Positions 1-64,000 of a stretch of 64,000 bases of DNA are shown one piece after another. A program made the translations under genes and the position numbers. The stretch comes from an uncultured Clostridia bacterium. Its GTDB lineage: Bacteria; Bacillota; Clostridia; Christensenellales; CALVMC01. How positions within the stretch are numbered: the stretch's first letter is position 1; each line of letters starts with the position of its first letter. The DNA lies in contig CALVMC010000003.1 of NCBI GenBank assembly GCA_944342015.1, forward strand, positions 5,842 to 69,841. Direction: 5' to 3'. Under the pieces are notes generated by a model. It was given only the letters and a program-made list of their open reading frames with translations, searched no databases and was not told the origin of the DNA.

Positions 1-326
1 CAATTTCGTTTATAACATAGCCTAAAGTTTTAGTTCCCTTTTAATTTTTGGTATGGTATAATGCTGGGACTTGTTCAATATCATTACAGCAGGTTTTAGT
101 TCCCTTTTAATTTTTGGTATGGTATAATATCAAGATAAGACAACTGAAAAAGAGTATGGTTTTAGTTCCCTTTTAATTTTTGGTATGGTATAATTATCGC
201 GCATAACAGCAAACATCGGCTCAAGTTTTAGTTCCCTTTTAATTTTTGGTATGGTATAATACTATCAGGCGGCAATCTATCAGGAAATCCGTTTTAGTTC
301 CCTTTTAATTTTTGGTATGGTATAAT
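1..326 (+). CRISPR. CRISPR array, type II-C style (5 repeats, 4 full spacers plus 1 partial)
   Basis: Five identical 36-bp repeats GTTTTAGTTCCCTTTTAATTTTTGGTATGGTATAAT lie at 27-62, 93-128, 159-194, 225-260 and 291-326. They are separated by four unique 30-bp spacers. Bases 1-26 are a partial spacer, so the array probably continues beyond the window. The strand given is the predicted crRNA sense, since type II repeats begin GTTTTAG. Confidence 0.95.
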
Positions 327-346
327 AGAAGAGAACTTAAAAAAGG

Positions 347-378
347 AAAAACACCTTATAAAAAGGTGTTTTTCTTTA
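347..378. terminator. Candidate bidirectional terminator between the array and cas2
   Basis: Inverted repeat AAAAACACCTT (347-357) / AAGGTGTTTTT (363-373) with a 5-nt loop. It has an A-run before and a T-run after, so it resembles an intrinsic terminator on either strand. The stem is short and only modestly GC-rich. Confidence 0.45.
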
Positions 379-456
379 TATATAGAAAACAATGAAATTT
401 AAATATTTTTATTTTAACTTTTTCTCTGCTTTTTTTTAAAATTTTGATTTTTTAAG

Positions 457-777
457 TCAAATAAATGTCAGCTGAATGTATTTTGATTCTTTTTCCGGCG
501 GTTTTTTCTCGCCTGCTATTATCTTTATGGAAGCATATTGCTTTTCCGTCACGCTCAAAACTCTTATAGAGCCTGTTGAAGGTGCAATCTTTTTTAATCT
601 TTCATAATGTTTTTCCGCACCGTCCGGTCCGTTGCACAGCCTTGCATAAACCGAATACTGCACCATATAATATCCGTCATTGACAAGAGCGTTTCTGAAA
701 GAAGTTGCCATATGCCGCTCTTCCTTTGTTTTTACCGGTAAATCAAAAAATACTATTAATCTCATAAAATTACTCAT
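457..777 (-). CDS. cas2: CRISPR-associated endoribonuclease Cas2
   Basis: 106 aa. The N-terminus MRLIVFFDLPVKTKEE...YMVQYSVYARL is a typical Cas2 ferredoxin-fold signature. It overlaps the cas1 stop by 8 nt and is last in the cas9-cas1-cas2 operon. Confidence 0.92.
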   Translation of the reverse strand: MSNFMRLIVFFDLPVKTKEERHMATSFRNALVNDGYYMVQYSVYARLCNGPDGAEKHYERLKKIAPSTGSIRVLSVTEKQYASIKIIAGEKKPPEKESKYIQLTFI

Positions 778-1663
778 AACTGTGTTGTATTATCTCTATG
801 CACAAAGGCATATTGAGTTTATCACTTTCGCCTTTAAAGTATGAAAGCAAACTTTCCGCCGTAATTTCCGCAGCCCTTGAAAGAGTGTATCTTCCGCCGT
901 TAATTTTTATATCGGCGTCCACTATCGAGAAGATTTGCCTTTTATCGAATTTGTTTTCCAAACTTCCCTGCATGCAAAGTTTATATACGAGTGCGTCTAC
1001 CGTAGGTCTGAAAGGTTCCATAATATCGTCTGCAAGATTGAATGCGTTAAGTTCGCTTCTGTGGAATATTCCGTAAGCGCACTCGAACCCCCTTGCCGCA
1101 AGTTGCCTTGCTATAAGCGAACGGACGATAGCATACCCGTAATTCAATGCGCCGTTTATATTACTCTCGCTTGTCCTTGTAAAACCTTTGCCGAAAAGAG
1201 CGGTAAAATACAGTCTTGCGCTTTCCGCCTCTTTATTGTCGGAATCGTTGCTTGCAACGGTTTTACTGATATCTTCGAGCTTTAATGCTTCCTTTTCCTT
1301 TCCGTAAATCCTGAGACAATTCGCCTGATTTTCTATCTTTCTTATGACTATTTGCTTCCAGAGTCCTTTTTTTCTCGGTTTAGATATTTCCGCCTGCGCC
1401 TTTAAAACCGAAAGTCTTTTAAAATACCCTGCCTGTGTTGTTATCAAAGAGGAAGGCATATGTTTTTCATCGCAGATTATTACCGCCGCACCTGCTTTTG
1501 TAAGTTCGTTTAATGCGTAAAGCGTAATGCTTGTCTTTAAATTATCCGCCATAACGCAGTTTATATCTTCCAAAGGGAATTGATTTTCTTCGGTAACTAT
1601 AAGTTTATTGTTTTTTACCCTGATATCGCACTCAGAGCCTATAAAGACATTTATGAATCCCAT
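770..1663 (-). CDS. cas1: CRISPR-associated integrase Cas1 (type II)
   Basis: 297 aa. Conserved C-terminal region NGALNYGYAIVRSLIARQLAARGF...GIFHRSELNAFNLADDIMEPFRP. It overlaps the cas9 stop by 13 nt. Confidence 0.95.
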   Translation of the reverse strand: MGFINVFIGSECDIRVKNNKLIVTEENQFPLEDINCVMADNLKTSITLYALNELTKAGAAVIICDEKHMPSSLITTQAGYFKRLSVLKAQAEISKPRKKGLWKQIVIRKIENQANCLRIYGKEKEALKLEDISKTVASNDSDNKEAESARLYFTALFGKGFTRTSESNINGALNYGYAIVRSLIARQLAARGFECAYGIFHRSELNAFNLADDIMEPFRPTVDALVYKLCMQGSLENKFDKRQIFSIVDADIKINGGRYTLSRAAEITAESLLSYFKGESDKLNMPLCIEIIQHSYE

Positions 1664-4600
1664 TTGTCGTCCCGCTTTTCGCTTTTTACTTCGCTTACAT
1701 TGCCTAAAATATCGACGCAGTATTTTTTTATTTCAGGTATGGTTTTTAAACCTTTCCTTGTTTTATAAGAATTATCGTGATTTATAATGTTGATTGCACC
1801 TGATGAAATGTCTATTCCCTGATAATAGAAAAGTCCTTCGCTAAGTTGTATTTTTTCCTTATTGCCTTCGATAGCCGGTTCGAGATTAAAAGGACTTTTA
1901 TCCCTAATATACACTAAATCGTTTTTGTACAGTGAAAATTTGAACTCGTAACTGTCGTCAATAGTATCCCAATCTTCGTACTTTTTTCCTGCACATATCG
2001 CTTTATTCGGTAATTTTTTGGAATAGTAATCTTTTACATATACTGGTACGCAGTAATATTTACCGTCTTTATAGAATATATCCGTCCTTAACATAGGACC
2101 ATTGTTTGCAAGGGCTTTGCCGTCGTTTAAAAGGACATAGTCGGTAATCTTCTCGTCAATCCACACCGATTTTACGGGGTTGCCTTGCAGGCCGGATTGA
2201 GTAGGTTTATAAAAAGGTTCTTTAAAGGCTTCTCCTGCATTTCCGTTGAACTGCCGCAATCTTTCAAGGAGCGCTTCATAAAGCAATCTGTCGTCCTTTT
2301 TTGCCTTTTCGTTATAACCTGCTATTGCGCTTTTATCGGCTGTTAATTTAAGTTTTGTAAGTTCTGTTTTTGAAGATGAATATCCTTTATCGATAGCGCG
2401 GGCGGAGCGGATAGTTTCCTTATGAATGGAACCGGTTGCCTTTCTTTCGGGCATACGGGATACGAAAATCGGTTTAAACTCGTTAATCTCTTTACTTTCA
2501 TATCCTATTCCGTTAAGTTTATCGAGATATTTAACGGCAAGCTTTTCAGGGTTTTCGGAAAGTTTAATATCGAGTTCTTCAACAAATCCCTCGTAAGGTT
2601 TCTTCTGGTCTAAATAGAGTTTATCGTACTCGTCACTTTCCAAAAGGACGCCGTCTGCGTCTGTAAAATAAACTTTTCCTTCATCGAACTTTTTACCGAG
2701 TTCTTTTTTTATGTTGTATCTTGTAATTTTATGGACCATACCGTCGGTTACGCAGGCGATAACGGCGGCGTCCATTGCGTGGTGTTTGTCGCCGTCCGTT
2801 CTAACTTTTTTGAGTCCCCAAACCTTTCTTAGATATGCGGTAATTCTGCCGTTAACGGCAATAACTTGCTTCTTTTTATTTTCCAAAGTATCGAGATAGA
2901 GATAATCGTTTATTAGGTTATATAAAAATCTCGTAATATATTTTGTATCGTTCAAAGTTCTCTGTTTGCTTTCCATTGCGTCTTTTTCGGTAAATGTTTC
3001 ACGCAAAAGATTGTTTCTTTTATAGATAAATTTATTTAAAGAGTAGTGTGCCGCTATAAAGTCGTTAAAATTATTCCACCTTTTAGCGTCACTTCCAAAG
3101 TACTCAAAAGGAATTTTGTTTCCTTTATCTCTGTTTTCACGGGTTTTGACAAGAACTTTATTTGAATATCTGTCGTCAAAGGAACGGCTGTACGGAATTA
3201 TATGGTCTACTTCTGCATAATCGGGTTCGTTAATTACTCTGTCAAGGTCAAACGGCGTAAGGCTGTATGCGCACTTGCCGCCCTGCTCGTCGTATAATCT
3301 GACTTTCATAATCTCTAACGGAGAAATACTCGATTTATGGAACTTTGAAGCAAGTTCCTGTCTTATACTTTCATACTTCCTTTCTCTGTCGTCGTTTTCT
3401 CTTTTTATGTCTTGTCTTTCTTTATGTGTTTTTGAAAGTTCTCTTGCAAGTTCTATATTGACAGCGCAAGGAGAGCCGTATTTATCTATTATGGAATTTA
3501 AAACCTTTATCGTCTGAGATACGGAGCGTCTTACAACGGGCGAATTGATTTCGTCAAGTAAACTTTTTAATATACCTTTTCCGTTACCGATATTATGCTC
3601 TGCAAGTTCTTCTTCACTCAAAACTTCTTTGAGATACTTATCGCTAAGTTTTTTTGCTTTTTGCATTCCGCTGTGCATTTTAAAATCAAAGCCTGCACTT
3701 TCACATGCTGTATCGTATTTCTGTCCTTGTTCGAGATAAGGTATTATTTTATTCATAGCCTTAACCGACAGTGAGCCGAACTTTGAATAATCTAGTTCGA
3801 GTAATCCTTCCTTTTCAGTGTCGGTAAGCAATTTGGTTTCTTCGGTTTCGGAAAATCTTTTAAGTCTTTTTTCGTCGCTTTTGCACTGTGAAATTATTTC
3901 CGCTATTTTATCGATTAAAGGGATATTCCCCTTGTTTTCTTCGTTAAGTTTGCTTCTTATTTCGTAGCTTTGAGCCATTGTCACGAAAACCGCTTTTTCG
4001 TATTCGTTCTCGCTCATTTCCTTTTTTGCGCCCTTGTAACTTAACAAATTGAATCTTGCGTCAGTATCTATATTAAGTTGTTTTTTTACCTGTTCATATG
4101 CAAGGCTTTTTGCGGTTTTTATTTTTTCGAAAAGATACCTTTTCTCTTCGTCTGTCAATGTCCGCTCTTCCCCTTTAATTTTTGTTATTTTCAGATTGTT
4201 TATTTTTTGCAGTGCAGTAAAATAACCGAATGTATAACTTGCTTTCGGCGCTCTGTACTCGTCTTTATAAAACGGGCATTTACCTACGGGGTAATTTTCA
4301 ATTCTGTATTTGCTGGGATATGCAGGACCTTCGTCATAGGACCTTCTCGATTTGAATATTTCAATATATTTTTCCTTAAACTCTTTGCTTATCAGTCCTT
4401 GCTGAACTTGTTTTTCCAAAATCAATTCGATTTCTTTCAGTAATTCCTTCCTTGCAAAAGTATTCGAATAATTTTTCCCTTTATTTCTTGTATGATATAT
4501 TCTTTTCCCGTCTTTTATGTCAAAATACTTAGTATCCTTATAAAGCATTTCGCCGACTGTCCTATATCCTTTTTCGTTGAACAGTTTTTCGTTTTCCTGT

Positions 4601-5034
4601 ACGGCGGCAAGCAGTTTTCCCGTATCTTTACTCTTTAATTCGCTTTTCCTTGTAGACTCGAAGCCTCTGTGTTTTACAAAATATCTGAGCAGTGCGTATA
4701 ATTCTTCCTGCGTTAACTTTCTGTCCAGACCTTCCGCTCTCAGTTTGTATATGTCTGGAATATTTACATTTTCTATATCCGTATCCTTAAAAGAGTTCAA
4801 AAAAAGGGCTCGCACTCGTTCGGCTCTGTGCGCCCTTCTTCTGAGTCTTCTTCTGAGTCCTCTCGCTTCCCTTCTTTTTGCTGCGCCTGTCGTTCCGTCT
4901 TTCGGATTTTCGGCAGCTTCAAAAATTCTCGAACCTAATCCTAATAGTTTTTGCGGCTCGCCTGTTTTGTTACATTCGTAAGCAGCCCAACCTACCGATG
5001 TTACCCCTATATCCAATCCTATTCTGTACTTCAT
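1651..5034 (-). CDS. cas9: Cas9, type II-C size class (1127 aa)
   Basis: RuvC-I is MKYRIGLDIGVTSVGWA. The Arg-rich bridge helix is RREARGLRRRLRRRAHR. The HNH motif is EVDHIIPYSRSFDDRYSNKVLV...NRDKGNKIP and RuvC-III is HHAMDAAVIA. All catalytic residues appear intact. No csn2 or cas4 is present in the locus. Confidence 0.97.
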   Translation of the reverse strand: MKYRIGLDIGVTSVGWAAYECNKTGEPQKLLGLGSRIFEAAENPKDGTTGAAKRREARGLRRRLRRRAHRAERVRALFLNSFKDTDIENVNIPDIYKLRAEGLDRKLTQEELYALLRYFVKHRGFESTRKSELKSKDTGKLLAAVQENEKLFNEKGYRTVGEMLYKDTKYFDIKDGKRIYHTRNKGKNYSNTFARKELLKEIELILEKQVQQGLISKEFKEKYIEIFKSRRSYDEGPAYPSKYRIENYPVGKCPFYKDEYRAPKASYTFGYFTALQKINNLKITKIKGEERTLTDEEKRYLFEKIKTAKSLAYEQVKKQLNIDTDARFNLLSYKGAKKEMSENEYEKAVFVTMAQSYEIRSKLNEENKGNIPLIDKIAEIISQCKSDEKRLKRFSETEETKLLTDTEKEGLLELDYSKFGSLSVKAMNKIIPYLEQGQKYDTACESAGFDFKMHSGMQKAKKLSDKYLKEVLSEEELAEHNIGNGKGILKSLLDEINSPVVRRSVSQTIKVLNSIIDKYGSPCAVNIELARELSKTHKERQDIKRENDDRERKYESIRQELASKFHKSSISPLEIMKVRLYDEQGGKCAYSLTPFDLDRVINEPDYAEVDHIIPYSRSFDDRYSNKVLVKTRENRDKGNKIPFEYFGSDAKRWNNFNDFIAAHYSLNKFIYKRNNLLRETFTEKDAMESKQRTLNDTKYITRFLYNLINDYLYLDTLENKKKQVIAVNGRITAYLRKVWGLKKVRTDGDKHHAMDAAVIACVTDGMVHKITRYNIKKELGKKFDEGKVYFTDADGVLLESDEYDKLYLDQKKPYEGFVEELDIKLSENPEKLAVKYLDKLNGIGYESKEINEFKPIFVSRMPERKATGSIHKETIRSARAIDKGYSSSKTELTKLKLTADKSAIAGYNEKAKKDDRLLYEALLERLRQFNGNAGEAFKEPFYKPTQSGLQGNPVKSVWIDEKITDYVLLNDGKALANNGPMLRTDIFYKDGKYYCVPVYVKDYYSKKLPNKAICAGKKYEDWDTIDDSYEFKFSLYKNDLVYIRDKSPFNLEPAIEGNKEKIQLSEGLFYYQGIDISSGAINIINHDNSYKTRKGLKTIPEIKKYCVDILGNVSEVKSEKRDDKWDS

Positions 5035-5075
5035 ATTTCCCCCTGATTTTTCCCTATTTAAATATATATTTTATC

Positions 5076-5177
5076 TAATTTTAAGTTCACAATATTAAAT
5101 AATTTAAGTTCAATAAATTAACTTAAACTAAGCATATTAGTTAATTTCAATTCAGTACATTATTTAATTTAAGTTCA
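5076..5177 (-). repeat. Three direct copies of TAATTT(T)AAGTTCA in the cas9 upstream region
   Basis: Copies at 5076-5089, 5100-5112 and 5165-5177 (plus-strand reading). They lie 42-143 nt upstream of the cas9 ATG at 5034. Confidence 0.5.
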
Positions 5178-5224
5178 GCCTATCAGTTAATTTTAAATTT
5201 TAAGACCCTTATTAAAAATCCTTT

Positions 5225-5322
5225 GTATATAAGATGTCCCTGCATAAAACAGGGACAGAGCTTTACGGGAAAATTCCCTTATTTTAGTAACCTTTAAATT
5301 TTTGGTATGGTATAAAGTTACT
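5225..5322 (-). ncRNA. Predicted tracrRNA
   Basis: Bases 5281-5316 match the CRISPR repeat at 31 of 36 positions, so the minus-strand transcript is an anti-repeat to the plus-sense crRNA. Mismatches at repeat positions 9-10 would form a bulge after an 8-bp lower stem. Downstream hairpins are GGGAATTTTCCC (5268-5279) and GTCCCTG-N7-CAGGGAC (5236-5256), followed by a U-containing tail. Both ends are approximate. Confidence 0.6.
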
Positions 5323-5328
5323 GATATT

Positions 5329-5357
5329 ATTTTACAATAAATATCTTATTTTGTCAA
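5329..5357 (-). promoter_or_regulatory. Sigma70-type promoter for the tracrRNA
   Basis: On the minus strand, TTGACA (5357-5352) is followed by a 17-nt spacer and TAAAAT (5334-5329). The predicted TSS is ~5322, just 5' of the anti-repeat. Confidence 0.55.
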
Positions 5358-5378
5358 TATTTGTTTAAAAATTTATTT

Positions 5379-5879
5379 TCAAATTTGCGGAACGATAACA
5401 ATTATTTCCTTTTTCTGTTTAGAGGCATATTCCAAAGTTTTTTTTGTTCCGCCTTCTTTTCCGTTGAACAATGCAATTACAAGTGAAGAAGAATTTACCA
5501 TATATCTGTTTCTTTCTTGCATACATCCATTTTCGTAATGATTATAAATACACCTAATTTTATCAGCTTTATTAAGAATATTTTTATACCTTAATTGCTG
5601 TTCTAAATCCCATAGTTTTTCCTGACCTTTGCAAGGAATTGCACATTCCAAAAAAATATCGGAGTATCTCTTTTTGAATTCTAATACTATTTCAGCACAC
5701 ATCATATCAAACCCCAAAGCCATTCCTGTTATAAAATACCTTTTACCGTCTTTAATACAATTTTTTATTACTGATTTGGTTTCTTTTCTTGTCAATCTAA
5801 ATCTTCTATCATTTTCATTAAATCCCCAAGGCAATTTTTGATTTCTATGGCCTGTGAAACATACTTTATTATCTAACAT
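5379..5879 (-). CDS. SLOG-fold DUF1273 (YpsA-like) family protein
   Basis: The product starting MLDNKVCFTGHRNQKLP...YFITGMALGFDMMCAEIVL...ALFNGKEGGTKKTLEYA matches recalled DUF1273/YpsA family motifs. The ATG at 5879 follows a GGAG RBS. The longer ORF in the track starts at a TTG. Confidence 0.75.
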   Translation of the reverse strand: MLDNKVCFTGHRNQKLPWGFNENDRRFRLTRKETKSVIKNCIKDGKRYFITGMALGFDMMCAEIVLEFKKRYSDIFLECAIPCKGQEKLWDLEQQLRYKNILNKADKIRCIYNHYENGCMQERNRYMVNSSSLVIALFNGKEGGTKKTLEYASKQKKEIIVIVPQI

Positions 5880-5922
5880 AAATACTCCTTCAACAACTTT
5901 TATAAATAATATAACACTATTT

Positions 5923-5940
5923 ATGGTTGTACGCAACCAT
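5923..5940. promoter_or_regulatory. Palindrome ATGGTTG-N4-CAACCAT in the divergent SLOG/XRE promoter region (candidate XRE operator)
   Basis: 7-bp perfect arms at 5923-5929 and 5934-5940. An extra half-site ATGGTTA lies at 5967-5973. Confidence 0.35.
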
Positions 5941-5996
5941 ATATACAAAATTTTAAATACTAAAATATGGTTATAAATAACTATGAGGTAAATTAA

Positions 5997-6239
5997 ATGA
6001 ATAATGTAAACAGAGCGGTTGCTTTGAGAATTTCAGAATTATTGCAAAGTCAAGGTATCACTCAGTACAGACTTGCAATAAAGAGCGGAATTACTCATTC
6101 TACTTTAAAAAACATAATGCACGAAACTGTTAAAGACAATCTTTTGTCGACGGTTATTTTAATTGCTCGTGGATTTGATATGACTGTCAGCAAATTTCTC
6201 GACAGTCCCCTTTTCTCGGAAGAAAATTTGGATATATAG
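5997..6239 (+). CDS. XRE-family helix-turn-helix transcriptional regulator
   Basis: 80 aa. The segment LRISELLQSQGITQYRLAIKSGITHSTLKNIM is a classic HTH_3/XRE pattern. A GAGG RBS precedes the start. Confidence 0.85.
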   Translation: MNNVNRAVALRISELLQSQGITQYRLAIKSGITHSTLKNIMHETVKDNLLSTVILIARGFDMTVSKFLDSPLFSEENLDI

Positions 6240-6355
6240 TTTTAAATATCATATATAGTTTTCATTTTTTAATTTTACATACAAATATTTGATTCTAAAA
6301 TTTATAATAAAATAGTAAATGAAAAAAATAAGCAAATTTTGTGCTTTTTTTTACA

Positions 6356-6384
6356 TTGAAATCAATCTTTATTCAATGTATAAT
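6356..6384 (+). promoter_or_regulatory. Promoter for the orfA-vapD operon
   Basis: TTGAAA (6356-6361), a 17-nt spacer, then TATAAT (6379-6384) preceded by TG (extended -10). Confidence 0.5.
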
Positions 6385-6400
6385 AATACTATATAAAATA

Positions 6401-6856
6401 AAAAAGGAGCCTAAAGAAATGGAAAAACAATATAAATCAATGACAGAAGAATTAATAGAAAAAGCAAGCAAACAAAAACCAAAAGAAGAAAAGAAAATGG
6501 AAAATGTTCAATACATTTTAATGGACGAAGAAGCTATGCTTAATTCCGGAAGAAAGTTTAATTTTGATTTAATGTATAAAGCATTTGATACAATTTTTTT
6601 AGAAGCAGGATATAAGAAAAACGAGAATGTTACCGAAGGTGTTGAATATTACGGTTGTGATGATTTACCTAAAACTTTTGGCGTGAATTGGCGATTAAAA
6701 GACCAAAGTTGGTTTTTGCCGTACTGTAAAGAATGGATTTGGACTTGTATTAAAAAAAATGGGGATATAGAAATTTATGATGAATTGGAACAAACAAAAA
6801 AATGGAAAAGAATATTGGGCTATTAATTTTGATCTCGATACAAAAGAAATGGAAAA
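6401..6856 (+). repeat. Left copy of the ~455-bp direct repeat (pairs with 24248-24702)
   Basis: Hand alignment gives roughly 18 mismatches and one 1-nt indel over ~455 bp. The repeat covers the RBS, all of orfA and the first ~26 codons of vapD. Confidence 0.9.
6419..6826 (+). CDS. Hypothetical protein (orfA), a possible VapD partner or diverged Cas2-fold paralogue
   Basis: The ATG at 6419 follows an AGGAG RBS. A near-identical paralogue lies at 24265-24678. It overlaps vapD by 50 nt in another frame. Confidence 0.6.
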   Translation: MEKQYKSMTEELIEKASKQKPKEEKKMENVQYILMDEEAMLNSGRKFNFDLMYKAFDTIFLEAGYKKNENVTEGVEYYGCDDLPKTFGVNWRLKDQSWFLPYCKEWIWTCIKKNGDIEIYDELEQTKKWKRILGY

Positions 6857-7205
6857 GTCTTTAGGAAATACAACCAAAGGCTATAGACTTTTAGAAAAAT
6901 CTTTTGAAGAAGTAGGCTTTATTCATCGTCAAGGTTCCGGCTATATTTCTTTAAATAAATTAAATCAATCAGACATAGAAAATATAACAAAATTTTTATC
7001 ATATAAACACGAATGGTTATGTGACTCTATAAAAACATTCGACGCAACAATTATAAATGAAGAAAAGTTTTCATTAGAAAACGAAATTAAAGCATTTAAG
7101 AAAGAAAAACAAATAGAAATAGAAGAAAACAATACAGCATTAACTTTTGAAGATTATTTAAAGCAAGTAAAGAATAAATCAAAAAACAATGAATTTTCAA
7201 GATAG
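6777..7205 (+). CDS. vapD: VapD-family (Cas2-fold) endoribonuclease-like protein
   Basis: YWAINFDLDTKEMEKSL...GYRLLEKSFEEVGFIHRQGSGYIS matches the recalled VapD N-terminal pattern (YAIAFDL ... GF..QGSVY). The start codon (6777 or 6780) is uncertain. Confidence 0.7.
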   Translation: MMNWNKQKNGKEYWAINFDLDTKEMEKSLGNTTKGYRLLEKSFEEVGFIHRQGSGYISLNKLNQSDIENITKFLSYKHEWLCDSIKTFDATIINEEKFSLENEIKAFKKEKQIEIEENNTALTFEDYLKQVKNKSKNNEFSR

Positions 7206-7213
7206 GAGTAAGT

Positions 7214-7861
7214 ATGAAAAAAATAAATACTTTATTTTTAATAATATGTTCAATAATATGTTTATCATTAAGTTTGTCAGCTTGTGTTCCGACTAAATTT
7301 CCACAAAACGATGATAAAGAATATAAATTCTCAAAATATTTTGATATAACTGTAGAGAATAAATATTTAAGCACCGATTGTTATAACCGTTATATTTTCG
7401 TTTCAAAAATAAACGATTCTAGTCCTTATTGGTATTGGATAGGTGAAATTAAAGAAATAAAAAATATTAAAATAAAACAAATAAAAGAGTTTAACGAATA
7501 CAGTCTCGATACAGATCTTAAAAATTTACAAGAAGCAGATTTAAGAGTCGGTTGGTATAATTCTTTTCTCGAATATGAAACAAATAAAATAGAAGAAACT
7601 TTAGGAACCGAAGCTGATCCGGGAGACTACAATGCTTTAGATATAGCTTCTGGTGGTAAAAAATTTTATTATATAAACGAAATCATCGATGAAAATAAAA
7701 TTGAAATTGTTATGAATGTTAAATTTGGTAATTTTCTTATAACGGCTTTAGAAGACGATAACGGTATGCACTATTTAGGACTGATTTTATACAGCACGCA
7801 AGATAATTTATCTAAATTTGTAAGTGTCGATTTTTCCGAAGCAACCGTTGTTTTTAATTAA
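7214..7861 (+). CDS. Lipoprotein of unknown function
   Basis: Signal peptide MKKINTLFLIICSIICLSLSLSAC with a lipobox L-S-A-C. An AGGAG RBS precedes the start. Confidence 0.75.
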   Translation: MKKINTLFLIICSIICLSLSLSACVPTKFPQNDDKEYKFSKYFDITVENKYLSTDCYNRYIFVSKINDSSPYWYWIGEIKEIKNIKIKQIKEFNEYSLDTDLKNLQEADLRVGWYNSFLEYETNKIEETLGTEADPGDYNALDIASGGKKFYYINEIIDENKIEIVMNVKFGNFLITALEDDNGMHYLGLILYSTQDNLSKFVSVDFSEATVVFN

Positions 7862-7884
7862 TTTATTATTAAATAGGGGGGAAT

Positions 7885-9546
7885 ATGTTAGGAGAATTCT
7901 TTTATAATATATCTAAATGGATTTTCGATATTATTGAAGAATTATATAATCTATGGCTTAAAGTCGGAGATTTGGAAACTGTTTCCCAAATTTTAACTAC
8001 GAATGAAACAGTAAGAAATATCTATATAGTTTTTGTTGTTGCCGCACTCATTTTAACCGGTATATTTGTTTCCGCTCGGGCTTTAAGTAAAATGGTTGGA
8101 GTGACAAACGGAGTACAAGAAAATACTTTTTCTTATTTAAAACAAGTTTTTTTTAATTTTATAAAATACATATTAGTTATACCGGTAGTTATTTGTGTAA
8201 TAGCATTATCTTCCGCTTTTTCTCAATTTATAACAGGAACAAATAATGAATTGTCTATGGGTGCTCGAGTTTTTGAACAGGTCGCAGCAACAACTTTACA
8301 AGAAGATATAGTATCGGAACAAGAGACTATAGAATACGAACTTTTAATTAATAATTTGGAAAATTTAAAAGAAGATTCTTCTATTACTGATAATGTTTTA
8401 ATTGATAAATTAAAATATGTTTTAAATGAACCTATTAAAAATAATTTAAAATTATATATTTCAGAAAAATATTTTACCGTTGTTAAAAAAGTTATTGATA
8501 AAAACTTAATAGAAACAGATTTAACTACTAATCAATTAAACACTTTAAGGCAAGATATATTAGCTCTTAATATTATTAGTACATATTCCGATAAAGAAAA
8601 ATTAATTAATGATACTTATGATTTTGTAAATATTTCAGAAAAAGCAAGTAATAAATTTTATAAACTTACCGCAAGTCAATTAAATAAAGTTTATAATATG
8701 GACGAGTATAATGTTTTTATGGCGATTCTTTTCGGCGGTATTTTTATTTTTATTTTATTAATTACGATTTTATCATTAGCCGAACGACTGTTTTCAATAA
8801 TTATGTTGGTTCTTATCGGCCCGATACCGATATCGGTAAGCATTTTAGATGATAGTAAAAGATATGAAATTTGGCGAGATACTCTTTTATCAAAAATTTT
8901 AGGTGTTACCGGAATTATGTTGGCATTATCTTTATATTGCACATTAAGTCCTATTTTAGTAAATACTTTGGGAGCGAATAACCTGTTAATAGAACTTATC
9001 ATTTTACTAGGTGGCTTATTATTTGCAATGAAGGGCGGAGAAATAGTAGCCGGTTTAATAGGTTCCGGGTTAGGAGTTCAAGAAGGACTTAGCTCAATGC
9101 GTTCACTTCTTGCTATAGGGGGCGGTTTAAAAGCAACAGCTATCGGAGTAAAAGGAGCTCTGATAGGAAGTAAAAGCGGAATAAATGGTGCTTCCGGTGT
9201 TTCTTCTGTAAACGGAAAAACTTCCTTTATTCAAAACATAGCTTCTCGTGGCGGTGTTTTAGGAAAAACGGTAGGAGCAACAGCAACAGCTTCCGCTTTT
9301 ACAAGAAGGGGAGTACAAAAATTTAGATATGGCAATAGTGAAGGAAATAGAATAAGTCCAAGACAACAATACAATGTAAGTAAGTTGCAGGCTAGAAAAA
9401 CTAGAAAAGAGCTTATAAAAGAAAACAGAATGCAAGAATTAAATAATAAAAAAGCTACTGTTTTTAATAATAAATATAAAGATAAATTAACTAAATACAC
9501 CGACAGACAACAAGAAAAAACAAATAAAAAAATTAATAAAGAATGA
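7885..9546 (+). CDS. Polytopic membrane protein, VirB6/TrbL-like T4SS channel candidate
   Basis: 553 aa with multiple hydrophobic segments (N-terminal and around aa 275-400). It has a Gly-rich segment and a basic C-terminal tail. It lies immediately upstream of the VirB4-type ATPase. Confidence 0.5.
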   Translation: MLGEFFYNISKWIFDIIEELYNLWLKVGDLETVSQILTTNETVRNIYIVFVVAALILTGIFVSARALSKMVGVTNGVQENTFSYLKQVFFNFIKYILVIPVVICVIALSSAFSQFITGTNNELSMGARVFEQVAATTLQEDIVSEQETIEYELLINNLENLKEDSSITDNVLIDKLKYVLNEPIKNNLKLYISEKYFTVVKKVIDKNLIETDLTTNQLNTLRQDILALNIISTYSDKEKLINDTYDFVNISEKASNKFYKLTASQLNKVYNMDEYNVFMAILFGGIFIFILLITILSLAERLFSIIMLVLIGPIPISVSILDDSKRYEIWRDTLLSKILGVTGIMLALSLYCTLSPILVNTLGANNLLIELIILLGGLLFAMKGGEIVAGLIGSGLGVQEGLSSMRSLLAIGGGLKATAIGVKGALIGSKSGINGASGVSSVNGKTSFIQNIASRGGVLGKTVGATATASAFTRRGVQKFRYGNSEGNRISPRQQYNVSKLQARKTRKELIKENRMQELNNKKATVFNNKYKDKLTKYTDRQQEKTNKKINKE

Positions 9547-9549
9547 AAA

Positions 9550-12306
9550 ATGGGGAAGATAATGAAAATAATTCCGCCAAGAAGCCGATTAAAAAGGGAA
9601 ATATCAAAAAATATCTATTGGTCTGATTTAATATTTATAACTATTATGGCTATTTTAGGCTTAATTATTATTTTTGCTAATTTTAATATATATTTAAGAT
9701 TAGGACTTTTAATTATATTATTAATTATTACGGTCTTTTGTTTAATAAGAACAGGAGTTGATAGGGGATATAATTTTATTTTTTCTAGCATTAAATATGC
9801 TTTAAGTCCTAAAGAATATAATAAAAATTCTAAACATAATGTTTATTTTTTATCTGCTATTAAAGATATATCTGATAATAAAATTAATTATATAAATGGC
9901 GAGTTTTCAAAAGTTTTAAAAATTTATCCTAACTCCTTTAATTATCTTATCGATATCGAACAGGACAATTTAGTTGAAAATTTATCCACTGCTTTAAAAA
10001 ATATTAAAAAAAGCAGTATTATTGCGGTAAATGAAAGAGTTTCATATAGAGATAATATAAATTTTTATGAGACTTTAAAAAATGAAATAGAAGAGCAATT
10101 TAATAAAAATAAAAATACTTATAATACTACTAGACTATATGAAATAGATATCTTATTAAAAAATTTAAAAGAATTATCAACGGAAGAAAGTTCCGATATT
10201 GAAAATGTTCCCTTAAAAAAAGGCTACTATTTATTATTATATAATGTAACTGATGAAGAAGTTGATTTAACTAGAAATCTTTTAATTAACGCAGGATTAA
10301 ATACAAAAGTTTTAAATAATAAAGAAATCGCTATTTTTAGCAAATATTGTTATACTGATACTTTTTTTGCTAAAATTTTTGATGATATTAAAGAAGAAGA
10401 TTATTTAGATTTAATTTTACCGGAAAGAATTAAGTTTTATGCTAATAAAATTGAACTCGATAATGTAAAATATGGAGTTTTTTATATAGATAAATTTCCG
10501 CTATTTGTAAATAATGAGTGGCTTAGACCTTTATTTGAATTAAACTATGTCAGAACTTATTTTCATTTAAATAAAATTAATGATATTTATGCTATTAAAC
10601 AAATTGAAAAAGCTCTATCTATCTGTAGGGATAAATATATCGAAGGTAATAATAAAAAATCTGTTGAAAATAAACTTTATGATAATATTGAAATTTTTGA
10701 TAATTTACTAAATGATTTAAATAAAGGCGAATGTCTTATTCATTGTGACATTTTTCTTTTAGTTGAAGATATAGGAGACAATATTAAAACCGTAAGTTCT
10801 ATTTTACATTCTTATGGCATTTTTGAAGGACGATTTTTATATAAGGGCGAAGAAGTAATATTTAATATTGCCCCTTCGCAATCAAATAAATTAGCAAGAT
10901 ACGGTATTGATTTGCCTTCTGAAACACTTTCGGCAGGCTATCCGTTTATAGGTAATATCATAAACGATAAAGAAGGTATTTATCTTGGAACAGATGAAAA
11001 CGAACAGCCGGTTCTTTGGAATAAAATGATACATAGAAAAAGTTATAATAGCGATTTAGACAGAACCAGCGGAAATGTCGGAATTTTCGGTACAACCGGC
11101 AAAGGCAAAAGTCATAAATTAAAATTAGATTTAAAATCTTGGGCTTGTCGTAATTCTAAAATTATAATATTCGATGTAGAAGACGAATACAGATTTTTAG
11201 GAAATTTATTTGGAGCTTCAATAATTGATGTAGGGGGCGGTAACGAAAATGAACGCATTAATCCTTTACAAATTTTTCCAAAAGCAATTAATGATGAAGA
11301 AGATAATAAAAAAAGAGTGGAACAGTTTAATAAAGATATAAGTTTTATATATTCTCAAAAAAATAATAGTGGTAATATTCCTAATTTCACAGAAAACGCA
11401 TTAAATGATAATCAAATAAATTCTCAGCTTATTTTCTTACAGGCATTTCATAAACTTGCTATTCCGGAAATTTCCGAAGATTGCAACACAAAATTAATTA
11501 ATATTATTGCTGATATTTATAAAAAATTTAATATTACCAATGAAACTGATATTTCAAAATTATCTGCTGATGATTTTCCTTTATATTGTGATATCTATAA
11601 AGAAGTTAATAAAAGACTAAAAATATCGCTAAAAGAAAAAGATGATTATAATATTAGGATATATGAAAAACTCGAAAATTATCTTAAATTATTTATAGAT
11701 AATGGTGCCTATGAAGGGTTATGGGGTAGACCGACTACTATAAACTTAAATAATAATATTGTTATTTTATCTTTTAGAAATCTTCTATCACAGAAAAATT
11801 ATTCTGTTTGTAATGCTCAATCTTATCTTTTATTTAGATTTATGGAGACTGAAATAATTAAAAATAAAGAGTATTCAGACAGAACCGGTAAAGAAAGATA
11901 TTTATCTATTGTTTTTGACGAAATTCAAAAATTAATAGATTCAAGATTGCCGATAGCTTTTACCGCAGTTGCCGATATCGCAAATCGTGTTAGAAAATAT
12001 CTTGCAAGTATTGTTTTAGCAACGCAAAATATCGAAACTTTTATGGGAACAAATGAAGAAATGAAAAAATCAGCAAATGCGATTTTAAATGCTTTACAAT
12101 ATAAATTTATTTTCAATTTAGAAGGGCGTAATTTAGATCATTTAATGGAGCTTTACGGAAGTTCTATGAATTTGACTGAAATTGATTATGATATTATAAG
12201 AAAACTCAAAAGGGGAGAGTGCCTTTTTATGATAACAAATCATAAAAGATTAAAAATAAAGGTTTCTAATTTTCCCGGAGAAGAGATTTTTACTAGAGCT
12301 CTTTAA
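9550..12306 (+). CDS. VirB4/TraE-type type IV secretion ATPase
   Basis: 918 aa with two N-terminal TM segments. Walker A is GTTGKGKSH and IIIFDVEDEY...INPLQIF follows. Walker B-like is SIVFDEIQK, and the LATQNIETF motif is present. An alternative start lies at 9562. Confidence 0.9.
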   Translation: MGKIMKIIPPRSRLKREISKNIYWSDLIFITIMAILGLIIIFANFNIYLRLGLLIILLIITVFCLIRTGVDRGYNFIFSSIKYALSPKEYNKNSKHNVYFLSAIKDISDNKINYINGEFSKVLKIYPNSFNYLIDIEQDNLVENLSTALKNIKKSSIIAVNERVSYRDNINFYETLKNEIEEQFNKNKNTYNTTRLYEIDILLKNLKELSTEESSDIENVPLKKGYYLLLYNVTDEEVDLTRNLLINAGLNTKVLNNKEIAIFSKYCYTDTFFAKIFDDIKEEDYLDLILPERIKFYANKIELDNVKYGVFYIDKFPLFVNNEWLRPLFELNYVRTYFHLNKINDIYAIKQIEKALSICRDKYIEGNNKKSVENKLYDNIEIFDNLLNDLNKGECLIHCDIFLLVEDIGDNIKTVSSILHSYGIFEGRFLYKGEEVIFNIAPSQSNKLARYGIDLPSETLSAGYPFIGNIINDKEGIYLGTDENEQPVLWNKMIHRKSYNSDLDRTSGNVGIFGTTGKGKSHKLKLDLKSWACRNSKIIIFDVEDEYRFLGNLFGASIIDVGGGNENERINPLQIFPKAINDEEDNKKRVEQFNKDISFIYSQKNNSGNIPNFTENALNDNQINSQLIFLQAFHKLAIPEISEDCNTKLINIIADIYKKFNITNETDISKLSADDFPLYCDIYKEVNKRLKISLKEKDDYNIRIYEKLENYLKLFIDNGAYEGLWGRPTTINLNNNIVILSFRNLLSQKNYSVCNAQSYLLFRFMETEIIKNKEYSDRTGKERYLSIVFDEIQKLIDSRLPIAFTAVADIANRVRKYLASIVLATQNIETFMGTNEEMKKSANAILNALQYKFIFNLEGRNLDHLMELYGSSMNLTEIDYDIIRKLKRGECLFMITNHKRLKIKVSNFPGEEIFTRAL

Positions 12307-12360
12307 ATTTGTTATTTTACTTGTCAAAATTTTTAGTTTTTGGTAAAATATAGTAAATAA

Positions 12361-12392
12361 AAAAAACACAATTTATTTAATTGTGCTTTTTT
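12361..12392 (+). terminator. Intrinsic terminator after the VirB4-type gene
   Basis: Stem CACAATT (12367-12373) / AATTGTG (12379-12385) followed by CTTTTTT. Confidence 0.55.
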
Positions 12393-12547
12393 AAAGATTA
12401 ATAATAAAGGCAAATTATTATTAATCAATCAAAAACAAGTGCAGTTGCTTTTGATTAATTGTTTATTTTATTATAATATAATTTTAAATAATTGTCAAAT
12501 GCTCGCTGTTAAATTTGAGCATTTTTTTATTTTTGGAGGGTTAAATT

Positions 12548-13375
12548 ATGTCTGTTATTAGAGTTCATAAAACAAAAGATTTTACTGTAATGAGTAACAC
12601 TCACTTGCGTGATAAAAGACTTTCTTTAAAAGCAAAAGGACTACTTTCTTTAATGTTTTCGTTACCGGACGATTGGAATTACTCAATAAAAGGTCTTATT
12701 TCAATCTGTACAGAAAAAGAAAGTGCTATTCTTTCCACTCTAAAAGAATTAAAAGATTTTAAATATATAAGAGTTGATAAACTTTATGCTAATCAGACAG
12801 AAAGTGGTCGTATAGAATATGTTTATAATATATTTGAAAAACCTTATGGTGACAGTTTATATTTAGAAACTAAATTAAATGAATCACAAGATAATAAAAA
12901 ACAAGGACTAGAAATACTAGACCTAGAAAATCAAGGTCTAGAAAATCAAGGTCTAGAAGATCAAGGGGTAGAAAATCAAGGACAATTAAATACTAATATA
13001 TTAAATACTAATATATTAAATACTAATAGACAGACAGACAGACAGACAAGAGAAATTTCTGAAGAAGCTAAATTTTATATAAATATAATAAAAGAAAAAT
13101 TTAAAAATGCTTCTTTAGAAAGTAATTATTATTTAATTGAAGAAAGATTTTTAAATTTAATAGAAGAAATATCTCATTATAAAGAAATTTCAATAAATAA
13201 TTACCCAACAGCAATAGAAAAAATATTAAAAACTTATCTTTATTTTTTTACTGATAACGGAGAAAAACTGATAGCAATTTATAATTTAATTGATGAATTC
13301 GCTCAAACAGGGAAGATAAAAAATAAATTTAAATATACCGTATCAACCTTATATAATACAGCAATAAATGGCTAG
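12548..13375 (+). CDS. Winged-helix (HTH_36/RepA_N-like) protein, putative plasmid replication initiator
   Basis: The N-terminus FTVMSNTHLRDKRLSLKAKGLLSLMFSLPDDWNYSIKGLISI...STLKELKDFKYI fits the pattern of Firmicute plasmid and phage replication/wHTH proteins. A strong GGAGGG RBS precedes the start. Confidence 0.6.
   Translation: MSVIRVHKTKDFTVMSNTHLRDKRLSLKAKGLLSLMFSLPDDWNYSIKGLISICTEKESAILSTLKELKDFKYIRVDKLYANQTESGRIEYVYNIFEKPYGDSLYLETKLNESQDNKKQGLEILDLENQGLENQGLEDQGVENQGQLNTNILNTNILNTNRQTDRQTREISEEAKFYINIIKEKFKNASLESNYYLIEERFLNLIEEISHYKEISINNYPTAIEKILKTYLYFFTDNGEKLIAIYNLIDEFAQTGKIKNKFKYTVSTLYNTAING
12905..13048 (+). repeat. Three consecutive in-frame tandem repeat blocks inside the rep-like gene
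   Basis: About four copies of a 15-bp CTAGAAAATCAAGGT unit lie at 12922-12982. Three copies of a 15-bp TTAAATACTAATATA unit lie at 12986-13030. (AGAC)x5 lies at 13028-13047. Confidence 0.85.
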
Positions 13376-13454
13376 ATAAAAAAAATAAATATAAAATAAA
13401 GTATTCGCAAAATACAAATTTTACGAACAAATGTTCATAAAATACAGTAGAACT

Positions 13455-16400
13455 CTAATAATCGATATCGTCTAGAATATCATTAATATTATTATCATCA
13501 TTATCAGTATTATTAGTATTGTTTTCTTTATTAACAGTTTTATTTAACTTTTTTCTTCTTGCTAATAAAGGAAATCTTAAAAATTTAAAATAACAAACAA
13601 TGCCGATAATAAAAGCAATAATAACACATAAAATTATTATAAATATTATAGTCATAGTGTTCATAATATATTGCTCTTTATTTTCAAAACTAATATAACT
13701 AAAATTACCGGCTTCATCTATTACTGCTAAAGTTATGTTGCCATATAAATTTTCAAATTTAGTATTTTTTTGATACTCACCTTTATAATTTTGGTTAATG
13801 AAGATTTGTATTAAATAAAATTCATCATCACAATCAACAGAAAAAATTTCGTTTGTAAAGCTGTCGCCTTCGAGAACAATATCGCCTTCAGAATTTAAAA
13901 CATTAAACACGGGCGGAGTTTTATCTATAGTAATATTAAAAGTTTTAAAAAGACCTGCCCTATTAGTAATAGTAATATTATATTTTCCTTCTTCTGTAAG
14001 CTCACAATTATTATTATAATTTTTAATTTCTCCGTTTTTACTAACGGTTATAACATTCAAATTATCTGAACTTTTTATAATTATGTTATTTTTAGTTGCT
14101 TTACTAAAATCAATAATTTCATTATTAAAATTTAAAACTTCATATTCAACAGTTTTTGTAAGATTTATATAGTATGAAATTGAAAAACCTAAATTATTTG
14201 ATAAATCAATTTTAAAGCTTCCACTGTCAATAATTTTAAAATTTTTATCATCTAAAATTTCAAAATAATTGTACGGAACATAGTTATTATTATCTTTATA
14301 AAAAACTTGATAATTATATTTATCTTGTAAAATTACTAAAACATCATCGTTTACTGTGCTATTTCTAGAAACAATGGTATCATTACTTTTAAATTGTAAA
14401 ATAGGAACCGAAAAATTTATTTCACAAGTATAAATACTTTGATTGCCGGCTTCATCGGTTAAAGTTAAATAATAAATTCCTTCATCTATAATAAACGAAT
14501 TTTTAGTATAAACTTCGTTATTAATTGTTGAGGTTAAATTTTCTTCTGACCAATTAAATTTTATAAAAAGATTAGTTATTGAATTATTAGCTAATTCTTC
14601 ATTATTTTGATCATAAATTTTTGCTACCGGTGGAGTTTTATCTATAATAAAATTTAATTGATAATAGTTTCCGGCTTCATCTTTTAATGTAAAAATATAA
14701 TTTCCTTCATTGAATAATATTTGATTTTTTTCATACGAGTAAGTAGTGCCATTAAAAGAATAGTAAAATAAAAGTGGAGCAAAATATATTTCGGTCGGCT
14801 CTTCCCAATTAAAAGAAACATTCTCTTTAGTTTTTCCGTTATGAAAAGAAGTCGAACAATAAGCAATAGGCGGAGTTTTATCAATAATAAAACTATATTC
14901 AACAGACACATTGCCGGCTAAATCGGTTATATATATTAAATATTTTCCTTCATTTTTTAAAGTTTGTCCGGAAGTATATTCACCGGTAGAAGAATTACCG
15001 TTAACATCATAATAAATATAGTTTGCAGTAATCTTACTAGAAGGACAAATATTGTCATTAAAATTATTAATAAAAGGAAGACCGTTTAAAGTATTGGTAT
15101 AGCCATTATTAATAACATTATTAAGAGTTCCGCTCGGGGCTGTAAAATCTAAAATAAAAGAAGTTTCAAAAATATTCCCGGCTTCATCAGTTATATTTAT
15201 TGAGTAATTTCCTTCATTAATTAAGCTTATTTGTAACTTATTCCCTTCTGAATCGTATTTGTTTAAAGTATATGTTTGATTATCAAAAGTAAAAGTAAAA
15301 ATAATATTTGAAGAATTTATAGGTTCTTCAGGAACGGACAGATAAATAAAATCTTTTGTATAACCGTTTGAATTGACCGGAATTTCGAAAGAAGGAGCTG
15401 TTTTATCAATTATTATTTCATAATTTTTAAAATTATTATTAACGGTGTCGGCTATTGTAAATATATATTTTCCTTCTTTGTTCAAAATAGTATTTCTTGT
15501 ATATACAAAAGTTTCAGAAACATTACTTCCAACAGAATAATATTTATATTGTACTGAAATATTTAAATTTGCGTCAGAATCTGAACTCCAATTAAATTTT
15601 AAGTTTTTATTTACAGCTTTTATTTCAGAACTTAACTGACTGTCATTTAAAGCATTTAAAAAATTACCAACAGGCAACGGTCTTAAATATAATTTATTAT
15701 TATAAGCAGTAATTTGTCCCCTATAATTATCATAAAGAACAACTTTATAATAAACAGACAAATTAAAATTAAAAACAGCTTGTCTATTAATAAAAGATTC
15801 ACTACTTATATTTTGCGGAAGTCGGCTGTTATCTTTATTAATTAAAACCCAACTGTTATTATCAGTAGAAGTATATATTTCTATAAACGGAGCTGTCCAA
15901 CCTACAAATGAATCTGCTGATCTTTTAACCGTGATCTCTAATCTCCCTTTTTCATCATTTTCAGTAAAAGTAATTACCGGCGCCGACAGTGAAATACCAA
16001 AATTATATTTAACACGGCCGGAAGAATGGTTTATAGCCAAAACAGAGAACTCTCCGGACTGATTTATTAAAACAATGCTATTATTCGGTAAAATAGAAAT
16101 ATCGCCTTCAGAATCAATTACATAATTATTATTTTGTGAATCAAAAGAAAAATTCAAAATTCTATTTTCGCTATTGTAAAATATTAATTTTGACATTTCA
16201 TCGATATCGTTTATTTGAAAATATATATTATTATCATAAAAATATCTAGTATCATCTAAATTTGAAGTAGTACTACTAACTCCTACTCCATATTTAATTA
16301 TAGGTTGAGCGGAAACAATAGTTAAATCAATAGTGTAATAGTTGTTAAAATCATCAAAAATTTTAACAACATAACTTCCACTGCTATTAAAAGTTTTATT

Positions 16401-18293
16401 AGCTTCTGAAAAAACAAAATTAGTTTTTTCCCCGGTATTTTTATAATAAATTTCAATGTTAACACCAATAAAATAATTAAAAGTATAAGAATCGTTAAAA
16501 ATTAAATTTTCTGTATAAAGATTATTGTTTTCATAAGCCGGCGAAGGATCTTTTTGATAATAATAGTAAGTTTTTATAGTTTGACTTGCGTAATACTCCA
16601 CTGCAGAATTTAAAAGATTCAAACTAAAATAAGCAACAATTAAGTTTTTATTATTAATAGATTTATACTTATAATAAGTTCCGCCCGGAATTTCAGTATC
16701 GCCTTCCGCAATAGGACAACCGCCCGGAAAAGGAAGTTCCGGATCAATCCAATCGTTATGTTCTGAAATTAAACTATTTTCTCGTGTTATTCCAAATAAT
16801 AAAGCATTTTCATAACTTTCAAAAGAATAATAATAATCAGAATTATTAGAGTTTTCATAATAGATTTCTTTATAAGTTTTATTTGTAATAAAATTATCAA
16901 ATAAACAAGTTATTTTATCATTTGTATACTGTTTCCCGAATAAGTCTTCAACAGCAATAATATATTCTCCGTTTTTAATACAATTAATTTCATTTAATGT
17001 AGTTAAAGTATCGTTTATAAAAATCTTATTAAAATTTGAAATTTTAAAAGAAATAGTATAAAAAACATTATCGATACTTAAATTATTACTGTCTTTTAAA
17101 TTAAAATAACTACTGCTATTAAATGTTTTAATATAAGAGTTTCCGAACATATCTGAAAAAACAACTTCATAATTTTCGTTCGGAACACAATAATAAAAAG
17201 TATCCGGATTTAAATTTATATTATTAATTTTAGCAGTAATAGAGCTGTTAAAATTAAATTTAAACATATCAGAGCTATTAGAATTTAAATTATTCCAAAC
17301 TATATCGAAGTCAAAATCGCTACTAGTAAAACTATATTCTTTTTTATTATTTAACTTATCGTAAGCTATAAAATTATAAATCTTATTAGGCAACACATAT
17401 AAAGTTCCGGAAGTACTAATGCTCTGACCGTTACACGATAACGATTTTACCCCTATCATATTATCGCTGACGGAATAATTAATATAATTAGTTTTATTAG
17501 TGATTGAAATAGTAGGAGCTGTAGAATCGAGATAAACAGAATATTCCTGTGAAACATTTCCTGTTTCGTCAATAGCTTTAAATTTATATAAACCGTTCTG
17601 TGCAGAAGAAGATACAGTATAATTATAAGTATTAGAATTAAAATAACTTCCCGAAGGAGTAGTTACATAAATATCTGAATCGGACGGAGCATTAATAGTA
17701 AAAGAAGAACTTGTATAACTTCCATTACCGACTTGCTTCGAACTTAATATAGGAACTGAATTATCTATAATTTCTGTAGTATAAACTTCATAATTTTCTC
17801 CGTTCATTTGATTTCTGAATTTAAAAACTAATTCTATTCTATACGAACTATAATTATTTAAATTATTAAAAACATAGGATTGTGTGCTTGTCTGACCGGC
17901 AGAAAAATTTAAATTTTCATACTTCTTATCATTAGTAGTAGTATCTACTAAAAAAATTTTACCTGTCCCTATTTCTTTTTCTCTGTAAGTCATAGTTGAC
18001 GACTGAAAAGAACTTGTTGTTTTATAACTGACGGTTACTGTATAATCTGTATTGTTACTTGTGCTGACAGAAATACTTCTTATTGTCCCCGAATTATTTG
18101 AACTAACATATTTGATTTCTTTATCACCAAAAACACCAATTGACCTATCCTTGTAAAGAGACACCGAATAAGAACTGAGATATTTTTCAGCAAAAGCATA
18201 ATTTTTATTAACCGCTAAAAGACACAAACTAAAAAGAATAAAAATTATACATAAAAAAATTAAAACAGATTTGATTTTTAATTTAATCTTCAT
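13455..18293 (-). CDS. Giant surface protein (1612 aa) with repeated Ig-like modules and a C-terminal TM anchor; candidate mating adhesin
   Basis: There is an N-terminal signal peptide (..NYAFA-EK). At least 7 modules end in D(E/L)AGN-x(11-13)-(I/L)D(K/S/F)T(P/A)P. The C-terminus has a TM helix plus an N/D-rich tail. No LPXTG motif is present. The start overlaps the coupling-protein gene by 11 nt. Confidence 0.8.
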   Translation of the reverse strand: MKIKLKIKSVLIFLCIIFILFSLCLLAVNKNYAFAEKYLSSYSVSLYKDRSIGVFGDKEIKYVSSNNSGTIRSISVSTSNNTDYTVTVSYKTTSSFQSSTMTYREKEIGTGKIFLVDTTTNDKKYENLNFSAGQTSTQSYVFNNLNNYSSYRIELVFKFRNQMNGENYEVYTTEIIDNSVPILSSKQVGNGSYTSSSFTINAPSDSDIYVTTPSGSYFNSNTYNYTVSSSAQNGLYKFKAIDETGNVSQEYSVYLDSTAPTISITNKTNYINYSVSDNMIGVKSLSCNGQSISTSGTLYVLPNKIYNFIAYDKLNNKKEYSFTSSDFDFDIVWNNLNSNSSDMFKFNFNSSITAKINNINLNPDTFYYCVPNENYEVVFSDMFGNSYIKTFNSSSYFNLKDSNNLSIDNVFYTISFKISNFNKIFINDTLTTLNEINCIKNGEYIIAVEDLFGKQYTNDKITCLFDNFITNKTYKEIYYENSNNSDYYYSFESYENALLFGITRENSLISEHNDWIDPELPFPGGCPIAEGDTEIPGGTYYKYKSINNKNLIVAYFSLNLLNSAVEYYASQTIKTYYYYQKDPSPAYENNNLYTENLIFNDSYTFNYFIGVNIEIYYKNTGEKTNFVFSEANKTFNSSGSYVVKIFDDFNNYYTIDLTIVSAQPIIKYGVGVSSTTSNLDDTRYFYDNNIYFQINDIDEMSKLIFYNSENRILNFSFDSQNNNYVIDSEGDISILPNNSIVLINQSGEFSVLAINHSSGRVKYNFGISLSAPVITFTENDEKGRLEITVKRSADSFVGWTAPFIEIYTSTDNNSWVLINKDNSRLPQNISSESFINRQAVFNFNLSVYYKVVLYDNYRGQITAYNNKLYLRPLPVGNFLNALNDSQLSSEIKAVNKNLKFNWSSDSDANLNISVQYKYYSVGSNVSETFVYTRNTILNKEGKYIFTIADTVNNNFKNYEIIIDKTAPSFEIPVNSNGYTKDFIYLSVPEEPINSSNIIFTFTFDNQTYTLNKYDSEGNKLQISLINEGNYSINITDEAGNIFETSFILDFTAPSGTLNNVINNGYTNTLNGLPFINNFNDNICPSSKITANYIYYDVNGNSSTGEYTSGQTLKNEGKYLIYITDLAGNVSVEYSFIIDKTPPIAYCSTSFHNGKTKENVSFNWEEPTEIYFAPLLFYYSFNGTTYSYEKNQILFNEGNYIFTLKDEAGNYYQLNFIIDKTPPVAKIYDQNNEELANNSITNLFIKFNWSEENLTSTINNEVYTKNSFIIDEGIYYLTLTDEAGNQSIYTCEINFSVPILQFKSNDTIVSRNSTVNDDVLVILQDKYNYQVFYKDNNNYVPYNYFEILDDKNFKIIDSGSFKIDLSNNLGFSISYYINLTKTVEYEVLNFNNEIIDFSKATKNNIIIKSSDNLNVITVSKNGEIKNYNNNCELTEEGKYNITITNRAGLFKTFNITIDKTPPVFNVLNSEGDIVLEGDSFTNEIFSVDCDDEFYLIQIFINQNYKGEYQKNTKFENLYGNITLAVIDEAGNFSYISFENKEQYIMNTMTIIFIIILCVIIAFIIGIVCYFKFLRFPLLARRKKLNKTVNKENNTNNTDNDDNNINDILDDIDY

Positions 18294-20334
18294 AATTTTC
18301 TCCTTCTTCTAGTACAGAAATAAATTCGTTAATTTGATTTTTTAAATCATTATAATTTGCTTCTTCCTTATTTTGAAAAAGAAGCATTTTAAAAAGCTGT
18401 ATCAATCCTTCGGTATTATTGTTATTTAATCGGTTAAGTATCTCGTCTGAAAATTCATTATTATTAATTTTCAAAGTTAAAAAAGTAGATTTTATAAAAT
18501 TAATTTTATCATTAAATTTATTATTTTTTTGAATTTTATTTAATTTTTTATTAAATTTAACAGAAGAAATATCATAATTAAAAAACTCATCATCTTTATG
18601 ATAGTAATTTATTATTTCTTCTTCAGCCATACCAATATTAAAATAGTTATCATTATAAACCGGGACAAAGCTTGTTTTTGCCGGTAAATCTCTTGAATAT
18701 ATCAAATATCCTTCGCCGAAATTATTAGATTTTAATTCATCAACAGAAACAAGTTTTTTTTCGACTTCAGATTCGGAAAAAGATACATTTTCTTTATTAT
18801 TATTTTTTGAAATAGAAGTTGTCTTAGAATTAAAAGTCGTACTGCCGAATAAATCTGAAAAATAGTTAAGAGTTTGTTTTTCAGAAGCCAATAAATAAAT
18901 TTTAAGTCCGCACCCTGCTAAAATACTAGTTGCATTGTTTTTACCGTACTTTTCTTCAATTTGTGAAAGCTCTTGAACAATAAGTAAAAACCAAATATTT
19001 CTTCCCCCGGCAATATTCAACCAATCGGCAATTTCATTTATTTTTATGGTAGTACCGAACTCTTCTAAAAGAAAATAAAAAGGTCTTTCAAACTTATTAT
19101 TTTTAAATTTTCGAGAAAGTTCCAAAAGAGTTTTATAAATTGATTTAATTACTAAGTTAGCATAAATATAACGAGATTTATTTTCATCGGGCACAATTAA
19201 AAAGAAAGCTGTCGGCTCTTCGTTTATTTTTTTAAATGAAAAATCATTACCGGACGATATATATTTTATTCCTTTTTCACATAGCATTTCAAGAATTTCA
19301 GTTGCCTGTGAAATTATTCCGCCTTTTGTTGTCTCAGCTTCAGAGTTAATAATTTCAGCACATCTCATATAACATTCAGAAGTTCTAGGCCGGTTATTAA
19401 TATAATTCTTTAATTCTTCTTTGTCGGAGTTAATAATACTTAATATCTGAGAAAATGTAACTTCTTTTTGACTTTCGATATTTTCTGCTTCTGCCATATC
19501 TTCCAATCGGCCGTAAAGCAAACCTATTAAAAGATTTCTTGCTTTATTTTTCCAAAAAGAATCAGAGTTATTACTTTCCGGTATAAGTTCGATAAATAAA
19601 TCATTGATATCGGCGGAAATATTTATTTTTAAAGCTTCAATTTTAACTAATAAATCATCGGTAACATTTTCAATTTTTTGTAATTCAATCAATTTTTTAT
19701 ATTTTAAATAAATTTTATTTAAAACATTGAATCTTTTAGATTTTAACGGAGAAATTAAATCTAAAACCATAATATTATAACCGTTATCTTTTAAAACTTT
19801 AGAATTTTTATCATATAATTCTTTCTTTGGATCGATGATTAAAAAACTCGGTTTTACTTTAGATTTTGCAAAAATTTGAATTTGTGGTGCAACAAGATTA
19901 ACAGTTTTTCCGCTCCGAGTGGTACCGACCACCAATCCGTGCGTATTGTTTATTAAATTAAAAGTCAGTTCTTTTTTAAAATTTATTTTAGATTTTACTA
20001 AAATTCCTATATTATCGTTATTATTAATAGATTTAAAAGTGTTCTTTTTATATTTCTTATTTAACTCCGCATCGGAAAGAAGTTTTCTGTTCCCGAATCG
20101 GTTTTGAGATTTATTTTTAGATTTTTTAATATAAAAATTAATCAAAATAATAGCACTTAAAAATACTAATATAATCAGAGATAATAAAACATTTTTTAAA
20201 CTAAAAAAATTATTAAATGTAAATTCTTTATTTTCTAAAATAGAAGTATTAATAAAATGACTTAAAATCATTGCTATAAAAAAAGCAACTATTGAGCAAA
20301 TAATAATAATTATATATTTTATTTTTTTACTCAT
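18283..20334 (-). CDS. VirD4/TraG-type type IV coupling protein
   Basis: 683 aa with two N-terminal TM segments. Walker A is GTTRSGKT. Other motifs are FLIIDPKKELY, FYFLLEEFG and LLIVQELSQIEEKYG. Confidence 0.9.
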   Translation of the reverse strand: MSKKIKYIIIIICSIVAFFIAMILSHFINTSILENKEFTFNNFFSLKNVLLSLIILVFLSAIILINFYIKKSKNKSQNRFGNRKLLSDAELNKKYKKNTFKSINNNDNIGILVKSKINFKKELTFNLINNTHGLVVGTTRSGKTVNLVAPQIQIFAKSKVKPSFLIIDPKKELYDKNSKVLKDNGYNIMVLDLISPLKSKRFNVLNKIYLKYKKLIELQKIENVTDDLLVKIEALKINISADINDLFIELIPESNNSDSFWKNKARNLLIGLLYGRLEDMAEAENIESQKEVTFSQILSIINSDKEELKNYINNRPRTSECYMRCAEIINSEAETTKGGIISQATEILEMLCEKGIKYISSGNDFSFKKINEEPTAFFLIVPDENKSRYIYANLVIKSIYKTLLELSRKFKNNKFERPFYFLLEEFGTTIKINEIADWLNIAGGRNIWFLLIVQELSQIEEKYGKNNATSILAGCGLKIYLLASEKQTLNYFSDLFGSTTFNSKTTSISKNNNKENVSFSESEVEKKLVSVDELKSNNFGEGYLIYSRDLPAKTSFVPVYNDNYFNIGMAEEEIINYYHKDDEFFNYDISSVKFNKKLNKIQKNNKFNDKINFIKSTFLTLKINNNEFSDEILNRLNNNNTEGLIQLFKMLLFQNKEEANYNDLKNQINEFISVLEEGENYED

Positions 20335-20340
20335 TTATCT

Positions 20341-21447
20341 TTATCCCCTACTTATATCAAAATCGGAACCTTTTTCATTTAACAGCGATTTAAAATTTAA
20401 TATTTCACTAACGCAACTATCGTTTAAATTATTTGTTAATTGATAAAAAGATTTTTTTAATTTATATCTGCAATATTTAACGGTTTTTTTATTATTGATA
20501 TTAATTTTTAACGGAGCAACTTTTTTATTATATAACGAATTGTTATTATTAATAGAAACTGCAGTTTTAATTATTTTGTTTCCTATTCTTGAATATAAAT
20601 CTTTAATTATTTTTTCAGAATAGTTTAAAAATTTAGAGTTATTCGTTTTATTTAAAAGTTCTTCTCTTTCTTGTAATTTTATTTTAAAATCGTTAAAAAG
20701 CGAATTATTTTTATTATTAGTTAAAAGGTAGTTTGCTATATTATCAATACTTCTTTTTAAGTTATTATCTAGATTTTTTGAATTATAATTTATAACTTTA
20801 TTAAGTTTTAAACTTAAATTTTTTAATTTAAAATTTAAAATATTGTCATCGGAACAGTTAATAGAATTTATAATTTCATCTCTGTAATTATAAATTCTGT
20901 AATAATTTTCAATTAACCATTTTTCGCCGAGTTCTTTGAAATTATTTAAATTATCTATAGAAATCTTTCCTTTTTTTAGAAATTCTTTTTCGCCTTTATA
21001 ATTTAAAAATTCCGGTTGTTTCTGCCAAAAAAGAAAATGGATATGTCTATGTTCGGTGTCATCGTGGTAGCAAGTTAGATAATCTATATTATTGAAATTT
21101 AATTTATTGTCATTAAAGCCTTCGATAGATTTTTTTATAAATTTAAATGAATCTTCTTCATTAAAAATATTAAATATTTTCTCGTCTCCCCTAAAAGAAA
21201 TCAGATTATCCCAAATTAAAGTTTGACTTGCAGTCAGATATGATAATTTTTCTTTAATTTGATTAATATTGAGTTTATTGCCTTTTGAATCTATAATGTT
21301 AAAAGTTAATTCGTTTGTGCTTCCGTGGTCTCTAGTAACATAATTAGCCCAATTGTAACTAGCCGAACAGTCATAAAAAGATCTGTTTTCGTTTGTACTA
21401 TCTATAAATTTAGTTTTAACGACAATACGACTGTTCTTAATTTTCAT
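20341..21447 (-). CDS. Relaxase (MOBP/MOBQ-like HUH nuclease domain)
   Basis: The histidine triad CYHDDTEHRHIHFLFW matches the HxDxxxHxH relaxase motif. The gene lies upstream of the coupling protein, and an AGGAG RBS precedes the start. Confidence 0.72.
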   Translation of the reverse strand: MKIKNSRIVVKTKFIDSTNENRSFYDCSASYNWANYVTRDHGSTNELTFNIIDSKGNKLNINQIKEKLSYLTASQTLIWDNLISFRGDEKIFNIFNEEDSFKFIKKSIEGFNDNKLNFNNIDYLTCYHDDTEHRHIHFLFWQKQPEFLNYKGEKEFLKKGKISIDNLNNFKELGEKWLIENYYRIYNYRDEIINSINCSDDNILNFKLKNLSLKLNKVINYNSKNLDNNLKRSIDNIANYLLTNNKNNSLFNDFKIKLQEREELLNKTNNSKFLNYSEKIIKDLYSRIGNKIIKTAVSINNNNSLYNKKVAPLKININNKKTVKYCRYKLKKSFYQLTNNLNDSCVSEILNFKSLLNEKGSDFDISRG

Positions 21448-21862
21448 TATTATCTCCTGTTAAAAAAGATATATCATCGATAAAATTAATTTCATTTTTC
21501 ATTTCATCAATTTTATTTTTAATTTCTTCCGGAAGTTCTGTTATGTAGTAACCTTTATTTAAAAGAGTTTCGGAAGGAGTAATTTTAGATATTTCGTTTG
21601 TTTTAATATTGTAAAGGCTCAATGTTAAAAAATAATTAAAAAGCGAATTATTGTTAATTTCATTAATTTTTGAATTTAAAATATTTAACTTTCTGTTTAC
21701 TGAATCCAAGCTAACACTGTTTTTATAATAGTTGTCTAAAGCAAAAGAAACAAGAAAGTTTAAGGCTTCGTTGGAACTTTTAAACTTTTTATCGTTATAA
21801 AACTTATTAAATTTTTTTAAAACTTCAGAATTTTGAAATCTGATATGGAAATCGTTTTTCAA
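21437..21862 (-). CDS. Hypothetical protein, possible relaxosome accessory protein
   Basis: 141 aa. It overlaps the relaxase start by 11 nt, and the start codon is TTG. The call rests on position only. Confidence 0.35.
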   Translation of the reverse strand: MKNDFHIRFQNSEVLKKFNKFYNDKKFKSSNEALNFLVSFALDNYYKNSVSLDSVNRKLNILNSKINEINNNSLFNYFLTLSLYNIKTNEISKITPSETLLNKGYYITELPEEIKNKIDEMKNEINFIDDISFLTGDNNEN

Positions 21863-21902
21863 GCTAACACCAAGGTTCGGGCTTTCCCGATGATTAGGGG
21901 GT

Positions 21903-21923
21903 ACGGGGGGATTTTCCCCCCGT
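21903..21923. other. Perfect GC-rich hairpin ACGGGGGG-ATTTT-CCCCCCGT
   Basis: An 8-bp G/C stem sits in an otherwise extremely AT-rich region, within a locally GC-rich patch at 21875-21925. It lies ~40 nt upstream of the mob operon start. A TTCTTTTT tract follows on the plus strand. Confidence 0.6.
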
Positions 21924-21997
21924 TCTTTTTAATGATAGCGAATTCTCAAAGATTTGTCAATAATTTTCTAAAAATGTATTTTAAAGAGCATAAGAGA

Positions 21998-22073
21998 GTT
22001 TCCCATTTAGCATTTTTCCCTTTACTTTAGTAAAGGGAAATTATATATATAGCATTTCCATTTTATGGGAAAC
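21998..22073. repeat. Nested inverted repeats (oriT/oriV candidate)
   Basis: A perfect 12-bp inverted repeat TTTCCCTTTACT / AGTAAAGGGAAA lies at 22015-22040. It is flanked by GTTTCCCAT (21998-22006) and ATGGGAAAC (22065-22073). TAGCATTT(T)CC direct repeats are also present. Confidence 0.6.
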
Positions 22074-22457
22074 AAATTTTAGAAAAAATGGAAACCAATT
22101 TTTCTTTTATTTATAATTAATAGTGTAGAAATATAGATAATTTAAACCCAAGACAGCAAAAAATAAATTTAAAAAACGAGTAGTTATATTAAAACTGTTT
22201 AAAACTGAGATTAAAATAATTAACAGTCTGACAGATTTACGGACAAATTAAACTAGCCGAGATTATATACTCTCACTTAAATTAAAACAAGAATCAAATA
22301 AACCGCTTAAATTAATTCTAAGCAATTTTTTAATTATTTTGATAAAAACTATTCAGAAAACATTAAAATTGAAATTTGCCCCATTTAAAGCCGTCAAACA
22401 AGACATTACATTATATGATTTTCAAATTATTGATAATAAAAACCGATAAATTAATTT

Positions 22458-22712
22458 TTGTTGAAAAAATTACAAAATAACAAACTAACTTGTTGTTTTG
22501 TTGAAAAAATAACTTGTTAGGAATATAACTTGTTAAAAAAATTACAAAATAACAAAATTACTTGTTATTTTGTTAGAAAAACAACAAAACAACTTGTAAT
22601 AATGTTAAAAAGATATTTTATTAACAAACTAACTTGTTATTTTGTTAAAAAGTTAAAAAAATTACTTGTTATTTTGTTAAAATGTTATTTTGTTGAAAAA
22701 ATTACAAAATAA
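22458..22712. repeat. Array of at least 9 copies of the 10-mer ACAAAATAAC/GTTATTTTGT in both orientations (parC/centromere-operator or iteron candidate)
   Basis: Exact or near-exact copies lie near 22472, 22492, 22544, 22564, 22581, 22636, 22667, 22684 and 22703. Two form convergent inverted pairs. The array ends just before the parA promoter. Confidence 0.75.
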
Positions 22713-22713
22713 C

Positions 22714-22742
22714 TTTACATTTTTAATTTTTTTTGTTACAAT
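22714..22742 (+). promoter_or_regulatory. parA promoter
   Basis: TTTACA (22714-22719), a 17-nt spacer, then TACAAT (22737-22742). It lies 25 nt upstream of the parA ATG. Confidence 0.5.
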
Positions 22743-22766
22743 TTATTTATTGGAGATTATTTAAAT

Positions 22767-23531
22767 ATGAAAACAGGAACAGTTATTACTTTTGTGAATC
22801 AGAAAGGCGGAGTTGGAAAGTCAACAACCGTTTTTATAACAGCTATTGAACTAATAAAAAAGCATTACAGTGTTTTAGTTATCGACCTTGATCCGCAAGC
22901 TACTTTAACCGGAGTTTGCGGAGACATTAGCAATAAAATCACCGTGAGAGATTGGCTTAATAATGATAATTTAAAAGTAGAAGAACTAATTCAAAAAACA
23001 TCATTGGGCTTTGATATAATTCCGGCTAATCCATTTATGGAATTGACGGAAAACGAATTAATAAATACAGTCGGGCAATATAAGATTTTGAATGAGAAGA
23101 TTAAAGAAATAAAAAAGAATTATAACTTTATATTAATAGATTGTCGCCCGACCTTGGGAATTTTGACTAAAAGCGGACTATTTGCTTCTGACTTTTTAGT
23201 TATTCCGGTTAAGCCGGAAATCGCTTCGGTTATGGGAGTGGAAGTACTGATTAACACATTAGTGCAAATTGAAAAATATGACAATAAAGAGTTTAATATA
23301 GCAGGAATTCTTTTAACTATGGTTAACAGCAGAACGACATCGTATAAAGATATAAAAGATTATTTAGTTTCTGTCTTTGGAAAGATTAATACTAAAATTT
23401 TTGATACGAGTATAAGAAATTCGGTTAAATGCAGTGATTCTTTCGGCGAAGGTAAAACTATAGACGAAAAATCAGCTGTAGGAATAGATTATAAAGATTT
23501 TGTCGAAGAATTATTAAAAGTAGTGCTTTAA
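22767..23531 (+). CDS. parA: ParA/Soj-family partition ATPase (small type Ib-like)
   Basis: Deviant Walker A NQKGGVGKSTT. Further motifs are VIDLDPQ and ILIDCRP. Confidence 0.92.
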   Translation: MKTGTVITFVNQKGGVGKSTTVFITAIELIKKHYSVLVIDLDPQATLTGVCGDISNKITVRDWLNNDNLKVEELIQKTSLGFDIIPANPFMELTENELINTVGQYKILNEKIKEIKKNYNFILIDCRPTLGILTKSGLFASDFLVIPVKPEIASVMGVEVLINTLVQIEKYDNKEFNIAGILLTMVNSRTTSYKDIKDYLVSVFGKINTKIFDTSIRNSVKCSDSFGEGKTIDEKSAVGIDYKDFVEELLKVVL

Positions 23532-23543
23532 GGAGAAGAAAAA

Positions 23544-23846
23544 ATGACAAGTTTTAAAAATTTAAAATTATTTAATCAATTTAACCAAATTGAAGAAGAA
23601 GGTAATAAGGAAAACTCAATCACAAAAGAAAATAATAAAAGTGAAAATGAAGAAAAAATTCTAAAAGAAAATAAAGAAGTTAATAACTATAAAAAGGAAA
23701 TTAAAAAAGACAATAAAAAAGACATTTTTATTACAACGAGAGTTGATAAAGATACTAAAGCAAAGTTTAAAATTGCTTGTATTAATAAAGGTATAAAAGA
23801 ATCGGAAGCTTTATCGTTTCTGATTAATAAATTTATAAATTCATAA
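23544..23846 (+). CDS. Small ribbon-helix-helix protein, ParG-like centromere-binding candidate
   Basis: 100 aa. It has a K/E-rich disordered N-terminus and a C-terminal IFITTRVDKDTKAKFKIACINKGIKESEALSFLINKFI segment consistent with an RHH fold. It lies directly downstream of parA. Confidence 0.5.
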   Translation: MTSFKNLKLFNQFNQIEEEGNKENSITKENNKSENEEKILKENKEVNNYKKEIKKDNKKDIFITTRVDKDTKAKFKIACINKGIKESEALSFLINKFINS

Positions 23847-23862
23847 GAAAAAGGGGGGTAAA

Positions 23863-24249
23863 ATGAATATTTTTAATTTTTTATTAACTGCACCGATTAA
23901 TATACCGGGCTTTTCTGAAAATAATACTGATGAGCTTTCTCAAGGCTTATACAAAGTATTACAAGTATCAGAGTATGTAATGTGGGGATTAGCCGTAGCA
24001 AGTGCAATAATTGCGATGATTATAATTAGTGTATCGGCCTTTCAGACAATGACAAGTGCTAACAAAGAAGGAGTTTGGCAAAATTTAGCAAGTAAATTTA
24101 AAATTGTTTTAATTAGTTTAGGTATTATTTGCGGTGCTTCAATTCTTGTCGGTATTGTACTGTACATTTATCGAACAGTCGGAATAATGCCGAGTACTCC
24201 GGAAGGAATTACTTGTGTAGAACTTTTAAGAACATTTATTAAATTTTAA
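23863..24249 (+). CDS. Small membrane protein (two TM segments), possibly a VirB2/TrbC-like T4SS component
   Basis: 128 aa with hydrophobic helices at ~aa 40-65 and ~85-110. A GGGGGG RBS precedes the start. The function is inferred only from size, topology and context. Confidence 0.4.
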   Translation: MNIFNFLLTAPINIPGFSENNTDELSQGLYKVLQVSEYVMWGLAVASAIIAMIIISVSAFQTMTSANKEGVWQNLASKFKIVLISLGIICGASILVGIVLYIYRTVGIMPSTPEGITCVELLRTFIKF

Positions 24250-24702
24250 AAAGGAGCTTAAATAATGGAAAAACAATATAAATCAATGACAGAAGAGTTA
24301 ATAGAAAAAGCAAGCAAACAAAAACCAAAAGAAGAAAAGAAAATGGAAAATGTTCAATACATTTTAATGGACGAAGAAGCTATGCTTAATTCCGGAAGAA
24401 AGTTTAATTTTGATTTAATGTATAAAGCATTTGATACAATTTTTTTAGAAGCAGGATATAAGAAAAACGAGAATGTTACCGAAGGTGTTGAATATTACGG
24501 TTGTAATGATTTACCGAAAACTTTTGGTGTAAATTGGCAACTAAAAGCCCAAAATTGGTTTTTGCCGTTCTGTAAAGAATGGATATGGACTTGTATTAAA
24601 AAAAATGGGGATATAGAAATTTATGATGAATTGGAACAAACAAGAAAATGGAAAAGAATATTGGGCAATAAACTTTGATCTCGATACAAAAGAAATGGAA
24701 AA
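24248..24702 (+). repeat. Right copy of the ~455-bp direct repeat (pairs with 6401-6856)
   Basis: See the left copy. The offset between the copies is 17847 bp. Confidence 0.9.
24265..24678 (+). CDS. orfA paralogue (hypothetical protein)
   Basis: 137 aa, differing from the 6419-6826 product at only a handful of residues. Confidence 0.6.
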   Translation: MEKQYKSMTEELIEKASKQKPKEEKKMENVQYILMDEEAMLNSGRKFNFDLMYKAFDTIFLEAGYKKNENVTEGVEYYGCNDLPKTFGVNWQLKAQNWFLPFCKEWIWTCIKKNGDIEIYDELEQTRKWKRILGNKL

Positions 24703-24730
24703 TACAGGCAAATATAAGAACAATTTTTAG
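24623..24730 (+). pseudogene. Truncated vapD remnant (first ~26 codons, then divergence and a stop)
   Basis: It reads MMNWNKQENGKEYWAINFDLDTKEME, then NTGKYKNNF and a stop. Homology with the intact vapD ends near 24702. Confidence 0.65.
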
Positions 24731-24746
24731 TTTGCATATTAAATAC

Positions 24747-24845
24747 AGCTGTTTTTAATAATAGATATAAAGATAAATTAATTAATTAATTACACCGACA
24801 GACAACAAGAAAAAACAAATAAAAAAATTAATAAAGAATGAAAAT
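24747..24845 (+). pseudogene. Fragment matching the 3' end of the VirB6-like gene (9453-9549)
   Basis: A shared ~90-bp string ...GTTTTTAATAATA(A/G)ATATAAAGATAAATTA...ACACCGACAGACAACAAGAAAAAACAAATAAAAAAATTAATAAAGAATGAAAA runs directly into the Fic start codon. Confidence 0.7.
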
Positions 24846-25634
24846 ATGAAAGAAGAAAATTTAGATAGTCTGTATAATAAATATCTTAAATTAAAAGAAA
24901 ACAGAAATGTTTCTGATACCGAGAAAGAACGGTTCTATAATGAACTGTCTATTGCCATAAGCTATGATTCAAACGCAATAGAAGGAAATACTTTTACTTA
25001 CGATGAAACAAGGCTCTTAATAAAAGAAGGGGTAACAACAAATTTAAGAAGTTTCAGAGAACACCAAGAAATAATAGGTCATAAAAACGCATTTGATTTT
25101 ATTTATAATTCAGTAAAAAATAAAGAATTAATTTTAGATTTGAATTTTATAAAAAAAATTCACAAACTTGTATTATCGCAAAATGAAGAAGCCGGTAAAA
25201 TAAGAAAAAGTAAAGTTTTTATCGGTAATCCCTTCGATATAAAATATAAACCTACCGAACCGGAAAATGTTGAAAATGAATTGCAGATTTTAATAGATAT
25301 CATTAATAAAACAATGGATTTTTATAAACAAAAGAATTTTGATTATACTGAAAAAGATATAGATAACATTTTTACGGAAATAGCACAGCACCATATAGAA
25401 TTTGAAATGATACACCCTTTTATTGACGGTAACGGCAGGGTTGGAAGACTTATTTTGAATTTAGAACTTATTAATTTAGGTTTTATTCCCATAGATATTA
25501 AAAACGAAGAAAAGTCTGAGTATTATAAAGGTTTTACTGAATATCAAAAAAATAACAGTATTAATTTAATGAAAAATATTATTATTACTAATGAAGAAAG
25601 AAGTTTGTCTTTATGGATAGAAAACTTTAATTAA
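24846..25634 (+). CDS. Fic-domain protein (class II, with an N-terminal inhibitory motif)
   Basis: The Fic motif is HPFIDGNGRVGR. The N-terminal SNAIEGN fits the (S/T)xxxE(G/N) auto-inhibition motif. Confidence 0.9.
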   Translation: MKEENLDSLYNKYLKLKENRNVSDTEKERFYNELSIAISYDSNAIEGNTFTYDETRLLIKEGVTTNLRSFREHQEIIGHKNAFDFIYNSVKNKELILDLNFIKKIHKLVLSQNEEAGKIRKSKVFIGNPFDIKYKPTEPENVENELQILIDIINKTMDFYKQKNFDYTEKDIDNIFTEIAQHHIEFEMIHPFIDGNGRVGRLILNLELINLGFIPIDIKNEEKSEYYKGFTEYQKNNSINLMKNIIITNEERSLSLWIENFN

Positions 25635-25925
25635 AATTCATAAATAAACATTAATAATTTTTTTTATTTTTAAATTTAAAAATTTTCAGGCGGAAAAACC
25701 ATAAAGCAAAATCATATACGGAAAATCCGTGTACGGTAAGTGTTCTGTTTTTAATTGAAATGATGAAGATATTTTTAAATTAATGCTTGCAAATACTATA
25801 TTCAAATTAATATGTTAATATTAATTATTTATTTTGTTTTTTTGTATTAAAAATCCGTTTATTCACTATTGAAATACTCTTTTTTTTATTATATAATAAA
25901 ATTATGATATTTTAAGGAGGAAATT

Positions 25926-27980
25926 ATGGATAAAAAATACGAACCTCTTTTTACCCCGTGGAAAATAGGAAATGTTGAGATTAAAAACCGAATAGTACTG
26001 TGTCCTATGGGCGGAACTTCCCTTTTCGGGTGGATGGAGCCTAATCATTTCGATAAAGAATCTGCAAACTTTTTTCTTGAAAGAGCAAAAAACAATGTAG
26101 GTCTTATTATTCCCGGAATTGCGCCATTAAGAGACCTTCTCGGCAGAAGGTGGCTTTATAAAAACAAAGGAATGTTTAAAAAGCTTAAACTGTTTATGGA
26201 TGAAATTCATAAAACGGGCGCTAAACTTTTTGTTCAGCTGACGGCAGGCTTCGGGCGTTCTTTTGCGATAACTCAGCCTTTAACCATACTTATGAAAAAC
26301 AAGGTTTTAGGGGCTTTGGCGAAACCTGTATTGGACGCACAGTATATATGCGCATCGCCGAGCGAACTTCCGTCACGGTGGGCGGAAGATATAAAATGCA
26401 GAGCTATTAAAGTCAAGGAAATAAAACAGATGATTTACGCATTTGCCGAAACATCACGCCTTTGCAAGGAAGCGGGTGTTGACGGAGTGGAAGTACACGC
26501 AGTGCACGAAGGATATCTTCTTGACCAGTTCACCCTGCCTTACACTAACAAGAGAACGGACGAATACGGCGGAAGTTTTGAAAACCGCTATCGTTTCCCC
26601 GTCGAAGTAGTCAAAGCTATAAAAGAAAAGTGCGGAACAGACTTCCCGGTATCGTTAAGGTATTCGGTAATAAGTAAAACCAAGAACTTTGGAGTCGGAG
26701 CCGTTCCCGGCGAAGAATACACGGAAATCGGAAGAGATATAAAAGAAAGTGAAAAGGCGGCAAAGTATCTGCAAGACGCAGGTTACGATATGCTTAACGC
26801 AGATAACGGAACATACGACGCTTGGTACTGGTCGCATCCCCCTGCTTATATGCCGAAAAACTGCAATCTTGACGATGTTGCGCATATTAAAAAGTTTGTG
26901 GACATTCCCGTTGTGTGTGCAGGTCGTATGGAAGCGGATATAGGCGCAAAAGCGATTAAGGACGGAAAAATCGATGCGGTAGGCGTAGCAAGACAGTTTT
27001 TAACCGACGGCGAATGGGTAACCAAACTTATGGAAGGAAGAGAAGAAGATATTCAGCCTTGCATATGCTGTCATAATGCTTGCTTTGCTATGGCGCATTA
27101 CAAAGGGGTTGCAAACGACGAAGCTTTTGACGACGCAAAGCATATGGCTCGCTGTGCGCTTAATCCTCAGACAATGCAAAAAAGCAAATATGAAATAAAG
27201 CCGGCTAAAAAGGTTAAAAATATAGCGGTTATCGGAGGCGGTATAGGCGGTATGGAAACTGCCCGTATAGCTTCTTTAAGAGGTCATAAAGTTACGATAT
27301 ACGAAAAGAGCGATAAACTCGGCGGCGTATTCATACCTGCTGCTGCACCCGACTTTAAAGAAAAAGACAAAGAACTTATCGAATGGTACAAAAGGCAGAT
27401 ATCCAAACTTCCCATAGAAGTAAAATTGAATACCGAAATTACGGATATCAATTCAATCGATGCCGATAAAATAATCGTAGCGACGGGTTCTGTTCCCAAA
27501 AAAGCGACTTTAAAAGGTATCGAAAAAAGCATAGAGGCAATAGAATATTTGAATAACGAAAAGAGCGTAGGCGAAAATGTAGTTGTAATCGGCGGCGGTC
27601 TTACAGGCTGCGAAATTGCATACGACCTTTACAATAAAGGCAAAAAGCCCGTTATAGTCGAAATGAAAAACGATCTTATGGCGGTAAGAGGAATATGTCT
27701 TGCAAACTCTTCTTATTTAAGAGACTTTTTCAATGCAAACAAGGTTCCCGTATATCTTGAAAGCAAGGTTTCGGAAATTAAAGACGGTTCTGTTATAATT
27801 ACCGATAAAAACGGTAAGAGTACGGAAATCAACGCAGACAGCGTAATAGTTTCCATAGGTTACAATCCTGCGCCTAAATTCAAAAAATCAGGTAAAGTAA
27901 TAATCGTGGGCGACGCTGATAAGGTAGGAAATTTAAGAACGGTAATATGGCGTGCCTGGAAAGTTGCCGAAAAATTATAA
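25926..27980 (+). CDS. OYE-family NADH:flavin oxidoreductase with a C-terminal FAD/NAD(P) domain (2-enoate / 2,4-dienoyl-CoA reductase type)
   Basis: 684 aa. The N-terminus is LFTPWKIGNVEIKNRIVLCPMGG. There is a CICCHNAC Fe-S motif and two GxGxxG dinucleotide folds (VIGGGIGG, VIGGGLTG). Confidence 0.85.
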   Translation: MDKKYEPLFTPWKIGNVEIKNRIVLCPMGGTSLFGWMEPNHFDKESANFFLERAKNNVGLIIPGIAPLRDLLGRRWLYKNKGMFKKLKLFMDEIHKTGAKLFVQLTAGFGRSFAITQPLTILMKNKVLGALAKPVLDAQYICASPSELPSRWAEDIKCRAIKVKEIKQMIYAFAETSRLCKEAGVDGVEVHAVHEGYLLDQFTLPYTNKRTDEYGGSFENRYRFPVEVVKAIKEKCGTDFPVSLRYSVISKTKNFGVGAVPGEEYTEIGRDIKESEKAAKYLQDAGYDMLNADNGTYDAWYWSHPPAYMPKNCNLDDVAHIKKFVDIPVVCAGRMEADIGAKAIKDGKIDAVGVARQFLTDGEWVTKLMEGREEDIQPCICCHNACFAMAHYKGVANDEAFDDAKHMARCALNPQTMQKSKYEIKPAKKVKNIAVIGGGIGGMETARIASLRGHKVTIYEKSDKLGGVFIPAAAPDFKEKDKELIEWYKRQISKLPIEVKLNTEITDINSIDADKIIVATGSVPKKATLKGIEKSIEAIEYLNNEKSVGENVVVIGGGLTGCEIAYDLYNKGKKPVIVEMKNDLMAVRGICLANSSYLRDFFNANKVPVYLESKVSEIKDGSVIITDKNGKSTEINADSVIVSIGYNPAPKFKKSGKVIIVGDADKVGNLRTVIWRAWKVAEKL

Positions 27981-28006
27981 TTAATTTTCCGAAAACCAAA
28001 AGTTTT

Positions 28007-28037
28007 AAAAAGCCGATTACATATCGGCTTTTCTTAT
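28007..28037 (+). terminator. Intrinsic terminator
   Basis: AAAAGCCGAT (28007-28016), loop TACAT, ATCGGCTTTT (28022-28031), then a T-rich tail. Confidence 0.7.
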
Positions 28038-28184
28038 TTACTTATTTGTAACTTTTTTTCGATATATTTTAAAATCAGTTTTATGCCCTACTCTTTTAAT
28101 AATTTAAATAAATTGAGTCAAATGCAAGCGTAGTTTTTTTTATAAAATAAATTGAAATTTTAAAATGTTTTTAGTTTAACTGTA

Positions 28185-28238
28185 TTGACAAAAGCAAATA
28201 AATATAATAATATATATACACCACCCCCGTGGGGTATA
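28185..28238 (+). promoter_or_regulatory. copA promoter with an overlapping CsoR-type operator
   Basis: TTGACA (28185-28190), a 17-nt spacer, then TAATAT (28208-28213). This is followed by the GC-rich pseudo-palindrome ATATACACCACCCCCGTGGGGTATAT (28213-28238), which resembles the recalled CsoR box (TACCC-N-GGGGGTA type). Confidence 0.6.
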
Positions 28239-28258
28239 TTAAATTGAGCGGTGAAAAT

Positions 28259-30913
28259 ATGAAAAAAGAAAGGTTCAGCGTTACGGGAATGACTTGTTCT
28301 GCCTGTTCTTCGCATATAGAAAAGTCGGTATCGAAACTTCACGGAGTCAAGAATGTTTCGGTCAATCTGCTTTCAAACAGTATGACGACGGAGTTTGACG
28401 AAAACATACTTACTGTAAGCGATATAGAAAAAGCCGTGGAAGAAGCCGGTTACGGCGCAGTGGCGGAATGTGACGAAAGTCAATGCAAAGCCTATAACGA
28501 AAGAAAGGTTTCAGACGGACAAGACAGTGAAAACGGAAGTAAAGGTTTTAATAAATTATTACACAGAATAAACGGCGACGCAATGTTGAAGCGCCTTATA
28601 CTTTCCCTTGTTTTTATGATAATACTTATGTACTTTTCTATGGGACATATGTTTTCCTTTCCTATGCCATACTTTTTCCAAGGGGTAAAAAACGGCGTTA
28701 CATTTGCGTTTTTTCAATTTCTTTTATGTCTTTTTATAATCTATATAAACCGTTCGTACTACATTAACGGTTACAAAAGATTATTCAAGGGCGCGCCTAA
28801 TATGGACAGTCTTATAGCAATCGGCTCGACGGCTTCGCTGATATACGGAATATACGCAATATTTATAATGAGTTACTCTTTGGGAGCGGGCGACCTTAAA
28901 ACTGTGGAACAATATCTTCACGAGTTATACTTTGAATCTGCGGCTATGATACTTGCTCTTGTTACGGTGGGAAAGTATCTTGAAAGTCTTTCCAAAAAGA
29001 AAACGGGCGACGCACTTTCTAAACTTAAAAAACTTGTTCCCGATAAAGCCGTTAAAATCGCAGACGGAAAGGAAATTACGGTAAACAGTTCTACGCTTAA
29101 ATCCGGCGACTTGATTGTTATAAAAGCCGGAATGTCCTCTCCTGCCGACGGCATTATAGAAGAAGGAAACGCCTTTTTCGACGAAAGCGCAATAAGCGGA
29201 GAAAGCGTGCCCGTTGAAAAAACATCAGGTGAAAAAATAATCGGCGGAACGGTTTTAAAAAGCGGATATGTAAAAGCCAAAGTTACGGCGGCGGGAGAAG
29301 AAAGCGTTTTATCGAAGATAATCAATCTTGTAGAAGAAGCGGGAGCTTCAAAAGCACCTATTGCAAAAGTTGCCGATAAGATTTCGGGAATATTCGTTCC
29401 TGTCGTTATGGTAATATCTCTCTTAACTTTTTTAGGTTGGATAATAAGCGGTGCCGGATTTTCTCATTCTTTTTCGTGCGCAGTTTCGGTTCTGGTTATT
29501 TCCTGCCCGTGTGCGCTGGGGCTTGCAACACCGGTTGCTATAATGGTGGCTACCGGAAAAGGAGCGGAATACGGAATTCTCATAAAAAACGGAGAAACTC
29601 TTGAAATGTTGCACAAAATAGATTGTGTGGTTTTCGATAAAACGGGAACGATTACCGAAGGCAATCCCGAAGTGGCTGATATACTGATAAAGGAAAACAG
29701 AGAGGAGATACTTGAAGCCGTCTGTTCGATAGAAAGAAAAAGCGAACATCCCTTAGGCGAAGCCCTTGTGGAATATGCCGTCGAAAACAATATTAAATTT
29801 ATCGATGTCGGAAATTTTGAAACCCTGCCCGGAAAAGGCGTAATAGCTTATATAGGAAAGGATAAATACGCAATAGGCGGGAAACGCCTTATGGAGGAAA
29901 TCGGGATAAATCAAAATTTGTATATTGACGATTTAAACAGAACAACCGGCGAAGGTAAAACTCCCCTGCTTGTTTCTGTAAACGGTAATTACAAAGGAAT
30001 GATATCTACAATCGATAAAATCAAACCTACAAGCAAAGAAGCGGTAAATGCCCTTAAAAAACTTTCGATAAAAACGGTAATGCTGACGGGCGACAATAGA
30101 AGAGCGGCTGAAGCAATAGCAAAGCAAGTGGCAATTGAAGAAGTCTTTGCGGAAGTTTTACCTCAGGATAAGGAAAAGAAAATAAAGGAATTAAAGGAAA
30201 AATACAAGACCGCAATGGTCGGCGACGGAATAAACGACGCTCCCGCTCTTATGCAGGCAGATGTCGGTATAGCGATAGGAAGCGGCAGCGATATAGCAGT
30301 TGACAGCGCCGATGCGGTTCTTATCAAAAACGACTTGAACGATGTCGTAAATGCCATAAAACTCAGTAAAAAAACCATGCTTAACATAAAAGAAAATCTG
30401 TTCTGGGCTTTCTTTTATAACTGTTTAGGTATACCGATTGCGGCAGGAGTTTTTTACTACACCTCACTTGCGTTAAAATTAAGTCCTATGATAGGAGCTG
30501 CTGCGATGAGCATATCGAGTATATTTGTTGTATTGAACGCATTAAGACTGAAACTTATTAAGTTCGATAAAAGGAAGAATAAAAGGCTTTCAAAGGAAAA
30601 TCCCTGTCTTAAAACCGATACGGAGTCTTGTAAAAAAACCGACAGCGAAATTCAAAACAGTGAAATCGATACAATTAAAATCAATAAAAAAAGGAGAAAT
30701 AAAATGGAAAGTTATACTTTGAAGGTAGAAGGTATGATGTGCGAGCATTGTAAAAAAAGAGTGGAAAAAGCGTTAAGCGAAGTTAAGGGTGTAAAAGAAG
30801 TTAACGTATCTCTTGAAGAGAAAAAGGCGACGGTCGAAGGAAAAAATACCGATAAAAACCAACTTATCAAATCGGTTGAAAGTCAGGGATATAAGGTTAC
30901 GGAAATCATTTGA
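28259..30913 (+). CDS. copA: Copper-translocating P1B-type ATPase with N- and C-terminal HMA domains
   Basis: The HMA motif GMTCSACSSH sits at the N-terminus. The CPC motif is SCPCALGLATP, the phosphorylation site is DKTGTIT, and GDGINDAP is present. A second HMA domain (GMMCEHC) lies at the C-terminus. Confidence 0.95.
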   Translation: MKKERFSVTGMTCSACSSHIEKSVSKLHGVKNVSVNLLSNSMTTEFDENILTVSDIEKAVEEAGYGAVAECDESQCKAYNERKVSDGQDSENGSKGFNKLLHRINGDAMLKRLILSLVFMIILMYFSMGHMFSFPMPYFFQGVKNGVTFAFFQFLLCLFIIYINRSYYINGYKRLFKGAPNMDSLIAIGSTASLIYGIYAIFIMSYSLGAGDLKTVEQYLHELYFESAAMILALVTVGKYLESLSKKKTGDALSKLKKLVPDKAVKIADGKEITVNSSTLKSGDLIVIKAGMSSPADGIIEEGNAFFDESAISGESVPVEKTSGEKIIGGTVLKSGYVKAKVTAAGEESVLSKIINLVEEAGASKAPIAKVADKISGIFVPVVMVISLLTFLGWIISGAGFSHSFSCAVSVLVISCPCALGLATPVAIMVATGKGAEYGILIKNGETLEMLHKIDCVVFDKTGTITEGNPEVADILIKENREEILEAVCSIERKSEHPLGEALVEYAVENNIKFIDVGNFETLPGKGVIAYIGKDKYAIGGKRLMEEIGINQNLYIDDLNRTTGEGKTPLLVSVNGNYKGMISTIDKIKPTSKEAVNALKKLSIKTVMLTGDNRRAAEAIAKQVAIEEVFAEVLPQDKEKKIKELKEKYKTAMVGDGINDAPALMQADVGIAIGSGSDIAVDSADAVLIKNDLNDVVNAIKLSKKTMLNIKENLFWAFFYNCLGIPIAAGVFYYTSLALKLSPMIGAAAMSISSIFVVLNALRLKLIKFDKRKNKRLSKENPCLKTDTESCKKTDSEIQNSEIDTIKINKKRRNKMESYTLKVEGMMCEHCKKRVEKALSEVKGVKEVNVSLEEKKATVEGKNTDKNQLIKSVESQGYKVTEII

Positions 30914-31042
30914 AATAACCGATATTGACTTTTAAATAAAACTGATATTTAAAGTTTGACACCGGATTAAATAACGGTAAAAGGAAAACCGATAAAAATT
31001 AAAAATCAGTTTAAATAAAATAATAAACTTTGTGAGGGATTT

Positions 31043-31306
31043 ATGATAAGAGACGACGAAAAACTTAAAAGACTTTTAAAAACGGCAGGCGGTCAGATTG
31101 AAGGAATAATAAAAATGATAGACGAAAAGAAATACTGCATTGATATAAGCAATCAGATAATGGCGTGTCAAGCGGTACTTGCAAAAGTCAATAAAGAAGT
31201 TCTTAATGCCCACCTTCACTCTTGCGTAATATCTTCCATTATGAGCAAAGACGCAGACGAAAAAATGGACGAAATTTCAAAACTTCTCGATAAATTAATA
31301 AAGTGA
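31043..31306 (+). CDS. csoR: CsoR-family metal-sensing repressor
   Basis: 87 aa. LKTAGGQIEGIIKMIDEKKYCIDISNQIMACQAVL...HLHSCV has the C-H-C ligand pattern of CsoR/DUF156. Confidence 0.88.
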   Translation: MIRDDEKLKRLLKTAGGQIEGIIKMIDEKKYCIDISNQIMACQAVLAKVNKEVLNAHLHSCVISSIMSKDADEKMDEISKLLDKLIK

Positions 31307-31464
31307 AGAAATTTTCAAAAATTTTAAATCTTTTAAAATATTTTTTAATTATAATATTTTCCGTAACAAAAGCGATTTAAAAGCATAAATTTAAAGGTAT
31401 TGACATCGAAGTGAAAATAGTTTACCATATCGGTATGCTGATTTTTCGGCAACAAGGAGGTATT

Positions 31465-31992
31465 ATGGCTAAAAAGTTTAAAAGAAAAGCCGGTATGCTC
31501 GGAATAGTAATGGGCGGTTTAATTCTTGTATTCTGCATACTCGCTATTGTGGGAATCTTTATCAATGCCTGGACAGCATCAAAAGGAAGCGCATTAGGCT
31601 TTGAAACCGACAGCGTATACACAAGTCTTTCGGATTGGGCAGAGACTCTTTCAAATCTTAATGAAATAAAAAACAGTGACAATTCCCTTCTCGCTTCGAT
31701 GGTGACCTTCGGGTACCTTACGGCAATCGTCACCGTTGCTCTTGCGGTATGCTATCTATTGAAAATGGTTTTAAACATCGGTCTGTTCCGATTTATAGTA
31801 GGAATAGGCGGAATAGCTACGGTAGTGCTCGGTATCATACTTTTGATACTTTCTTTCCAATTCTGTGAAAACGGAAAATTTGATGCGATAATTGCCTCTA
31901 CCGATATGTTCCCTGCTGCGGGAGTTTACCTGACTTCCTTCGGCGCAATTCTTGCGGGAGCCTGTGCGGTAGTGGGATGCGCAAGGAAATAA
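31465..31992 (+). CDS. Membrane protein of unknown function
   Basis: The ATG at 31465 follows an AAGGAGG RBS, and there are 4 predicted TM segments. The promoter is TTGACA-17-TACCAT near 31401. Confidence 0.6.
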   Translation: MAKKFKRKAGMLGIVMGGLILVFCILAIVGIFINAWTASKGSALGFETDSVYTSLSDWAETLSNLNEIKNSDNSLLASMVTFGYLTAIVTVALAVCYLLKMVLNIGLFRFIVGIGGIATVVLGIILLILSFQFCENGKFDAIIASTDMFPAAGVYLTSFGAILAGACAVVGCARK

Positions 31993-32013
31993 AAAAAGTT
32001 AAAAAGTATTAAA

Positions 32014-32041
32014 AAACGGCGGCTCTGCCGTCGTTTTTTTA
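32014..32041 (+). terminator. Intrinsic terminator
   Basis: A GC-rich imperfect stem AACGGCGG...CCGTCGTT followed by a T7 run. Confidence 0.6.
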
Positions 32042-32178
32042 TTTAATAGATTCATTTAATGAGTATTCGATGTCAATTTAAAAATTTCAATATCGGTGGT
32101 AACTTTACAATATCGGTTTAATAGCTTTTAATTAATTGCTTTTTTTATGTAAAGTTTTAGATTGACAATTTACACCGA

Positions 32179-33861
32179 TTATTTTTTAAATACGACTTTT
32201 ACCGTTGTTCCCTTTTCGGTTTGGCTTTCTATGGAAAGAGCGGCGTTATATTTCGAACAGATATGTTTTACTATCGCAAGCCCAAGACCTGTTCCGCCGG
32301 TATTTTTTGAACGGCTTTTATCGACTCTGTAAAATCTTTCGCAAAGTCTGGGAAGATGCTCTTTTTCGATACCTATACCGGTATCTGAACAGATAAATTC
32401 CACACTGTCGTCTTTGTCGATAATATCTATCGATATTCTGCCGTTTTCCACATTGTAATTTACGGCGTTGGAATATATATTTGAAATCAGTTCGAAAATA
32501 TCTTTATTAAGCGCCGCAACTTTACCCTTTCCCCGAACTGTGGTTTTTATCGTCTTTTGTTCGCATTGGTGAGAAAAAGACGCTGCGACTTCATCGGCTG
32601 TTTTTCTCAAATCGATTAACGAATACTGTTCGTCGGTCGCTAAATTTTCAAGATTACTCAGCTTTAACATATCCATAATAAGAGAATTAATTCTTAAACT
32701 TTCGGTATGAATCCTGTCAATGTATTTTTTAAGAGAACTGTCTTTATTTTTGACGGTCAGAAGTTCCGCCATTCCCTGTATGCTCGTCATAGGTGTTTTA
32801 AGTTCGTGAGATGCGTTCGAGAAAAATTCGGATTTTTGTTTTATGAGTTCCTTTTCTTTTGAGATATCGGAAATTACGAGTATATGGGAAATATCGTTCT
32901 GTAAATCGCTGCTGTCGGTTTTTGTTACGGTAAAATCGAAAATTTTACCCTCTCTTTCATATTCAAAGGAAGAGTTTTCTTCGGCAAGAATAATTTTAAC
33001 GAGTTTATCTCTCAAAGATTTATCTTCTATCAAAAAGTTTAAGTCTTTATTTATATCGTCTTTAATTCCGTTAAATAAATTTAAGGCGGTTTTGTTTACA
33101 AGCACTGTCTGGAATTTGCTGTTAATGGCAATTACGCCTTGGGAAATATTATCGAGAACGAAATCGAGTTTTTCCTCTTCGGTCTGAATTTTTGAAAGAT
33201 TTTCTCTTGTCGATTTAAAAATTTCGTTGGTTTCGGAAAGCACCGCAAAGAATTCCGGCTCTTCCATATTTGTATCGATAGGCTTGTAATTACCGTCGTT
33301 AAGACTTTTAAGACTCAGTTCTATCGATTTTATTTTCCTTGAAATTTTTAAAGACAGAAATCTTGCAAAAATATAGGAAATCACAAGAGCCACAAAAGCC
33401 GCAAGGAAAAAGAACGGAAGTGTTCCCAAAAAATAATCGCCGATACTTTCGCTTTCTACCGCAAGGCGGATAACGAGTTTGCCGTCGTCTGCCGTAAGAG
33501 CGTAGTAATACATATATTTATTTAAAGTTTCGGAATATCTTTTAACGGTTTTCGGAGTTCCGTTCAATGCGTCTTTTACCTCTTGTCTTTCGAGATGATT
33601 TTCAATTGTTCCGCTTTTGAAAGTATCGAGAAGCACCTGCCCCGAGAGAGAAATAACGGTAACACGGATATTTTCTATATCGGAAAGAGAAGAATAATTA
33701 TCTGAATCGACGGTTTTCGAAAGCAGTTCGGTTTCTTTTACGAGAGCGGTTTTAATGTTTTTTTCGGCGTTGAAATTCATAACGATAACGCTTGCTATAA
33801 ATACTATTATAACCGCTAAAAGGGAAATCGCCCAACAAGAATATAAAATTTTATTGTTCAT
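32179..33861 (-). CDS. phoR: Sensor histidine kinase, PhoR-like
   Basis: There are two TM segments, a PAS-like region, the H-box SNASHELKTPMTSI, and the ATPase G-boxes DTGIGI and GGTGLGLAIV. It is last in the pst-phoU-phoB operon. Confidence 0.8.
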   Translation of the reverse strand: MNNKILYSCWAISLLAVIIVFIASVIVMNFNAEKNIKTALVKETELLSKTVDSDNYSSLSDIENIRVTVISLSGQVLLDTFKSGTIENHLERQEVKDALNGTPKTVKRYSETLNKYMYYYALTADDGKLVIRLAVESESIGDYFLGTLPFFFLAAFVALVISYIFARFLSLKISRKIKSIELSLKSLNDGNYKPIDTNMEEPEFFAVLSETNEIFKSTRENLSKIQTEEEKLDFVLDNISQGVIAINSKFQTVLVNKTALNLFNGIKDDINKDLNFLIEDKSLRDKLVKIILAEENSSFEYEREGKIFDFTVTKTDSSDLQNDISHILVISDISKEKELIKQKSEFFSNASHELKTPMTSIQGMAELLTVKNKDSSLKKYIDRIHTESLRINSLIMDMLKLSNLENLATDEQYSLIDLRKTADEVAASFSHQCEQKTIKTTVRGKGKVAALNKDIFELISNIYSNAVNYNVENGRISIDIIDKDDSVEFICSDTGIGIEKEHLPRLCERFYRVDKSRSKNTGGTGLGLAIVKHICSKYNAALSIESQTEKGTTVKVVFKK

Positions 33862-33878
33862 AATTTCTCCGAAAAGTA

Positions 33879-34547
33879 TTATTTATTTTCAAATCTGTAT
33901 CCTATACCTCGAACCGTTATTATACAATCTTTATTGGAGATTTTTTTTATTTTTTCTCTTAAAGATGCGATATGAATATCGAGCGTTCTGGTCTCTCCTG
34001 CAAAGTCGGTTCCCCAAACGGCGGAAAAAAGCTCTTCTCTCGTAAGTGTAATACCTGAGTTTTGTATAAGCATTTTAAACAGATTGAATTCTTTAAGAGT
34101 GAGTGTAATGGGTTTTCCCATATAGGTTATTTCATACTTATCGTTATCGACTGAAAAACCGCCTGCGCTTGTTGTATGGATTTTGCTTCTTCTGAGATTT
34201 GCTTTTATTCTTGCGTTAAGTTCGAGTATGGAAAAAGGCTTTGTAATATAATCGTCTGCGCCCTTATTGAGTCCTTTAACGGAGCTTAGTTCATCGCTTT
34301 TTGCGCTTACGATTATGACGGGAACCTTTTCGTCGGAAAGTCTTATTTGTGATAAAATAGAGTATCCGTCCATATCGGGAAGCATTATATCCAAAATAAT
34401 AAGGTCGGGTTTTTCTTTTTTGAAAACATTGAAAAAGTCATTACCGTTTTCAAAAAGAGTAATGTCGTAATCGCTGAGCGCTCCTTCGTAAAGTTCTCTT
34501 ATTCCTTCGTCGTCTTCTACGATAAATAAAGCCGGCTTTTCTCTCAT
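33879..34547 (-). CDS. phoB: OmpR/PhoB-family response regulator
   Basis: Receiver domain (DLIILDIMLPDMDG) plus a winged-helix C-terminus (TVRGIGYRF). The start overlaps the phoU stop (ATGA). Confidence 0.85.
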   Translation of the reverse strand: MREKPALFIVEDDEGIRELYEGALSDYDITLFENGNDFFNVFKKEKPDLIILDIMLPDMDGYSILSQIRLSDEKVPVIIVSAKSDELSSVKGLNKGADDYITKPFSILELNARIKANLRRSKIHTTSAGGFSVDNDKYEITYMGKPITLTLKEFNLFKMLIQNSGITLTREELFSAVWGTDFAGETRTLDIHIASLREKIKKISNKDCIITVRGIGYRFENK

Positions 34548-35200
34548 CAGTATTTTATATGCACTCCCGTTTCATTGTATTTAGTCCATTCGGAAACATT
34601 GACAGCGTGATCTCCTATCCGTTCGAGATATTTTGCAATCATCATAAATAGAATTGCCTGATCGCAGTTTTTTCCGTCTTTTTTTATAAGTTCTATAAGT
34701 TCGTTTTTTACCGTTTCGAAAAGTTCGTCCATTTCGTCGTCGAGTTTTATGGTACTGTCGGCAAGTTTTTCGTCGTTTTTAATAAAAGAATTGACGCTGT
34801 CGTGAACCATTTTAACTGCCAAAGCTCCCATTTTTTTGATATGGGTGAGTTCCTTTATGTACTTATCGTCCGGCATTGAGGCTACTATTTCCCCTATATC
34901 GCTTGCCTGGTCGCCTATTCTTTCTATATCGGTAATCATTTTAAGAGCCGACGATACCTCTCTCAAATCCTTGGCGACAGGCTGTCTTCTCAAAATAATA
35001 TGTATACATTTTTTCTCTATATCAAGTTCCATATCGTCTACGACAGAGTCGGTTTCGCCGACGGAACGGGCAAGGGAAGCGTCCTTTTCTATCAGCGCCT
35101 TTATGGAATTATCTATCATATTTTCCGTAATACGACACATTTCTATGAGTTCGTTTTTAAGCTCAAACAGCTCTTCTTCAAAACTTTTTCTTACTGTCAT
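34547..35200 (-). CDS. phoU: Phosphate signalling protein PhoU
   Basis: 217 aa with a duplicated PhoU repeat carrying ERIGD motifs (DIERIGDQA, LERIGDHA). Confidence 0.92.
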   Translation of the reverse strand: MTVRKSFEEELFELKNELIEMCRITENMIDNSIKALIEKDASLARSVGETDSVVDDMELDIEKKCIHIILRRQPVAKDLREVSSALKMITDIERIGDQASDIGEIVASMPDDKYIKELTHIKKMGALAVKMVHDSVNSFIKNDEKLADSTIKLDDEMDELFETVKNELIELIKKDGKNCDQAILFMMIAKYLERIGDHAVNVSEWTKYNETGVHIKY

Positions 35201-35281
35201 TTTACCTCTCCATTATATTAAAATTATTAACAATTTTCAAGTGCTGCAAAATATTTTATTAAATCGTTTAAAATCTTTGGA

Positions 35282-36091
35282 TTAACCGAATCTTCCCGTA
35301 ATATAATTTTCCGTTTGTTTATCCTTGGGACTTGAAAATATTTCTTCGGTATCGTTAAACTCAATAAGTTTTCCCATTAAAAAGAAACCGGTTTTATCCG
35401 ATATTCTCGTTGCCTGTTGCATATTGTGGGTTACGGCAACTATCGTAACGGTTTTTTTGAGTTCTTCGCAAAGTTCTTCGATTTTTCCCGTGGAAATGGG
35501 GTCGAGTGCGCTTGTCGGTTCGTCCATAAGAAGAATTTTCGGTTCTACCGCAAGGGCTCTTGCTATGCAAAGTCTTTGCTGCTGTCCGCCTGAAAGTCCT
35601 AATGCCGACTTGTTCAATCTGTCTTTGAGTTCGTCCCACATAGCGGCTTGTCTTAAAGATTTTTCCACAATTTCCGAAAGCACTTTTTTATCTTTTATTC
35701 CGAAAGTTTTAGGTCCGTAAGCAATGTTTTCATAGACGCTTACGGGAAAGGGATTAGGCTTTTGAAAAACCATACCCACATTTTTTCTTAAAGCGGCTAA
35801 GTCGAAATTTTTTTCGTATATATCCTTTTTTCCTATAATAATCTTTCCATCCGCCCTGCATCCTTCGACTAAATCGTTCATTCTGTTAAGGGTTTTTAAA
35901 AGAGAACTTTTTCCGCAGCCGGAAGGGCCGATAAGAGCCGTGATTTTATTTTTAGGAATTTCCATTGAAATTCCTTCGAGAGCTTTGAAGCTTCCGTAAT
36001 ACAAATCGAGATTAACTACCCTGACCGCCGTTTCTTCGCTGAAATCGAAAATATCGAAATCGTTATTTATTTTATTATCCTTATTTTTCAT
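35282..36091 (-). CDS. pstB: Phosphate ABC transporter ATP-binding protein PstB
   Basis: Walker A is GPSGCGKS, the signature is LSGGQQQR and Walker B is [11 protein letters not shown]. The C-terminus [10 protein letters not shown] is typical of PstB. Confidence 0.95.
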
Positions 36092-38136
36092 ATCTTTCCT
36101 CTTTTAAGTTTTTTCTGCATAAACATTACCGTGAGATTTATCAATGCTGTAATAATCAACAGTACGCTTGCCGTTGCGTATGCGCTATTAATATACAAAC
36201 CTTCGCCGGCAAACATCCACATCATAACCGCAAAACTGCTTCCGGGGTCCATTATGGAAGAGGGCGTATAAGCGACCGCTCCTGCGGTATAAATAAGTGC
36301 TGCCGACTCGCCCACTATTCTACCTATCGAAAGAAGAATTGCGGTTACTATTCCGTTAAGAGCCGAGGGAAGAACGAGTTTGAAAATCGTTCTTACCTTT
36401 CCCGCACCCAACGCAAAACTTCCCTCTCTTATGTTTTCGGGCACGGCAAGAAGACTTTCTTCCGTTGACCTTATAATTGTCGGCAATATGATTATAGTAA
36501 GGGTAAGTCCTCCTGCAAGTATGCTGTATCCCATTTTCATGATATCGCAAAACAAAATCATTCCGAAGAGTCCGAATATAATGCTCGGTATTCCTGCAAG
36601 GGTATCGGTAAACAGTCTTATAATTTTTACCGTTCTGCTTCCTTTTTTAGAATATTCCACAAGATAAATTGCGCTTGCGATTCCTATTGGAAGAGCGATA
36701 ATCAAACTTATCAGAATAAGAAGACCGGTAGTAATAAACGCAGGAAGCAAAGTCATACCGCCGTTACCGCTTTTTCCGAAAAGAAAATCCAAAGTTATGT
36801 TCGGAAGACCCTTTATCAATATAAAAGCAATTAAAAACACAAGTGCGGAAAATATGATACAGGCGGAAATTACCGATATATATTTTAAAAATTTATATAA
36901 GCCGTTTTTTCTTCTGAACACGGGATAAACAAAGGTTAAGGCCGTATCTCCTTTGTTTGTTTTTTCTTGACTGCCGTTTGAAGATACAGTTTCATTTAAC
37001 TTTACAAATGAAGATTTATTCAAATTAAAGGAAGACTTATTTGAATTATTATCTGAAATTTCCGCATTTTTTTCGGCTTTGAAATTGCAGACGCCCGATA
37101 AGGATTCGGCGGTTTTTTTGATTTTTTTACCGAACATAATTTCTTTGATTTTTTTGAAAATTCCCGTATCTTTCTTTTTATCGTTTTTAAGAAAACCTAT
37201 CGATAAATTCAAAAGAAGAATAAATACAAGAAGTACAAAGCCTGTTGCGATAAGGGCTTCTCTGTGAAGTCCGGTAGAGTAAGACATTTCGAGAACTATA
37301 TTTATCGTAAGGGTTCTTATGCTTGTAAAAAGTCCTGTGGGAAAGAGGACGGAATTTCCGGCAAGCATAATTACCGCCATAGTTTCCCCGATTGCCCGCC
37401 CCGTGCCTAAAACTATTCCCGTTATGATACCCGACTTCGAGGAAGGTATAACGACCTTGAAAACAGCCTGCTCTTTCGTAGAGCCTAATGCTACCGCTCC
37501 GTCAAAGTAGTGAGAGGGCGAAGCTTCCATGGCGTTTTTCGATATGCTTGCAACCGTCGGAAGTATCATAAGACTTAAAATAAGAACGCAGGCTAAAAGC
37601 CCTTTTCCTGAGCCCGTACCCGAAATTTTCGAAAGCATGGGAACAAGTATCACAAGTCCGAAAAATCCGTAAATAATAGAAGGAATACCGGCAAGAAGAT
37701 TTATCGTCTGAGAGAAAATCTCCTTTAATTTTTTAGGACAGAAATATGTAATGAAAACAGCCGTAAATACCCCGAGCGTACCGCCTAAAATAACCGCTCC
37801 GAAAGTTACCGCAAGAGAAGATACAATCATCTGAAATATACCGAACCTTTCGGTGACTTCCAAAAATTCTTTTGTAGGCGCCCAAGTCGTTCCGAAAATA
37901 AAGTTAAAAAATCCTATTTCTCTGAAAGCCGGAATACTTGCGTAAAGTATATAAAATATAATCGCAAAAACCGCAATAACGGAAAATACGGCAGCGGACA
38001 TAAAGACCGCTTTTGCCGAATTTTCTTTGACTTTGGAAACATTTATTTTATTTTTTTTAACTCTTTCGGAAGATTTTTCTTTCATATCGAATACCGTTTT
38101 TTCGGTTTTCAATCTTTCCTTTTTGCTTGTTATCAT
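36088..38136 (-). CDS. pstCA: Fused phosphate ABC permease PstC-PstA
   Basis: 682 aa. Two permease halves, each with an EAA-like loop ([20 protein letters not shown]), are joined by a ~70-aa low-complexity S/N/K linker. Confidence 0.88.
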
Positions 38137-38954
38137 AGTATCGAAATGTATCCTTTTTCAACAACAATTTGCTGACCTTTATCGCTTAGTATAAAGTCTA
38201 TGAATTTCTGAACTTCTTCCGAAACATTGCCTTCTTTTGTAACTATATTGAAAGGACGGGATAAAGTATAGGTTCCGCTTTTAATATTTTCCACATTCCC
38301 CTCTACTCCGTTGAATGTCAAGGCTTTTACTGTGTCGTTAAGGGAACCTAACGAGATGTACCCGATTTTAGAAGCATTTGAAACTATTTCCGTCATAACA
38401 TAACCTGTACTGTTCTGTATGTCGATAACGCTTGCAAAACTCTCTTTGTCGGAAAGCTTTTCTCCGCTGTCGCTCTTTATAAGAGAATCGAAAGCGTCTC
38501 TCGTTCCGCTGCCCTCCTCTCTTGATATTCCGCCGGTTACAGAACCTATCGCCGTTCCGTTCACGAATAAATCAAACAGCTGCTGGCTTGTTACATTTGT
38601 AATATCGCTTTCTTTGTTTGCTATAACTACAACGCCGTCTATACATATTTTTGTTGCCTTAACTCCCGTCTCACCGCTTTTTAAGTCACGGGAAGCCATA
38701 CCTATATCGTTTCTTCCGTTTAAAGTATCGGTTATACCGGTCGTGGAATCGCTCATCGTAACTTTAACAGTCACATCGTTTGTTTTTTCGTATTCGGCAG
38801 CAAGCGCCTGCATAAGCGGATAAACCGAAGAAGAACCTGTTATCGTAATGGTCGTCCCGCCGAAATTACAGCCGCTGAGTACGCTTATTGCAATACATGC
38901 GGTAATGATTATTGCAATCATCGCTATTGAAAACTTTGACTTTGCCTTTAACAT
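38133..38954 (-). CDS. pstS: Phosphate-binding lipoprotein PstS
   Basis: The signal peptide has the lipobox LSGC. TGSSSVYPL and GSGTRD motifs are present. Confidence 0.88.
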   Translation of the reverse strand: MLKAKSKFSIAMIAIIITACIAISVLSGCNFGGTTITITGSSSVYPLMQALAAEYEKTNDVTVKVTMSDSTTGITDTLNGRNDIGMASRDLKSGETGVKATKICIDGVVVIANKESDITNVTSQQLFDLFVNGTAIGSVTGGISREEGSGTRDAFDSLIKSDSGEKLSDKESFASVIDIQNSTGYVMTEIVSNASKIGYISLGSLNDTVKALTFNGVEGNVENIKSGTYTLSRPFNIVTKEGNVSEEVQKFIDFILSDKGQQIVVEKGYISIL

Positions 38955-39032
38955 TTTTTTATCTCCTTTTTTTTATTTCGGTTACATTATACGAAGATAA
39001 AAAATATCATACTATCACGAAAGGGTAATATC

Positions 39033-39052
39033 TTTGTAAAGTTTTTGTAAAG
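39033..39052 (-). promoter_or_regulatory. Pho-box-like direct repeat upstream of pstS
   Basis: The minus strand reads CTTTACAAAAACTTTACAAA. This is two TTTACA hexamers at 11-bp spacing, about 80 nt upstream of the pstS ATG. Confidence 0.45.
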
Positions 39053-39279
39053 TCGCAAAATATCGATGATGTTAATTATAAAATTTAGATATTAATTTTT
39101 GAATTTAGATTTGTATTGAAAAATAAAATAGTTCGTTATCACTGATAACAAATTGAAAATTCTATTAAAAAATTATTAATATTAAAAAAATCATTAAATA
39201 GATTAAAGTATATCGGTTTTTAAAGGAAAATCAATTTAAGATTTTATCGGATTGAATAATAATATTAGTTTTCGCAAAA

Positions 39280-40035
39280 TTATTGGTCTTGGTAAATTAC
39301 GAGAATATATCCTTTTTCGGAAATTACTTTTGCTTTTTGCCCTTTTAAAAATTCGTTGCTCACTCCTAAGGGAAAATCGTCGGTTATGGTTTTACTTTTC
39401 AAAGGATATTTCAAGTTTTCGAGAGTAACCGTACTTCTTCCGCTGAGCGAAAATACCGAAATGTATCCTTTTTCCTGCCCCGAAAAAGTTATAGAGCTTT
39501 TATTGAGTACGGTAAAAACTCTGTCTTTTGCCATAATTTTTGCGTCGCAACCTTTTTTGACAAGGTATTTTACAAGCTGAATATTTGCAAAAGTATGGTC
39601 TTCCCTTCCGCCTGTAACCGCATAAAACACAAAGTCGTTGCAGCCTTTTTTTAAAGCGAAATTCGCTGCGGCAACGGTATCGGTATCGTTCTTTTCCTTG
39701 GGAAGAAATATTTTTTCAATGTTTTTTTTAAATGCGCTCTCTTTACCGGGGTAAATTTCTTCTATTTTATTAGGCGTGTCGCAAGGACTTTCGAATAGAG
39801 ATAAACGGTTTTCTTCGCTTCCGTTTATGATTTCGGAATCGCAATCGCCGATAAAAACATCGAAAGATACATTTTGCTCTTCGAGATATTTTATGCCGCC
39901 GTCGGCTGCAATAACGAGAAAGGCGTCTTTCGTGTCGATTTTTCTTCCGCCTAATTCGCCTGCGCCGACAATCACGCATTTTTTAATATTTTGAGACACT
40001 TGCTTCCGTCCTTTTGTAATAAAATTTACTTTCAA
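39280..40035 (-). CDS. thiN: Thiamine pyrophosphokinase-like protein
   Basis: IAADGG...FIGDCDS and KNDTDT motifs resemble the TPK catalytic motifs (GDFDS, KDxTD). It is longer than typical TPKs. Confidence 0.6.
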   Translation of the reverse strand: MKVNFITKGRKQVSQNIKKCVIVGAGELGGRKIDTKDAFLVIAADGGIKYLEEQNVSFDVFIGDCDSEIINGSEENRLSLFESPCDTPNKIEEIYPGKESAFKKNIEKIFLPKEKNDTDTVAAANFALKKGCNDFVFYAVTGGREDHTFANIQLVKYLVKKGCDAKIMAKDRVFTVLNKSSITFSGQEKGYISVFSLSGRSTVTLENLKYPLKSKTITDDFPLGVSNEFLKGQKAKVISEKGYILVIYQDQ

Positions 40036-40106
40036 AAATTTTATTTTAATTTCTTTAAATGTTCCTGATTTTTGTAAAACAAAATATAAGATTTTTTTAT
40101 ATCGGT

Positions 40107-41564
40107 TTACTTTTTACCCGTTTCTTCTTCGTCCTTTATTCCGTTGGCAAGTTTATAAAGTTTAACTGAATTGTCAATGGTTTTTTCCTTAGCCTCGTTT
40201 CCGTATCTGTCGACATCGGCAAGATTTTTAGGTCCGTGATGAAGACAAAGGGCACCGTTCAGACAGCCGCCGTCGCAAGCCATTCCTTCGAAAAAGTTAT
40301 ATTCGCTCTTCTTTATTTTAAGTTTGAGAAGATTTAATTTGCACTCGTCTATTCCGTTCATTGCAACGGGATTGACTCCCTTTATTCCCATAGACTCTGA
40401 TACATCTTTGACTCCCCTTGCGATACCGCCGGACTTGGCGAATATTCTTCCGTAAAAAGAAGCGTTATCGAGAACGGTATCGTCAAGTTTTGTTACATCT
40501 ACATCTCTTGCGTCGAAAAAGGCTTGAAGTTCTTCGAATGATATAACCGAATCTATATACTTGTTTGCCTTTTCGGTTTTGTATTCCATTTTCTTGCTTG
40601 TGCAAGGTCCGATAAAGACAACTTTTGCTGTTTTATCTGAACTTTTTATGAGCTTTGCCGTTTCGACCATAGGGGAAACCGAACTCGATATGTACTGTCT
40701 GAATTCGGGAAAATATTTTTCCACATACATAACAAAAGACGGACAGCAGGAAGTAGTAAGCAGTCCCTTTTCCTTAAACTCGTTGACTTCGTGATATAAT
40801 GTTATATCGGCGCCGAGAGCCGCTTCAACCACCTGATGAAAGCCGAGTTTATGTATACCGCTGACAACCTGTTCTATGCGCGCATATTTGAACTGACTTA
40901 CAATGGAAGGCGCAATTACGGCATACACTTTATAATTTTTGTTTTCATTTGAATTTTTAAGTATATCGATAGTTTCCATAACGAAAGACTTGTCGGCAAT
41001 AGCGCCGAAAGGACACTGATAAACGCATGCTCCACAGGAAATACATTTATCGTTATCGATTTTCGCCTTTTTGTTTTCGTCCATGGTGATTGCCTTTACC
41101 TTACAGCTCATAACGCAAGGTCTGTGCTGTTCGATAATAGCATTATAAGGACAAGCTTTTTTACAGAGTCCGCACTCGATACATTTGCTTTTATCTATAA
41201 CCGCCTTTTTATCGATTATGGAAATAGCGCCCTTAGGACAAGCCTCGGCACAGCCGTGGAATATACAGCCTCTGCAAGCCTGCGTTACGAAAACGCCGCC
41301 GATAGGACACTCGTCGCAGGCAATATCGAGAACTTCGATAACATTCGGGTTGTTTTTATCACCGCCTAAGGCAAGTTTTATTCTCTCTTGCAGTATTGCT
41401 CTTTCCTTATAAATGCAGCACCTTAAATTCGCCTTAGGGCCCGGGGAAATCATTTTCGGAATATCTACATAGATATTGTCTATATTGTTCTCATAAGCGT
41501 TTCTTATCAACGCTTTAAGAACTTCGTATTTGATTTGCTGTACATTGGTATCGAAAATTCTCAT
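40107..41564 (-). CDS. [FeFe]-hydrogenase-type protein with a complete H-cluster motif set
   Basis: Two ferredoxin-like CxxCxxCxxxCP motifs are present, with TSCCPSF (P1), GPCTSKKME (P2) and EGMACDGGCLNG (P3). Confidence 0.8.
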   Translation of the reverse strand: MRIFDTNVQQIKYEVLKALIRNAYENNIDNIYVDIPKMISPGPKANLRCCIYKERAILQERIKLALGGDKNNPNVIEVLDIACDECPIGGVFVTQACRGCIFHGCAEACPKGAISIIDKKAVIDKSKCIECGLCKKACPYNAIIEQHRPCVMSCKVKAITMDENKKAKIDNDKCISCGACVYQCPFGAIADKSFVMETIDILKNSNENKNYKVYAVIAPSIVSQFKYARIEQVVSGIHKLGFHQVVEAALGADITLYHEVNEFKEKGLLTTSCCPSFVMYVEKYFPEFRQYISSSVSPMVETAKLIKSSDKTAKVVFIGPCTSKKMEYKTEKANKYIDSVISFEELQAFFDARDVDVTKLDDTVLDNASFYGRIFAKSGGIARGVKDVSESMGIKGVNPVAMNGIDECKLNLLKLKIKKSEYNFFEGMACDGGCLNGALCLHHGPKNLADVDRYGNEAKEKTIDNSVKLYKLANGIKDEEETGKK

Positions 41565-42094
41565 AATGTTTCCTCTTTAATTTTTTTACCGTTTAAAGAA
41601 TATAAAGAAATTGTGTTGTTATCTATCATTACGAAACTTTTTCTTCCGTCTTTGGGAAGAGAAACCGAACCGGGATTAACATAAAGAACACTGCCGTCCC
41701 TTTCGATAAGTCCGATATGGAAATGCCCGTAAAAGACTGCGTCGTAAACGCCTTTGGGGGGATTTTCGGAATTGAAGTTATGTCCGTGGCTGAAAAATAT
41801 TTTTTTGGAACCTGAAAACAAAACGGCATTATCCGCAAAATCGAAAGGAGCAATCATAGCGTCTACTTCACTGTCGCAGTTGCCTTTGACTACTATAAGT
41901 TCTTTTTTAAAATCGCTTAAAAGTTCTGCCGTTTCCATAGGATTATAACCTTCGGGCAGCGGATTTCTCGGTCCGTGATAAAAAATATCGCCGAGAAGAA
42001 CAAGTTTTTCCGCACCGGAATTTTTATAAAATTCCAGAAGTTTTTTAAGGCAGACCGCCGAACCGTGAATATCGGACGCTACAAGTATTTTCAT
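41561..42094 (-). CDS. YfcE/MJ0936-family metallophosphoesterase
   Basis: The motifs DIHGS, GDIFYHG, GNCD and HGH are present. Confidence 0.8.
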   Translation of the reverse strand: MKILVASDIHGSAVCLKKLLEFYKNSGAEKLVLLGDIFYHGPRNPLPEGYNPMETAELLSDFKKELIVVKGNCDSEVDAMIAPFDFADNAVLFSGSKKIFFSHGHNFNSENPPKGVYDAVFYGHFHIGLIERDGSVLYVNPGSVSLPKDGRKSFVMIDNNTISLYSLNGKKIKEETL

Positions 42095-42104
42095 ATATCC
42101 TCCG

Positions 42105-43265
42105 TCAGTCGTAATTTACGGTGACTTTCTTACCCATAAGTTTTAAGTTTTTGGCAAGAGAGTCGATAAGTTTAAGTTTCATTGTTATATCGATAGGGAG
42201 TCCCTGATGAGCTGCGTTCATACTTTGTCCTACAAAGAAAGTCACTTCGGTAGCCTCCTCGAAGAGCATGTTCGCAAGAAGAGAAGCGCCGTCTTTTTTT
42301 GAAGAAAGTTTGGGCGAAAGGTCGCTTGGCGAGAGATACTTTTCGGAAAGCTCTAAAAGTTTTCTTATCGTGAGAACCCCTTCCGTCGTAAGGTCTATAC
42401 CTTCTATAAAACCGATAGGCGGAACTTCGGGGTCGGGAAAATCAAAAGTCGTTTTGACTTCTTTATTGAGATATCTTGCAACTATCTGAGAACTTGTTCC
42501 GCCGCAAACTATTTTTTTACCTTTTTCCGCCATAAATCTTTCCACATAGAAGTTATCGAGATTTTTATCTACGGGAGGACCTACCATCATACTTACATGA
42601 AGGCTTTCTCTCAAACGAACGGCGGCAACGGTGGTATCGTCGCCGGGCTTACCCATATAAAGGTCGTTGCAGGCGGCGGCAAGAAGGCAGGCTATACATC
42701 TTGCGCTCATGTCCTTATTAATGTTTTTATTAAGAAAATCTATAACCTGAGGTCTTTGCCACCCGAAATTCAAAAGCATACCTATTCCTGCGTGAATGAC
42801 GCCGTCGCTCATTATAACTATGACATCGTTACATTTTAAGTTAAGTCTGGTTTTATATACCTTTTTACCGAGAATCACCATTTCTTCTCTGTTTTCGAAG
42901 TCTTTGCATATACCGTCGCTTATGTAAATTGCCTGAGGATTATCGAACTCGAAAAGATACCCTTCCCCTTTATCGTTTATATGTATTACCGAAAAGGTGG
43001 CATAGGCAACTCCTCTGACCTTGCAAACGGGAAGAGATTGAAGTATTGTTTCCACGCACTCTTTTATATCGATTTTATTGGAAACCATGGTGCAAAGAAT
43101 TTTGGAAGTCAAAGTTGCAAGAATATTAGCTTTAACTCCGCTTCCCATACCGTCGGCAAGCACTACGGTTGTGTAATCGCCGAGTTTTACCGTTTCCACT
43201 TTATCGCCGCAAAGTTCTTCGTTCTGCTTGTTTAAAGAGGTGTACCCCGTTTCAAGAAAGAGCAT
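42105..43265 (-). CDS. SpoIIE/PP2C-family serine phosphatase with an extra C-terminal domain
   Basis: LCGDKVE...ADGMGSG...DGV...GDDTTV are PP2C/SpoIIE motifs. It overlaps the HydS-like gene by 14 nt. Confidence 0.8.
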   Translation of the reverse strand: MLFLETGYTSLNKQNEELCGDKVETVKLGDYTTVVLADGMGSGVKANILATLTSKILCTMVSNKIDIKECVETILQSLPVCKVRGVAYATFSVIHINDKGEGYLFEFDNPQAIYISDGICKDFENREEMVILGKKVYKTRLNLKCNDVIVIMSDGVIHAGIGMLLNFGWQRPQVIDFLNKNINKDMSARCIACLLAAACNDLYMGKPGDDTTVAAVRLRESLHVSMMVGPPVDKNLDNFYVERFMAEKGKKIVCGGTSSQIVARYLNKEVKTTFDFPDPEVPPIGFIEGIDLTTEGVLTIRKLLELSEKYLSPSDLSPKLSSKKDGASLLANMLFEEATEVTFFVGQSMNAAHQGLPIDITMKLKLIDSLAKNLKLMGKKVTVNYD

Positions 43266-44961
43266 CGTCTGAGTTATCCTCCCCGCTTTCGCTTTGAAGA
43301 GTCTTTTTAAGCTGTAAAAGAGCTACCTTTGTTTCGGCGGTCGTCTCGCCTAAAAGAGAAGCTATTTCCTGTGCGACTCTCATCTGCTTTCTTATCACCT
43401 CGTCGGTTGTGGAAAGGGTTTTAAGTTTAACGGAATTGAGTTTTTCGTCATACATAGTCTCTTCCGTAACGTCTTTCATTATGGCGCAAAGCATATTGTG
43501 GTCTTTTAGAAGAATAACGGAAAGTTTAACGAATTTTTTGGTTTTTTCGAGATATACCTTTTTGTCTTCGAGATTTTTACCGTCGTTCAGCGCAAGTACG
43601 AAATCGGTAGGATTGACGAATTCCACAACGTCTCTTCCCTTGATATTTTCTTCTTTAACTCCCCAAAGGTGTTTTGCCTTGTCGTTGATTTCTATTATTT
43701 TCAGTTCGTTATCCATAACGACGATACCGTTGGGACTGTTTTTGATAACTTCAAAGGACATAGACTCTGCGCGCTTTCTCATATAAGGAACGCACATTTC
43801 TATATCGGCAAAGCCGCAGGCGACAGCCCACGCTTTTTCACGGCATGTGGAATATCCGCAGCTGCCGCAGTTGAGTTCGTCTTCCGGCGTTAACTTGCCG
43901 GTTTTTGCAAGTATGTTTTTAATTTCTTTTTCGGAAGGCTGATAATTTCTGAGTTCGGTTTTTTTATGTTTTTTTGAAAAATCTATATCGTAATTAACAT
44001 CCGATAAAGTTTCCTTTTCGCATTTTGCGTACTTACGGACATCGAATACGGCTTTTGTCAGTCCGCCTTCGCAAGGCAGAGCGCAAGGACCGTTTATACA
44101 TGCGCCTTGACAAGCGTTGAGTTCGAGAAACATTTTATCGAGTTTATCGATATTTTCCAAAGTTTCCTTGCAAGCCTCTACTCCGTCTACTGCTATATAC
44201 TCGTAATCGGAATCGGTTTTTTCGAAAGACTTTATAATTCCCCGCTGTATAGGATAATAACGGGCTTTAAGACCTTCGCCCTTTATATCGTCGGAAGGAA
44301 TGTTTTTTAAATCGATATTCTTTTCCCTCAATATTTCGTCGAGTTCTTCAAAAGTAAGAACTCCCGAAATAAGTCCGCTTTCTCTACCTTCTTTCTTTTT
44401 AGCGATACAAGGTCCGATAAAGACCACTTCGCAATCGGGAAAACGCTTTTTAAGGATTTTAGCGTGTGCCGCCATAGGAGTCAGAACGGGGGCAAGATAA
44501 TTCAAAGCTTTGGGATAATACTTGGAAATCATATCGTTAACGGCGGGACAAGCCGAACTTATAAGGATTTTGTATTTTCTGCCCGAAAGGAGCTTTGCGT
44601 ATTCGTCGGTTACGGCTTTTGCGCCTATTGCCGTCTCTTCGGCATCGAAAAAACCTAATTTTAAAAGAGCATTTTTCATAACCGAAAAATCGTCAATTTT
44701 AAAACTTGCGACAAACGACGGGGCAACGCTTGCGATAATCTTTTTGCCGGATTTCAAAAGAGAAAGAATATCGTCCTTTTCCTCGTGTACCTTTTTTGCG
44801 TTCTGCGGACATACGTTAGTGCATCTTCCGCAAAGAATACATCTTTCTTCAATAATCCTTGCCTGATGATTTTTAAATTCTATTGCCTTTACGGGACACT
44901 CTCTTAAACACTTATAGCAATCTTTACAATTTGCGTCTTTAAAGTCGAGATAATTAACCAT
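43252..44961 (-). CDS. Sensory [FeFe]-hydrogenase-like protein (HydS type) with a C-terminal 4-Cys region and a PAS domain
   Basis: There is an N-terminal ferredoxin domain. The H-domain motifs are altered: SSACP instead of TSCCP, then GPCIAKKKE, then ELNACQGACING. CGSCGYSTC follows, and then a PAS-like segment (SPNGIVVMDNELKIIEIN). Confidence 0.8.
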   Translation of the reverse strand: MVNYLDFKDANCKDCYKCLRECPVKAIEFKNHQARIIEERCILCGRCTNVCPQNAKKVHEEKDDILSLLKSGKKIIASVAPSFVASFKIDDFSVMKNALLKLGFFDAEETAIGAKAVTDEYAKLLSGRKYKILISSACPAVNDMISKYYPKALNYLAPVLTPMAAHAKILKKRFPDCEVVFIGPCIAKKKEGRESGLISGVLTFEELDEILREKNIDLKNIPSDDIKGEGLKARYYPIQRGIIKSFEKTDSDYEYIAVDGVEACKETLENIDKLDKMFLELNACQGACINGPCALPCEGGLTKAVFDVRKYAKCEKETLSDVNYDIDFSKKHKKTELRNYQPSEKEIKNILAKTGKLTPEDELNCGSCGYSTCREKAWAVACGFADIEMCVPYMRKRAESMSFEVIKNSPNGIVVMDNELKIIEINDKAKHLWGVKEENIKGRDVVEFVNPTDFVLALNDGKNLEDKKVYLEKTKKFVKLSVILLKDHNMLCAIMKDVTEETMYDEKLNSVKLKTLSTTDEVIRKQMRVAQEIASLLGETTAETKVALLQLKKTLQSESGEDNSDDALS

Positions 44962-44983
44962 AATACACCTTAAAAAACAGTCT

Positions 44984-45229
44984 TCATTTTAAAGAAGACA
45001 TAATTTCTTTAACGAAAATTTCCTCGGTATTATTTTCGTTGACGCCGTCAATGAATCTGTCGTCGGCAAGAACGGTAACGCCTGTCGAACAGCGTCCTAA
45101 GCAAAAACTCGCTTGTAGTTCCACTTTGTCGGAAACATTGTATTTTTCGATAAGCTTTTTAAAATTTTCTATAACGGCATAAGAGCCTTTAAGATGGCAA
45201 GAGCTGCCAACGCAAACTTTAACTATCAT
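44984..45229 (-). CDS. Thioredoxin-like [2Fe-2S] ferredoxin (NuoE/HydC-like) small protein
   Basis: 81 aa with the Cys pattern CVGSSCHLKG...CLGRCSTG. Confidence 0.75.
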   Translation of the reverse strand: MIVKVCVGSSCHLKGSYAVIENFKKLIEKYNVSDKVELQASFCLGRCSTGVTVLADDRFIDGVNENNTEEIFVKEIMSSLK

Positions 45230-45244
45230 AAATCCTCCCTGAGT

Positions 45245-45341
45245 AAAAAAAACGGCGTTTTTATTATCTTTATTGTAACATAAATATAAGCCAAAATAAC
45301 TGTAAAATTATGTTATCGATAAAAATTTTTAAAAACGCCGT
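45245..45341 (-). promoter_or_regulatory. Long-range inverted repeat plus a U-tract in the leader of the hydrogenase-sensor operon
   Basis: On the minus strand, ACGGCGTTTTT (45341-45331) pairs with AAAAACGCCGT (45262-45252) across a 68-nt loop. A T8 run follows, then the GGGAGG RBS. An extended -10 (TGTTACAAT) lies inside the loop. Confidence 0.4.
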
Positions 45342-45359
45342 AACAAAAATATTTTTATT

Positions 45360-46109
45360 TTATTCGTAATCTACGACATTTGCCCATTTGAGAAGGAACT
45401 CTCTTTCCTCGGGAAGACTTTTAACAAGCTGCGAAGCGGCGAGAATGGGAAGCCAACCTTGAATATACTGTTTAGCGGTATCTGTTTTTGCGCAGAATTT
45501 GTCGAGATAAATATCGGCGGTTTTTTTATCGTAGTAAAGATTGAAATAGAGATAGGTTCTTGCAGCGTCGGCGCCTGCGTTGCCCTGAGTTGCGTGAGAC
45601 CAGTCTATGATATAATTTTTACCGTCATCGCCTACGATAATGTTGCTCGGGTTAAAATCTCCGTGACAGAGTTTGTTGTGCTTGGGCATACCTGAAATTC
45701 TCGTATTGAGTTCGTAACGGGTAGTTGCGTCCAAGCCCGATTCGTCTATTTTTCTGTGCATTTTGTCGTGCCACTTATTGAGCAAAGGACAGGTTCTTTT
45801 GTGCATATCGTTCTGAATATCGACAAACATATCCATATACTCGTCGAACTTTTTCGGATTTTCCTTCATAAGTTCTGCAAGGGTTTTTCCTTTGATATAG
45901 TCCATTACGAGAGCGAGTTTTCCGTCTATTTTGGTAACTTCCTCCACTTTCGGAATATTAAGGTCGGTTTGCTCTACTCTTGCCTGATTCAAAGCTTCGT
46001 TTAAAACATCTGCTTTCGAAAAATCACTGTCAAAGAGTTTTACGCAGTAATTTCCTGCTTTGTAAATTTTTTTACTTTTTCTTTCAGCAATTACTTTTTC
46101 AAGCTCCAT
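45360..46109 (-). CDS. APH/choline-kinase-fold phosphotransferase family protein
   Basis: The catalytic loop is HGDFNPSNIIV and an IDWS motif is present. The ATG lies 1 nt after the adhE stop. Confidence 0.75.
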   Translation of the reverse strand: MELEKVIAERKSKKIYKAGNYCVKLFDSDFSKADVLNEALNQARVEQTDLNIPKVEEVTKIDGKLALVMDYIKGKTLAELMKENPKKFDEYMDMFVDIQNDMHKRTCPLLNKWHDKMHRKIDESGLDATTRYELNTRISGMPKHNKLCHGDFNPSNIIVGDDGKNYIIDWSHATQGNAGADAARTYLYFNLYYDKKTADIYLDKFCAKTDTAKQYIQGWLPILAASQLVKSLPEEREFLLKWANVVDYE

Positions 46110-46110
46110 A

Positions 46111-48726
46111 TTATTTTCCCTCCTTCTTGCCGTAGTAGGCATTAAGATACATTTGTTTGATTTCGCTCATTAACGGATATCTCGGATTTGCGCCCGTGCA
46201 CTGATCGTCGAATGCGTCTTCAACCATCTGGTCGAGATTTTTAAGGAAGTCTTCTTCGTTTACGCCTGCGTCTTTAATTGTCATAGGCTGACCGACAGCC
46301 TTTTTGAGTTCGTCGATTTTAGAAATAAGTTTTTCAACTTTTTCTTTATCGTTCTTACCGGTGATACCTACGAATTCTGCTACATCTGCGTATCTTCTTA
46401 AAGCTTCGGGATATTTATACTGCGGGAAGGTACCCATTTTTACAGGAACTTCGCTGCTGTTGTATCTTATAACTTCGTTAATCATAAGAGCGTTAGCCAT
46501 ACCGTGCGGCAAGTGATGATAAGAACCGAGTTTGTGAGCCATAGAGTGACATACGCCGAGGAAAGCGTTAGCAAAAGCCATACCTGCCATACAAGAAGCG
46601 TTTGCCATTTTTTCTCTTGCTTCTGCGTCGTGGCAGCCTTTATCGTAAGCACGGGGCAGATATTCGAAAATTATCTTAGTTGCCTCTTTTGCTATACCGT
46701 TCGTAAAGTCGGTAGCGAGCATTGAAGCGATAGCTTCGAGAGCGTGAGTCAGAGCGTCGATACCGGAAGCGCTTGTGAGACCTTTCGGAATATTCATCAT
46801 AAGGTCTGCGTCAACGATAGCCATATCGGGCATAAGTTCGTAATCTGCAAGAGGATATTTTGTATGAGTTTTTTCATCGGTAATAACTGCAAAGGGAGTA
46901 ACTTCACTACCTGTACCTGCGGTTGTCGGAATAGCGACAAAGTAAGCCTTTTCGCCAAGGTGCGGATAGGTATATACCCTCTTTCTGATATCCATAAAGC
47001 GCATAGCGAGATCCTGGAAATCTACTTCGGGATGTTCGTACAAAGTCCACATAATTTTACCTGCGTCCATAGCTGAGCCGCCGCCGATAGCGATTATAAC
47101 ATCGGGTTTAAAATCGCTCATAGCCTTAGCGCCTTCCATAGCGCAAGCAAGCGTCGGGTCGGGAAGAACATTGAAGAAGGTGTAATGAACTATTCCCATT
47201 TCATCGAGTCTGTCGGTTATGGCTTTTGTAAAACCGCTCTGATAAAGGAATGTATCGGTAACGATAAAAGCCTTTTTCTTATTCATAACTTCTTTGAGTT
47301 CTCTTAAAGCGACTCCTAAGCAACCTTTTTTGAAATAAACTTTTTCAGGGGCTCTGAACCACAACATATTTTCTCTCCTTTCCGCAATCGTTTTGATATT
47401 TAAAAGATGTTTAACTCCGACGTTTTCGCTGACGCTGTTACCGCCCCATGAACCGCAACCTAATGTAAGAGACGGAGCGAGTTTAAAGTTATAAATGTCA
47501 CCGATACCGCCCTGCGAAGAAGGAGTATTGATAAGGCAACGGCAGGTTTTCATATGTTTTTCCCATTCTTCTATTTTTTCTTTACCTGTTTCGGTGTTCA
47601 CATATAAAACGGAAGTATGTCCGAAGCCGCCGTCTGCGATAAGTCTTTCTGCTTTTGCGATAGCGTCGTTAAAGTTATTTGCCTTGTACATTGCAAGCAC
47701 GGGGCTGAGTTTTTCGTGCGCAAATTCTTCGGAAAGATCCACGCTTTCGACTTCGCCGACAAGAATTTTACTGCCTGCGGGAGCTTCGAAACCTGAAAGC
47801 TGAGCGATAGTGCAAGCGGACTGACCGACTATTTTAGCATTAAGAGCGCCGTTTATAATAATTGTCTTTCTTACCTTTTCGGTCTCTTCGGGAGTCAAGA
47901 AGTAAGCGCCCATACTTTTGAGCTGAGATTTAAATTCGTTATATACATTTTTAAGAACGATAACCGACTGCTCGGAAGCGCAAATCATACCGTTATCGAA
48001 TGTTTTAGAGTGAAGTATCGAAGAAGCTGCGGTTTTGATATCTGCGCTGTCGTCTATTATAGCGGGGGTATTTCCGGAACCTACGCCGACGGCAGGTTTT
48101 CCGGAGCTGTATGCGGATTTAACCATTCCGGGGCCACCGGTAGCAAGAATCAAATCGGCTTCTTTCATAATCTGCGCCGAAAGAGCGATACTCGGTTCGT
48201 CGATCCACCCTATAATATCCTTAGGCGCACCCGCTTTAACTGCTGCGTCAAGAACTATTCTTGCCGCTTCTATCGTGCATTTTTTAGCTCTCGGGTGGGG
48301 GGAAAAGATAAGTCCGTTTCTTGTCTTCAAAGCAAGAAGAGCCTTGAAAATTGCAGTTGATGTCGGGTTGGTTGTCGGAACTACCGCTGCGATAACACCG
48401 ACAGGCTCTGCTATTTTGGTGATACCGAAACCTTCGTCTTTTTCGATAACGCCGCAGGTTTTGGTGTTTTTATATGCGTTGTAAATATATTCCGAAGCAT
48501 AGTGATTTTTAATAACCTTATCTTCGACAACGCCCATTCCCGTTTCGGCTACTGCCATTTTTGCAAGAGGAATTCTCATTTTGTTGGCTGCAAGAGAAGC
48601 TGCCAAAAATATTTTGTCAACCTGTTCCTGCGTGTAAGAAGCATAAATGCTCTGTGCTTTTTTAACCTTTGCCATAAGAACGGCTAAGGTTTCTTCATCT
48701 TTTACGATTAATTCTTCTTTTTCCAT
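46111..48726 (-). CDS. adhE: Bifunctional acetaldehyde-CoA/alcohol dehydrogenase
   Basis: 871 aa with an N-terminal ALDH domain and a C-terminal Fe-ADH domain (GGGSAMDAGK, His-rich metal site). Confidence 0.97.
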   Translation of the reverse strand: MEKEELIVKDEETLAVLMAKVKKAQSIYASYTQEQVDKIFLAASLAANKMRIPLAKMAVAETGMGVVEDKVIKNHYASEYIYNAYKNTKTCGVIEKDEGFGITKIAEPVGVIAAVVPTTNPTSTAIFKALLALKTRNGLIFSPHPRAKKCTIEAARIVLDAAVKAGAPKDIIGWIDEPSIALSAQIMKEADLILATGGPGMVKSAYSSGKPAVGVGSGNTPAIIDDSADIKTAASSILHSKTFDNGMICASEQSVIVLKNVYNEFKSQLKSMGAYFLTPEETEKVRKTIIINGALNAKIVGQSACTIAQLSGFEAPAGSKILVGEVESVDLSEEFAHEKLSPVLAMYKANNFNDAIAKAERLIADGGFGHTSVLYVNTETGKEKIEEWEKHMKTCRCLINTPSSQGGIGDIYNFKLAPSLTLGCGSWGGNSVSENVGVKHLLNIKTIAERRENMLWFRAPEKVYFKKGCLGVALRELKEVMNKKKAFIVTDTFLYQSGFTKAITDRLDEMGIVHYTFFNVLPDPTLACAMEGAKAMSDFKPDVIIAIGGGSAMDAGKIMWTLYEHPEVDFQDLAMRFMDIRKRVYTYPHLGEKAYFVAIPTTAGTGSEVTPFAVITDEKTHTKYPLADYELMPDMAIVDADLMMNIPKGLTSASGIDALTHALEAIASMLATDFTNGIAKEATKIIFEYLPRAYDKGCHDAEAREKMANASCMAGMAFANAFLGVCHSMAHKLGSYHHLPHGMANALMINEVIRYNSSEVPVKMGTFPQYKYPEALRRYADVAEFVGITGKNDKEKVEKLISKIDELKKAVGQPMTIKDAGVNEEDFLKNLDQMVEDAFDDQCTGANPRYPLMSEIKQMYLNAYYGKKEGK

Positions 48727-48739
48727 AAATTTCTCCTTC

Positions 48740-49408
48740 TTAATTTTCTTGCTTATTTAGTATAACTTTTAATTGTGACGAAAGTATTGCAAGCGACGCC
48801 GCAAGGTCTTCGTTCTTTAAAGCAACCTTATCGGGAACGATTAAATGAGTGGGGGCGAAATTCCAGATGGCTTTAATCCCCGCCTCAACCATTATGTCGC
48901 AAATATTCTGAGCGAACCTTTCGGGAACGGTTATGATACCCATTCTTATATTGTATTTTTTAATTATTTCCGAAAGTCGTTCGACAGGATAAACCGTTTT
49001 ATTTTTAATTTTTATGTTGCACTTTGCAGGATCGCTGTCGAAAGCGGCAACGATGTTAAGCCCGTAATTTTCGAAGCCTGTATATGAAAGAAGGGTTTTT
49101 CCGAGCTGACCTGCTCCTACAAGAACGGCGTCATTGACATTGCCGTATCCGAGCACCCTTTCTATGTCGGCAATAAGCCCGTCGACTTCGAAACCTATTC
49201 TCGGTTTTCCCTGCACCTTGCTCGATGAAGCTATATCCTTTTTAACCTGAATAGGACTGAGCTTCATATCGTCGGCTATGTTGACGGAAGAAATGATTTC
49301 CACTCCCTCTTTCTGTTTTTCTTTGAGATATCTTAAATAGTTAGGCAGTCTTCTCATAATTGCGGGAGAAATTTCGTTCTTTTTGAAATTTTTCAAATTC
49401 TCTTCCAC
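48740..49408 (-). CDS. rex: Redox-sensing transcriptional repressor Rex
   Basis: The N-terminal wHTH is ISPAIMRRLPNYLRYL and the Rossmann motif is LVGAGQLG. It lies 13 nt upstream of adhE. Confidence 0.9.
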   Translation of the reverse strand: MEENLKNFKKNEISPAIMRRLPNYLRYLKEKQKEGVEIISSVNIADDMKLSPIQVKKDIASSSKVQGKPRIGFEVDGLIADIERVLGYGNVNDAVLVGAGQLGKTLLSYTGFENYGLNIVAAFDSDPAKCNIKIKNKTVYPVERLSEIIKKYNIRMGIITVPERFAQNICDIMVEAGIKAIWNFAPTHLIVPDKVALKNEDLAASLAILSSQLKVILNKQEN

Positions 49409-49793
49409 TTTACTGCCTCCTGTAAATCAAATATCAAAATATCGATATTTATTTATCGATATTTATTATAGCGATATATTATATGTTCGTCAACTGTTTT
49501 AAGTCATATTTTAAATATTTTTAATTTTATTATTTTTACCGTAATTTTTTTAATTAAAATAACCGATACAAATATAGGTTCAAAATATTTAAGTTTCCTT
49601 TTCAATAATTTAATTAATTACTAAACTTTAATTTATCCTGTATAACAGTTAAAAAAACGATTGGATAAAGGTAATTTTATTTCGGAATATATTATGGAAT
49701 ATATTAATTTAAGTTTTATATATAATATAATTATAACTTTAAATATTGCCAAAATACCGTTTTGCGTGATATAATGATCAAGAGGTGAAAATT

Positions 49794-50228
49794 ATGTGGA
49801 TTTGGATTTGGCTTGGAATTGCCTGTGCCAGCCTGATTATAGAACTTGTTACCCTGCAAATGGTAACCATATGGTTTGTTCCGAGTGCTATAATTGCGCT
49901 GATACTTGCAGCCTGCAATGTAATGGTGGAAATACAGGTAATAGTATTTATAGTACTTTCTCTTGTACTGATATTGAGTTTGAGAAAAATTTCCTTAAAA
50001 TTTCTTCTTAAAACAAAAGCGAAAACAAACAGCGAAGCCCTTATCGGAAAAAAGACAAAACTTTTGTCCCCTATCAAAGACGGAGAAGGCGGAACGATAA
50101 AAGTGAACGGAATTATCTGGACAGCGATAGGCGAAAACGAAACAATAGCGATAGAAGCCGATAAAACGGTGGAAATACTTTCCATCGACGGAAATAAATT
50201 AATAGTTAAGGAGTGTAACGACAAATGA
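49794..50228 (+). CDS. NfeD-family membrane protein
   Basis: N-terminal TM helices plus a C-terminal OB-like domain (GGTIKVNGIIWTA). It overlaps the downstream SPFH gene. An extended -10 TGATATAAT lies at 49766-49774. Confidence 0.8.
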   Translation: MWIWIWLGIACASLIIELVTLQMVTIWFVPSAIIALILAACNVMVEIQVIVFIVLSLVLILSLRKISLKFLLKTKAKTNSEALIGKKTKLLSPIKDGEGGTIKVNGIIWTAIGENETIAIEADKTVEILSIDGNKLIVKECNDK

Positions 50229-51175
50229 ACGGATGGCAAATATTTTTGACCGTAATATGCTGTCTTGCAGCGGTTGTATTTTTAGTACTGATACTTTCCG
50301 TAAAAATAGTTAAGCAATCAACGGCAATAGTGGTTGAAAGACTCGGTAAATATCATAAAACCTTTGACACGGGACTGCATTTAATGTTGCCGTTTTTCGA
50401 CAGAATGGCAGGAAAGCCTATAAGTCTTAAAGAAAGAGTTGCGGATTTTCAGCCGCAACCCGTAATCACGAAAGACAATGTAACAATGCATATAGACACG
50501 GTAGTTTATTTTCAGGTAACAGACCCTAAACTTTATACATACGGAGTGGACAGACCGCTCAGTGCAATCGAAAATCTTACGGCTACAACTTTAAGGAACA
50601 TAGTCGGCGAAATGGAACTTGACGAAACTCTGACATCGAGAGATACCGTGAACTCAAAAATGCGCATAATTCTCGACGAAGCGACAGATCCATGGGGAAT
50701 AAAAATCAACCGTGTAGAGCTTAAAAACATTTTGCCCCCGAAAGATATTCAGGACGCAATGGAAAAGCAGATGAGAGCAGAGCGCGAAAGAAGAGAAGCT
50801 ATTCTTATCGCCGAGGGTGAAAAGAAGAGTAACATACTTGTTGCCGAAGGCGAAAAGCAAGCTGCAATACTCAGAGCGGAAGCAAGGAAAATGGCGCTTA
50901 TAGCAGAGGCCGAAGGTAGAGCAACTGCAATCAAAAAGATAAACGACGCAAAACCCGACGCAGCATACCTTACCCTGCAAGGATTCGAAGCGTTGAAGTA
51001 TTTAGCAGACGGAAAAAGCACTAAAATAATTGTTCCGTCGAATATACAGAATGTAGCGTCACTCTTTACGAGTATCGCAGAAACTCTGACGCCGGTTAAG
51101 GAAGAAGAAAGCAGCAAGGAAGAAAAAATTCCCGAAAACAAACCTGCGGAAAATTTCACTGAAAAATATCTGTGA
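50225..51175 (+). CDS. SPFH/band-7 (stomatin-like) protein
   Basis: There is an N-terminal TM segment, an SPFH core (VVERLGKYHKT...), and a coiled-coil EAE-rich region. Confidence 0.92.
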   Translation: MNGWQIFLTVICCLAAVVFLVLILSVKIVKQSTAIVVERLGKYHKTFDTGLHLMLPFFDRMAGKPISLKERVADFQPQPVITKDNVTMHIDTVVYFQVTDPKLYTYGVDRPLSAIENLTATTLRNIVGEMELDETLTSRDTVNSKMRIILDEATDPWGIKINRVELKNILPPKDIQDAMEKQMRAERERREAILIAEGEKKSNILVAEGEKQAAILRAEARKMALIAEAEGRATAIKKINDAKPDAAYLTLQGFEALKYLADGKSTKIIVPSNIQNVASLFTSIAETLTPVKEEESSKEEKIPENKPAENFTEKYL

Positions 51176-51198
51176 TTGAAATCGAAATTCAATAATTA

Positions 51199-51229
51199 AC
51201 AAAAGGACGGTAAACCGTCCTTTTGTTTT
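51199..51229. terminator. Bidirectional intrinsic terminator
   Basis: AAAAGGACGG (51201-51210), loop TAAA, CCGTCCTTTT (51215-51224). It is flanked by A- and T-runs between convergent genes. Confidence 0.75.
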
Positions 51230-51325
51230 ATATAAATGTTTTTATGTTTTCCAATTTAATGTTTAAGGAAATTAAATTGTATTAAAATTTAACTCAATAC
51301 ATATTTATTCAATTAATAAATTTTT

Positions 51326-52876
51326 TTAACGAATTATATTTGACGGCAGTTTTATTTTTAATTTAGAAGAAATTTTCTCGGAAGAACTGTTTTCTTCCCT
51401 TTCCTTTTTCTTCATAAGCATAAATCTTATGCGGTATGAAATATCCTTATAAATCTGATTAAGTCCGATAAATGCGACAAGAAATTCAAGTCTTCCGAGA
51501 AGCATCATAACAGAGCCGAGCCACAAAATAAAGGGGTGCACGGAAGGCGTTATAATGCCTATCGATATACCTACGTTTCCGAGTAGACTTGCCGACTCGA
51601 AGAGAGAAGACCTTAAATCGTACCCGAAAGCCGAAATAATGAGCGCCCCTAAAAATACTACAAACAGATATAAAAGAATAAAGGTATTGTTCCATGAAAT
51701 ATTTTTATCGGTAAGATAATATTTTCCGGAATAGGTATTTATATAATAATTTTCCACCTGTCTTTCAGGTTTAAAGTGTTTGGTTATCTGCCAATAGAAA
51801 GATTTCAGGGCAATTACTATTCTTACATGCTTGACTCCGCCCGCAGTAGAACCGGTGTGTCCGCCTATAATCATAAGCGCAATTATGATATAAATGGCAA
51901 AAGCCGGCCAATTCGAATAAGAAGTCATTGTAAAGCCGGTAGTCGAGAAAGCGGAAACAAGTTCGAAAATCGCAACTCTCGAAGCATACCCTGCGTCCCC
52001 GTAAACCGAAAGAAGTCCGCCGTACGCAAGCAGCGGAAAGGATATTAAAATCAAAAGAGGTAAAAACTTAAACTCGCTTGTACTGAGGAATCTTCTGAAC
52101 TTACCCGTAAACAATAAAAATTGAAGGGCAAAATTAATTGAGCCCGCAATCATAAGGACAATCAAAACCCCCTCTATTGCAGGATTATTATAGTAGCCTA
52201 TGCTGTTGTTTTTCGTTGAAAACCCGCCTGTTGCAAGAGCCGCCATAGTATGGTTTACCGCATCGAAGAAAGACATACCGCTTATCCACAGAGCAATCGA
52301 CCCTATCACAAGATAAGATATATAAATTATCAAAATACTTTTGATGGTTTTTTTAATGTTAGGTAAAATTTTGTCGGTATGAAGTTCTGCGTTATATAAA
52401 GAAGTAGAAGAGCTTGGCGGAAGAATAAACAGCAAAATAAGCACGATACCGATACCGCCTACATACTGAATGAAACTTCTGTAAAAGAGAAGAGAGTTAG
52501 GAGTACTTTCCGCATTTATAACCGTAAATCCGGTGGTAGTCCATGCGCTTGTAGATTCGAAAACAGCCTGCGAAAAATCCAGTCCGCCGTCAGCCATAAA
52601 AGGCGGCACGCATAAAAAAACTGCAAAAATCCACATTAAAAACACGACGAGGGCGCTGTCGCCTTTTGAAAATTTTACCCCTCTGTATTTTTTAGTGGGA
52701 ATATAAAAAGCCGTTCCCAAAGCGGCAAGCACTACGGCTGTAATTCCAAACGACAAAGCCGTTCCCTTTTCAAGATAAGAAAGAACTACAATCAGCGGTA
52801 TAAATGTAACCGCAGCAAGAAGCATAAGAAGGCTTCCAAATATATTTACCATTTTAAGGTATTTACTCAGCACCAC
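51326..52876 (-). CDS. trkH: TrkH/KtrB-family potassium transporter membrane subunit
   Basis: 516 aa, polytopic, with repeated selectivity-filter-like motifs (TTGF, TGGF, TTGF, GNVG). Confidence 0.88.
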   Translation of the reverse strand: MVLSKYLKMVNIFGSLLMLLAAVTFIPLIVVLSYLEKGTALSFGITAVVLAALGTAFYIPTKKYRGVKFSKGDSALVVFLMWIFAVFLCVPPFMADGGLDFSQAVFESTSAWTTTGFTVINAESTPNSLLFYRSFIQYVGGIGIVLILLFILPPSSSTSLYNAELHTDKILPNIKKTIKSILIIYISYLVIGSIALWISGMSFFDAVNHTMAALATGGFSTKNNSIGYYNNPAIEGVLIVLMIAGSINFALQFLLFTGKFRRFLSTSEFKFLPLLILISFPLLAYGGLLSVYGDAGYASRVAIFELVSAFSTTGFTMTSYSNWPAFAIYIIIALMIIGGHTGSTAGGVKHVRIVIALKSFYWQITKHFKPERQVENYYINTYSGKYYLTDKNISWNNTFILLYLFVVFLGALIISAFGYDLRSSLFESASLLGNVGISIGIITPSVHPFILWLGSVMMLLGRLEFLVAFIGLNQIYKDISYRIRFMLMKKKEREENSSSEKISSKLKIKLPSNIIR

Positions 52877-53522
52877 GCACCGCCTTTACTACCTTTTGAC
52901 TTATTTCAGGAAGACTTATGATAACGAGTTTATCTTTTTCAAGAAGAACGGTACCCCCTCTCGGGATAACCGCATTTCCGTTTCTTATGATACAGCTTAC
53001 GCTGCAATCTTCGGGTAGTTTTGCCTCTACTAAGGTTTTATTGACTATCGGACTTTCGTTATCGAGTTCTATTTCCATAATGATAGCCTTTCCTTCGTCG
53101 ATTGAAACAAGTTCTTCTATTCTGCTTGTGTAAGCATTTTTTTCTATTATAGTGGAAATAAGACCGGTAACGCTTATCGGAGTATCTATACCGAGCTTTT
53201 TAAATGCTAATTTGTTACATTCGTTGTTGACAACGCTTATGGTTCTTTTGACGCCCAATTCTTTTGCAAGGCGGCAAATGCAAATATTATCCGCATCGCT
53301 CGGACAAAGCGCAATAAGTATATCGTAAAATTCCGGCTCGATACTGCTGAAAACATTTGGCTTTGAAGCATCGCCGCAAATAACTTTTATTTCAAATTCC
53401 TGTTCAATGAGGCGGCAGTATTTTATATCTTTATTTATAAAAACGACTTTGTTTTTGTTTTTTGCAAAAGTTTTTATAAGATAGCGGGCTTTTTTTACTC
53501 CCCCGACGATTATGATATTCAC
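52863..53522 (-). CDS. trkA: TrkA/KtrA regulatory subunit (RCK N and C domains)
   Basis: The Rossmann motif is IIIVGG and a C-terminal TrkA_C-like domain is present. It overlaps trkH. Confidence 0.85.
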   Translation of the reverse strand: MNIIIVGGVKKARYLIKTFAKNKNKVVFINKDIKYCRLIEQEFEIKVICGDASKPNVFSSIEPEFYDILIALCPSDADNICICRLAKELGVKRTISVVNNECNKLAFKKLGIDTPISVTGLISTIIEKNAYTSRIEELVSIDEGKAIIMEIELDNESPIVNKTLVEAKLPEDCSVSCIIRNGNAVIPRGGTVLLEKDKLVIISLPEISQKVVKAVRGAE

Positions 53523-53555
53523 TTTGAACTCCTTTTTTAAAGAAATTAAGATTTA

Positions 53556-53987
53556 TTAATCTTCGTTTTCCACACCGATCTGCCCCAGGCAAGAGTGGAA
53601 AGCTTCTATCGAAAGCATAGACGGAAAAACCGTTATAATATCGTATCCGTTAAGAGCAGCGGTTCTGCTCTCTTCGTAAAGTTTTGCAACAACTCTGTTT
53701 ACGTTGAATACCGATTTTGCGACAAGCGCCGTGAAAATATTGACATTGTCGTTATTCGTAACGCAGAGCACTACGTCGCATTTTTCAATTCCCGCAGCAA
53801 CAAGGGTATCCAAACTGGTTGCGTCGCCAAGGTGGGTAAAGCCGGAAAACTCCATTTCGATATCGCTTAACGCATTTTCATCGTAATCGACAATAGTAAC
53901 GTCGTTATCGCCCTGCGAAAGTTTTTTTGCAAGCATGGAACCGAGTCTTCCGCTGCCTATTATCATAATATTTTTTTTGTCTTTCAT
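53556..53987 (-). CDS. TrkA-N (RCK N-domain only) protein
   Basis: 143 aa with the IMIIGSGRLGS NAD-binding motif. Confidence 0.75.
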   Translation of the reverse strand: MKDKKNIMIIGSGRLGSMLAKKLSQGDNDVTIVDYDENALSDIEMEFSGFTHLGDATSLDTLVAAGIEKCDVVLCVTNNDNVNIFTALVAKSVFNVNRVVAKLYEESRTAALNGYDIITVFPSMLSIEAFHSCLGQIGVENED

Positions 53988-54110
53988 AATACCTTAGGAT
54001 ATAACTCCTTTTAATTTATGATTGAATATTGTAACATATATATCTATTTTAATCAAGCGCAAATATTTTATATATGGAAATGTCTTTTTAATCTCGATTC
54101 CGATTAAAAA

Positions 54111-55496
54111 TCATAATCGGACGGCAGGGCTTGAAATTAAATTCTCACTTAATAAAGAGTTGGAGCTTACAGAAGACTTTTCCGCCGAAATCATAGTCAT
54201 AACAAAAATCATAAGATACTGCGGCGCAAAGAAAGTTATATCGAGCATACCGTAAAGTTCTCCTAAAAGCGCAGAGAACAAACAGAATGCGCAGAAAACA
54301 TTTTTTCTTTTACTTACAAGTATTTTATATTTTACCGCAGTGTGATAAAGCAAAAGAGCAAATCCGAAAATACCGCCCGCCGCCATAAACTGCAATACGG
54401 TATTATGGAAAAGTATCATAATAAAGCCGGTTTCGTCTTCGGCGGAAAAGAATCCGCCGCCCATTAAAGGAAATCTGTAAAACAGATTGAGCGCTTCTCT
54501 GTAAAGTTCGAGTCTGCCTCTGTCATTAAGCCCTACATAGTTAAAGAAACTCAATACGGATTTGGTCTGTTCTTTAAACACAAGCAAAAGAATAATTAAT
54601 ATTAAAAGAACGGAAACAAATGTTGCCGTTGCCGCTATTTTGTTCTTACATTTAAATACCGAATAAACGAACAGCGGAATTATTACGATAGCCATTGAAA
54701 GAAGAGCCCCTCTTGAAAAGGTAAAAAGAAGCGTTATTAAAAAGAAGAAGGAAAGTATTATGGAAAATGTCTGCGAAATTATCGATTTTTTCATAAAGTA
54801 AAGGCAGAAAGGAAGAGTCATTATAATTACGCTTGCCATTGCGTTCGACACGCCCCACCCTGCCGTCAAGGTTTTGTTCTGCAAACTGAAAAGAATATCG
54901 TCGCTCATAAGATAATACGAAAGAACCTGAAAACATACCACCGTTCCAGCAACGACCATGGTAAAAGCAAAGTAATCGTCTATCGGTTTGTTGACGCAGG
55001 AACTTACGAAATAATACAATAAAAATACTACAAGCGAAGCGCCCAGTATCATAAAGTAAACGGTATATTTAAAAGACTCGAAATTTCCTGTTCCGCAAAG
55101 AGCGGCAACTGCCACTATCGCAAGGAAAGGATAAAACATTTTTCCGTTTATTTTTTTAAGATTATGAATATTCTTATAAATAAAATACCCTAACGAAAGC
55201 AAAAAAGGAACAGTCATTACTCCGAGAAAAATATATATATCGCCCATTAAAATGCTTCCCGAATAGCCGAAAAGCCCCATGACAAAAGGCGGAATAATTC
55301 CCGTAATATCTTTCTGAGTTAAAAGAGCGATGATGACAAGGGCAAAGAGCAGATAAAAATTAACGACGCTTACTTTGAAAATCCAGCATAAAAAGACGAT
55401 AAATCCGACTGTTGCGATATAATAATAAGAAGAAAAAAATTTATCTAAAAATTCCTTTACGGGAATAATTTTTTTTAAAACACCGTTTATCTGCAT
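54111..55496 (-). CDS. O-antigen ligase/polymerase (Wzy_C) family membrane protein
   Basis: 461 aa with ~11 TM segments and the FSRGALLSMAI motif typical of Wzy_C proteins. Confidence 0.7.
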   Translation of the reverse strand: MQINGVLKKIIPVKEFLDKFFSSYYYIATVGFIVFLCWIFKVSVVNFYLLFALVIIALLTQKDITGIIPPFVMGLFGYSGSILMGDIYIFLGVMTVPFLLSLGYFIYKNIHNLKKINGKMFYPFLAIVAVAALCGTGNFESFKYTVYFMILGASLVVFLLYYFVSSCVNKPIDDYFAFTMVVAGTVVCFQVLSYYLMSDDILFSLQNKTLTAGWGVSNAMASVIIMTLPFCLYFMKKSIISQTFSIILSFFFLITLLFTFSRGALLSMAIVIIPLFVYSVFKCKNKIAATATFVSVLLILIILLLVFKEQTKSVLSFFNYVGLNDRGRLELYREALNLFYRFPLMGGGFFSAEDETGFIMILFHNTVLQFMAAGGIFGFALLLYHTAVKYKILVSKRKNVFCAFCLFSALLGELYGMLDITFFAPQYLMIFVMTMISAEKSSVSSNSLLSENLISSPAVRL

Positions 55497-55652
55497 TTTT
55501 TAATTTTAATATGTTTATCGATAAAAGTCAATTTTTAATATAAAATATGTTTTTTATATTATAATGATATACAAGTTAGGGTAAAAAAATAAAAAAATTC
55601 AAAAAAAGGATAAATACTTTAAATTAATACAAACTAAAATCGGAGGATAAAA

Positions 55653-56015
55653 ATGAAAGTAATTGCAAACATAATCTGGCTTATTTTCGGCGGACTTGTA
55701 ATGAGTATATTATGGTTTATAGTAGGCGCACTTTTTTGTATAACTATAATAGGTTATCCGCTGGGAATACAATTTTTCAAAATAGCAACATTGTATCTTG
55801 CGCCGTTCGGAAAGAAGATAAAAATCAACTTTGAAAGTCATCCTATACTAAACGTAATATGGGCGGTGCTTTTAGGTTGGGAAATGGCAATAGCTATACT
55901 TGTATCGGGACTGGTACTTCTTATAAGCATAATAGGAATACCTTTTGCAATGCAAACGCCGAAGATAGCAAAACTTACTTTGCTTCCGTTCGGAGCGGAA
56001 ATAGAAAAATCTTAA
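55653..56015 (+). CDS. yccF: YccF-family (DUF307) membrane protein
   Basis: 120 aa with two repeats of the IIG(Y/I)P(L/F) motif. Confidence 0.85.
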   Translation: MKVIANIIWLIFGGLVMSILWFIVGALFCITIIGYPLGIQFFKIATLYLAPFGKKIKINFESHPILNVIWAVLLGWEMAIAILVSGLVLLISIIGIPFAMQTPKIAKLTLLPFGAEIEKS

Positions 56016-56032
56016 ACGATAATCGAGTCAAT

Positions 56033-56065
56033 AAAAAACAGCTTGTAAATAGAGCTGTTTTTTAT
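56033..56065. terminator. Bidirectional intrinsic terminator
   Basis: AAAAAACAGCT (56033-56043) / AGCTGTTTTTT (56053-56063). Confidence 0.75.
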
Positions 56066-56173
56066 TGATTATATTGTATATTCAGACTTTTTAATAAGCT
56101 ATGAAATATCAAATAATTTTTTAAAATCAATACTTTACATTTTTAAAATCATAACTTTAAACTCAATAATAAA

Positions 56174-56860
56174 TCATTCGTTTGTCGGGTTTTGGAAATT
56201 GCAGTTTTTATCAAGATTATCCGATGAGCCGAAATTTTGAGTAGACGCAGAGCCTTTTTTATTATTTTCCTTTTTTGAAAAATCACACTCAAAAGTACTT
56301 TTATTTGTTTTCCTACCGTTTTTTTGAAGAACTTTTTTTATTTTTAAAGCCGCAAGGCAGGCAAGACAGGCAAAAGTCAAATCGGACGGAATAAATACAA
56401 GCACGCAATAAACTATTATATACCATATTCCCTTATCGAAATTCAGATAGAATTTCGATAGGAGATAAAAATAAACCGAACCGAAAACATAAATAACCAC
56501 AAGAGCTGCGCAGCAGGCGGCTATCGAATTAAACATATTGTCTTTTTTGTTTTTTAGAATAAGACCTGCCGTAAGAGTTCCTAAAAGAAATCCGATTATA
56601 TATCCGAAACTCGGTTGAAGAACATAGGAAAAACCGCCGCCGTTAGCAAATATCGGCACGCCTATAAGACCTAAAACAATGTAAATACCTACCGCCGCAG
56701 TACTCTTTTTAACATCGAGAAGAACTGCGATAAAACAAATAAAAAATGTCTGCAAAGTAAACGGTACGGCAAAAACGCTTATTTTAATAAATCCCCCTAC
56801 CGCCATCATAGCGGCGGCAAGAGCAATATGACACATGGTTGCCGTTTTGGAATTATTCAT
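56174..56860 (-). CDS. bioY: Biotin transporter BioY with a ~45-aa hydrophilic C-terminal extension
   Basis: AVPFTLQTFF...GLIGVPIFANGGGFSYVLQPSFGYIIGF are BioY motifs. The start is uncertain (ATG 56860 or TTG 56878). Confidence 0.85.
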   Translation of the reverse strand: MNNSKTATMCHIALAAAMMAVGGFIKISVFAVPFTLQTFFICFIAVLLDVKKSTAAVGIYIVLGLIGVPIFANGGGFSYVLQPSFGYIIGFLLGTLTAGLILKNKKDNMFNSIAACCAALVVIYVFGSVYFYLLSKFYLNFDKGIWYIIVYCVLVFIPSDLTFACLACLAALKIKKVLQKNGRKTNKSTFECDFSKKENNKKGSASTQNFGSSDNLDKNCNFQNPTNE

Positions 56861-56890
56861 AACAAAAAGATTATACAATTAAAAAATTAT

Positions 56891-56924
56891 ACTGTCAACC
56901 TAAAAAAATAAAGCGGTTGACAGT
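56891..56924. promoter_or_regulatory. BirA-type bio operator
   Basis: ACTGTCAACC-N14-GGTTGACAGT has perfect 10-bp arms. It matches the recalled Firmicute BirA box TGT(T/C)AACC-N14-GGTT(A/G)ACA. It overlaps TATAAT elements upstream of bioY. Confidence 0.6.
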
Positions 56925-57003
56925 AGTTTTTGTTTTAATTAAAATATAAAATCTGATAAATGAATTAAATGTTTAAAAATTAAATTATTAATTTCCAAAA
57001 ATT

Positions 57004-58161
57004 TTAAAGTCCGGTTTTTTCGTTATAGATATAAATAAATATTTTCTGAATATCGTTATATTCAAAACTTATAACTTCATTGGTATTATTATCTATTATT
57101 ACCTCGTCTTCGATATAATAGTTATTAACTCCTTCTTCCACTCCCGAAAGTTTAAGATATAAATCGTTGAAGAATTCTTGAATTTTTGCGAGCGAAGAGT
57201 GTTTATTCCAATATTCGTAGTAAAGGCTCCACTGAACGAAATATTCTTCCGAAAGACTGTCGTGAAGTTGGTTATACACCTCCTCCCCGCATACGAAACC
57301 GACTGCGGAAAGTAAACTTGAAAGGCAACTCATATAACCCGAAAGTCGCAAAAAATCGTTATCGGAATTAAGGCATATCTGATAGGCAAAAAGGTTTGCG
57401 TCTCTTTCCTGCATTGCCCCCTTTGCGTGGGCAAGTTCGTGGGCTATCGTTACGGGAATATAAAAAGCGGGCATATCGAAATTTATGTTTGCCTCCCCTG
57501 TCGGCGCAAAGAATATACCGCAAATCGAAAGTTCGCTCATCATCACCGAAGAAACGACTTCCTTTACGGGCGGCGTATAAGTAAAAAGATAGGAGGAATT
57601 AAGCTTTCGGTATTCTTCTTGGAAAATTGCGTTAAGTTCGTTTACGGTATAGGGATTGACGAACATTCCGCTATCGTCTTTTTCGAAATTTTCTGCAAGA
57701 ATATTGAAATCTTCGATAAAATAAGAGGCTAACTCATAAAGTTTTTGCGAATCCGGTTCTTCTTCCGCTGCGTAAATCAGATCGGGACTTTTTCTCATAT
57801 AGGTGAAAGAAGCCGTAAGAGTGTAAATATTAAGAATTGTAAAAACTATTATCAAAAAAACAATTAAGCTTTTAAGTGCGGCTCGTCCCCTTTTTTTAAC
57901 TCCGCAATAAATCCAGAAAGCGATAAAACAAATTATGACAAAAATACATAAATAAATAAAAAATTCAAATAGGGAAAATGAAACTTTTGAGCTGAGTCCG
58001 CCGAATACTCCGATCCACCACCTTGAAAAACCTGTCGAAATGGTTTCGGAAGCTTCGGGGAAAGTCTTTACTATAAGTAAAGAAATAAAAAGCAAAACGG
58101 TAATTCCGAAAAAAATCAAAGCGGGTAAAAGCCTTGTTTTTTCGCCGGTATTTTTTTTCAT
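57004..58161 (-). CDS. DUF3810-like membrane zinc-metallopeptidase-motif protein
   Basis: There are N-terminal TM helices and an HELAHAKG (HExxH) motif. Confidence 0.55.
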   Translation of the reverse strand: MKKNTGEKTRLLPALIFFGITVLLFISLLIVKTFPEASETISTGFSRWWIGVFGGLSSKVSFSLFEFFIYLCIFVIICFIAFWIYCGVKKRGRAALKSLIVFLIIVFTILNIYTLTASFTYMRKSPDLIYAAEEEPDSQKLYELASYFIEDFNILAENFEKDDSGMFVNPYTVNELNAIFQEEYRKLNSSYLFTYTPPVKEVVSSVMMSELSICGIFFAPTGEANINFDMPAFYIPVTIAHELAHAKGAMQERDANLFAYQICLNSDNDFLRLSGYMSCLSSLLSAVGFVCGEEVYNQLHDSLSEEYFVQWSLYYEYWNKHSSLAKIQEFFNDLYLKLSGVEEGVNNYYIEDEVIIDNNTNEVISFEYNDIQKIFIYIYNEKTGL

Positions 58162-58214
58162 TTTGTCTCCCTGCGGATAAATAAAAGTTTTTATTTATTC
58201 TCTCAATAAATAAA

Positions 58215-58658
58215 TCAGGAAAATTTATCTTTAAGATACTGTTCGACAAGCGGGTTAACCTTGCTTTTATCGAATCTTCCGCTTATTTCAGGCATAAGAG
58301 ATTTTATTATCATTCCTTTGGTTTTAGGCGAAGGATCGTTGTAAACATCGAGTTTTTTTATCATTTCCATAACTTCGCTTTCAGAAAGAGCCTGAGGCAT
58401 AAATTTTTTGAGAACTTCGGTTTTTTTAATAGCATCGCCCGCTTTGGTTTTATCGGCGGAATAAATTTCGGCAATTTCACTTTGAACTTTTATTTCTTTT
58501 TCTATACATGAAATCACATCGGAATCGCCGACTTCGCCGCTTCCGGATTTTTCTTTCAATAGAATTGCCGCAAGCACTCCTTCGATTGCGCTTTTTGTAA
58601 TGTTGTCGCCGTTTTTACGGGCTTCGTTGAATTCTTTTCTTAAATCTTCTTTTAACAT
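58215..58658 (-). CDS. yqeY: GatB/YqeY-domain protein
   Basis: 147 aa. LKEDLRKEFNEARKNGD...LSESEV fits the YqeY pattern. Confidence 0.85.
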   Translation of the reverse strand: MLKEDLRKEFNEARKNGDNITKSAIEGVLAAILLKEKSGSGEVGDSDVISCIEKEIKVQSEIAEIYSADKTKAGDAIKKTEVLKKFMPQALSESEVMEMIKKLDVYNDPSPKTKGMIIKSLMPEISGRFDKSKVNPLVEQYLKDKFS

Positions 58659-58917
58659 AATTTTCTCCGTAAATTTATTATATACAGTCTATTATCAAAT
58701 ATTAAGTTTGTCAAGGACAAAATATTTTAAACGTAAAATTGAATTGTCGTTCTGGAAGTCTTTAAGTTTTAAAGAAAACCGATTCAATGTTTATGAACAG
58801 TTGAACTTTTAAATTGTTTACCTTGCGATAAAATTCTGTTAAAATATTTTAAGTATATGAAATTTCGTACAAGTTTTGGTTTTAGAATAAATTTTTATAA
58901 TGAACCGAGGATTACAT

Positions 58918-59940
58918 ATGAAAAAATGGTTAGATGAACTGAACGAACTTAAAAAGGAACTTGAAAATGAAAGAAATGCGGTATCGGAAATTTCCGCAAA
59001 AAGCATTTTATCGGATAGTACTGAAAATACGGAAAACGAAGCAAAGGAAAAAATGTATACAAAATATCCCGATGAGAAAGATAAAAACATTTCCGAAAAT
59101 TTTTCCGACTATAAATCAGACTATTCTGCAAATATCGATACAGACTACGACGGACAAACCGAAAAACAATTTACATTTGCAAATACCGATACAAATACCG
59201 ATCTATCGTCGGCTGCTGCAAAAAGCCTGCAATCTTCAAATAAAAAAGAAGTGACAAGTATTCACAGCGGACACAGAAACCGAATGAGAAATAAGATTCT
59301 TAATGACGAGCTGGGCAACTTTCCTCCCCACGAAATACTCGAAACACTTCTTTTCTACTGTATTCCGAGAAGAAATACCAATCCCCTTGCGCATAAACTT
59401 CTTGACCATTTTTCATGTCTTAAAAATATACTTAACGCCGAATATACGGAACTTAAAAGGTGCGGAATAATTTCCGAACAGACTGCCTTTTATCTTTACT
59501 TTATCGGAAAACTGATAAAATATTACAATATGACTTTTGAAAATAAAAAAATAGTATTTAAAAATCTGAACGACTATAAAAGTTATTTGAAAAATTATTT
59601 TGTGAATCTTGACAAAGAAATTGCAGTATTGCTTTTTCTGGACTCTTCGAATAAATTAATTAGCACTAAAAAAATAGAGGGAAGCAGAAGCGAAATAATT
59701 TTAACTCCCAAAAAAATAGTGGAACTTGCCATTCATGCCGATTGTAAAAAGCTTATTATCGCTCACAATCATCCGGGTAATAACTGTAAGCCTTCGATAG
59801 CGGACAGAAATCTTACCCTTGCCGCACATAACGCTTTAAGTACGATAGATATAGATCTTATAGACCATTTGATATACGCAAAGGACGAATGTTACAGTTT
59901 CAGACTTCAAAAAGATATGGACTATATAAATAAAAACTGA
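58918..59940 (+). CDS. radC: RadC-like JAB/MPN-domain protein with a long N-terminal extension
   Basis: The C-terminal JAMM motif is IIAHNHPGNNCKPSIADRNLT. The ATG at 58918 has a GAGGA RBS. Confidence 0.8.
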   Translation: MKKWLDELNELKKELENERNAVSEISAKSILSDSTENTENEAKEKMYTKYPDEKDKNISENFSDYKSDYSANIDTDYDGQTEKQFTFANTDTNTDLSSAAAKSLQSSNKKEVTSIHSGHRNRMRNKILNDELGNFPPHEILETLLFYCIPRRNTNPLAHKLLDHFSCLKNILNAEYTELKRCGIISEQTAFYLYFIGKLIKYYNMTFENKKIVFKNLNDYKSYLKNYFVNLDKEIAVLLFLDSSNKLISTKKIEGSRSEIILTPKKIVELAIHADCKKLIIAHNHPGNNCKPSIADRNLTLAAHNALSTIDIDLIDHLIYAKDECYSFRLQKDMDYINKN

Positions 59941-59961
59941 AAATTGCTTCTAATAACCGAT

Positions 59962-60678
59962 TTAAACGGAAAGATACTTTGCCTTATAAACTCTGTTATA
60001 AACTCTGACGCCGTCTTCGAAATTCAAGGAAAGAAGATATTTCAAATCGTAATCGCTTAAAAGTTCCGCCGTTTTAACGATAAGCCTGTAACTTTCGGGC
60101 GTTATTTTATATTCGTTTGAACGGGTTATTTCGTGTTCGGTAAAACAGTCTGTATTTACAAATGCAGATATCTTTCTTTCGTCAAGATAATGCTGAATAT
60201 AGGAAATATATCTTTCCAAATCCTGTATAGTGTACTCGGTATTCTTATTGGTAACCCTGATAAAAAGAAGGTTATCATAGCTGTCTTCGGTAAATCTTCT
60301 GCTTTCAACCTCGTAGGAAAGAATTTTTTGCAAAGCGCTTTCCGTTGATATATTGGTAAGGTCAGTATCTTTGAAAGCCTGTTTGCTTTCCTGATTTAAA
60401 AAGTTTACGGCAGTTACCGTATCTCTGCTGTCTACCGTAAGTTCGATTTTATAAGAAGTTTCTATATAAATATAACCTCTGAAAGAAAAGGCAACGGAAA
60501 TCATAGCTATCCCGAACGCCATAAAGACAAGAATTACGGCGACCATAATAACGGCGCTGATTTGTTTAGGTGTCGCTTTATCGAAATTTCTGAAAAAGCT
60601 CACGGGATTCAACAAACTTATTTTATCGCCGTCGGATATATTCTTATTTTCTTTTTTATTTACCTTTTCCTTTTTCAT
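59962..60678 (-). CDS. Single-pass membrane protein of unknown function
   Basis: The ATG lies 1 nt after the glf stop, with one TM helix (VIMVAVILVFMAFGIAMISVAF). Confidence 0.5.
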   Translation of the reverse strand: MKKEKVNKKENKNISDGDKISLLNPVSFFRNFDKATPKQISAVIMVAVILVFMAFGIAMISVAFSFRGYIYIETSYKIELTVDSRDTVTAVNFLNQESKQAFKDTDLTNISTESALQKILSYEVESRRFTEDSYDNLLFIRVTNKNTEYTIQDLERYISYIQHYLDERKISAFVNTDCFTEHEITRSNEYKITPESYRLIVKTAELLSDYDLKYLLSLNFEDGVRVYNRVYKAKYLSV

Positions 60679-60679
60679 T

Positions 60680-61828
60680 TTAACCACTGATTTTATCTGC
60701 AAGTTCCAAAGCTTTAAGAACGCAGTTATCCATATTATAATACTTGTACTCTGCAAGGCGGCCAAGAAGACTTACATTTTTTATTCCTTCTATTTCGGCT
60801 TTATACTTTGAATACATAAGATTGTTTTTTTCGTTATTTATAACATAATAAGGAATATTCCCCTTTTCGGCTTTTATATCATAAGTCATAGGATATTCTC
60901 TTGCGACCGTTGTGGTATCGGCAATCTGATTGGTAAGTTTCTTGAATTCGGTGATTCTCGTAAATTTTTCGTCGTTAGGATAATTTACGACAGCCGCAGC
61001 CTGAAAATCCGGTTGATTATAATTTGTGAACTCAAATTCCAAAGACCTGTAAGGAAGAACGCCGTGTACATAGTTTAACATCTCGTCTATTGCGGCGGTT
61101 ATAATTACCTTCCCGGAGTACGGGAAACTGCCTTTATAAACCTTGCCGTTTCTGAAAGAGAAAAGTTTTTTAGCGTCAAAGTTAAGTTTTACTTTAATGT
61201 TTTTATGATTAAGCATATTGTTAATCATATCGGTAAATCCGAGCAGAGGCATTACCTGAAATTTATCCTGAAAATATCTGTCGTCATAGCCGAGTATTAC
61301 CGGGACTCTGTTAATAACGCTTTTATCGACCTGTTCTATGGGAACTCCCCATTGTTTTGCGGTATAATTGACGAAAACTTTATCGAAAACAAACTGACCG
61401 AAATCTTTTATTTTATCGTCGTCGGCGTTAAGCAGGTCGAGAACGGAAACCTTTTCTTTTCCTTCGAAAACTCTCGTAAGTTTTTCTTTGAGATAATCGC
61501 TTTCCTTTTTATCGAAAAGCGCTTCGAGCGAAGTGAAATTAAAAGGTATGGGAACGAATTTTTTATCTATAAGTCCGAGTACTTTATGTTCGTAAGGATA
61601 CCATTCCGTAAAACGGGACAGAAAATCGTAAACTCGCTGTTCGTTGGTATGAAATATGTGCGAACCGTATTTATGAATTCTTATACCGTGTTCGTCGAAA
61701 CATTCATATGCGTTTCCGCCGATATGATTTCTCTTTTCGAAAACGGTTACCTTGTATCCTTTTTCCGCAAGGGCCCTTGCCACAGTGCACCCTGAAATTC
61801 CCGCTCCTATAACTACTGCTTTTTTCAT
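60680..61828 (-). CDS. glf: UDP-galactopyranose mutase
   Basis: The FAD fold is VVIGAGISGCTVA and GGNAY is present. The length and C-terminus are typical of Glf. Confidence 0.93.
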   Translation of the reverse strand: MKKAVVIGAGISGCTVARALAEKGYKVTVFEKRNHIGGNAYECFDEHGIRIHKYGSHIFHTNEQRVYDFLSRFTEWYPYEHKVLGLIDKKFVPIPFNFTSLEALFDKKESDYLKEKLTRVFEGKEKVSVLDLLNADDDKIKDFGQFVFDKVFVNYTAKQWGVPIEQVDKSVINRVPVILGYDDRYFQDKFQVMPLLGFTDMINNMLNHKNIKVKLNFDAKKLFSFRNGKVYKGSFPYSGKVIITAAIDEMLNYVHGVLPYRSLEFEFTNYNQPDFQAAAVVNYPNDEKFTRITEFKKLTNQIADTTTVAREYPMTYDIKAEKGNIPYYVINNEKNNLMYSKYKAEIEGIKNVSLLGRLAEYKYYNMDNCVLKALELADKISG

Positions 61829-61974
61829 ATAACTTCCTTTAAAGTCTTAAATTAAATTTTAAAGACTTAAAATTAATATTTCAGTTTTATTATATAATAT
61901 TATATCATTTCGGGCAATACATTTGACATAAAACTATATTAATAATATTATAAAAAAAACGGCGGAGAAAAATT

Positions 61975-63159
61975 ATGGATAAAAAACTTAAAATATTAGA
62001 AACCCTTGACTCATACTTTCCGGATTTTAACGGACCTACGGTGCTTGTAACCAACTATGTTAAAATTCTTAACAATAAAAACGACTGTTCCTTGCTGGTT
62101 CCTAAATACCCTAATCACGAAGACAATCAGCCTTTTACGATTCAGCATGTTAAGTCTATGGGTATATTCGAAGGGTTCAGATGTTCCTTTCCTTTTTATG
62201 ACAAAAAAGCAAAAGAATTCGTAAAGAAGGGTAAGTTCGATATAATACATTCTCATTCCCCCTTCCCTATTGGAAACTTTGCCGCAAAAATGGGTAAAAA
62301 ACTCAATATTCCGACGGTTATTACCTTGCATACGAAATTTAAAGACGATATATACAGACTCACGAAATCTCATATAGTGACCTGGTTTGTAATGAAATAT
62401 ATGCTCAGAACCTTTAACAGAACCGATTATGTATGGACGGTAAGCGACGGAGCCGCACAAACTTTAAGAGAATACGGATACAAAGGCAAAATAGACGTTA
62501 TAAGAAACGGAACGGATATGAAATACCCCTCAAACCCTGCCCAGCTCATAGAAACGGTTAACAAAGAATACAATCTTGAAAAAACAAAAAATCTATTTTT
62601 GTTCGTAGGAAGAATAGTGGAAACAAAAAATCTCGATATGCTTTTCAGAGCTCTTAAAATACTGAAAGAGGAAAATATCGAATTTACCTTTCTGCTTGTA
62701 GGCGACGGCTCGCACCTGAACCATCTTAAAAAACTTGCCGAAACCCTTGACATTAAGGACAGAATAATATTTACCGGAAAGATTATGGACAGAGAAAAAC
62801 TTTCGGGATTTTATTTAAGAAGCGATTTATTCCTTTTCCCTTCCGTATACGATACCGCTTCCCTTGTTCCCCTAGAAGCCGCTTCGATGAAACTTCCTAC
62901 CCTTCTTGTAAAAGACTGTCAGACCAGCGAAACGGTTACTGACGGCGTAAACGGATTTACCGCTTTAAACGACGAAAAAGATTGGGCAAAAAGAATAAAG
63001 GAAATAATCTCGGCGCCTGAAAGACTTGCCGAAATCAAAGAGGAATGTCATAAGTCGGTATATCGAAGCTGGGAAGATGTTCTTAACGAAGTCAACGAAA
63101 AGTATCTTGAAATAATAGAAGATTATAAAAAGAAACACGGTAAAAAAGAGGAAGAATAA
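61975..63159 (+). CDS. Family 4 (GT-B, group 1) glycosyltransferase
   Basis: The C-terminal region has the EX7E-type motif (PSVYDTASLVPLEAASMKLP). Confidence 0.85.
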   Translation: MDKKLKILETLDSYFPDFNGPTVLVTNYVKILNNKNDCSLLVPKYPNHEDNQPFTIQHVKSMGIFEGFRCSFPFYDKKAKEFVKKGKFDIIHSHSPFPIGNFAAKMGKKLNIPTVITLHTKFKDDIYRLTKSHIVTWFVMKYMLRTFNRTDYVWTVSDGAAQTLREYGYKGKIDVIRNGTDMKYPSNPAQLIETVNKEYNLEKTKNLFLFVGRIVETKNLDMLFRALKILKEENIEFTFLLVGDGSHLNHLKKLAETLDIKDRIIFTGKIMDREKLSGFYLRSDLFLFPSVYDTASLVPLEAASMKLPTLLVKDCQTSETVTDGVNGFTALNDEKDWAKRIKEIISAPERLAEIKEECHKSVYRSWEDVLNEVNEKYLEIIEDYKKKHGKKEEE

Positions 63160-63209
63160 CTCCCTCTTTTTTTATCTTGAAAATCGGTTTGTTAAATAAA
63201 TTGCCGTAA

Positions 63210-64000
63210 TTATTTGTTTTTCAGTTTTTCGGCTTTTACGATACAATTTCTTATATAATTTTTAAATCTTAAAATATCCACTTCGGTGCAGATTTCGATA
63301 TTAGGATTAGTCGCTTCATAATCGCAGACCGTGCAACCTATATGAACCAAATCGCTCATATCGATAATCATTTTCGCCTTTTTGGTTTTAAAAAGAGAAC
63401 TGTCCGCAACAAACGCCACGGCGCAGCTGTCGTGAGTTGCGACGCCCTGACTGACATGCTGGTCATGGTATTCGGCGCTCATTTCGAATACGGCAAGTCC
63501 CGTTGCGTTAAGCCCTTTTATCTCTTCCATTTCACCGTAATCGAAGAAAGCGGTATGCCCCATTTCCATAGGAACATATATTTTTTCGGTATCGGAATTA
63601 AGAACGGTCATCGCAGCTTCCACATCGAAACGGATATTAAACTCTGCATAATCCGTAACATTCCCTCTTCCGAGATTGGAGCCGCCCATAATAACTATTT
63701 TTTCGATATAACGGGAAGCGTCTTTATATTGAGTAAGAAGAGAAGCGATATTGGTCTGAGGTCCTAATGAAATCAATGTTATCTTTTCATCGGAATTTTT
63801 AAGAACATCGTACATAGCTTGCACTGCGTTTTTTTCTATAATTTTTTTATTGATTTTACCGTACTTATAAAGTCCTAATCCTAATTCTCCGTGGACATTG
63901 CTTGCGTCGCCTATTTTATATTTCGAAGTACTGAAAAAACCTTTTGCGACCGGCACAAAAGGGTCATAAAGTTCCGACAAATGCAACAGGTTTTTTGTCG
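63210..64000 (-). CDS. Inosine-uridine-preferring nucleoside hydrolase family protein (N-terminus outside the window)
   Basis: ITLISLGPQTNIASLL and THDSCAVAF are IU-NH motifs. The N-terminal DxDxxxDD motif would lie beyond 64000. Confidence 0.8.
   Translation of the reverse strand, partial: TKNLLHLSELYDPFVPVAKGFFSTSKYKIGDASNVHGELGLGLYKYGKINKKIIEKNAVQAMYDVLKNSDEKITLISLGPQTNIASLLTQYKDASRYIEKIVIMGGSNLGRGNVTDYAEFNIRFDVEAAMTVLNSDTEKIYVPMEMGHTAFFDYGEMEEIKGLNATGLAVFEMSAEYHDQHVSQGVATHDSCAVAFVADSSLFKTKKAKMIIDMSDLVHIGCTVCDYEATNPNIEICTEVDILRFKNYIRNCIVKAEKLKNK

What the first reader, a model, noticed from the sequence alone, without database searches (positions are those of the whole stretch)
5379..25700. 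AT-rich ~20-kb plasmid-like conjugative island with no recombinase, wedged against the CRISPR-Cas9 locus
From ~5379 to ~25700 the DNA is visibly much more A+T-rich than both flanks. This is a by-eye impression and was not computed. Gene content also switches to plasmid functions. These include a rep-like wHTH protein and ParA plus a small RHH protein behind a 10-mer repeat array. The transfer set comprises a relaxase, a VirD4-type coupling protein, a VirB4-type ATPase, a VirB6-like polytopic protein and a 1612-aa surface protein. Cargo genes are VapD, Fic, XRE and SLOG. No tyrosine or serine recombinase, DDE transposase or tRNA target is visible in any frame. This therefore looks like a small conjugative plasmid captured in the chromosome, or an assembly chimera, rather than a classical ICE. 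Its left edge is ~20 nt from the predicted tracrRNA promoter of an apparently intact Cas9 system, which is an odd place for a foreign replicon to persist.
Basis: partly seen in the sequence, partly recalled or inferred. Interest (0 to 1): 0.72.

Follow-up and report, generated by a model that had tools for sequence, protein, structure and literature searches.

The report
Conjugative plasmid integrated at orphan antitoxin gene
The AT-rich tract is a 17.8-kb conjugative plasmid that most likely entered the chromosome without any recombinase of its own, by ordinary homologous recombination with a leftover antitoxin gene beside the Cas9 locus, and plasmid-free strains of the same gut species carry Cas9 spacers aimed at this same plasmid.

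Summary
The tract 5035-25925 is 25% GC against 37.5% in the rest of the window. It holds plasmid and transfer genes, and no integrase, transposase or tRNA.

It is not one island.
- A 17,846-bp plasmid unit (register 6419-24264) sits inside a small resident islet: SLOG, XRE, vapW, vapD stub, virB6 3' remnant, fic.
- At least ten assemblies from strains of the same species carry that islet, or a reduced form of it, alone between cas9/tracrRNA and the flavin oxidoreductase gene.

The unit is flanked by 440-bp direct repeats (96% identical) of vapW, the antitoxin gene of a VapW-VapD pair.
- SNP markers show reciprocal hybrid copies.
- Junction contigs from seven or more samples place the crossover in at least four different intervals.
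- An 18,058-bp contig from another sample wraps a circle of exactly 17,846 bp.

This argues for recurrent, reversible Campbell-type recombination by host enzymes. It argues against a site-specific ICE or a simple assembly chimera.

All seven readable arrays of plasmid-free strains hold 1-4 spacers against the plasmid (14-15 of 103; nine perfect). Every protospacer has C at PAM position 5. None of 319 spacers from another taxon with the identical repeat matches.

Each component is known; the combination is a new variant. Reads could not be checked.

The parts
23..327 (+). CRISPR array (context). It runs off the window start. The 36-nt repeat is GTTTTAGTTCCCTTTTAATTTTTGGTATGGTATAAT. Four full spacers and one partial are visible, and none matches the plasmid.
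457..5034 (-). cas2 (457-777), cas1 (770-1663) and cas9 (1651-5034, 1127 aa, intact). Type II-C-like operon of the host.
5236..5357 (-). tracrRNA gene: promoter 5357-5329, anti-repeat 5315-5281 (31 of 35 positions match the repeat), terminator hairpin 5256-5236. The sequence from the promoter through the terminator hairpin is identical in plasmid-free L001.
5379..5948 (-). YpsA/SLOG gene of the resident islet. It is present in some plasmid-free strains. In others it is deleted, leaving a 42-nt 3' remnant.
5997..6239 (+). XRE-family HTH gene, resident. It is present in every strain of the species examined, including L027, which lacks vapW and fic.
6419..6858 (+). Left direct repeat: vapW-L (ORF 6419-6826) plus the first 27 codons of vapD. 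Hybrid copy with a chromosomal 5' marker and plasmid-type 3' markers. The islet promoter lies at 6356-6384.
6419..24264 (.). The 17,846-bp plasmid unit, in one register (any register between the two repeats is equivalent). GC 0.253.
6777..7205 (+). vapD toxin gene, full length. It overlaps the vapW end by 50 nt.
7214..7861 (+). Predicted lipoprotein (signal peptide plus lipobox, judged by eye), within the transfer operon. Function inferred.
7885..9546 (+). VirB6-like polytopic protein (MMCAP2_0566 / Mbov_0396 family, just under the curated cut-offs).
9550..12306 (+). VirB4 ATPase of the Mollicutes type (Mbov_0397 family, E 3e-126, 422 bits against a cut-off of 590).
12548..13375 (+). wHTH replication-initiator-like protein with 15-nt tandem repeats at 12897-13028. 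The oldest shared spacer targets these repeats.
13455..18293 (-). 1612-aa repeat-rich surface protein, a presumed mating adhesin. It holds most of the protospacers.
18283..20334 (-). Type IV coupling protein (T4SS-DNA_transf, E 7e-48; CD1115 family).
20341..21447 (-). MobL / MobP3-like relaxase.
21437..21862 (-). 141-aa protein upstream of the relaxase, a presumed relaxosome accessory protein (inferred from position only; no family hit).
21863..22063 (.). Candidate oriT: a G+C-rich patch with a GGGGGGATTTTCCCCCC hairpin and a perfect 12-nt inverted repeat at 22015-22040. Inferred.
22402..22729 (.). Array of ACTTGTTATTTTGTT-type repeats upstream of parA, a centromere-like or iteron-like site.
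22767..23846 (+). parA (22767-23531) and a 100-aa RHH protein (23544-23846): the partition pair.
23863..24249 (+). 128-aa membrane protein, Mbov_0395-family pilin-like (weak, 23.8 bits). In the circular form it lies directly upstream of vapW-vapD-lipoprotein-virB6-virB4.
24265..24704 (+). Right direct repeat: vapW-R (ORF 24265-24678) plus an 81-nt vapD stub. Hybrid copy with a plasmid 5' marker and a chromosomal 3' part that is 99.3% identical to the islet allele of L020/L025.
24765..24844 (+). 80-nt remnant of the virB6 3' end (90% identical to 9470-9549), part of the resident islet.
24846..25634 (+). fic gene of the resident islet, present in plasmid-free strains.
25926..27980 (+). Host FMN / pyridine-nucleotide oxidoreductase gene; right host flank.

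Best explanation
The AT-rich tract is composite.

The plasmid. A 17,846-bp conjugative plasmid carries these modules:
- replication: a wHTH initiator-like protein;
- partition: ParA, an RHH protein and centromere-like repeats;
- addiction: the VapW-VapD toxin-antitoxin pair;
- transfer: a candidate oriT, a MobL relaxase, a coupling protein, a Mollicutes-type VirB4 / VirB6 / pilin-like set, a lipoprotein and a 1612-aa adhesin.

The integration. The plasmid is inserted into a resident 2.6-3.2-kb islet (SLOG, XRE, vapW, vapD stub, virB6 remnant, fic). In this species the islet lies between the tracrRNA/cas9 locus and an oxidoreductase gene. Insertion needs no element-encoded recombinase. A single reciprocal crossover by the host's homologous recombination machinery, between the plasmid vapW and the orphan chromosomal vapW (about 440-475 bp of homology), gives a Campbell-type cointegrate flanked by hybrid vapW copies. 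The reverse crossover releases the circle. The event is recurrent.

The CRISPR link. The species' type II-C Cas9 system next door targets this plasmid. Plasmid-free strains each carry 1-4 matching spacers with an N4C PAM. The carrier in the window shows no match in the four full spacers visible.

Shown versus inferred.
- Shown: the anatomy, the islet-only site in sister strains, the circular permutation, the hybrid markers, the multiple crossover intervals, the spacer matches and the PAM.
- Inferred: RecA dependence, autonomous replication, transfer proficiency, that the orphan VapW neutralises the plasmid VapD, and that the integrated state in this window is physically real rather than an assembler's choice.
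For: 1. A conspecific genome, L001 (about 96% identical in the flanks), lacks window 6858-24262. It keeps one vapW between XRE and fic.
2. At least ten further assemblies show the islet, or a reduced form of it, without the plasmid.
3. The direct repeats 6419-6858 and 24265-24704 share 423 of 440 positions and lie 17,846 nt apart.
4. SNP markers fit a reciprocal crossover. The left copy has a chromosomal 5' part and a plasmid 3' part. The right copy has a plasmid 5' part and a chromosomal 3' part that is 99.3% identical to the L020/L025 islet allele.
5. NODE_3798 (ERZ24773261, 18,058 bp) has pilin-like, vapW, full vapD, lipoprotein and virB6 contiguous. Its first 77 nt recur at position 17,847, so its period equals the repeat spacing.
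6. Junction contigs recur in other samples.
   - Left junctions (XRE, vapW, full vapD, lipoprotein): L042, L043, L044.
   - Right junctions (pilin-like, vapW, vapD stub): L014 (a 155-kb scaffold, 99.95% identical to the window) and L039.
   - Crossovers fall in at least four intervals (alignment columns 98-114, 121-155, 155-363, 441-501) and on two chromosomal haplotypes.
7. No integrase, transposase or tRNA was found.
8. vapD matches PDB 9kan_A at E 2e-15. A vapW profile matches 9kan_B ('VapW antitoxin') at E 3e-7. VapWD is an experimentally validated toxin-antitoxin system (PMC11980593).
9. Spacers: 14-15 of 103 unique spacers from seven conspecific arrays hit the plasmid unit, nine of them 30/30. 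They are often the first or second spacer next to cas2. C occupies PAM position 5 in 15 of 15 protospacers, while C makes up 0.119 of the element. None of 319 spacers from another taxon with the identical repeat matches (Fisher p = 1.3e-9).
Against: - No reads were available. In a de Bruijn graph, a free plasmid plus an islet-only chromosome gives the same topology as an integrated copy. Plasmid and chromosomal vapW share a 207-nt identical run through which an assembler could switch. Many contigs do break at vapW (L028, L036, L037, L038).
- For the same reason the circular contig does not prove a free plasmid.
- Integration and excision are reciprocal, so the markers cannot give polarity.
- Integration splits the pilin-like gene from virB6/virB4, so the integrated copy may not be transfer-proficient.
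- The origin of the resident islet remains unexplained.
- The carrier's full CRISPR array was not seen.
- Several family assignments fall below curated cut-offs: VirB4 (422 against 590 bits), VapD (78 against 100 bits) and the pilin-like protein (24 against 40 bits).
Confidence: 0.8

Rival explanations
1. Assembly chimera. The strain carries only the islet, and the plasmid is free. The assembler threaded chromosome, vapW, plasmid, vapW, chromosome through the shared vapW sequence.
For: - A 207-nt identical run is shared by the plasmid and chromosomal vapW.
- Many short-read contigs end at vapW.
- The graph topology is the same for both states.
- All data are metagenome assemblies.
- The GC gap is 13 points.
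Against: - Both junction types recur in independent assemblies from at least seven samples and several assemblers: the window, L014, L039, L042, L043, L044 and L045.
- Several switch points lie in identity runs of only 17, 33 or 58 nt. That is at or below usual final k-mer sizes, so real reads must carry those marker combinations.
- The islet holds vapD and virB6 fragments contiguous with host DNA in every strain. DNA of this plasmid type has therefore truly been in this chromosomal site.
Confidence: 0.1
2. The integrated state is ancestral. The islet-only strains are deletion derivatives, made by recombination between the two vapW copies and possibly selected by CRISPR self-targeting.
For: - The reciprocal marker pattern fits deletion as well as insertion.
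- The islet is visibly decaying: SLOG is deleted in some strains, leaving a 42-nt remnant, and L027 lacks vapW and fic.
- Every islet-only array has anti-plasmid spacers, which would make an integrated copy lethal.
Against: - The vapD stub and virB6 remnant to the right of vapW-R are present in carriers too, so the relic predates the present insertion.
- Islet vapW alleles are diverse (76-96% amino-acid identity), whereas the plasmid copies are nearly identical across samples.
- At least four crossover intervals on two chromosomal haplotypes would require many independent deletions or conversions.
- Both directions probably occur, so this rivals the main explanation only on polarity.
Confidence: 0.15
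3. A classical ICE, or an integrative plasmid, that uses an unrecognised site-specific recombinase or its relaxase, with vapW as its attachment site.
For: - Several element proteins have no family assignment (141 aa, 215 aa).
- The relaxase gives weak hits to Sin/Bin resolvase chains (E 0.07-0.8).
- From my own knowledge, some relaxases can catalyse site-specific integration.
Against: - The crossover point varies over about 400 nt among junctions. A site-specific enzyme gives one fixed point.
- The repeats are 440 bp of a coding gene, not a short core.
- No Tyr/Ser/DDE domain appears in any ORF.
- The resolvase hits are about 15 bits and not significant.
Confidence: 0.03

Closest known systems
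Hfr/episome-type integration of conjugative plasmids by host homologous recombination (F plasmid through shared IS elements; my own knowledge). Chromosomally inserted plasmids are also reported in PMC8431375 and PMC5991714, seen as titles and abstracts only.
   Same: - A circular conjugative plasmid and the chromosome share a homologous segment.
- A single crossover gives a cointegrate flanked by direct repeats of that segment.
- The process is reversible and needs no plasmid integrase.
   Different: - The homology is not an IS or transposon. It is an orphan antitoxin gene left by an earlier copy of the same kind of plasmid.
- The host is an uncultured gut Clostridia species.
- The site adjoins a CRISPR-Cas9 locus that targets the plasmid.
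Spiroplasma citri pSci plasmids (for example pSci4, NC_007390)
   Same: - Small AT-rich plasmids of 13-35 kb.
- ParA, a lipoprotein, a large adhesin, a T4SS coupling protein, and the gene trio Mbov_0395 pilin-like, Mbov_0396 membrane protein, Mbov_0397 VirB4 in that order.
   Different: - Only about 25-30% amino-acid identity.
- A different host phylum and the standard genetic code.
- Here vapW-vapD-lipoprotein lies between the pilin-like gene and virB6.
- A MobL relaxase is present here.
Mycoplasma integrative conjugative elements (Mbov_0395-0399 gene set)
   Same: The VirB4, VirB6-like and pilin-like proteins hit the NCBIfam models built on these elements and keep the same order. No peptidoglycan hydrolase is recognisable.
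   Different: - From my own knowledge, those elements integrate with a DDE transposase. None is present here.
- Scores are below the curated cut-offs.
- This element has plasmid replication and partition genes and a MobL relaxase.
VapW-VapD type II toxin-antitoxin systems (PMC11980593; PDB 9KAN)
   Same: - The antitoxin gene lies directly upstream of vapD and overlaps it.
- Sequence matches to both crystallised chains.
   Different: - Here one copy is plasmid-borne and complete, and a second chromosomal copy is an orphan antitoxin with an 81-nt toxin stub.
- Toxicity and neutralisation were not tested.
Chromosomal anti-addiction antitoxins (chromosomal ccd of Erwinia; my own knowledge) and the engineered E. 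coli strain carrying ccdA beside a plasmid-targeting CRISPR locus (PMC6478593)
   Same: A chromosomal antitoxin homologous to that of an invading plasmid sits beside a CRISPR locus with spacers against that plasmid. In the engineered strain this gave a relative fitness of 15.2 in the presence of plasmid donors.
   Different: Here the arrangement is natural and its function is untested. The same gene also serves as the plasmid's integration homology.

Membership tests
Classical ICE | Conjugation module (relaxase, coupling protein, VirB4) | tested here: met
   MobL (E 1e-11), T4SS-DNA_transf (E 7e-48), VirB4_plasma (E 3e-126).
Classical ICE | Element-encoded integrase (tyrosine, serine or DDE) | tested here: not met
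   No such family appears in Pfam or NCBIfam scans of all main ORFs, nor in a Pfam scan of ten leftover ORFs.
Classical ICE | Short att sites with a fixed crossover point, often at a tRNA gene | tested here: not met
   The flanks are 440-bp gene copies. Crossovers fall in at least four intervals. There is no tRNA in the window.
Conjugative plasmid | Replication initiator | tested here: inconclusive
   The wHTH protein hits PHROG 4707 'replication initiation protein' (E 2.5e-22). Its N-terminus is 40-48% identical to DUF6017 proteins on Clostridia and Enterococcus plasmids. The origin and the activity were not shown.
Conjugative plasmid | Partition system with a centromere | tested here: met
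   ParA (AAA_31, E 1e-41), a 100-aa RHH protein, and an upstream repeat array at 22402-22729.
Conjugative plasmid | Circular extrachromosomal form | tested here: inconclusive
   NODE_3798 is circularly permuted with a period of 17,846 nt. An integrated copy would give the same assembly graph. Read coverage was not available.
Campbell-type cointegrate by homologous recombination | One copy of the shared segment in the empty site and one in the circle, two direct copies flanking the insert | tested here: met
   Islet-only loci have one vapW. The circular contig has one. The window has two, 17,846 nt apart.
Campbell-type cointegrate by homologous recombination | Flanking copies are reciprocal hybrids, with a variable crossover position | tested here: met
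   Marker patterns in winL/winR, L014, L039 and L042-L045.
Campbell-type cointegrate by homologous recombination | Dependence on host RecA | not testable with these tools
   Needs genetics in a cultured host.
Mycoplasma ICE / Mbov_0395-0397 transfer system | Proteins reach the curated NCBIfam cut-offs | tested here: not met
   Scores against cut-offs: VirB4 422.5 against 590; Mbov_0396 67.2 against 70; MMCAP2_0566 89.7 against 90; pilin-like 23.8 against 40. Related proteins, not members.
Mycoplasma ICE / Mbov_0395-0397 transfer system | DDE transposase for integration | tested here: not met
   None found.
VapW-VapD toxin-antitoxin | VapD toxin homologue | tested here: met
   PDB 9kan_A at E 2e-15; NF041506 at E 5e-22 (78 bits, below the equivalog cut-off of 100).
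VapW-VapD toxin-antitoxin | VapW antitoxin encoded directly upstream | tested here: met
   Single sequence against 9kan_B at E 1.6e-5; seven-sequence profile at E 2.9e-7. The ORF overlaps the vapD start by 50 nt.
VapW-VapD toxin-antitoxin | Toxicity of VapD and its neutralisation by VapW | not testable with these tools
   Shown for other pairs in PMC11980593, not for this one.
Type II-C CRISPR-Cas9 (context) | cas9-cas1-cas2 only, a tracrRNA with an anti-repeat, protospacers with a consistent PAM | tested here: met
   Gene order; anti-repeat matching the repeat at 31 of 35 positions, with promoter and terminator; C at PAM position 5 in 15 of 15 protospacers.

The most novel reading that the evidence does not exclude
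The orphan vapW beside cas9 may not be a passive relic. It may form a two-part anti-plasmid unit with the CRISPR-Cas9 locus. When Cas9 destroys the incoming VapWD plasmid, chromosomal VapW protects the cell from the VapD toxin left behind. This would be the natural counterpart of the engineered ccdA-plus-CRISPR strain of PMC6478593. The plasmid in turn uses the same gene as its homology patch to enter the chromosome, where Cas9 targeting would be suicidal for the host. A single antitoxin gene would then be both the host's anti-addiction device and the plasmid's docking site, in a long-running conflict. The age of the conflict is suggested by the spacers: the oldest shared trailer spacer and the newest leader-end spacers both target the plasmid.
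Probability: 0.25. Interest if true: 0.8.

Novelty: new variant of a known kind. Interest (0 to 1): 0.6.

Why it matters
This case shows, with natural population data, how a conjugative plasmid can become chromosomal with no integrase. A leftover antitoxin gene from an earlier copy supplies the homology, and the event recurs in different strains.

It also gives a rare natural pairing of three things: a plasmid, its integrated form, and the CRISPR-Cas9 arrays of sister strains that target it. The PAM can be read directly from the data (N4C). Together these make several questions testable in a human-gut Clostridia species:
- whether chromosomal orphan antitoxins relieve the cost of CRISPR immunity against addictive plasmids;
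- whether integration protects a plasmid from Cas9;
- whether self-targeting drives loss of the integrated copy.

For genome annotation there is a practical lesson. An 'ICE without an integrase' should be checked for long flanking gene repeats and compared with sister genomes before it is called either new or chimeric.

The transfer genes extend the Mollicutes-type VirB4 / VirB6 / pilin-like set to a plasmid of a host that is probably walled and spore-forming. That host description rests only on a GerA germination gene and a spore permease gene seen near the locus in the conspecific contig L020.

Tried and rejected
- Megablast of the whole tract against PLSDB plasmids and INPHARED phages found no match.
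- Exact-protein look-ups of the window's VirB4 and oxidoreductase found nothing on record.
- A VirB4 relative search in JGI metagenome contigs and in IMG/VR found none.
- The word-indexed homologue search for VirB4 returned only two proteins. The exhaustive search shows a sparse lineage, with the best non-self identities at 42, 36 and 30%.
- The relaxase gave weak hits to Sin/Bin resolvase chains (E 0.07-0.8, about 15 bits). I rejected these as non-significant.
- The regions upstream of vapW and of the oxidoreductase gene looked similar, which could have marked old attachment repeats. The local alignment score was 24, against 19.8 +/- 3.0 for shuffles, so I rejected this.
- VapW against VapD of this element by BLASTP showed no detectable similarity, so I make no statement about catalytic residues.
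- The interval between the oxidoreductase gene and cas9 in the other taxon with the identical repeat (L053) holds one 1889-aa gene at normal GC and no islet.
- The more distant Cas9 loci L002-L010 (28-49% identity) were too far removed to serve as an empty site.
- Logan contigs collapse the CRISPR array, so the carrier's full array could not be recovered.
- The 141-aa, lipoprotein and RHH proteins gave no useful PDB or PHROG hits.

Full report
**1. The observation**

The tract 5035-25925 is 25.2% GC and the rest of the window 37.5%. The 1-kb windows inside range from 0.18 to 0.29 and those outside from 0.31 to 0.44, so the two sets do not overlap. Tetranucleotide usage also differs: the correlation is 0.81 plasmid versus host and 0.97 host versus host.

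The gene content is as described:
- a YpsA/SLOG protein and an XRE regulator;
- VapD;
- a VirB6-like membrane protein and a VirB4 ATPase;
- a wHTH replication-initiator-like protein;
- a 1612-aa surface protein;
- a coupling protein and a MobL/MobP3-type relaxase;
- ParA and a small RHH protein behind a repeat array;
- Fic.

No integrase, resolvase or transposase family was hit by any main ORF or by ten leftover ORFs, and the window has no tRNA gene. The left host flank is a cas9-cas1-cas2 operon with its array. The tracrRNA gene lies upstream of cas9: promoter 5357-5329, anti-repeat 5315-5281, terminator 5256-5236, all on the minus strand. Its promoter begins 22 nt from the SLOG stop codon.

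**2. The tract is two things**

A repeat search found a long direct repeat inside the tract. Positions 6419-6858 and 24265-24704 share 423 of 440 positions and lie 17,846 nt apart. A second, 80-nt repeat joins the 3' end of virB6 (9470-9549) to the sequence just before fic (24765-24844).

The repeated gene had no Pfam hit. It matches the 'VapW antitoxin' chain of PDB 9KAN (E 1.6e-5 alone, 2.9e-7 as a seven-sequence profile). The gene that overlaps its end matches the VapD chain of the same entry (E 2e-15). VapW-VapD is an experimentally validated type II toxin-antitoxin system (PMC11980593). The right-hand copy is followed by only the first 27 codons of vapD, then the virB6 remnant, then fic.

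**3. Sister genomes**

A Cas9 search of species-representative genomes returned a contig of an uncultured Eubacteriales bin (L001) that is about 96% identical to both flanks. It lacks window 6858-24262. It also lacks most of the SLOG gene, keeping its last 42 nt. It does keep XRE, one vapW, the vapD stub, the virB6 remnant and fic between cas9 and the oxidoreductase gene, all at about 25% GC.

Look-ups by exact protein then gave at least ten further assemblies of the same species with only the islet. Some have SLOG and some do not. One (L027) has only XRE between cas9 and the oxidoreductase gene. SLOG, XRE and fic are therefore resident genes, not cargo of the conjugative unit.

**4. The circular form**

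An 18,058-bp contig from another sample (ERZ24773261, NODE_3798) is 99.9% identical to the unit. In it the pilin-like gene, vapW, full-length vapD, the lipoprotein gene and virB6 are contiguous. Its first 77 nt recur at position 17,847, so it goes once round a circle whose length equals the repeat spacing in the window.

In this form the genes parA, RHH, pilin-like, vapW, vapD, lipoprotein, virB6, virB4 and rep lie contiguously on one strand. The order pilin-like, virB6, virB4 matches the Mbov_0395-0396-0397 order of Mycoplasma ICEs and Spiroplasma pSci plasmids.

**5. The mechanism of insertion**

In a three-way alignment the sequence upstream of the left copy matches the islet, and the sequence downstream of the right copy matches the islet. 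Inside the gene the markers are reciprocal. The left copy has the chromosomal marker near its 5' end and plasmid-type markers in its 3' third. The right copy has the plasmid 5' marker and a 3' part that is 99.3% identical to the islet allele of strains L020 and L025. This is the signature of a single reciprocal crossover between a circle and the chromosome.

The junctions recur in other samples:
- Left junctions (XRE, vapW, full vapD, lipoprotein) appear in L042, L043 and L044.
- Right junctions (pilin-like, vapW, vapD stub) appear in L014 and L039. L014 is a 155-kb scaffold that is 99.95% identical to the window except within vapW.
- The apparent crossover falls in at least four intervals of the alignment (columns 98-114, 121-155, 155-363 and 441-501) and on two chromosomal upstream haplotypes.

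A site-specific recombinase would give one fixed point. A variable point within about 475 bp of homology is what host homologous recombination gives. This explains why no recombinase is encoded.

**6. How far an assembly artefact is excluded**

I could not see reads. A free plasmid plus an islet-only chromosome gives the same graph as an integrated copy. The two alleles share a 207-nt identical run, and many contigs do end at vapW.

Three points argue against an artefact. First, the junctions recur across samples and assemblers. Second, several switch points lie in identity runs of 17, 33 or 58 nt, which are too short for a k-mer-level mis-join at usual final k. Third, every strain carries plasmid-derived fragments (the vapD stub and the virB6 end) contiguous with host DNA. 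I put the chimera reading at about 0.1.

Polarity cannot be read from the markers. The relic to the right of vapW-R is present in carriers too, the islet alleles are diverse, and there are several crossover intervals. Together these favour recurrent insertion into a pre-existing islet, with excision as the reverse reaction.

**7. The Cas9 locus next door**

The 36-nt repeat ends in TGGTATAAT. The tracrRNA anti-repeat shows that crRNAs are read in the GTTTTAG orientation, opposite to cas9. From my own knowledge, this is the arrangement of Neisseria-type II-C systems.

I extracted 103 unique spacers from the seven readable arrays of plasmid-free strains.
- 14-15 of them match the 17.8-kb unit with three or fewer mismatches, and nine match 30/30.
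- Every one of the seven arrays has at least one match.
- In four arrays the first or second spacer next to cas2 is a match.
- The last spacer, shared by two arrays, targets the 15-nt tandem repeat of the rep-like gene.
- All matches lie between 9894 and 18840, in virB4, the rep-like gene, the surface-protein gene and the end of the coupling-protein gene. None lies in the islet.

In the crRNA orientation the fifth base 3' of the protospacer is C in 15 of 15 cases. C makes up 11.9% of the element, so the PAM is N4C.

A scan for the exact repeat in metagenome contigs supplied a control. It found 29 further arrays in human-gut assemblies, but they belong to another taxon: Cas9 is 38% identical and GC is about 48%. 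None of their 319 spacers matches the plasmid (Fisher p = 1.3e-9).

The carrier in the window shows four full spacers and one partial, none matching. The rest of its array lies beyond the window and could not be recovered.

**8. What the plasmid is like**

There is no nucleotide match in PLSDB or in the phage collection. At protein level the closest plasmids are Spiroplasma pSci-type plasmids and 18-25-kb Clostridium estertheticum plasmids, at about 25-30% identity. In an exhaustive search of 1.84 billion representative proteins the VirB4 has only three relatives at 30% identity or above: 42, 36 and 30%.

The transfer proteins fall just below the curated cut-offs of the Mollicutes ICE families. 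They are related to those families but are not members. No peptidoglycan hydrolase is recognisable.

A G+C-rich patch with hairpins at 21863-22063, upstream of the relaxase operon, is a candidate oriT. That assignment is inferred.

**9. Comparison and novelty**

Each piece is known:
- plasmid integration by host recombination (Hfr formation; my own knowledge);
- orphan antitoxins as anti-addiction genes (my own knowledge);
- CRISPR targeting of plasmids;
- the VapWD toxin-antitoxin system.

What appears new is the combination. The homology patch is an orphan antitoxin left by an earlier copy. It adjoins the CRISPR-Cas9 locus that targets the same plasmid. And all four junction states are visible in natural populations. 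My two literature searches on this point turned up no description of this arrangement, but they were not exhaustive.

The engineered E. coli strain of PMC6478593 carried ccdA beside a plasmid-targeting CRISPR locus and gained a large fitness benefit when facing plasmid donors. It is a close experimental analogue, and it suggests that the orphan vapW may help Cas9 immunity pay off. That is my most novel reading, at about 0.25 probability.

**10. What remains open**

- How the islet first arrived.
- The roughly 70-nt fic-like tip at the end of NODE_3798.
- Whether the 80-nt repeat gives an alternative 15.3-kb excision product.
- The carrier's full array.
- The 13-point GC gap between plasmid and host.

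**Verdict**

The extent of the element, its cargo and its mechanism of insertion are corrected. I rate it a new variant of a known kind, with interest 0.6.

Noticed in passing
L048-L085 (human-gut metagenome contigs), compared with window 23-327: The identical 36-nt CRISPR repeat occurs in 29 or more arrays of a different taxon. That taxon has about 48% GC, and its Cas9 is only 38% identical (Cas1 45%, Cas2 63%). Repeat and tracrRNA normally co-vary with Cas9, so an identical repeat with so distant a Cas9 is odd.
   Followed up: partly
window 23-327: Each repeat ends in TGGTATAAT, an extended -10 box. The tracrRNA anti-repeat implies that crRNAs are read opposite to cas9. This suggests repeat-embedded promoters, as in Neisseria type II-C systems.
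   Followed up: partly
window 5118-5199: A 23-nt tandem repeat (3.5 copies, TTAATTTAAATTCAGCATATTAG) lies between the tracrRNA terminator and the cas9 start codon. It may be a regulatory element.
   Followed up: no
window 9894-18840: All 15 protospacers lie in one half of the plasmid: virB4, the rep-like gene, the surface-protein gene and the end of the coupling-protein gene. None lies in the half holding the relaxase, oriT, parA, vapWD and virB6. This may be an acquisition hotspot, or variation among plasmid variants.
   Followed up: no
window 12897-13028: The rep-like gene holds 15-nt tandem repeats that encode NQGLE-like and NTNIL-like units. The oldest spacer, shared by two arrays, targets this repeat. 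It has one mismatch to the plasmid variant L011 and three to the window's plasmid.
   Followed up: partly
window 9470-9549 and 24765-24844: Recombination between this second 80-nt direct repeat (90% identical) would excise a 15,295-bp circle lacking vapD, the lipoprotein gene and virB6. A 15,504-bp contig (L034, 100% identical to window 10481-23375) has a compatible length, but its end was not seen.
   Followed up: no
L029/L033 (NODE_3798) last ~70 nt; window 8105-8146 and 24970-25011: The circular contig ends in fic-like sequence joined to virB6 through a 42-nt stretch of about 80% similarity. This is either a real virB6-fic recombinant in that sample or an assembly tip.
   Followed up: partly
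window 5421-5980; L001 9613-9655: The SLOG gene is polymorphic. It is present in about half of the strains. In the others it is deleted, leaving a 42-nt 3' remnant next to the tracrRNA promoter.
   Followed up: partly
L027 4790-5260: One strain has XRE directly next to the oxidoreductase gene, with no vapW or fic, yet its array holds three anti-plasmid spacers. It is either the ancestral empty site or a further deletion.
   Followed up: partly
window 49000-50000 and 55000-57000: Two further low-GC patches (0.31-0.32) lie in the host part of the window.
   Followed up: no

Follow-up and report, generated by a model that had tools for sequence, protein, structure and literature searches.

Hfr strains arise when the F plasmid enters the chromosome by RecA-dependent Campbell integration through shared IS elements. 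The Spiroplasma pSci plasmids, the Mycoplasma ICEs and the Clostridium estertheticum plasmids pCF016-18 are elements of 12-38 kb that carry genes for a pilin-like protein, a VirB6-like protein, an Mbov_0397-type VirB4, a coupling protein and ParA; of these, the Mycoplasma ICEs integrate by a DDE transposase. In the pSEA1/Tn6283 system of Vibrio ponticus, a conjugative plasmid integrates in a recA-dependent manner where the chromosome has a copy of one of its own sequences; an active integrative element that encodes tyrosine recombinases has deposited this homology shortly before (PMC5991714). Chromosomal toxin-antitoxin genes can serve as anti-addiction modules, for example the chromosomal ccd of Erwinia chrysanthemi against the ccd of the F plasmid (PMC2654758). 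The toxin-antitoxin pair relevant here is the type II system VapWD of Campylobacter jejuni (PMC11980593; PDB 9KAN), in which the antitoxin gene precedes the toxin gene.

Here we analyse a 64-kb stretch of DNA (the window) from an uncultured Eubacteriales-type bacterium. Like F in Hfr formation, the element in it is a conjugative plasmid without an integrase of its own that apparently entered by a single crossover, is flanked by direct repeats and could leave by the reverse exchange. Unlike F, it shares with the chromosome not an IS element but a 455-bp piece of a toxin-antitoxin operon contained in an old relic of a plasmid; the host is uncultured, and mobilisation of the chromosome is hypothetical here. 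In contrast to pSEA1 (PMC5991714), the homology is an ancient, immobile relic common to diverged strains. In size and in the gene set listed above the element resembles the Spiroplasma, Mycoplasma and C. estertheticum elements, but its VirB4 is at most 28% identical to that of any PLSDB plasmid, and in contrast to the Mycoplasma ICEs no DDE transposase is present in the unit.

With a probability of roughly 0.8, we interpret positions ~6452-24297 of the window as a 17,846-bp conjugative plasmid-type element integrated by one reciprocal homologous crossover with an older chromosomal relic. The mechanism is textbook and already known, and the value of the locus lies in documentation and context, not in discovery.

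The direct repeat

The initial annotation described a direct repeat aligning end to end with about 18 mismatches and one indel at an offset of 17847, and proposed an exact pairwise alignment. MAFFT and an exact global alignment show its estimates to be essentially exact. Copy A (456 nt) and copy B (455 nt) align over their entire length, with 438 identities in 455 aligned columns (96.3%). The other 17 columns are mismatches, and a single 1-nt gap, located in the RBS region, shifts the offset from 17,847 to 17,846 bp. From the ATG on, there are 15 mismatches in 438 ungapped positions. The longest identical run between the copies is 207 nt. As had also been claimed, each copy comprises the RBS, the whole orfA (here vapW) ORF and the 5' part of vapD, namely its first 80 nt; vapD is complete in copy A and reduced to a 35-codon stub in copy B. 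The similarity ends abruptly on both sides. A separate repeat scan (14-nt seed, 60-nt minimum) recovers the same pair at a spacing of 17,846; with just three families of direct repeats in all 64 kb of the window, the pair is far beyond chance. The features of the locus are collected in Table 1.

Table 1. Features of the plasmid-type unit, its repeat copies and the flanking relic (positions in the window).
Feature	Position	Strand	Match or remark
YpsA/SLOG-family gene, presence variable between strains	5379..5948	-	indel 5422-5979
80-aa Cro/C1-type HTH protein, left part of relic	5997..6239	+	in empty-site loci; absent from plasmid contig
Promoter-like TTGAAA-17-TATAAT upstream of vapW copy A, relic-type left flank	6356..6384	+	conserved in empty-site loci; consensus match only
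Direct repeat copy A, left junction	6401..6856	+	relic-type 5' end through 6451; plasmid-type 3' part from 6659
vapW copy A (orfA of the initial annotation), 135 aa	6419..6826	+	PDB 9kan_B, E 1.5e-6; PMC11980593
207-nt run identical in both copies (= 24298-24504)	6452..6658	.	interval holding the crossover in this genome
vapD, full length, 142 aa	6777..7205	+	NCBIfam VapD 4.7e-22; PDB 9kan_A 2.1e-15
215-aa ORF within transfer operon	7214..7861	+	no function assigned
VirB6-like polytopic conjugation protein	7885..9546	+	resembles Mbov_0396 / MMCAP2_0566 families
VirB4-type conjugation ATPase	9550..12306	+	resembles Mbov_0397 family, E 2.6e-126, below curated cut-off; DUF87
Replication-initiator-like protein	12548..13375	+	phrog_4707 2.5e-22; HTH_36; remote profile matches
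15-nt iteron-like tandem repeats inside Rep-like gene	12897-13028		tandem-repeat search
1612-aa ORF	13455..18293	-	no family match; holds 5/7 strong CRISPR protospacers
Type IV coupling protein (VirD4/TraG)	18283..20334	-	PF02534, 6.8e-48
Relaxase, MobL / MobP3-like	20341..21447	-	profile matches
141-aa ORF, first gene of relaxase operon	21437..21862	-	no function assigned
Degenerate 32/72-nt repeat array upstream of parA	22402..22729	.	candidate centromere or regulatory repeats
ParA-type partition ATPase	22767..23531	+	PF13614, 1.1e-41
100-aa ORF, possible partition adaptor	23544..23846	+	weak RelB-like match only
Pilin-like conjugation protein	23863..24249	+	resembles Mbov_0395 family; directly upstream of vapW in permuted/circular form
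Direct repeat copy B, right junction	24248..24702	+	plasmid-type 5' end through 24297; relic-type 3' part from 24505
vapW copy B, intact, 137 aa	24265..24678	+	
vapD' stub, 35 codons	24623..24730	+	vapD homology stops at 24702; Ser motif gone
80-nt relic: VirB6-like 3' end + virB4 RBS (= 9470-9549), now in front of fic	24765..24844	+	
Fic-domain protein in low-GC relic	24846..25634	+	in all empty-site loci

Gene content of the unit

The unit between the copies has a G+C content of 25%, compared with 36-40% for the host. Genes for Rep, ParA, a MobL/MobP3 relaxase, a coupling protein, VirB4, a VirB6-like protein and a pilin-like protein all lie inside it, in agreement with the earlier view that a circle formed from it would carry every replication, partition, mobilisation and T4SS gene. 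The Rep assignment is putative and comes from remote profile matches. The T4SS proteins score below the curated NCBIfam cut-offs (VirB4_plasma 422.5 bits against 590, Mbov_0396 67 against 70, Mbov_0395 23.8 against 40); judged by these profiles, they are homologous to the Mbov_0395/0396/0397 families and not equivalog-level members. The gene order in a Clostridium plasmid is small membrane protein, TrbL/VirB6, VirB4, and the pilin-like gene is set apart from the VirB6-like and VirB4 genes (7885-12306) in the integrated form only.

No tyrosine, serine or DDE recombinase was found among the ORFs filling the unit with Pfam, NCBIfam and PHROGs. The tRNA and Rfam scans of the window gave no match, and hence no tRNA-type attachment site. 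Set against the definition of an ICE, the unit has no integrase or DDE transposase domain, and its 455-bp repeat has a varying exchange point. A PLSDB megablast with bases 5000-26000 returned no match, and exact-protein look-ups with the oxidoreductase, VirB4, Fic and vapW copy B returned no record.

The vapW-vapD module

vapW lies immediately upstream of vapD and overlaps it by 50 nt, the gene order of the C. jejuni pair. From its alignment to PDB 9kan_B, the VapW antitoxin, which spans residues 32-117, orfA is identified as a homologue of this antitoxin. The toxin aligns with VapD(Cje) and the upstream protein with VapW(Cje) (PMC11980593). In the alignment to PDB 9kan_A the catalytic motifs of VapD are kept (AINFDL and HRQGSGY here, AINFDL and HRQYSGY there), including the NFDL Asp and the SGY Ser, and the NCBIfam VapD score (4.7e-22) is below the equivalog cut-off. 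VapW and VapD yielded no usable BLASTP alignment with each other, and scans of JGI metagenomes and IMG/VR found no VapD relatives. The identity to the C. jejuni system (PMC11980593) is low, with E 1.5e-6 for VapW; toxicity and its neutralisation are predicted here, and one copy consists of an intact antitoxin and a truncated toxin. The dN/dS of the vapW alleles is 0.25-0.47, a range compatible with a functional gene on which we do not rely because counts are small and the alleles are mosaic.

Empty sites and the chromosomal relic

Five related genomes or contigs (L009, L021, L022, L023 and L024) have an unoccupied site with the same flanks, one vapW-vapD' relic and no unit. All five share the layout cas2-cas1-cas9-(YpsA)-HTH-vapW-vapD'-Fic-oxidoreductase with an identical deletion junction; on the left they match the flank of copy A, and on the right that of copy B. 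The relic, situated between a tracrRNA/cas9 locus and an OYE-type oxidoreductase gene, is composed of a promoter-like site, vapW, the truncated vapD', 80 nt of the 3' end of the VirB6-like gene, and fic. Promoter-scan matches are about as numerous as expected in shuffled AT-rich sequence, so the TTGAAA-17-TATAAT site is only suggestive. A search for Fic homologues gave one 97% cluster, the next matches being at most 47% identical, and did not turn up a sister plasmid in which fic separates the VirB6-like gene from virB4. The vapW alleles of the relics are patchworks of plasmid-type and diverged blocks. Since the same deleted fragment and junction occur in five loci without the unit, the relic is older than the present insertion.

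In four of the five empty-site loci, spacers of the Cas9 system match the unit perfectly, with a consistent N4C flank. The element contains seven strong protospacers, five of them in the 1612-aa ORF; two further matches elsewhere are weak and partial.

The permuted junction and the crossover

A 24247-to-6401 junction, which the initial annotation had proposed to look for, was found in the 18,058-bp metagenome contig ERZ24773261 NODE_3798. This contig reads 8003..24247 followed by 6401..8146, that is, it is circularly permuted with a 17,846-bp period, and at the junction the pilin-like gene is joined to vapW and full-length vapD. Over 8003-24504 (16.5 kb) it is identical to the window. Its 14 mismatches are all confined to the 3' part of copy B, which makes the plasmid type the 5' part of B followed by the 3' part of A. 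The contig proves the junction, not a free circle: it terminates in a 68-nt Fic-like stretch that equally fits an integrated copy beside a longer relic, and we rejected it as proof of a circle. Separately, the 15,504-bp ONAT22-1 scaffold_4957 is a second candidate circular scaffold, predicted to cross the pilin-to-vapW junction.

With NODE_3798 as the plasmid-type parent and L009 and the other empty sites as the relic type, the two copies are reciprocal plasmid/relic chimeras, copy A having a relic 5' and a plasmid 3' part and copy B the converse. The crossover in the genome of the window is placed within 6452-6658. Across contigs the crossover points occupy at least five intervals over ~400 nt, those of L005, L003 and the window differing from that of L002. 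In L002 and L014 they lie at the very edge of the homology, which is unusual for a simple RecA exchange and may reflect branch migration to heterology or mismatch correction. Left-junction contigs of other metagenomes share 91-92.6% identity with the window in the chromosomal flank and 99.5-100% in the element, so one and the same element sits in chromosomes that have diverged.

An empty site, a permuted junction, reciprocal chimeras and a unit free of integrase were thus all found, as expected from the integrase-independent, Campbell-type route proposed in the initial annotation. In such a route, an element with a putative Rep (with internal iteron-like repeats), ParA, relaxase, coupling protein, VirB4, VirB6-like protein, pilin-like protein and vapW-vapD would have met the chromosomal relic, and a single crossover in the 207-nt identical run would have placed it in the chromosome. 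The left copy would thereby combine a relic 5' part with a plasmid 3' part, and the right copy the reverse. Recombination in the opposite direction would free the circle and regenerate the relic, in which the antitoxin is intact and the toxin dead. The expectation that an orfA-vapD copy would remain behind after excision therefore holds for vapW but not for the pair, as the remaining vapD is truncated. We infer that the exchange requires the RecA of the host, that a circle exists free and replicates, that excision continues and that the transfer genes function in conjugation.

Alternative explanations

The alternative that survives best is that the plasmid is free, the chromosome carries the relic only, and the assembler threaded one through the other via the 207-nt identical core. 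An integrated form has the same sequence and k-mer content as a free plasmid plus an empty relic, and the phasing differs only across this run (6452-6658) or, in the 155-kb scaffold L020, across 58 identical nucleotides in which a short-k assembler could switch; moreover, the Logan unitigs L008 and L011, which come from sequencing runs with 100% identity to the window, end precisely at the repeat. Against this, the window and L020 are independent long contigs that both thread through the unit, and L020, otherwise identical to the window apart from one flank SNP, has its crossover at 24586-24643, not at 24298-24504. The switches from relic to plasmid in L002 and L005 fall within shared stretches of 17 nt and about 32 nt, shorter than usual k-mers and spanned by single reads; the former is too short for an artefact, usual assembly k-mers being 21 or more. 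Integrated junctions were also recovered from at least five different metagenome assemblies. We therefore consider an assembly artefact unlikely.

The initial annotation had offered a decayed tandem dimer as an alternative, in which two elements once lay head to tail and the right one was later almost wholly deleted, leaving copy B. A second fragment of the element does follow copy B (24765-24844 = 9470-9549), so the right end is indeed a deleted element copy. But that copy belongs to the older relic, being present with the same deletion junction in the five loci without the unit, whose flanks are 85-96% identical to the window. The relic also has HTH and fic genes that are missing from the plasmid contig, and the relic-type SNPs of copy B are common to the empty-site allele of L009. 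Furthermore, plasmid contigs of other samples match the resident element at 100% identity, while the relic has diverged. A dimer is accordingly very improbable.

Equally hard to sustain is site-specific integration by an unrecognised recombinase, or by the relaxase at an oriT-like site, inside vapW, with the repeat as an unusually long att duplication: three ORFs (215 aa, 141 aa and 1612 aa) lack an assigned function and every insertion so far is at one locus, but Pfam, NCBIfam and PHROGs found no recombinase or transposase domain in the unit, the window scans found no tRNA or structured RNA target, the switch point varies as described above, and the repeat ends exactly at the limit of relic/plasmid homology.

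Biological significance

Homologous integration into the relic remains the preferred reading, and the locus is a well-documented natural case of a self-transmissible plasmid apparently inserted by ordinary homologous recombination. As in known anti-addiction modules (PMC2654758), a chromosomal antitoxin close to that of the plasmid could neutralise the toxin and cancel post-segregational killing; here this is deduced from the relic alleles, each of which keeps vapW intact behind a promoter-like site, and the relic is in addition a recombination target. It is conceivable, though doubtful, that the relic is a maintained host-plasmid interface in which an expressed orphan VapW cancels VapD addiction and the same gene serves as the docking site. 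If so, repeated integration and excision at varying crossovers would rewrite the relic allele, explaining the mosaic alleles, and the antitoxin would keep matching the circulating plasmid variant. As the site lies beside a plasmid-targeting Cas9 locus, an integrated copy could also mobilise the CRISPR-Cas locus in an Hfr-like manner.

The locus illustrates cleanly, in an uncultured Clostridia-type bacterium, how a natural plasmid behaves as an episome without an integrase; occupied sites, empty sites and a permuted, circle-type junction were all drawn from public metagenomes, and the crossover was mapped to 207 nt. It bears on the distinction between plasmids and islands in metagenome bins, where a unit of 25% G+C would otherwise be taken for an ICE or a genomic island. 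It also links an orphan antitoxin conserved in every strain examined, a plasmid with the matching toxin, and an adjacent Cas9 system with anti-plasmid spacers in plasmid-free strains (4/5). Short relics of earlier plasmids can evidently serve as landing pads that set the integration site of related plasmids.

Direct repeats bracketing the element

The segments at 6401-6856 (copy A, left) and 24248-24702 (copy B, right) align end to end with 438 of 455 columns identical (96.3%), 17 mismatches and a single 1-nt gap in the ribosome-binding region. This agrees almost to the digit with the initial annotation, which had estimated a repeat of about 455 bp with some 18 mismatches and one indel. From the start codon on, the alignment has no gap and 15 mismatches in 438 positions; its longest stretch of unbroken identity spans 207 nt (6452-6658 = 24298-24504). 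Similarity ends abruptly to the left and right of both copies. A repeat search over the whole window (14-nt seed, 60-nt minimum) returned only three direct-repeat families, among them this pair, spaced 17,846 bp apart.

Alignment and ORF calls bore out the contents proposed for both copies: the ribosome-binding site (RBS), a small ORF ("orfA") and the 5' part of vapD. In PDB 9KAN, the "orfA" product hits the VapW antitoxin chain (E = 1.5e-6) and the product of the next ORF hits the VapD chain (E = 2.1e-15); the NFDL (aspartate) and SGY (serine) motifs of the two VapD proteins line up. The VapWD systems form a type II toxin-antitoxin family that was described recently (PMC11980593). Each copy of the repeat thus contains the RBS, all of the antitoxin gene and 80 nt from the start of the toxin gene. 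Copy A runs on into a full-length toxin gene, and copy B into a 35-codon stub (24623-24730).

Gene content of the unit and its flanks

A block of about 25% G+C extends from roughly 5.0 to 25.9 kb in a background of 36-40% G+C. The unit between the repeat copies is almost completely filled by the ORFs listed in the table. It had been expected that a circle released from here would carry replication, partition, mobilisation and type IV secretion system (T4SS) genes, and Rep-like, ParA, relaxase, coupling, VirB4/VirB6-like and pilin-like proteins are all encoded in the unit. None of its ORFs has a tyrosine recombinase, serine recombinase or DDE transposase domain in Pfam, NCBIfam or PHROGs, in line with the suggestion that its movement is independent of an integrase. 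The 1612-aa ORF, which accounts for over a quarter of the element and occurs at 100% identity in contigs of several metagenomes, has no significant match in the same three databases. The AT-rich intergenic region upstream of the relaxase operon contains a G+C-rich hairpin, ACGGGGGGATTTTCCCCCCGT (21903-21923), which could be an oriT or a terminator element.

Neither tRNA genes nor Rfam families were found anywhere in the window, and Rfam reported nothing across the CRISPR-Cas locus (1-5320), whose anti-repeat probably belongs to a tracrRNA. The region of a YpsA/SLOG-family gene (5422-5979) is an insertion/deletion polymorphism between strains. Among matching loci in other genomes and metagenome contigs (L numbers), the gene is present in L004, L008 and L022-L024, as in the window; L009, L021 and L002 have about 160 nt of unrelated AT-rich sequence in its place. 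On the right, the oxidoreductase is followed at 28229-31306 by genes for a heavy-metal P-type ATPase (HMA/E1-E2 domains, read from the gene calls for L020-L022) and a CsoR-like metal repressor, which appear to be ordinary chromosomal genes.

Features of the element, its flanks and the CRISPR arrays that target it
Feature	Position	Strand	Remarks
Type II CRISPR-Cas locus	1-5320		directly left of insertion
CRISPR repeat array	repeats at 27-326, past window start		36-nt repeat GTTTTAGTTCCCTTTTAATTTTTGGTATGGTATAAT
cas2	457-777	minus
cas1	770-1663	minus
cas9	1651-5034	minus	1127 aa
Anti-repeat	5279-5319		repeat-like
VapD-family protein	6777-7205		"orfA" (vapW) directly before
215-aa protein, function unassigned	in unit		between vapD and VirB6-like gene
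VirB6-like membrane protein	in unit
VirB4 ATPase	in unit
Replication-initiator-like protein	in unit		phrog_4707, 2.5e-22
1612-aa ORF	13455-18293	minus
VirD4/TraG coupling protein	in unit
MobL/MobP3-type relaxase	in unit
Degenerate 32/72-nt repeat array	22402-22729		upstream of parA
ParA, 100-aa protein, pilin-like protein	in unit		after repeat array
fic	24846-25634		directly behind 80-nt VirB6-like/virB4-RBS segment
OYE/FAD oxidoreductase	25926-27980		right of unit and relic
Spacers of empty-site loci	L009 3478-4305; L021 3413-4306; L023 3256-3886; L024 2861-3886		targets at 13521-18837

A chromosomal relic and its empty sites

Beginning about 60 nt past copy B, the segment 24765-24844 repeats 9470-9549, where the VirB6-like gene ends and the virB4 RBS lies. 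The order at the right end (vapW, the truncated vapD', a deletion, the VirB6-like 3' end, fic) identifies it, by sequence comparison, as a heavily deleted copy of a related element, here called the relic. The 80-nt segments are themselves a second direct repeat between unit and relic, 90-96% identical, and the same RBS serves fic; recombination between them would remove 15.3 kb, with fic then immediately downstream of the VirB6-like gene.

One relative, L009, came out of a scan that took a single genome per species. It is a contig of 222 kb from an "uncultured Eubacteriales bacterium" MAG and is 95-96% identical to the window in both flanks. Its order is cas2, cas1, cas9, HTH, vapW, vapD' stub, VirB6-like 3' end, fic and oxidoreductase, and the unit is absent: its left flank is that of copy A and its right flank that of copy B. 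Look-ups with vapW alleles yielded four further empty sites on long metagenome contigs (L021, 379 kb and also in NCBI; L022; L023; L024). All five have the identical deletion junction, after GATACAAAAGAAATGGAAA, with flanks only 85-96% identical to the window, so the relic is older than the present insertion.

In every relic allele vapW is intact (129-139 aa, with alleles of 129, 132, 137 and 139 aa) and preceded by a consensus match to a promoter, TTGAAA-17-TATAAT; vapD is dead in all of them. An intact antitoxin gene beside a dead toxin gene might fit the anti-addiction idea for chromosomal antitoxins (PMC2654758).

A permuted contig carries the predicted junction

The predicted junction of 24247 to 6401 is present in NODE_3798 (18,058 bp; ERZ24773261), rebuilt from L006 and L001. 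This metagenome contig has a period of 17,846 bp and runs from 8003 to 24247 and then directly into 6401-8146, in the order pilin-like gene, vapW, full-length vapD. From 8003 to 24504 it has zero mismatches to the window; all 14 of its mismatches fall within 24505-24673, the 3' part of copy B, so that its repeat starts as B-type (through the 6451 marker) and is A-type from 6659. With NODE_3798 defining the plasmid type and the empty sites the relic type, copy A is relic 5' and plasmid 3', and copy B is plasmid 5' and relic 3', several of its 3' variants being common to L009. A single crossover between 6452 and 6658 would be expected to leave just such reciprocal chimeras.

The permuted form alone brings the pilin-like gene into one run with the VirB6-like and VirB4 genes. 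Clostridium estertheticum pCF016-18 has the same gene order, an independent support for the permuted arrangement. Closure of NODE_3798 is inexact: over its last 213 nt it repeats the contig start with two mismatches and then passes for 68 nt into sequence 91% identical to the window fic. The join, at an 8-nt microhomology (GAAACAAG), connects the VirB6-like gene at 8146 to fic sequence that corresponds to about 24999 (L001 11687-11796), and suggests either another, independent deletion derivative (a longer type of relic) or a variant of the plasmid. The contig end fits equally a free circle together with a second relic type in the same sample, or an integrated copy beside a longer relic; what NODE_3798 establishes is the junction and the permuted order rather than a free molecule. 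A second contig, ONAT22-1 scaffold_4957, matches the window at 100% identity in the 12.9 kb compared and, at 15,504 bp, should cross the same pilin-like-to-vapW junction.

Crossover points differ among contigs

In left-junction contigs of four other metagenome assemblies, the chromosomal HTH flank passes into plasmid-type sequence. Identity to the window in L002, L003 and L005 is 91-92.6% for the flank and 99.5-100% for the element part, indicating the same element in diverged chromosomes. Across the metagenome series BRZ, ONAT22-1 and ERR40963xx the element is likewise 99.5-100% identical, and host flanks differ by 4-15%; contigs of runs ERR4096303 and ERR4096330 show 100% identity with the window. 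The switch lies between the upstream flank and the RBS in L002 (in a 17-nt shared stretch), between the RBS and 6451 in L005, after 6451 in L003, within 6452-6658 in the window and L004, and upstream of the RBS in the right-junction contig L014. The 155-kb scaffold L020 differs from the window over 20.4 kb by one flank SNP and ten copy B sites; its right copy is plasmid-type through 24585, which places the crossover in 24586-24643, versus 24298-24504 in the window. At the empty sites the vapW alleles combine plasmid-type and diverged blocks in a mosaic. Varied switch points and mosaic alleles point to repeated homology-dependent exchange and conversion.

An integrated element and a free plasmid beside a relic-only chromosome have the same sequence and differ only in phasing across the 207-nt run, and mis-assembly of the latter could have produced the window. 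We consider this unlikely: two independent long contigs thread the unit, junctions are found in at least five assemblies, and the switch stretches of L002 and L005 are shorter than usual k-mers. With the k-mers of 21 or more in common use, the 17 nt of L002 would be too few to give an artefact. Recombinase action at a fixed core does not fit the differing switch points, the L020 crossover and the mosaic vapW alleles.

CRISPR spacers against the element

At four of the five empty sites the adjacent array holds spacers that match the unit perfectly: L009 at 14314-14343, L021 at 17928-17957 and 15686-15715, L023 at 16561-16590 and L024 at 13521-13550. L021 has further exact matches of 27 nt (18811-18837) and 22 nt (16254-16275). 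The rep-like gene contains 15-nt iteron-like tandem repeats (12897-13028), matched at 27 of 30 positions by one L009 spacer (and L023). Of the seven strong protospacers, five fall within the 1612-aa gene and the remaining two within the coupling-protein gene. The fifth base downstream (+5) is C in every one of them, with a probability of about 7e-7 for a given position (C or G about 0.13 in the unit), which indicates a putative N4C-type PAM and spacers genuinely acquired from this element. Of the array that extends beyond the window start, four spacers lie within the window, and none of them has a match there.

Integration mechanism and lineage

Campbell-type integration is the best-supported model: a conjugative plasmid would integrate by host homologous recombination with the chromosomal relic, and the same route in reverse would release it. 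The initial annotation had proposed this reading, which is upheld by the empty sites, the permuted junction, the reciprocal chimeras and the variable crossovers; its alternative, a recently decayed tandem dimer, is argued against by a relic with the same junction in five sites without the unit. The orfA-vapD copy predicted to remain after excision would include an intact vapW, but only the 35-codon stub of vapD. Hfr formation by F is the same kind of integration. The element also resembles pSEA1, which integrates recA-dependently via a chromosomal Tn6283 copy (PMC5991714). It shows neither an integrase nor a fixed att core, the defining features of a classical ICE.

No DNA match to the element was found in PLSDB. 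Its VirB4 is at most 28% identical to that of any PLSDB plasmid, the nearest being Spiroplasma pSci and small Clostridium plasmids, and its T4SS proteins match mollicute-ICE NCBIfam families only below the curated cut-offs. Judged by these comparisons, the element is a new lineage. The G+C content of 25%, against 36-40% in the host, and conjugation proteins whose closest families are those of mollicutes (Mycoplasma/Spiroplasma) suggest that the element came from a donor of another lineage than its present host. The integration mechanism is already known; the value of the locus is that natural evidence documents the event very completely, and that an orphan antitoxin, a plasmid and an adjacent Cas9 system are linked at one site.
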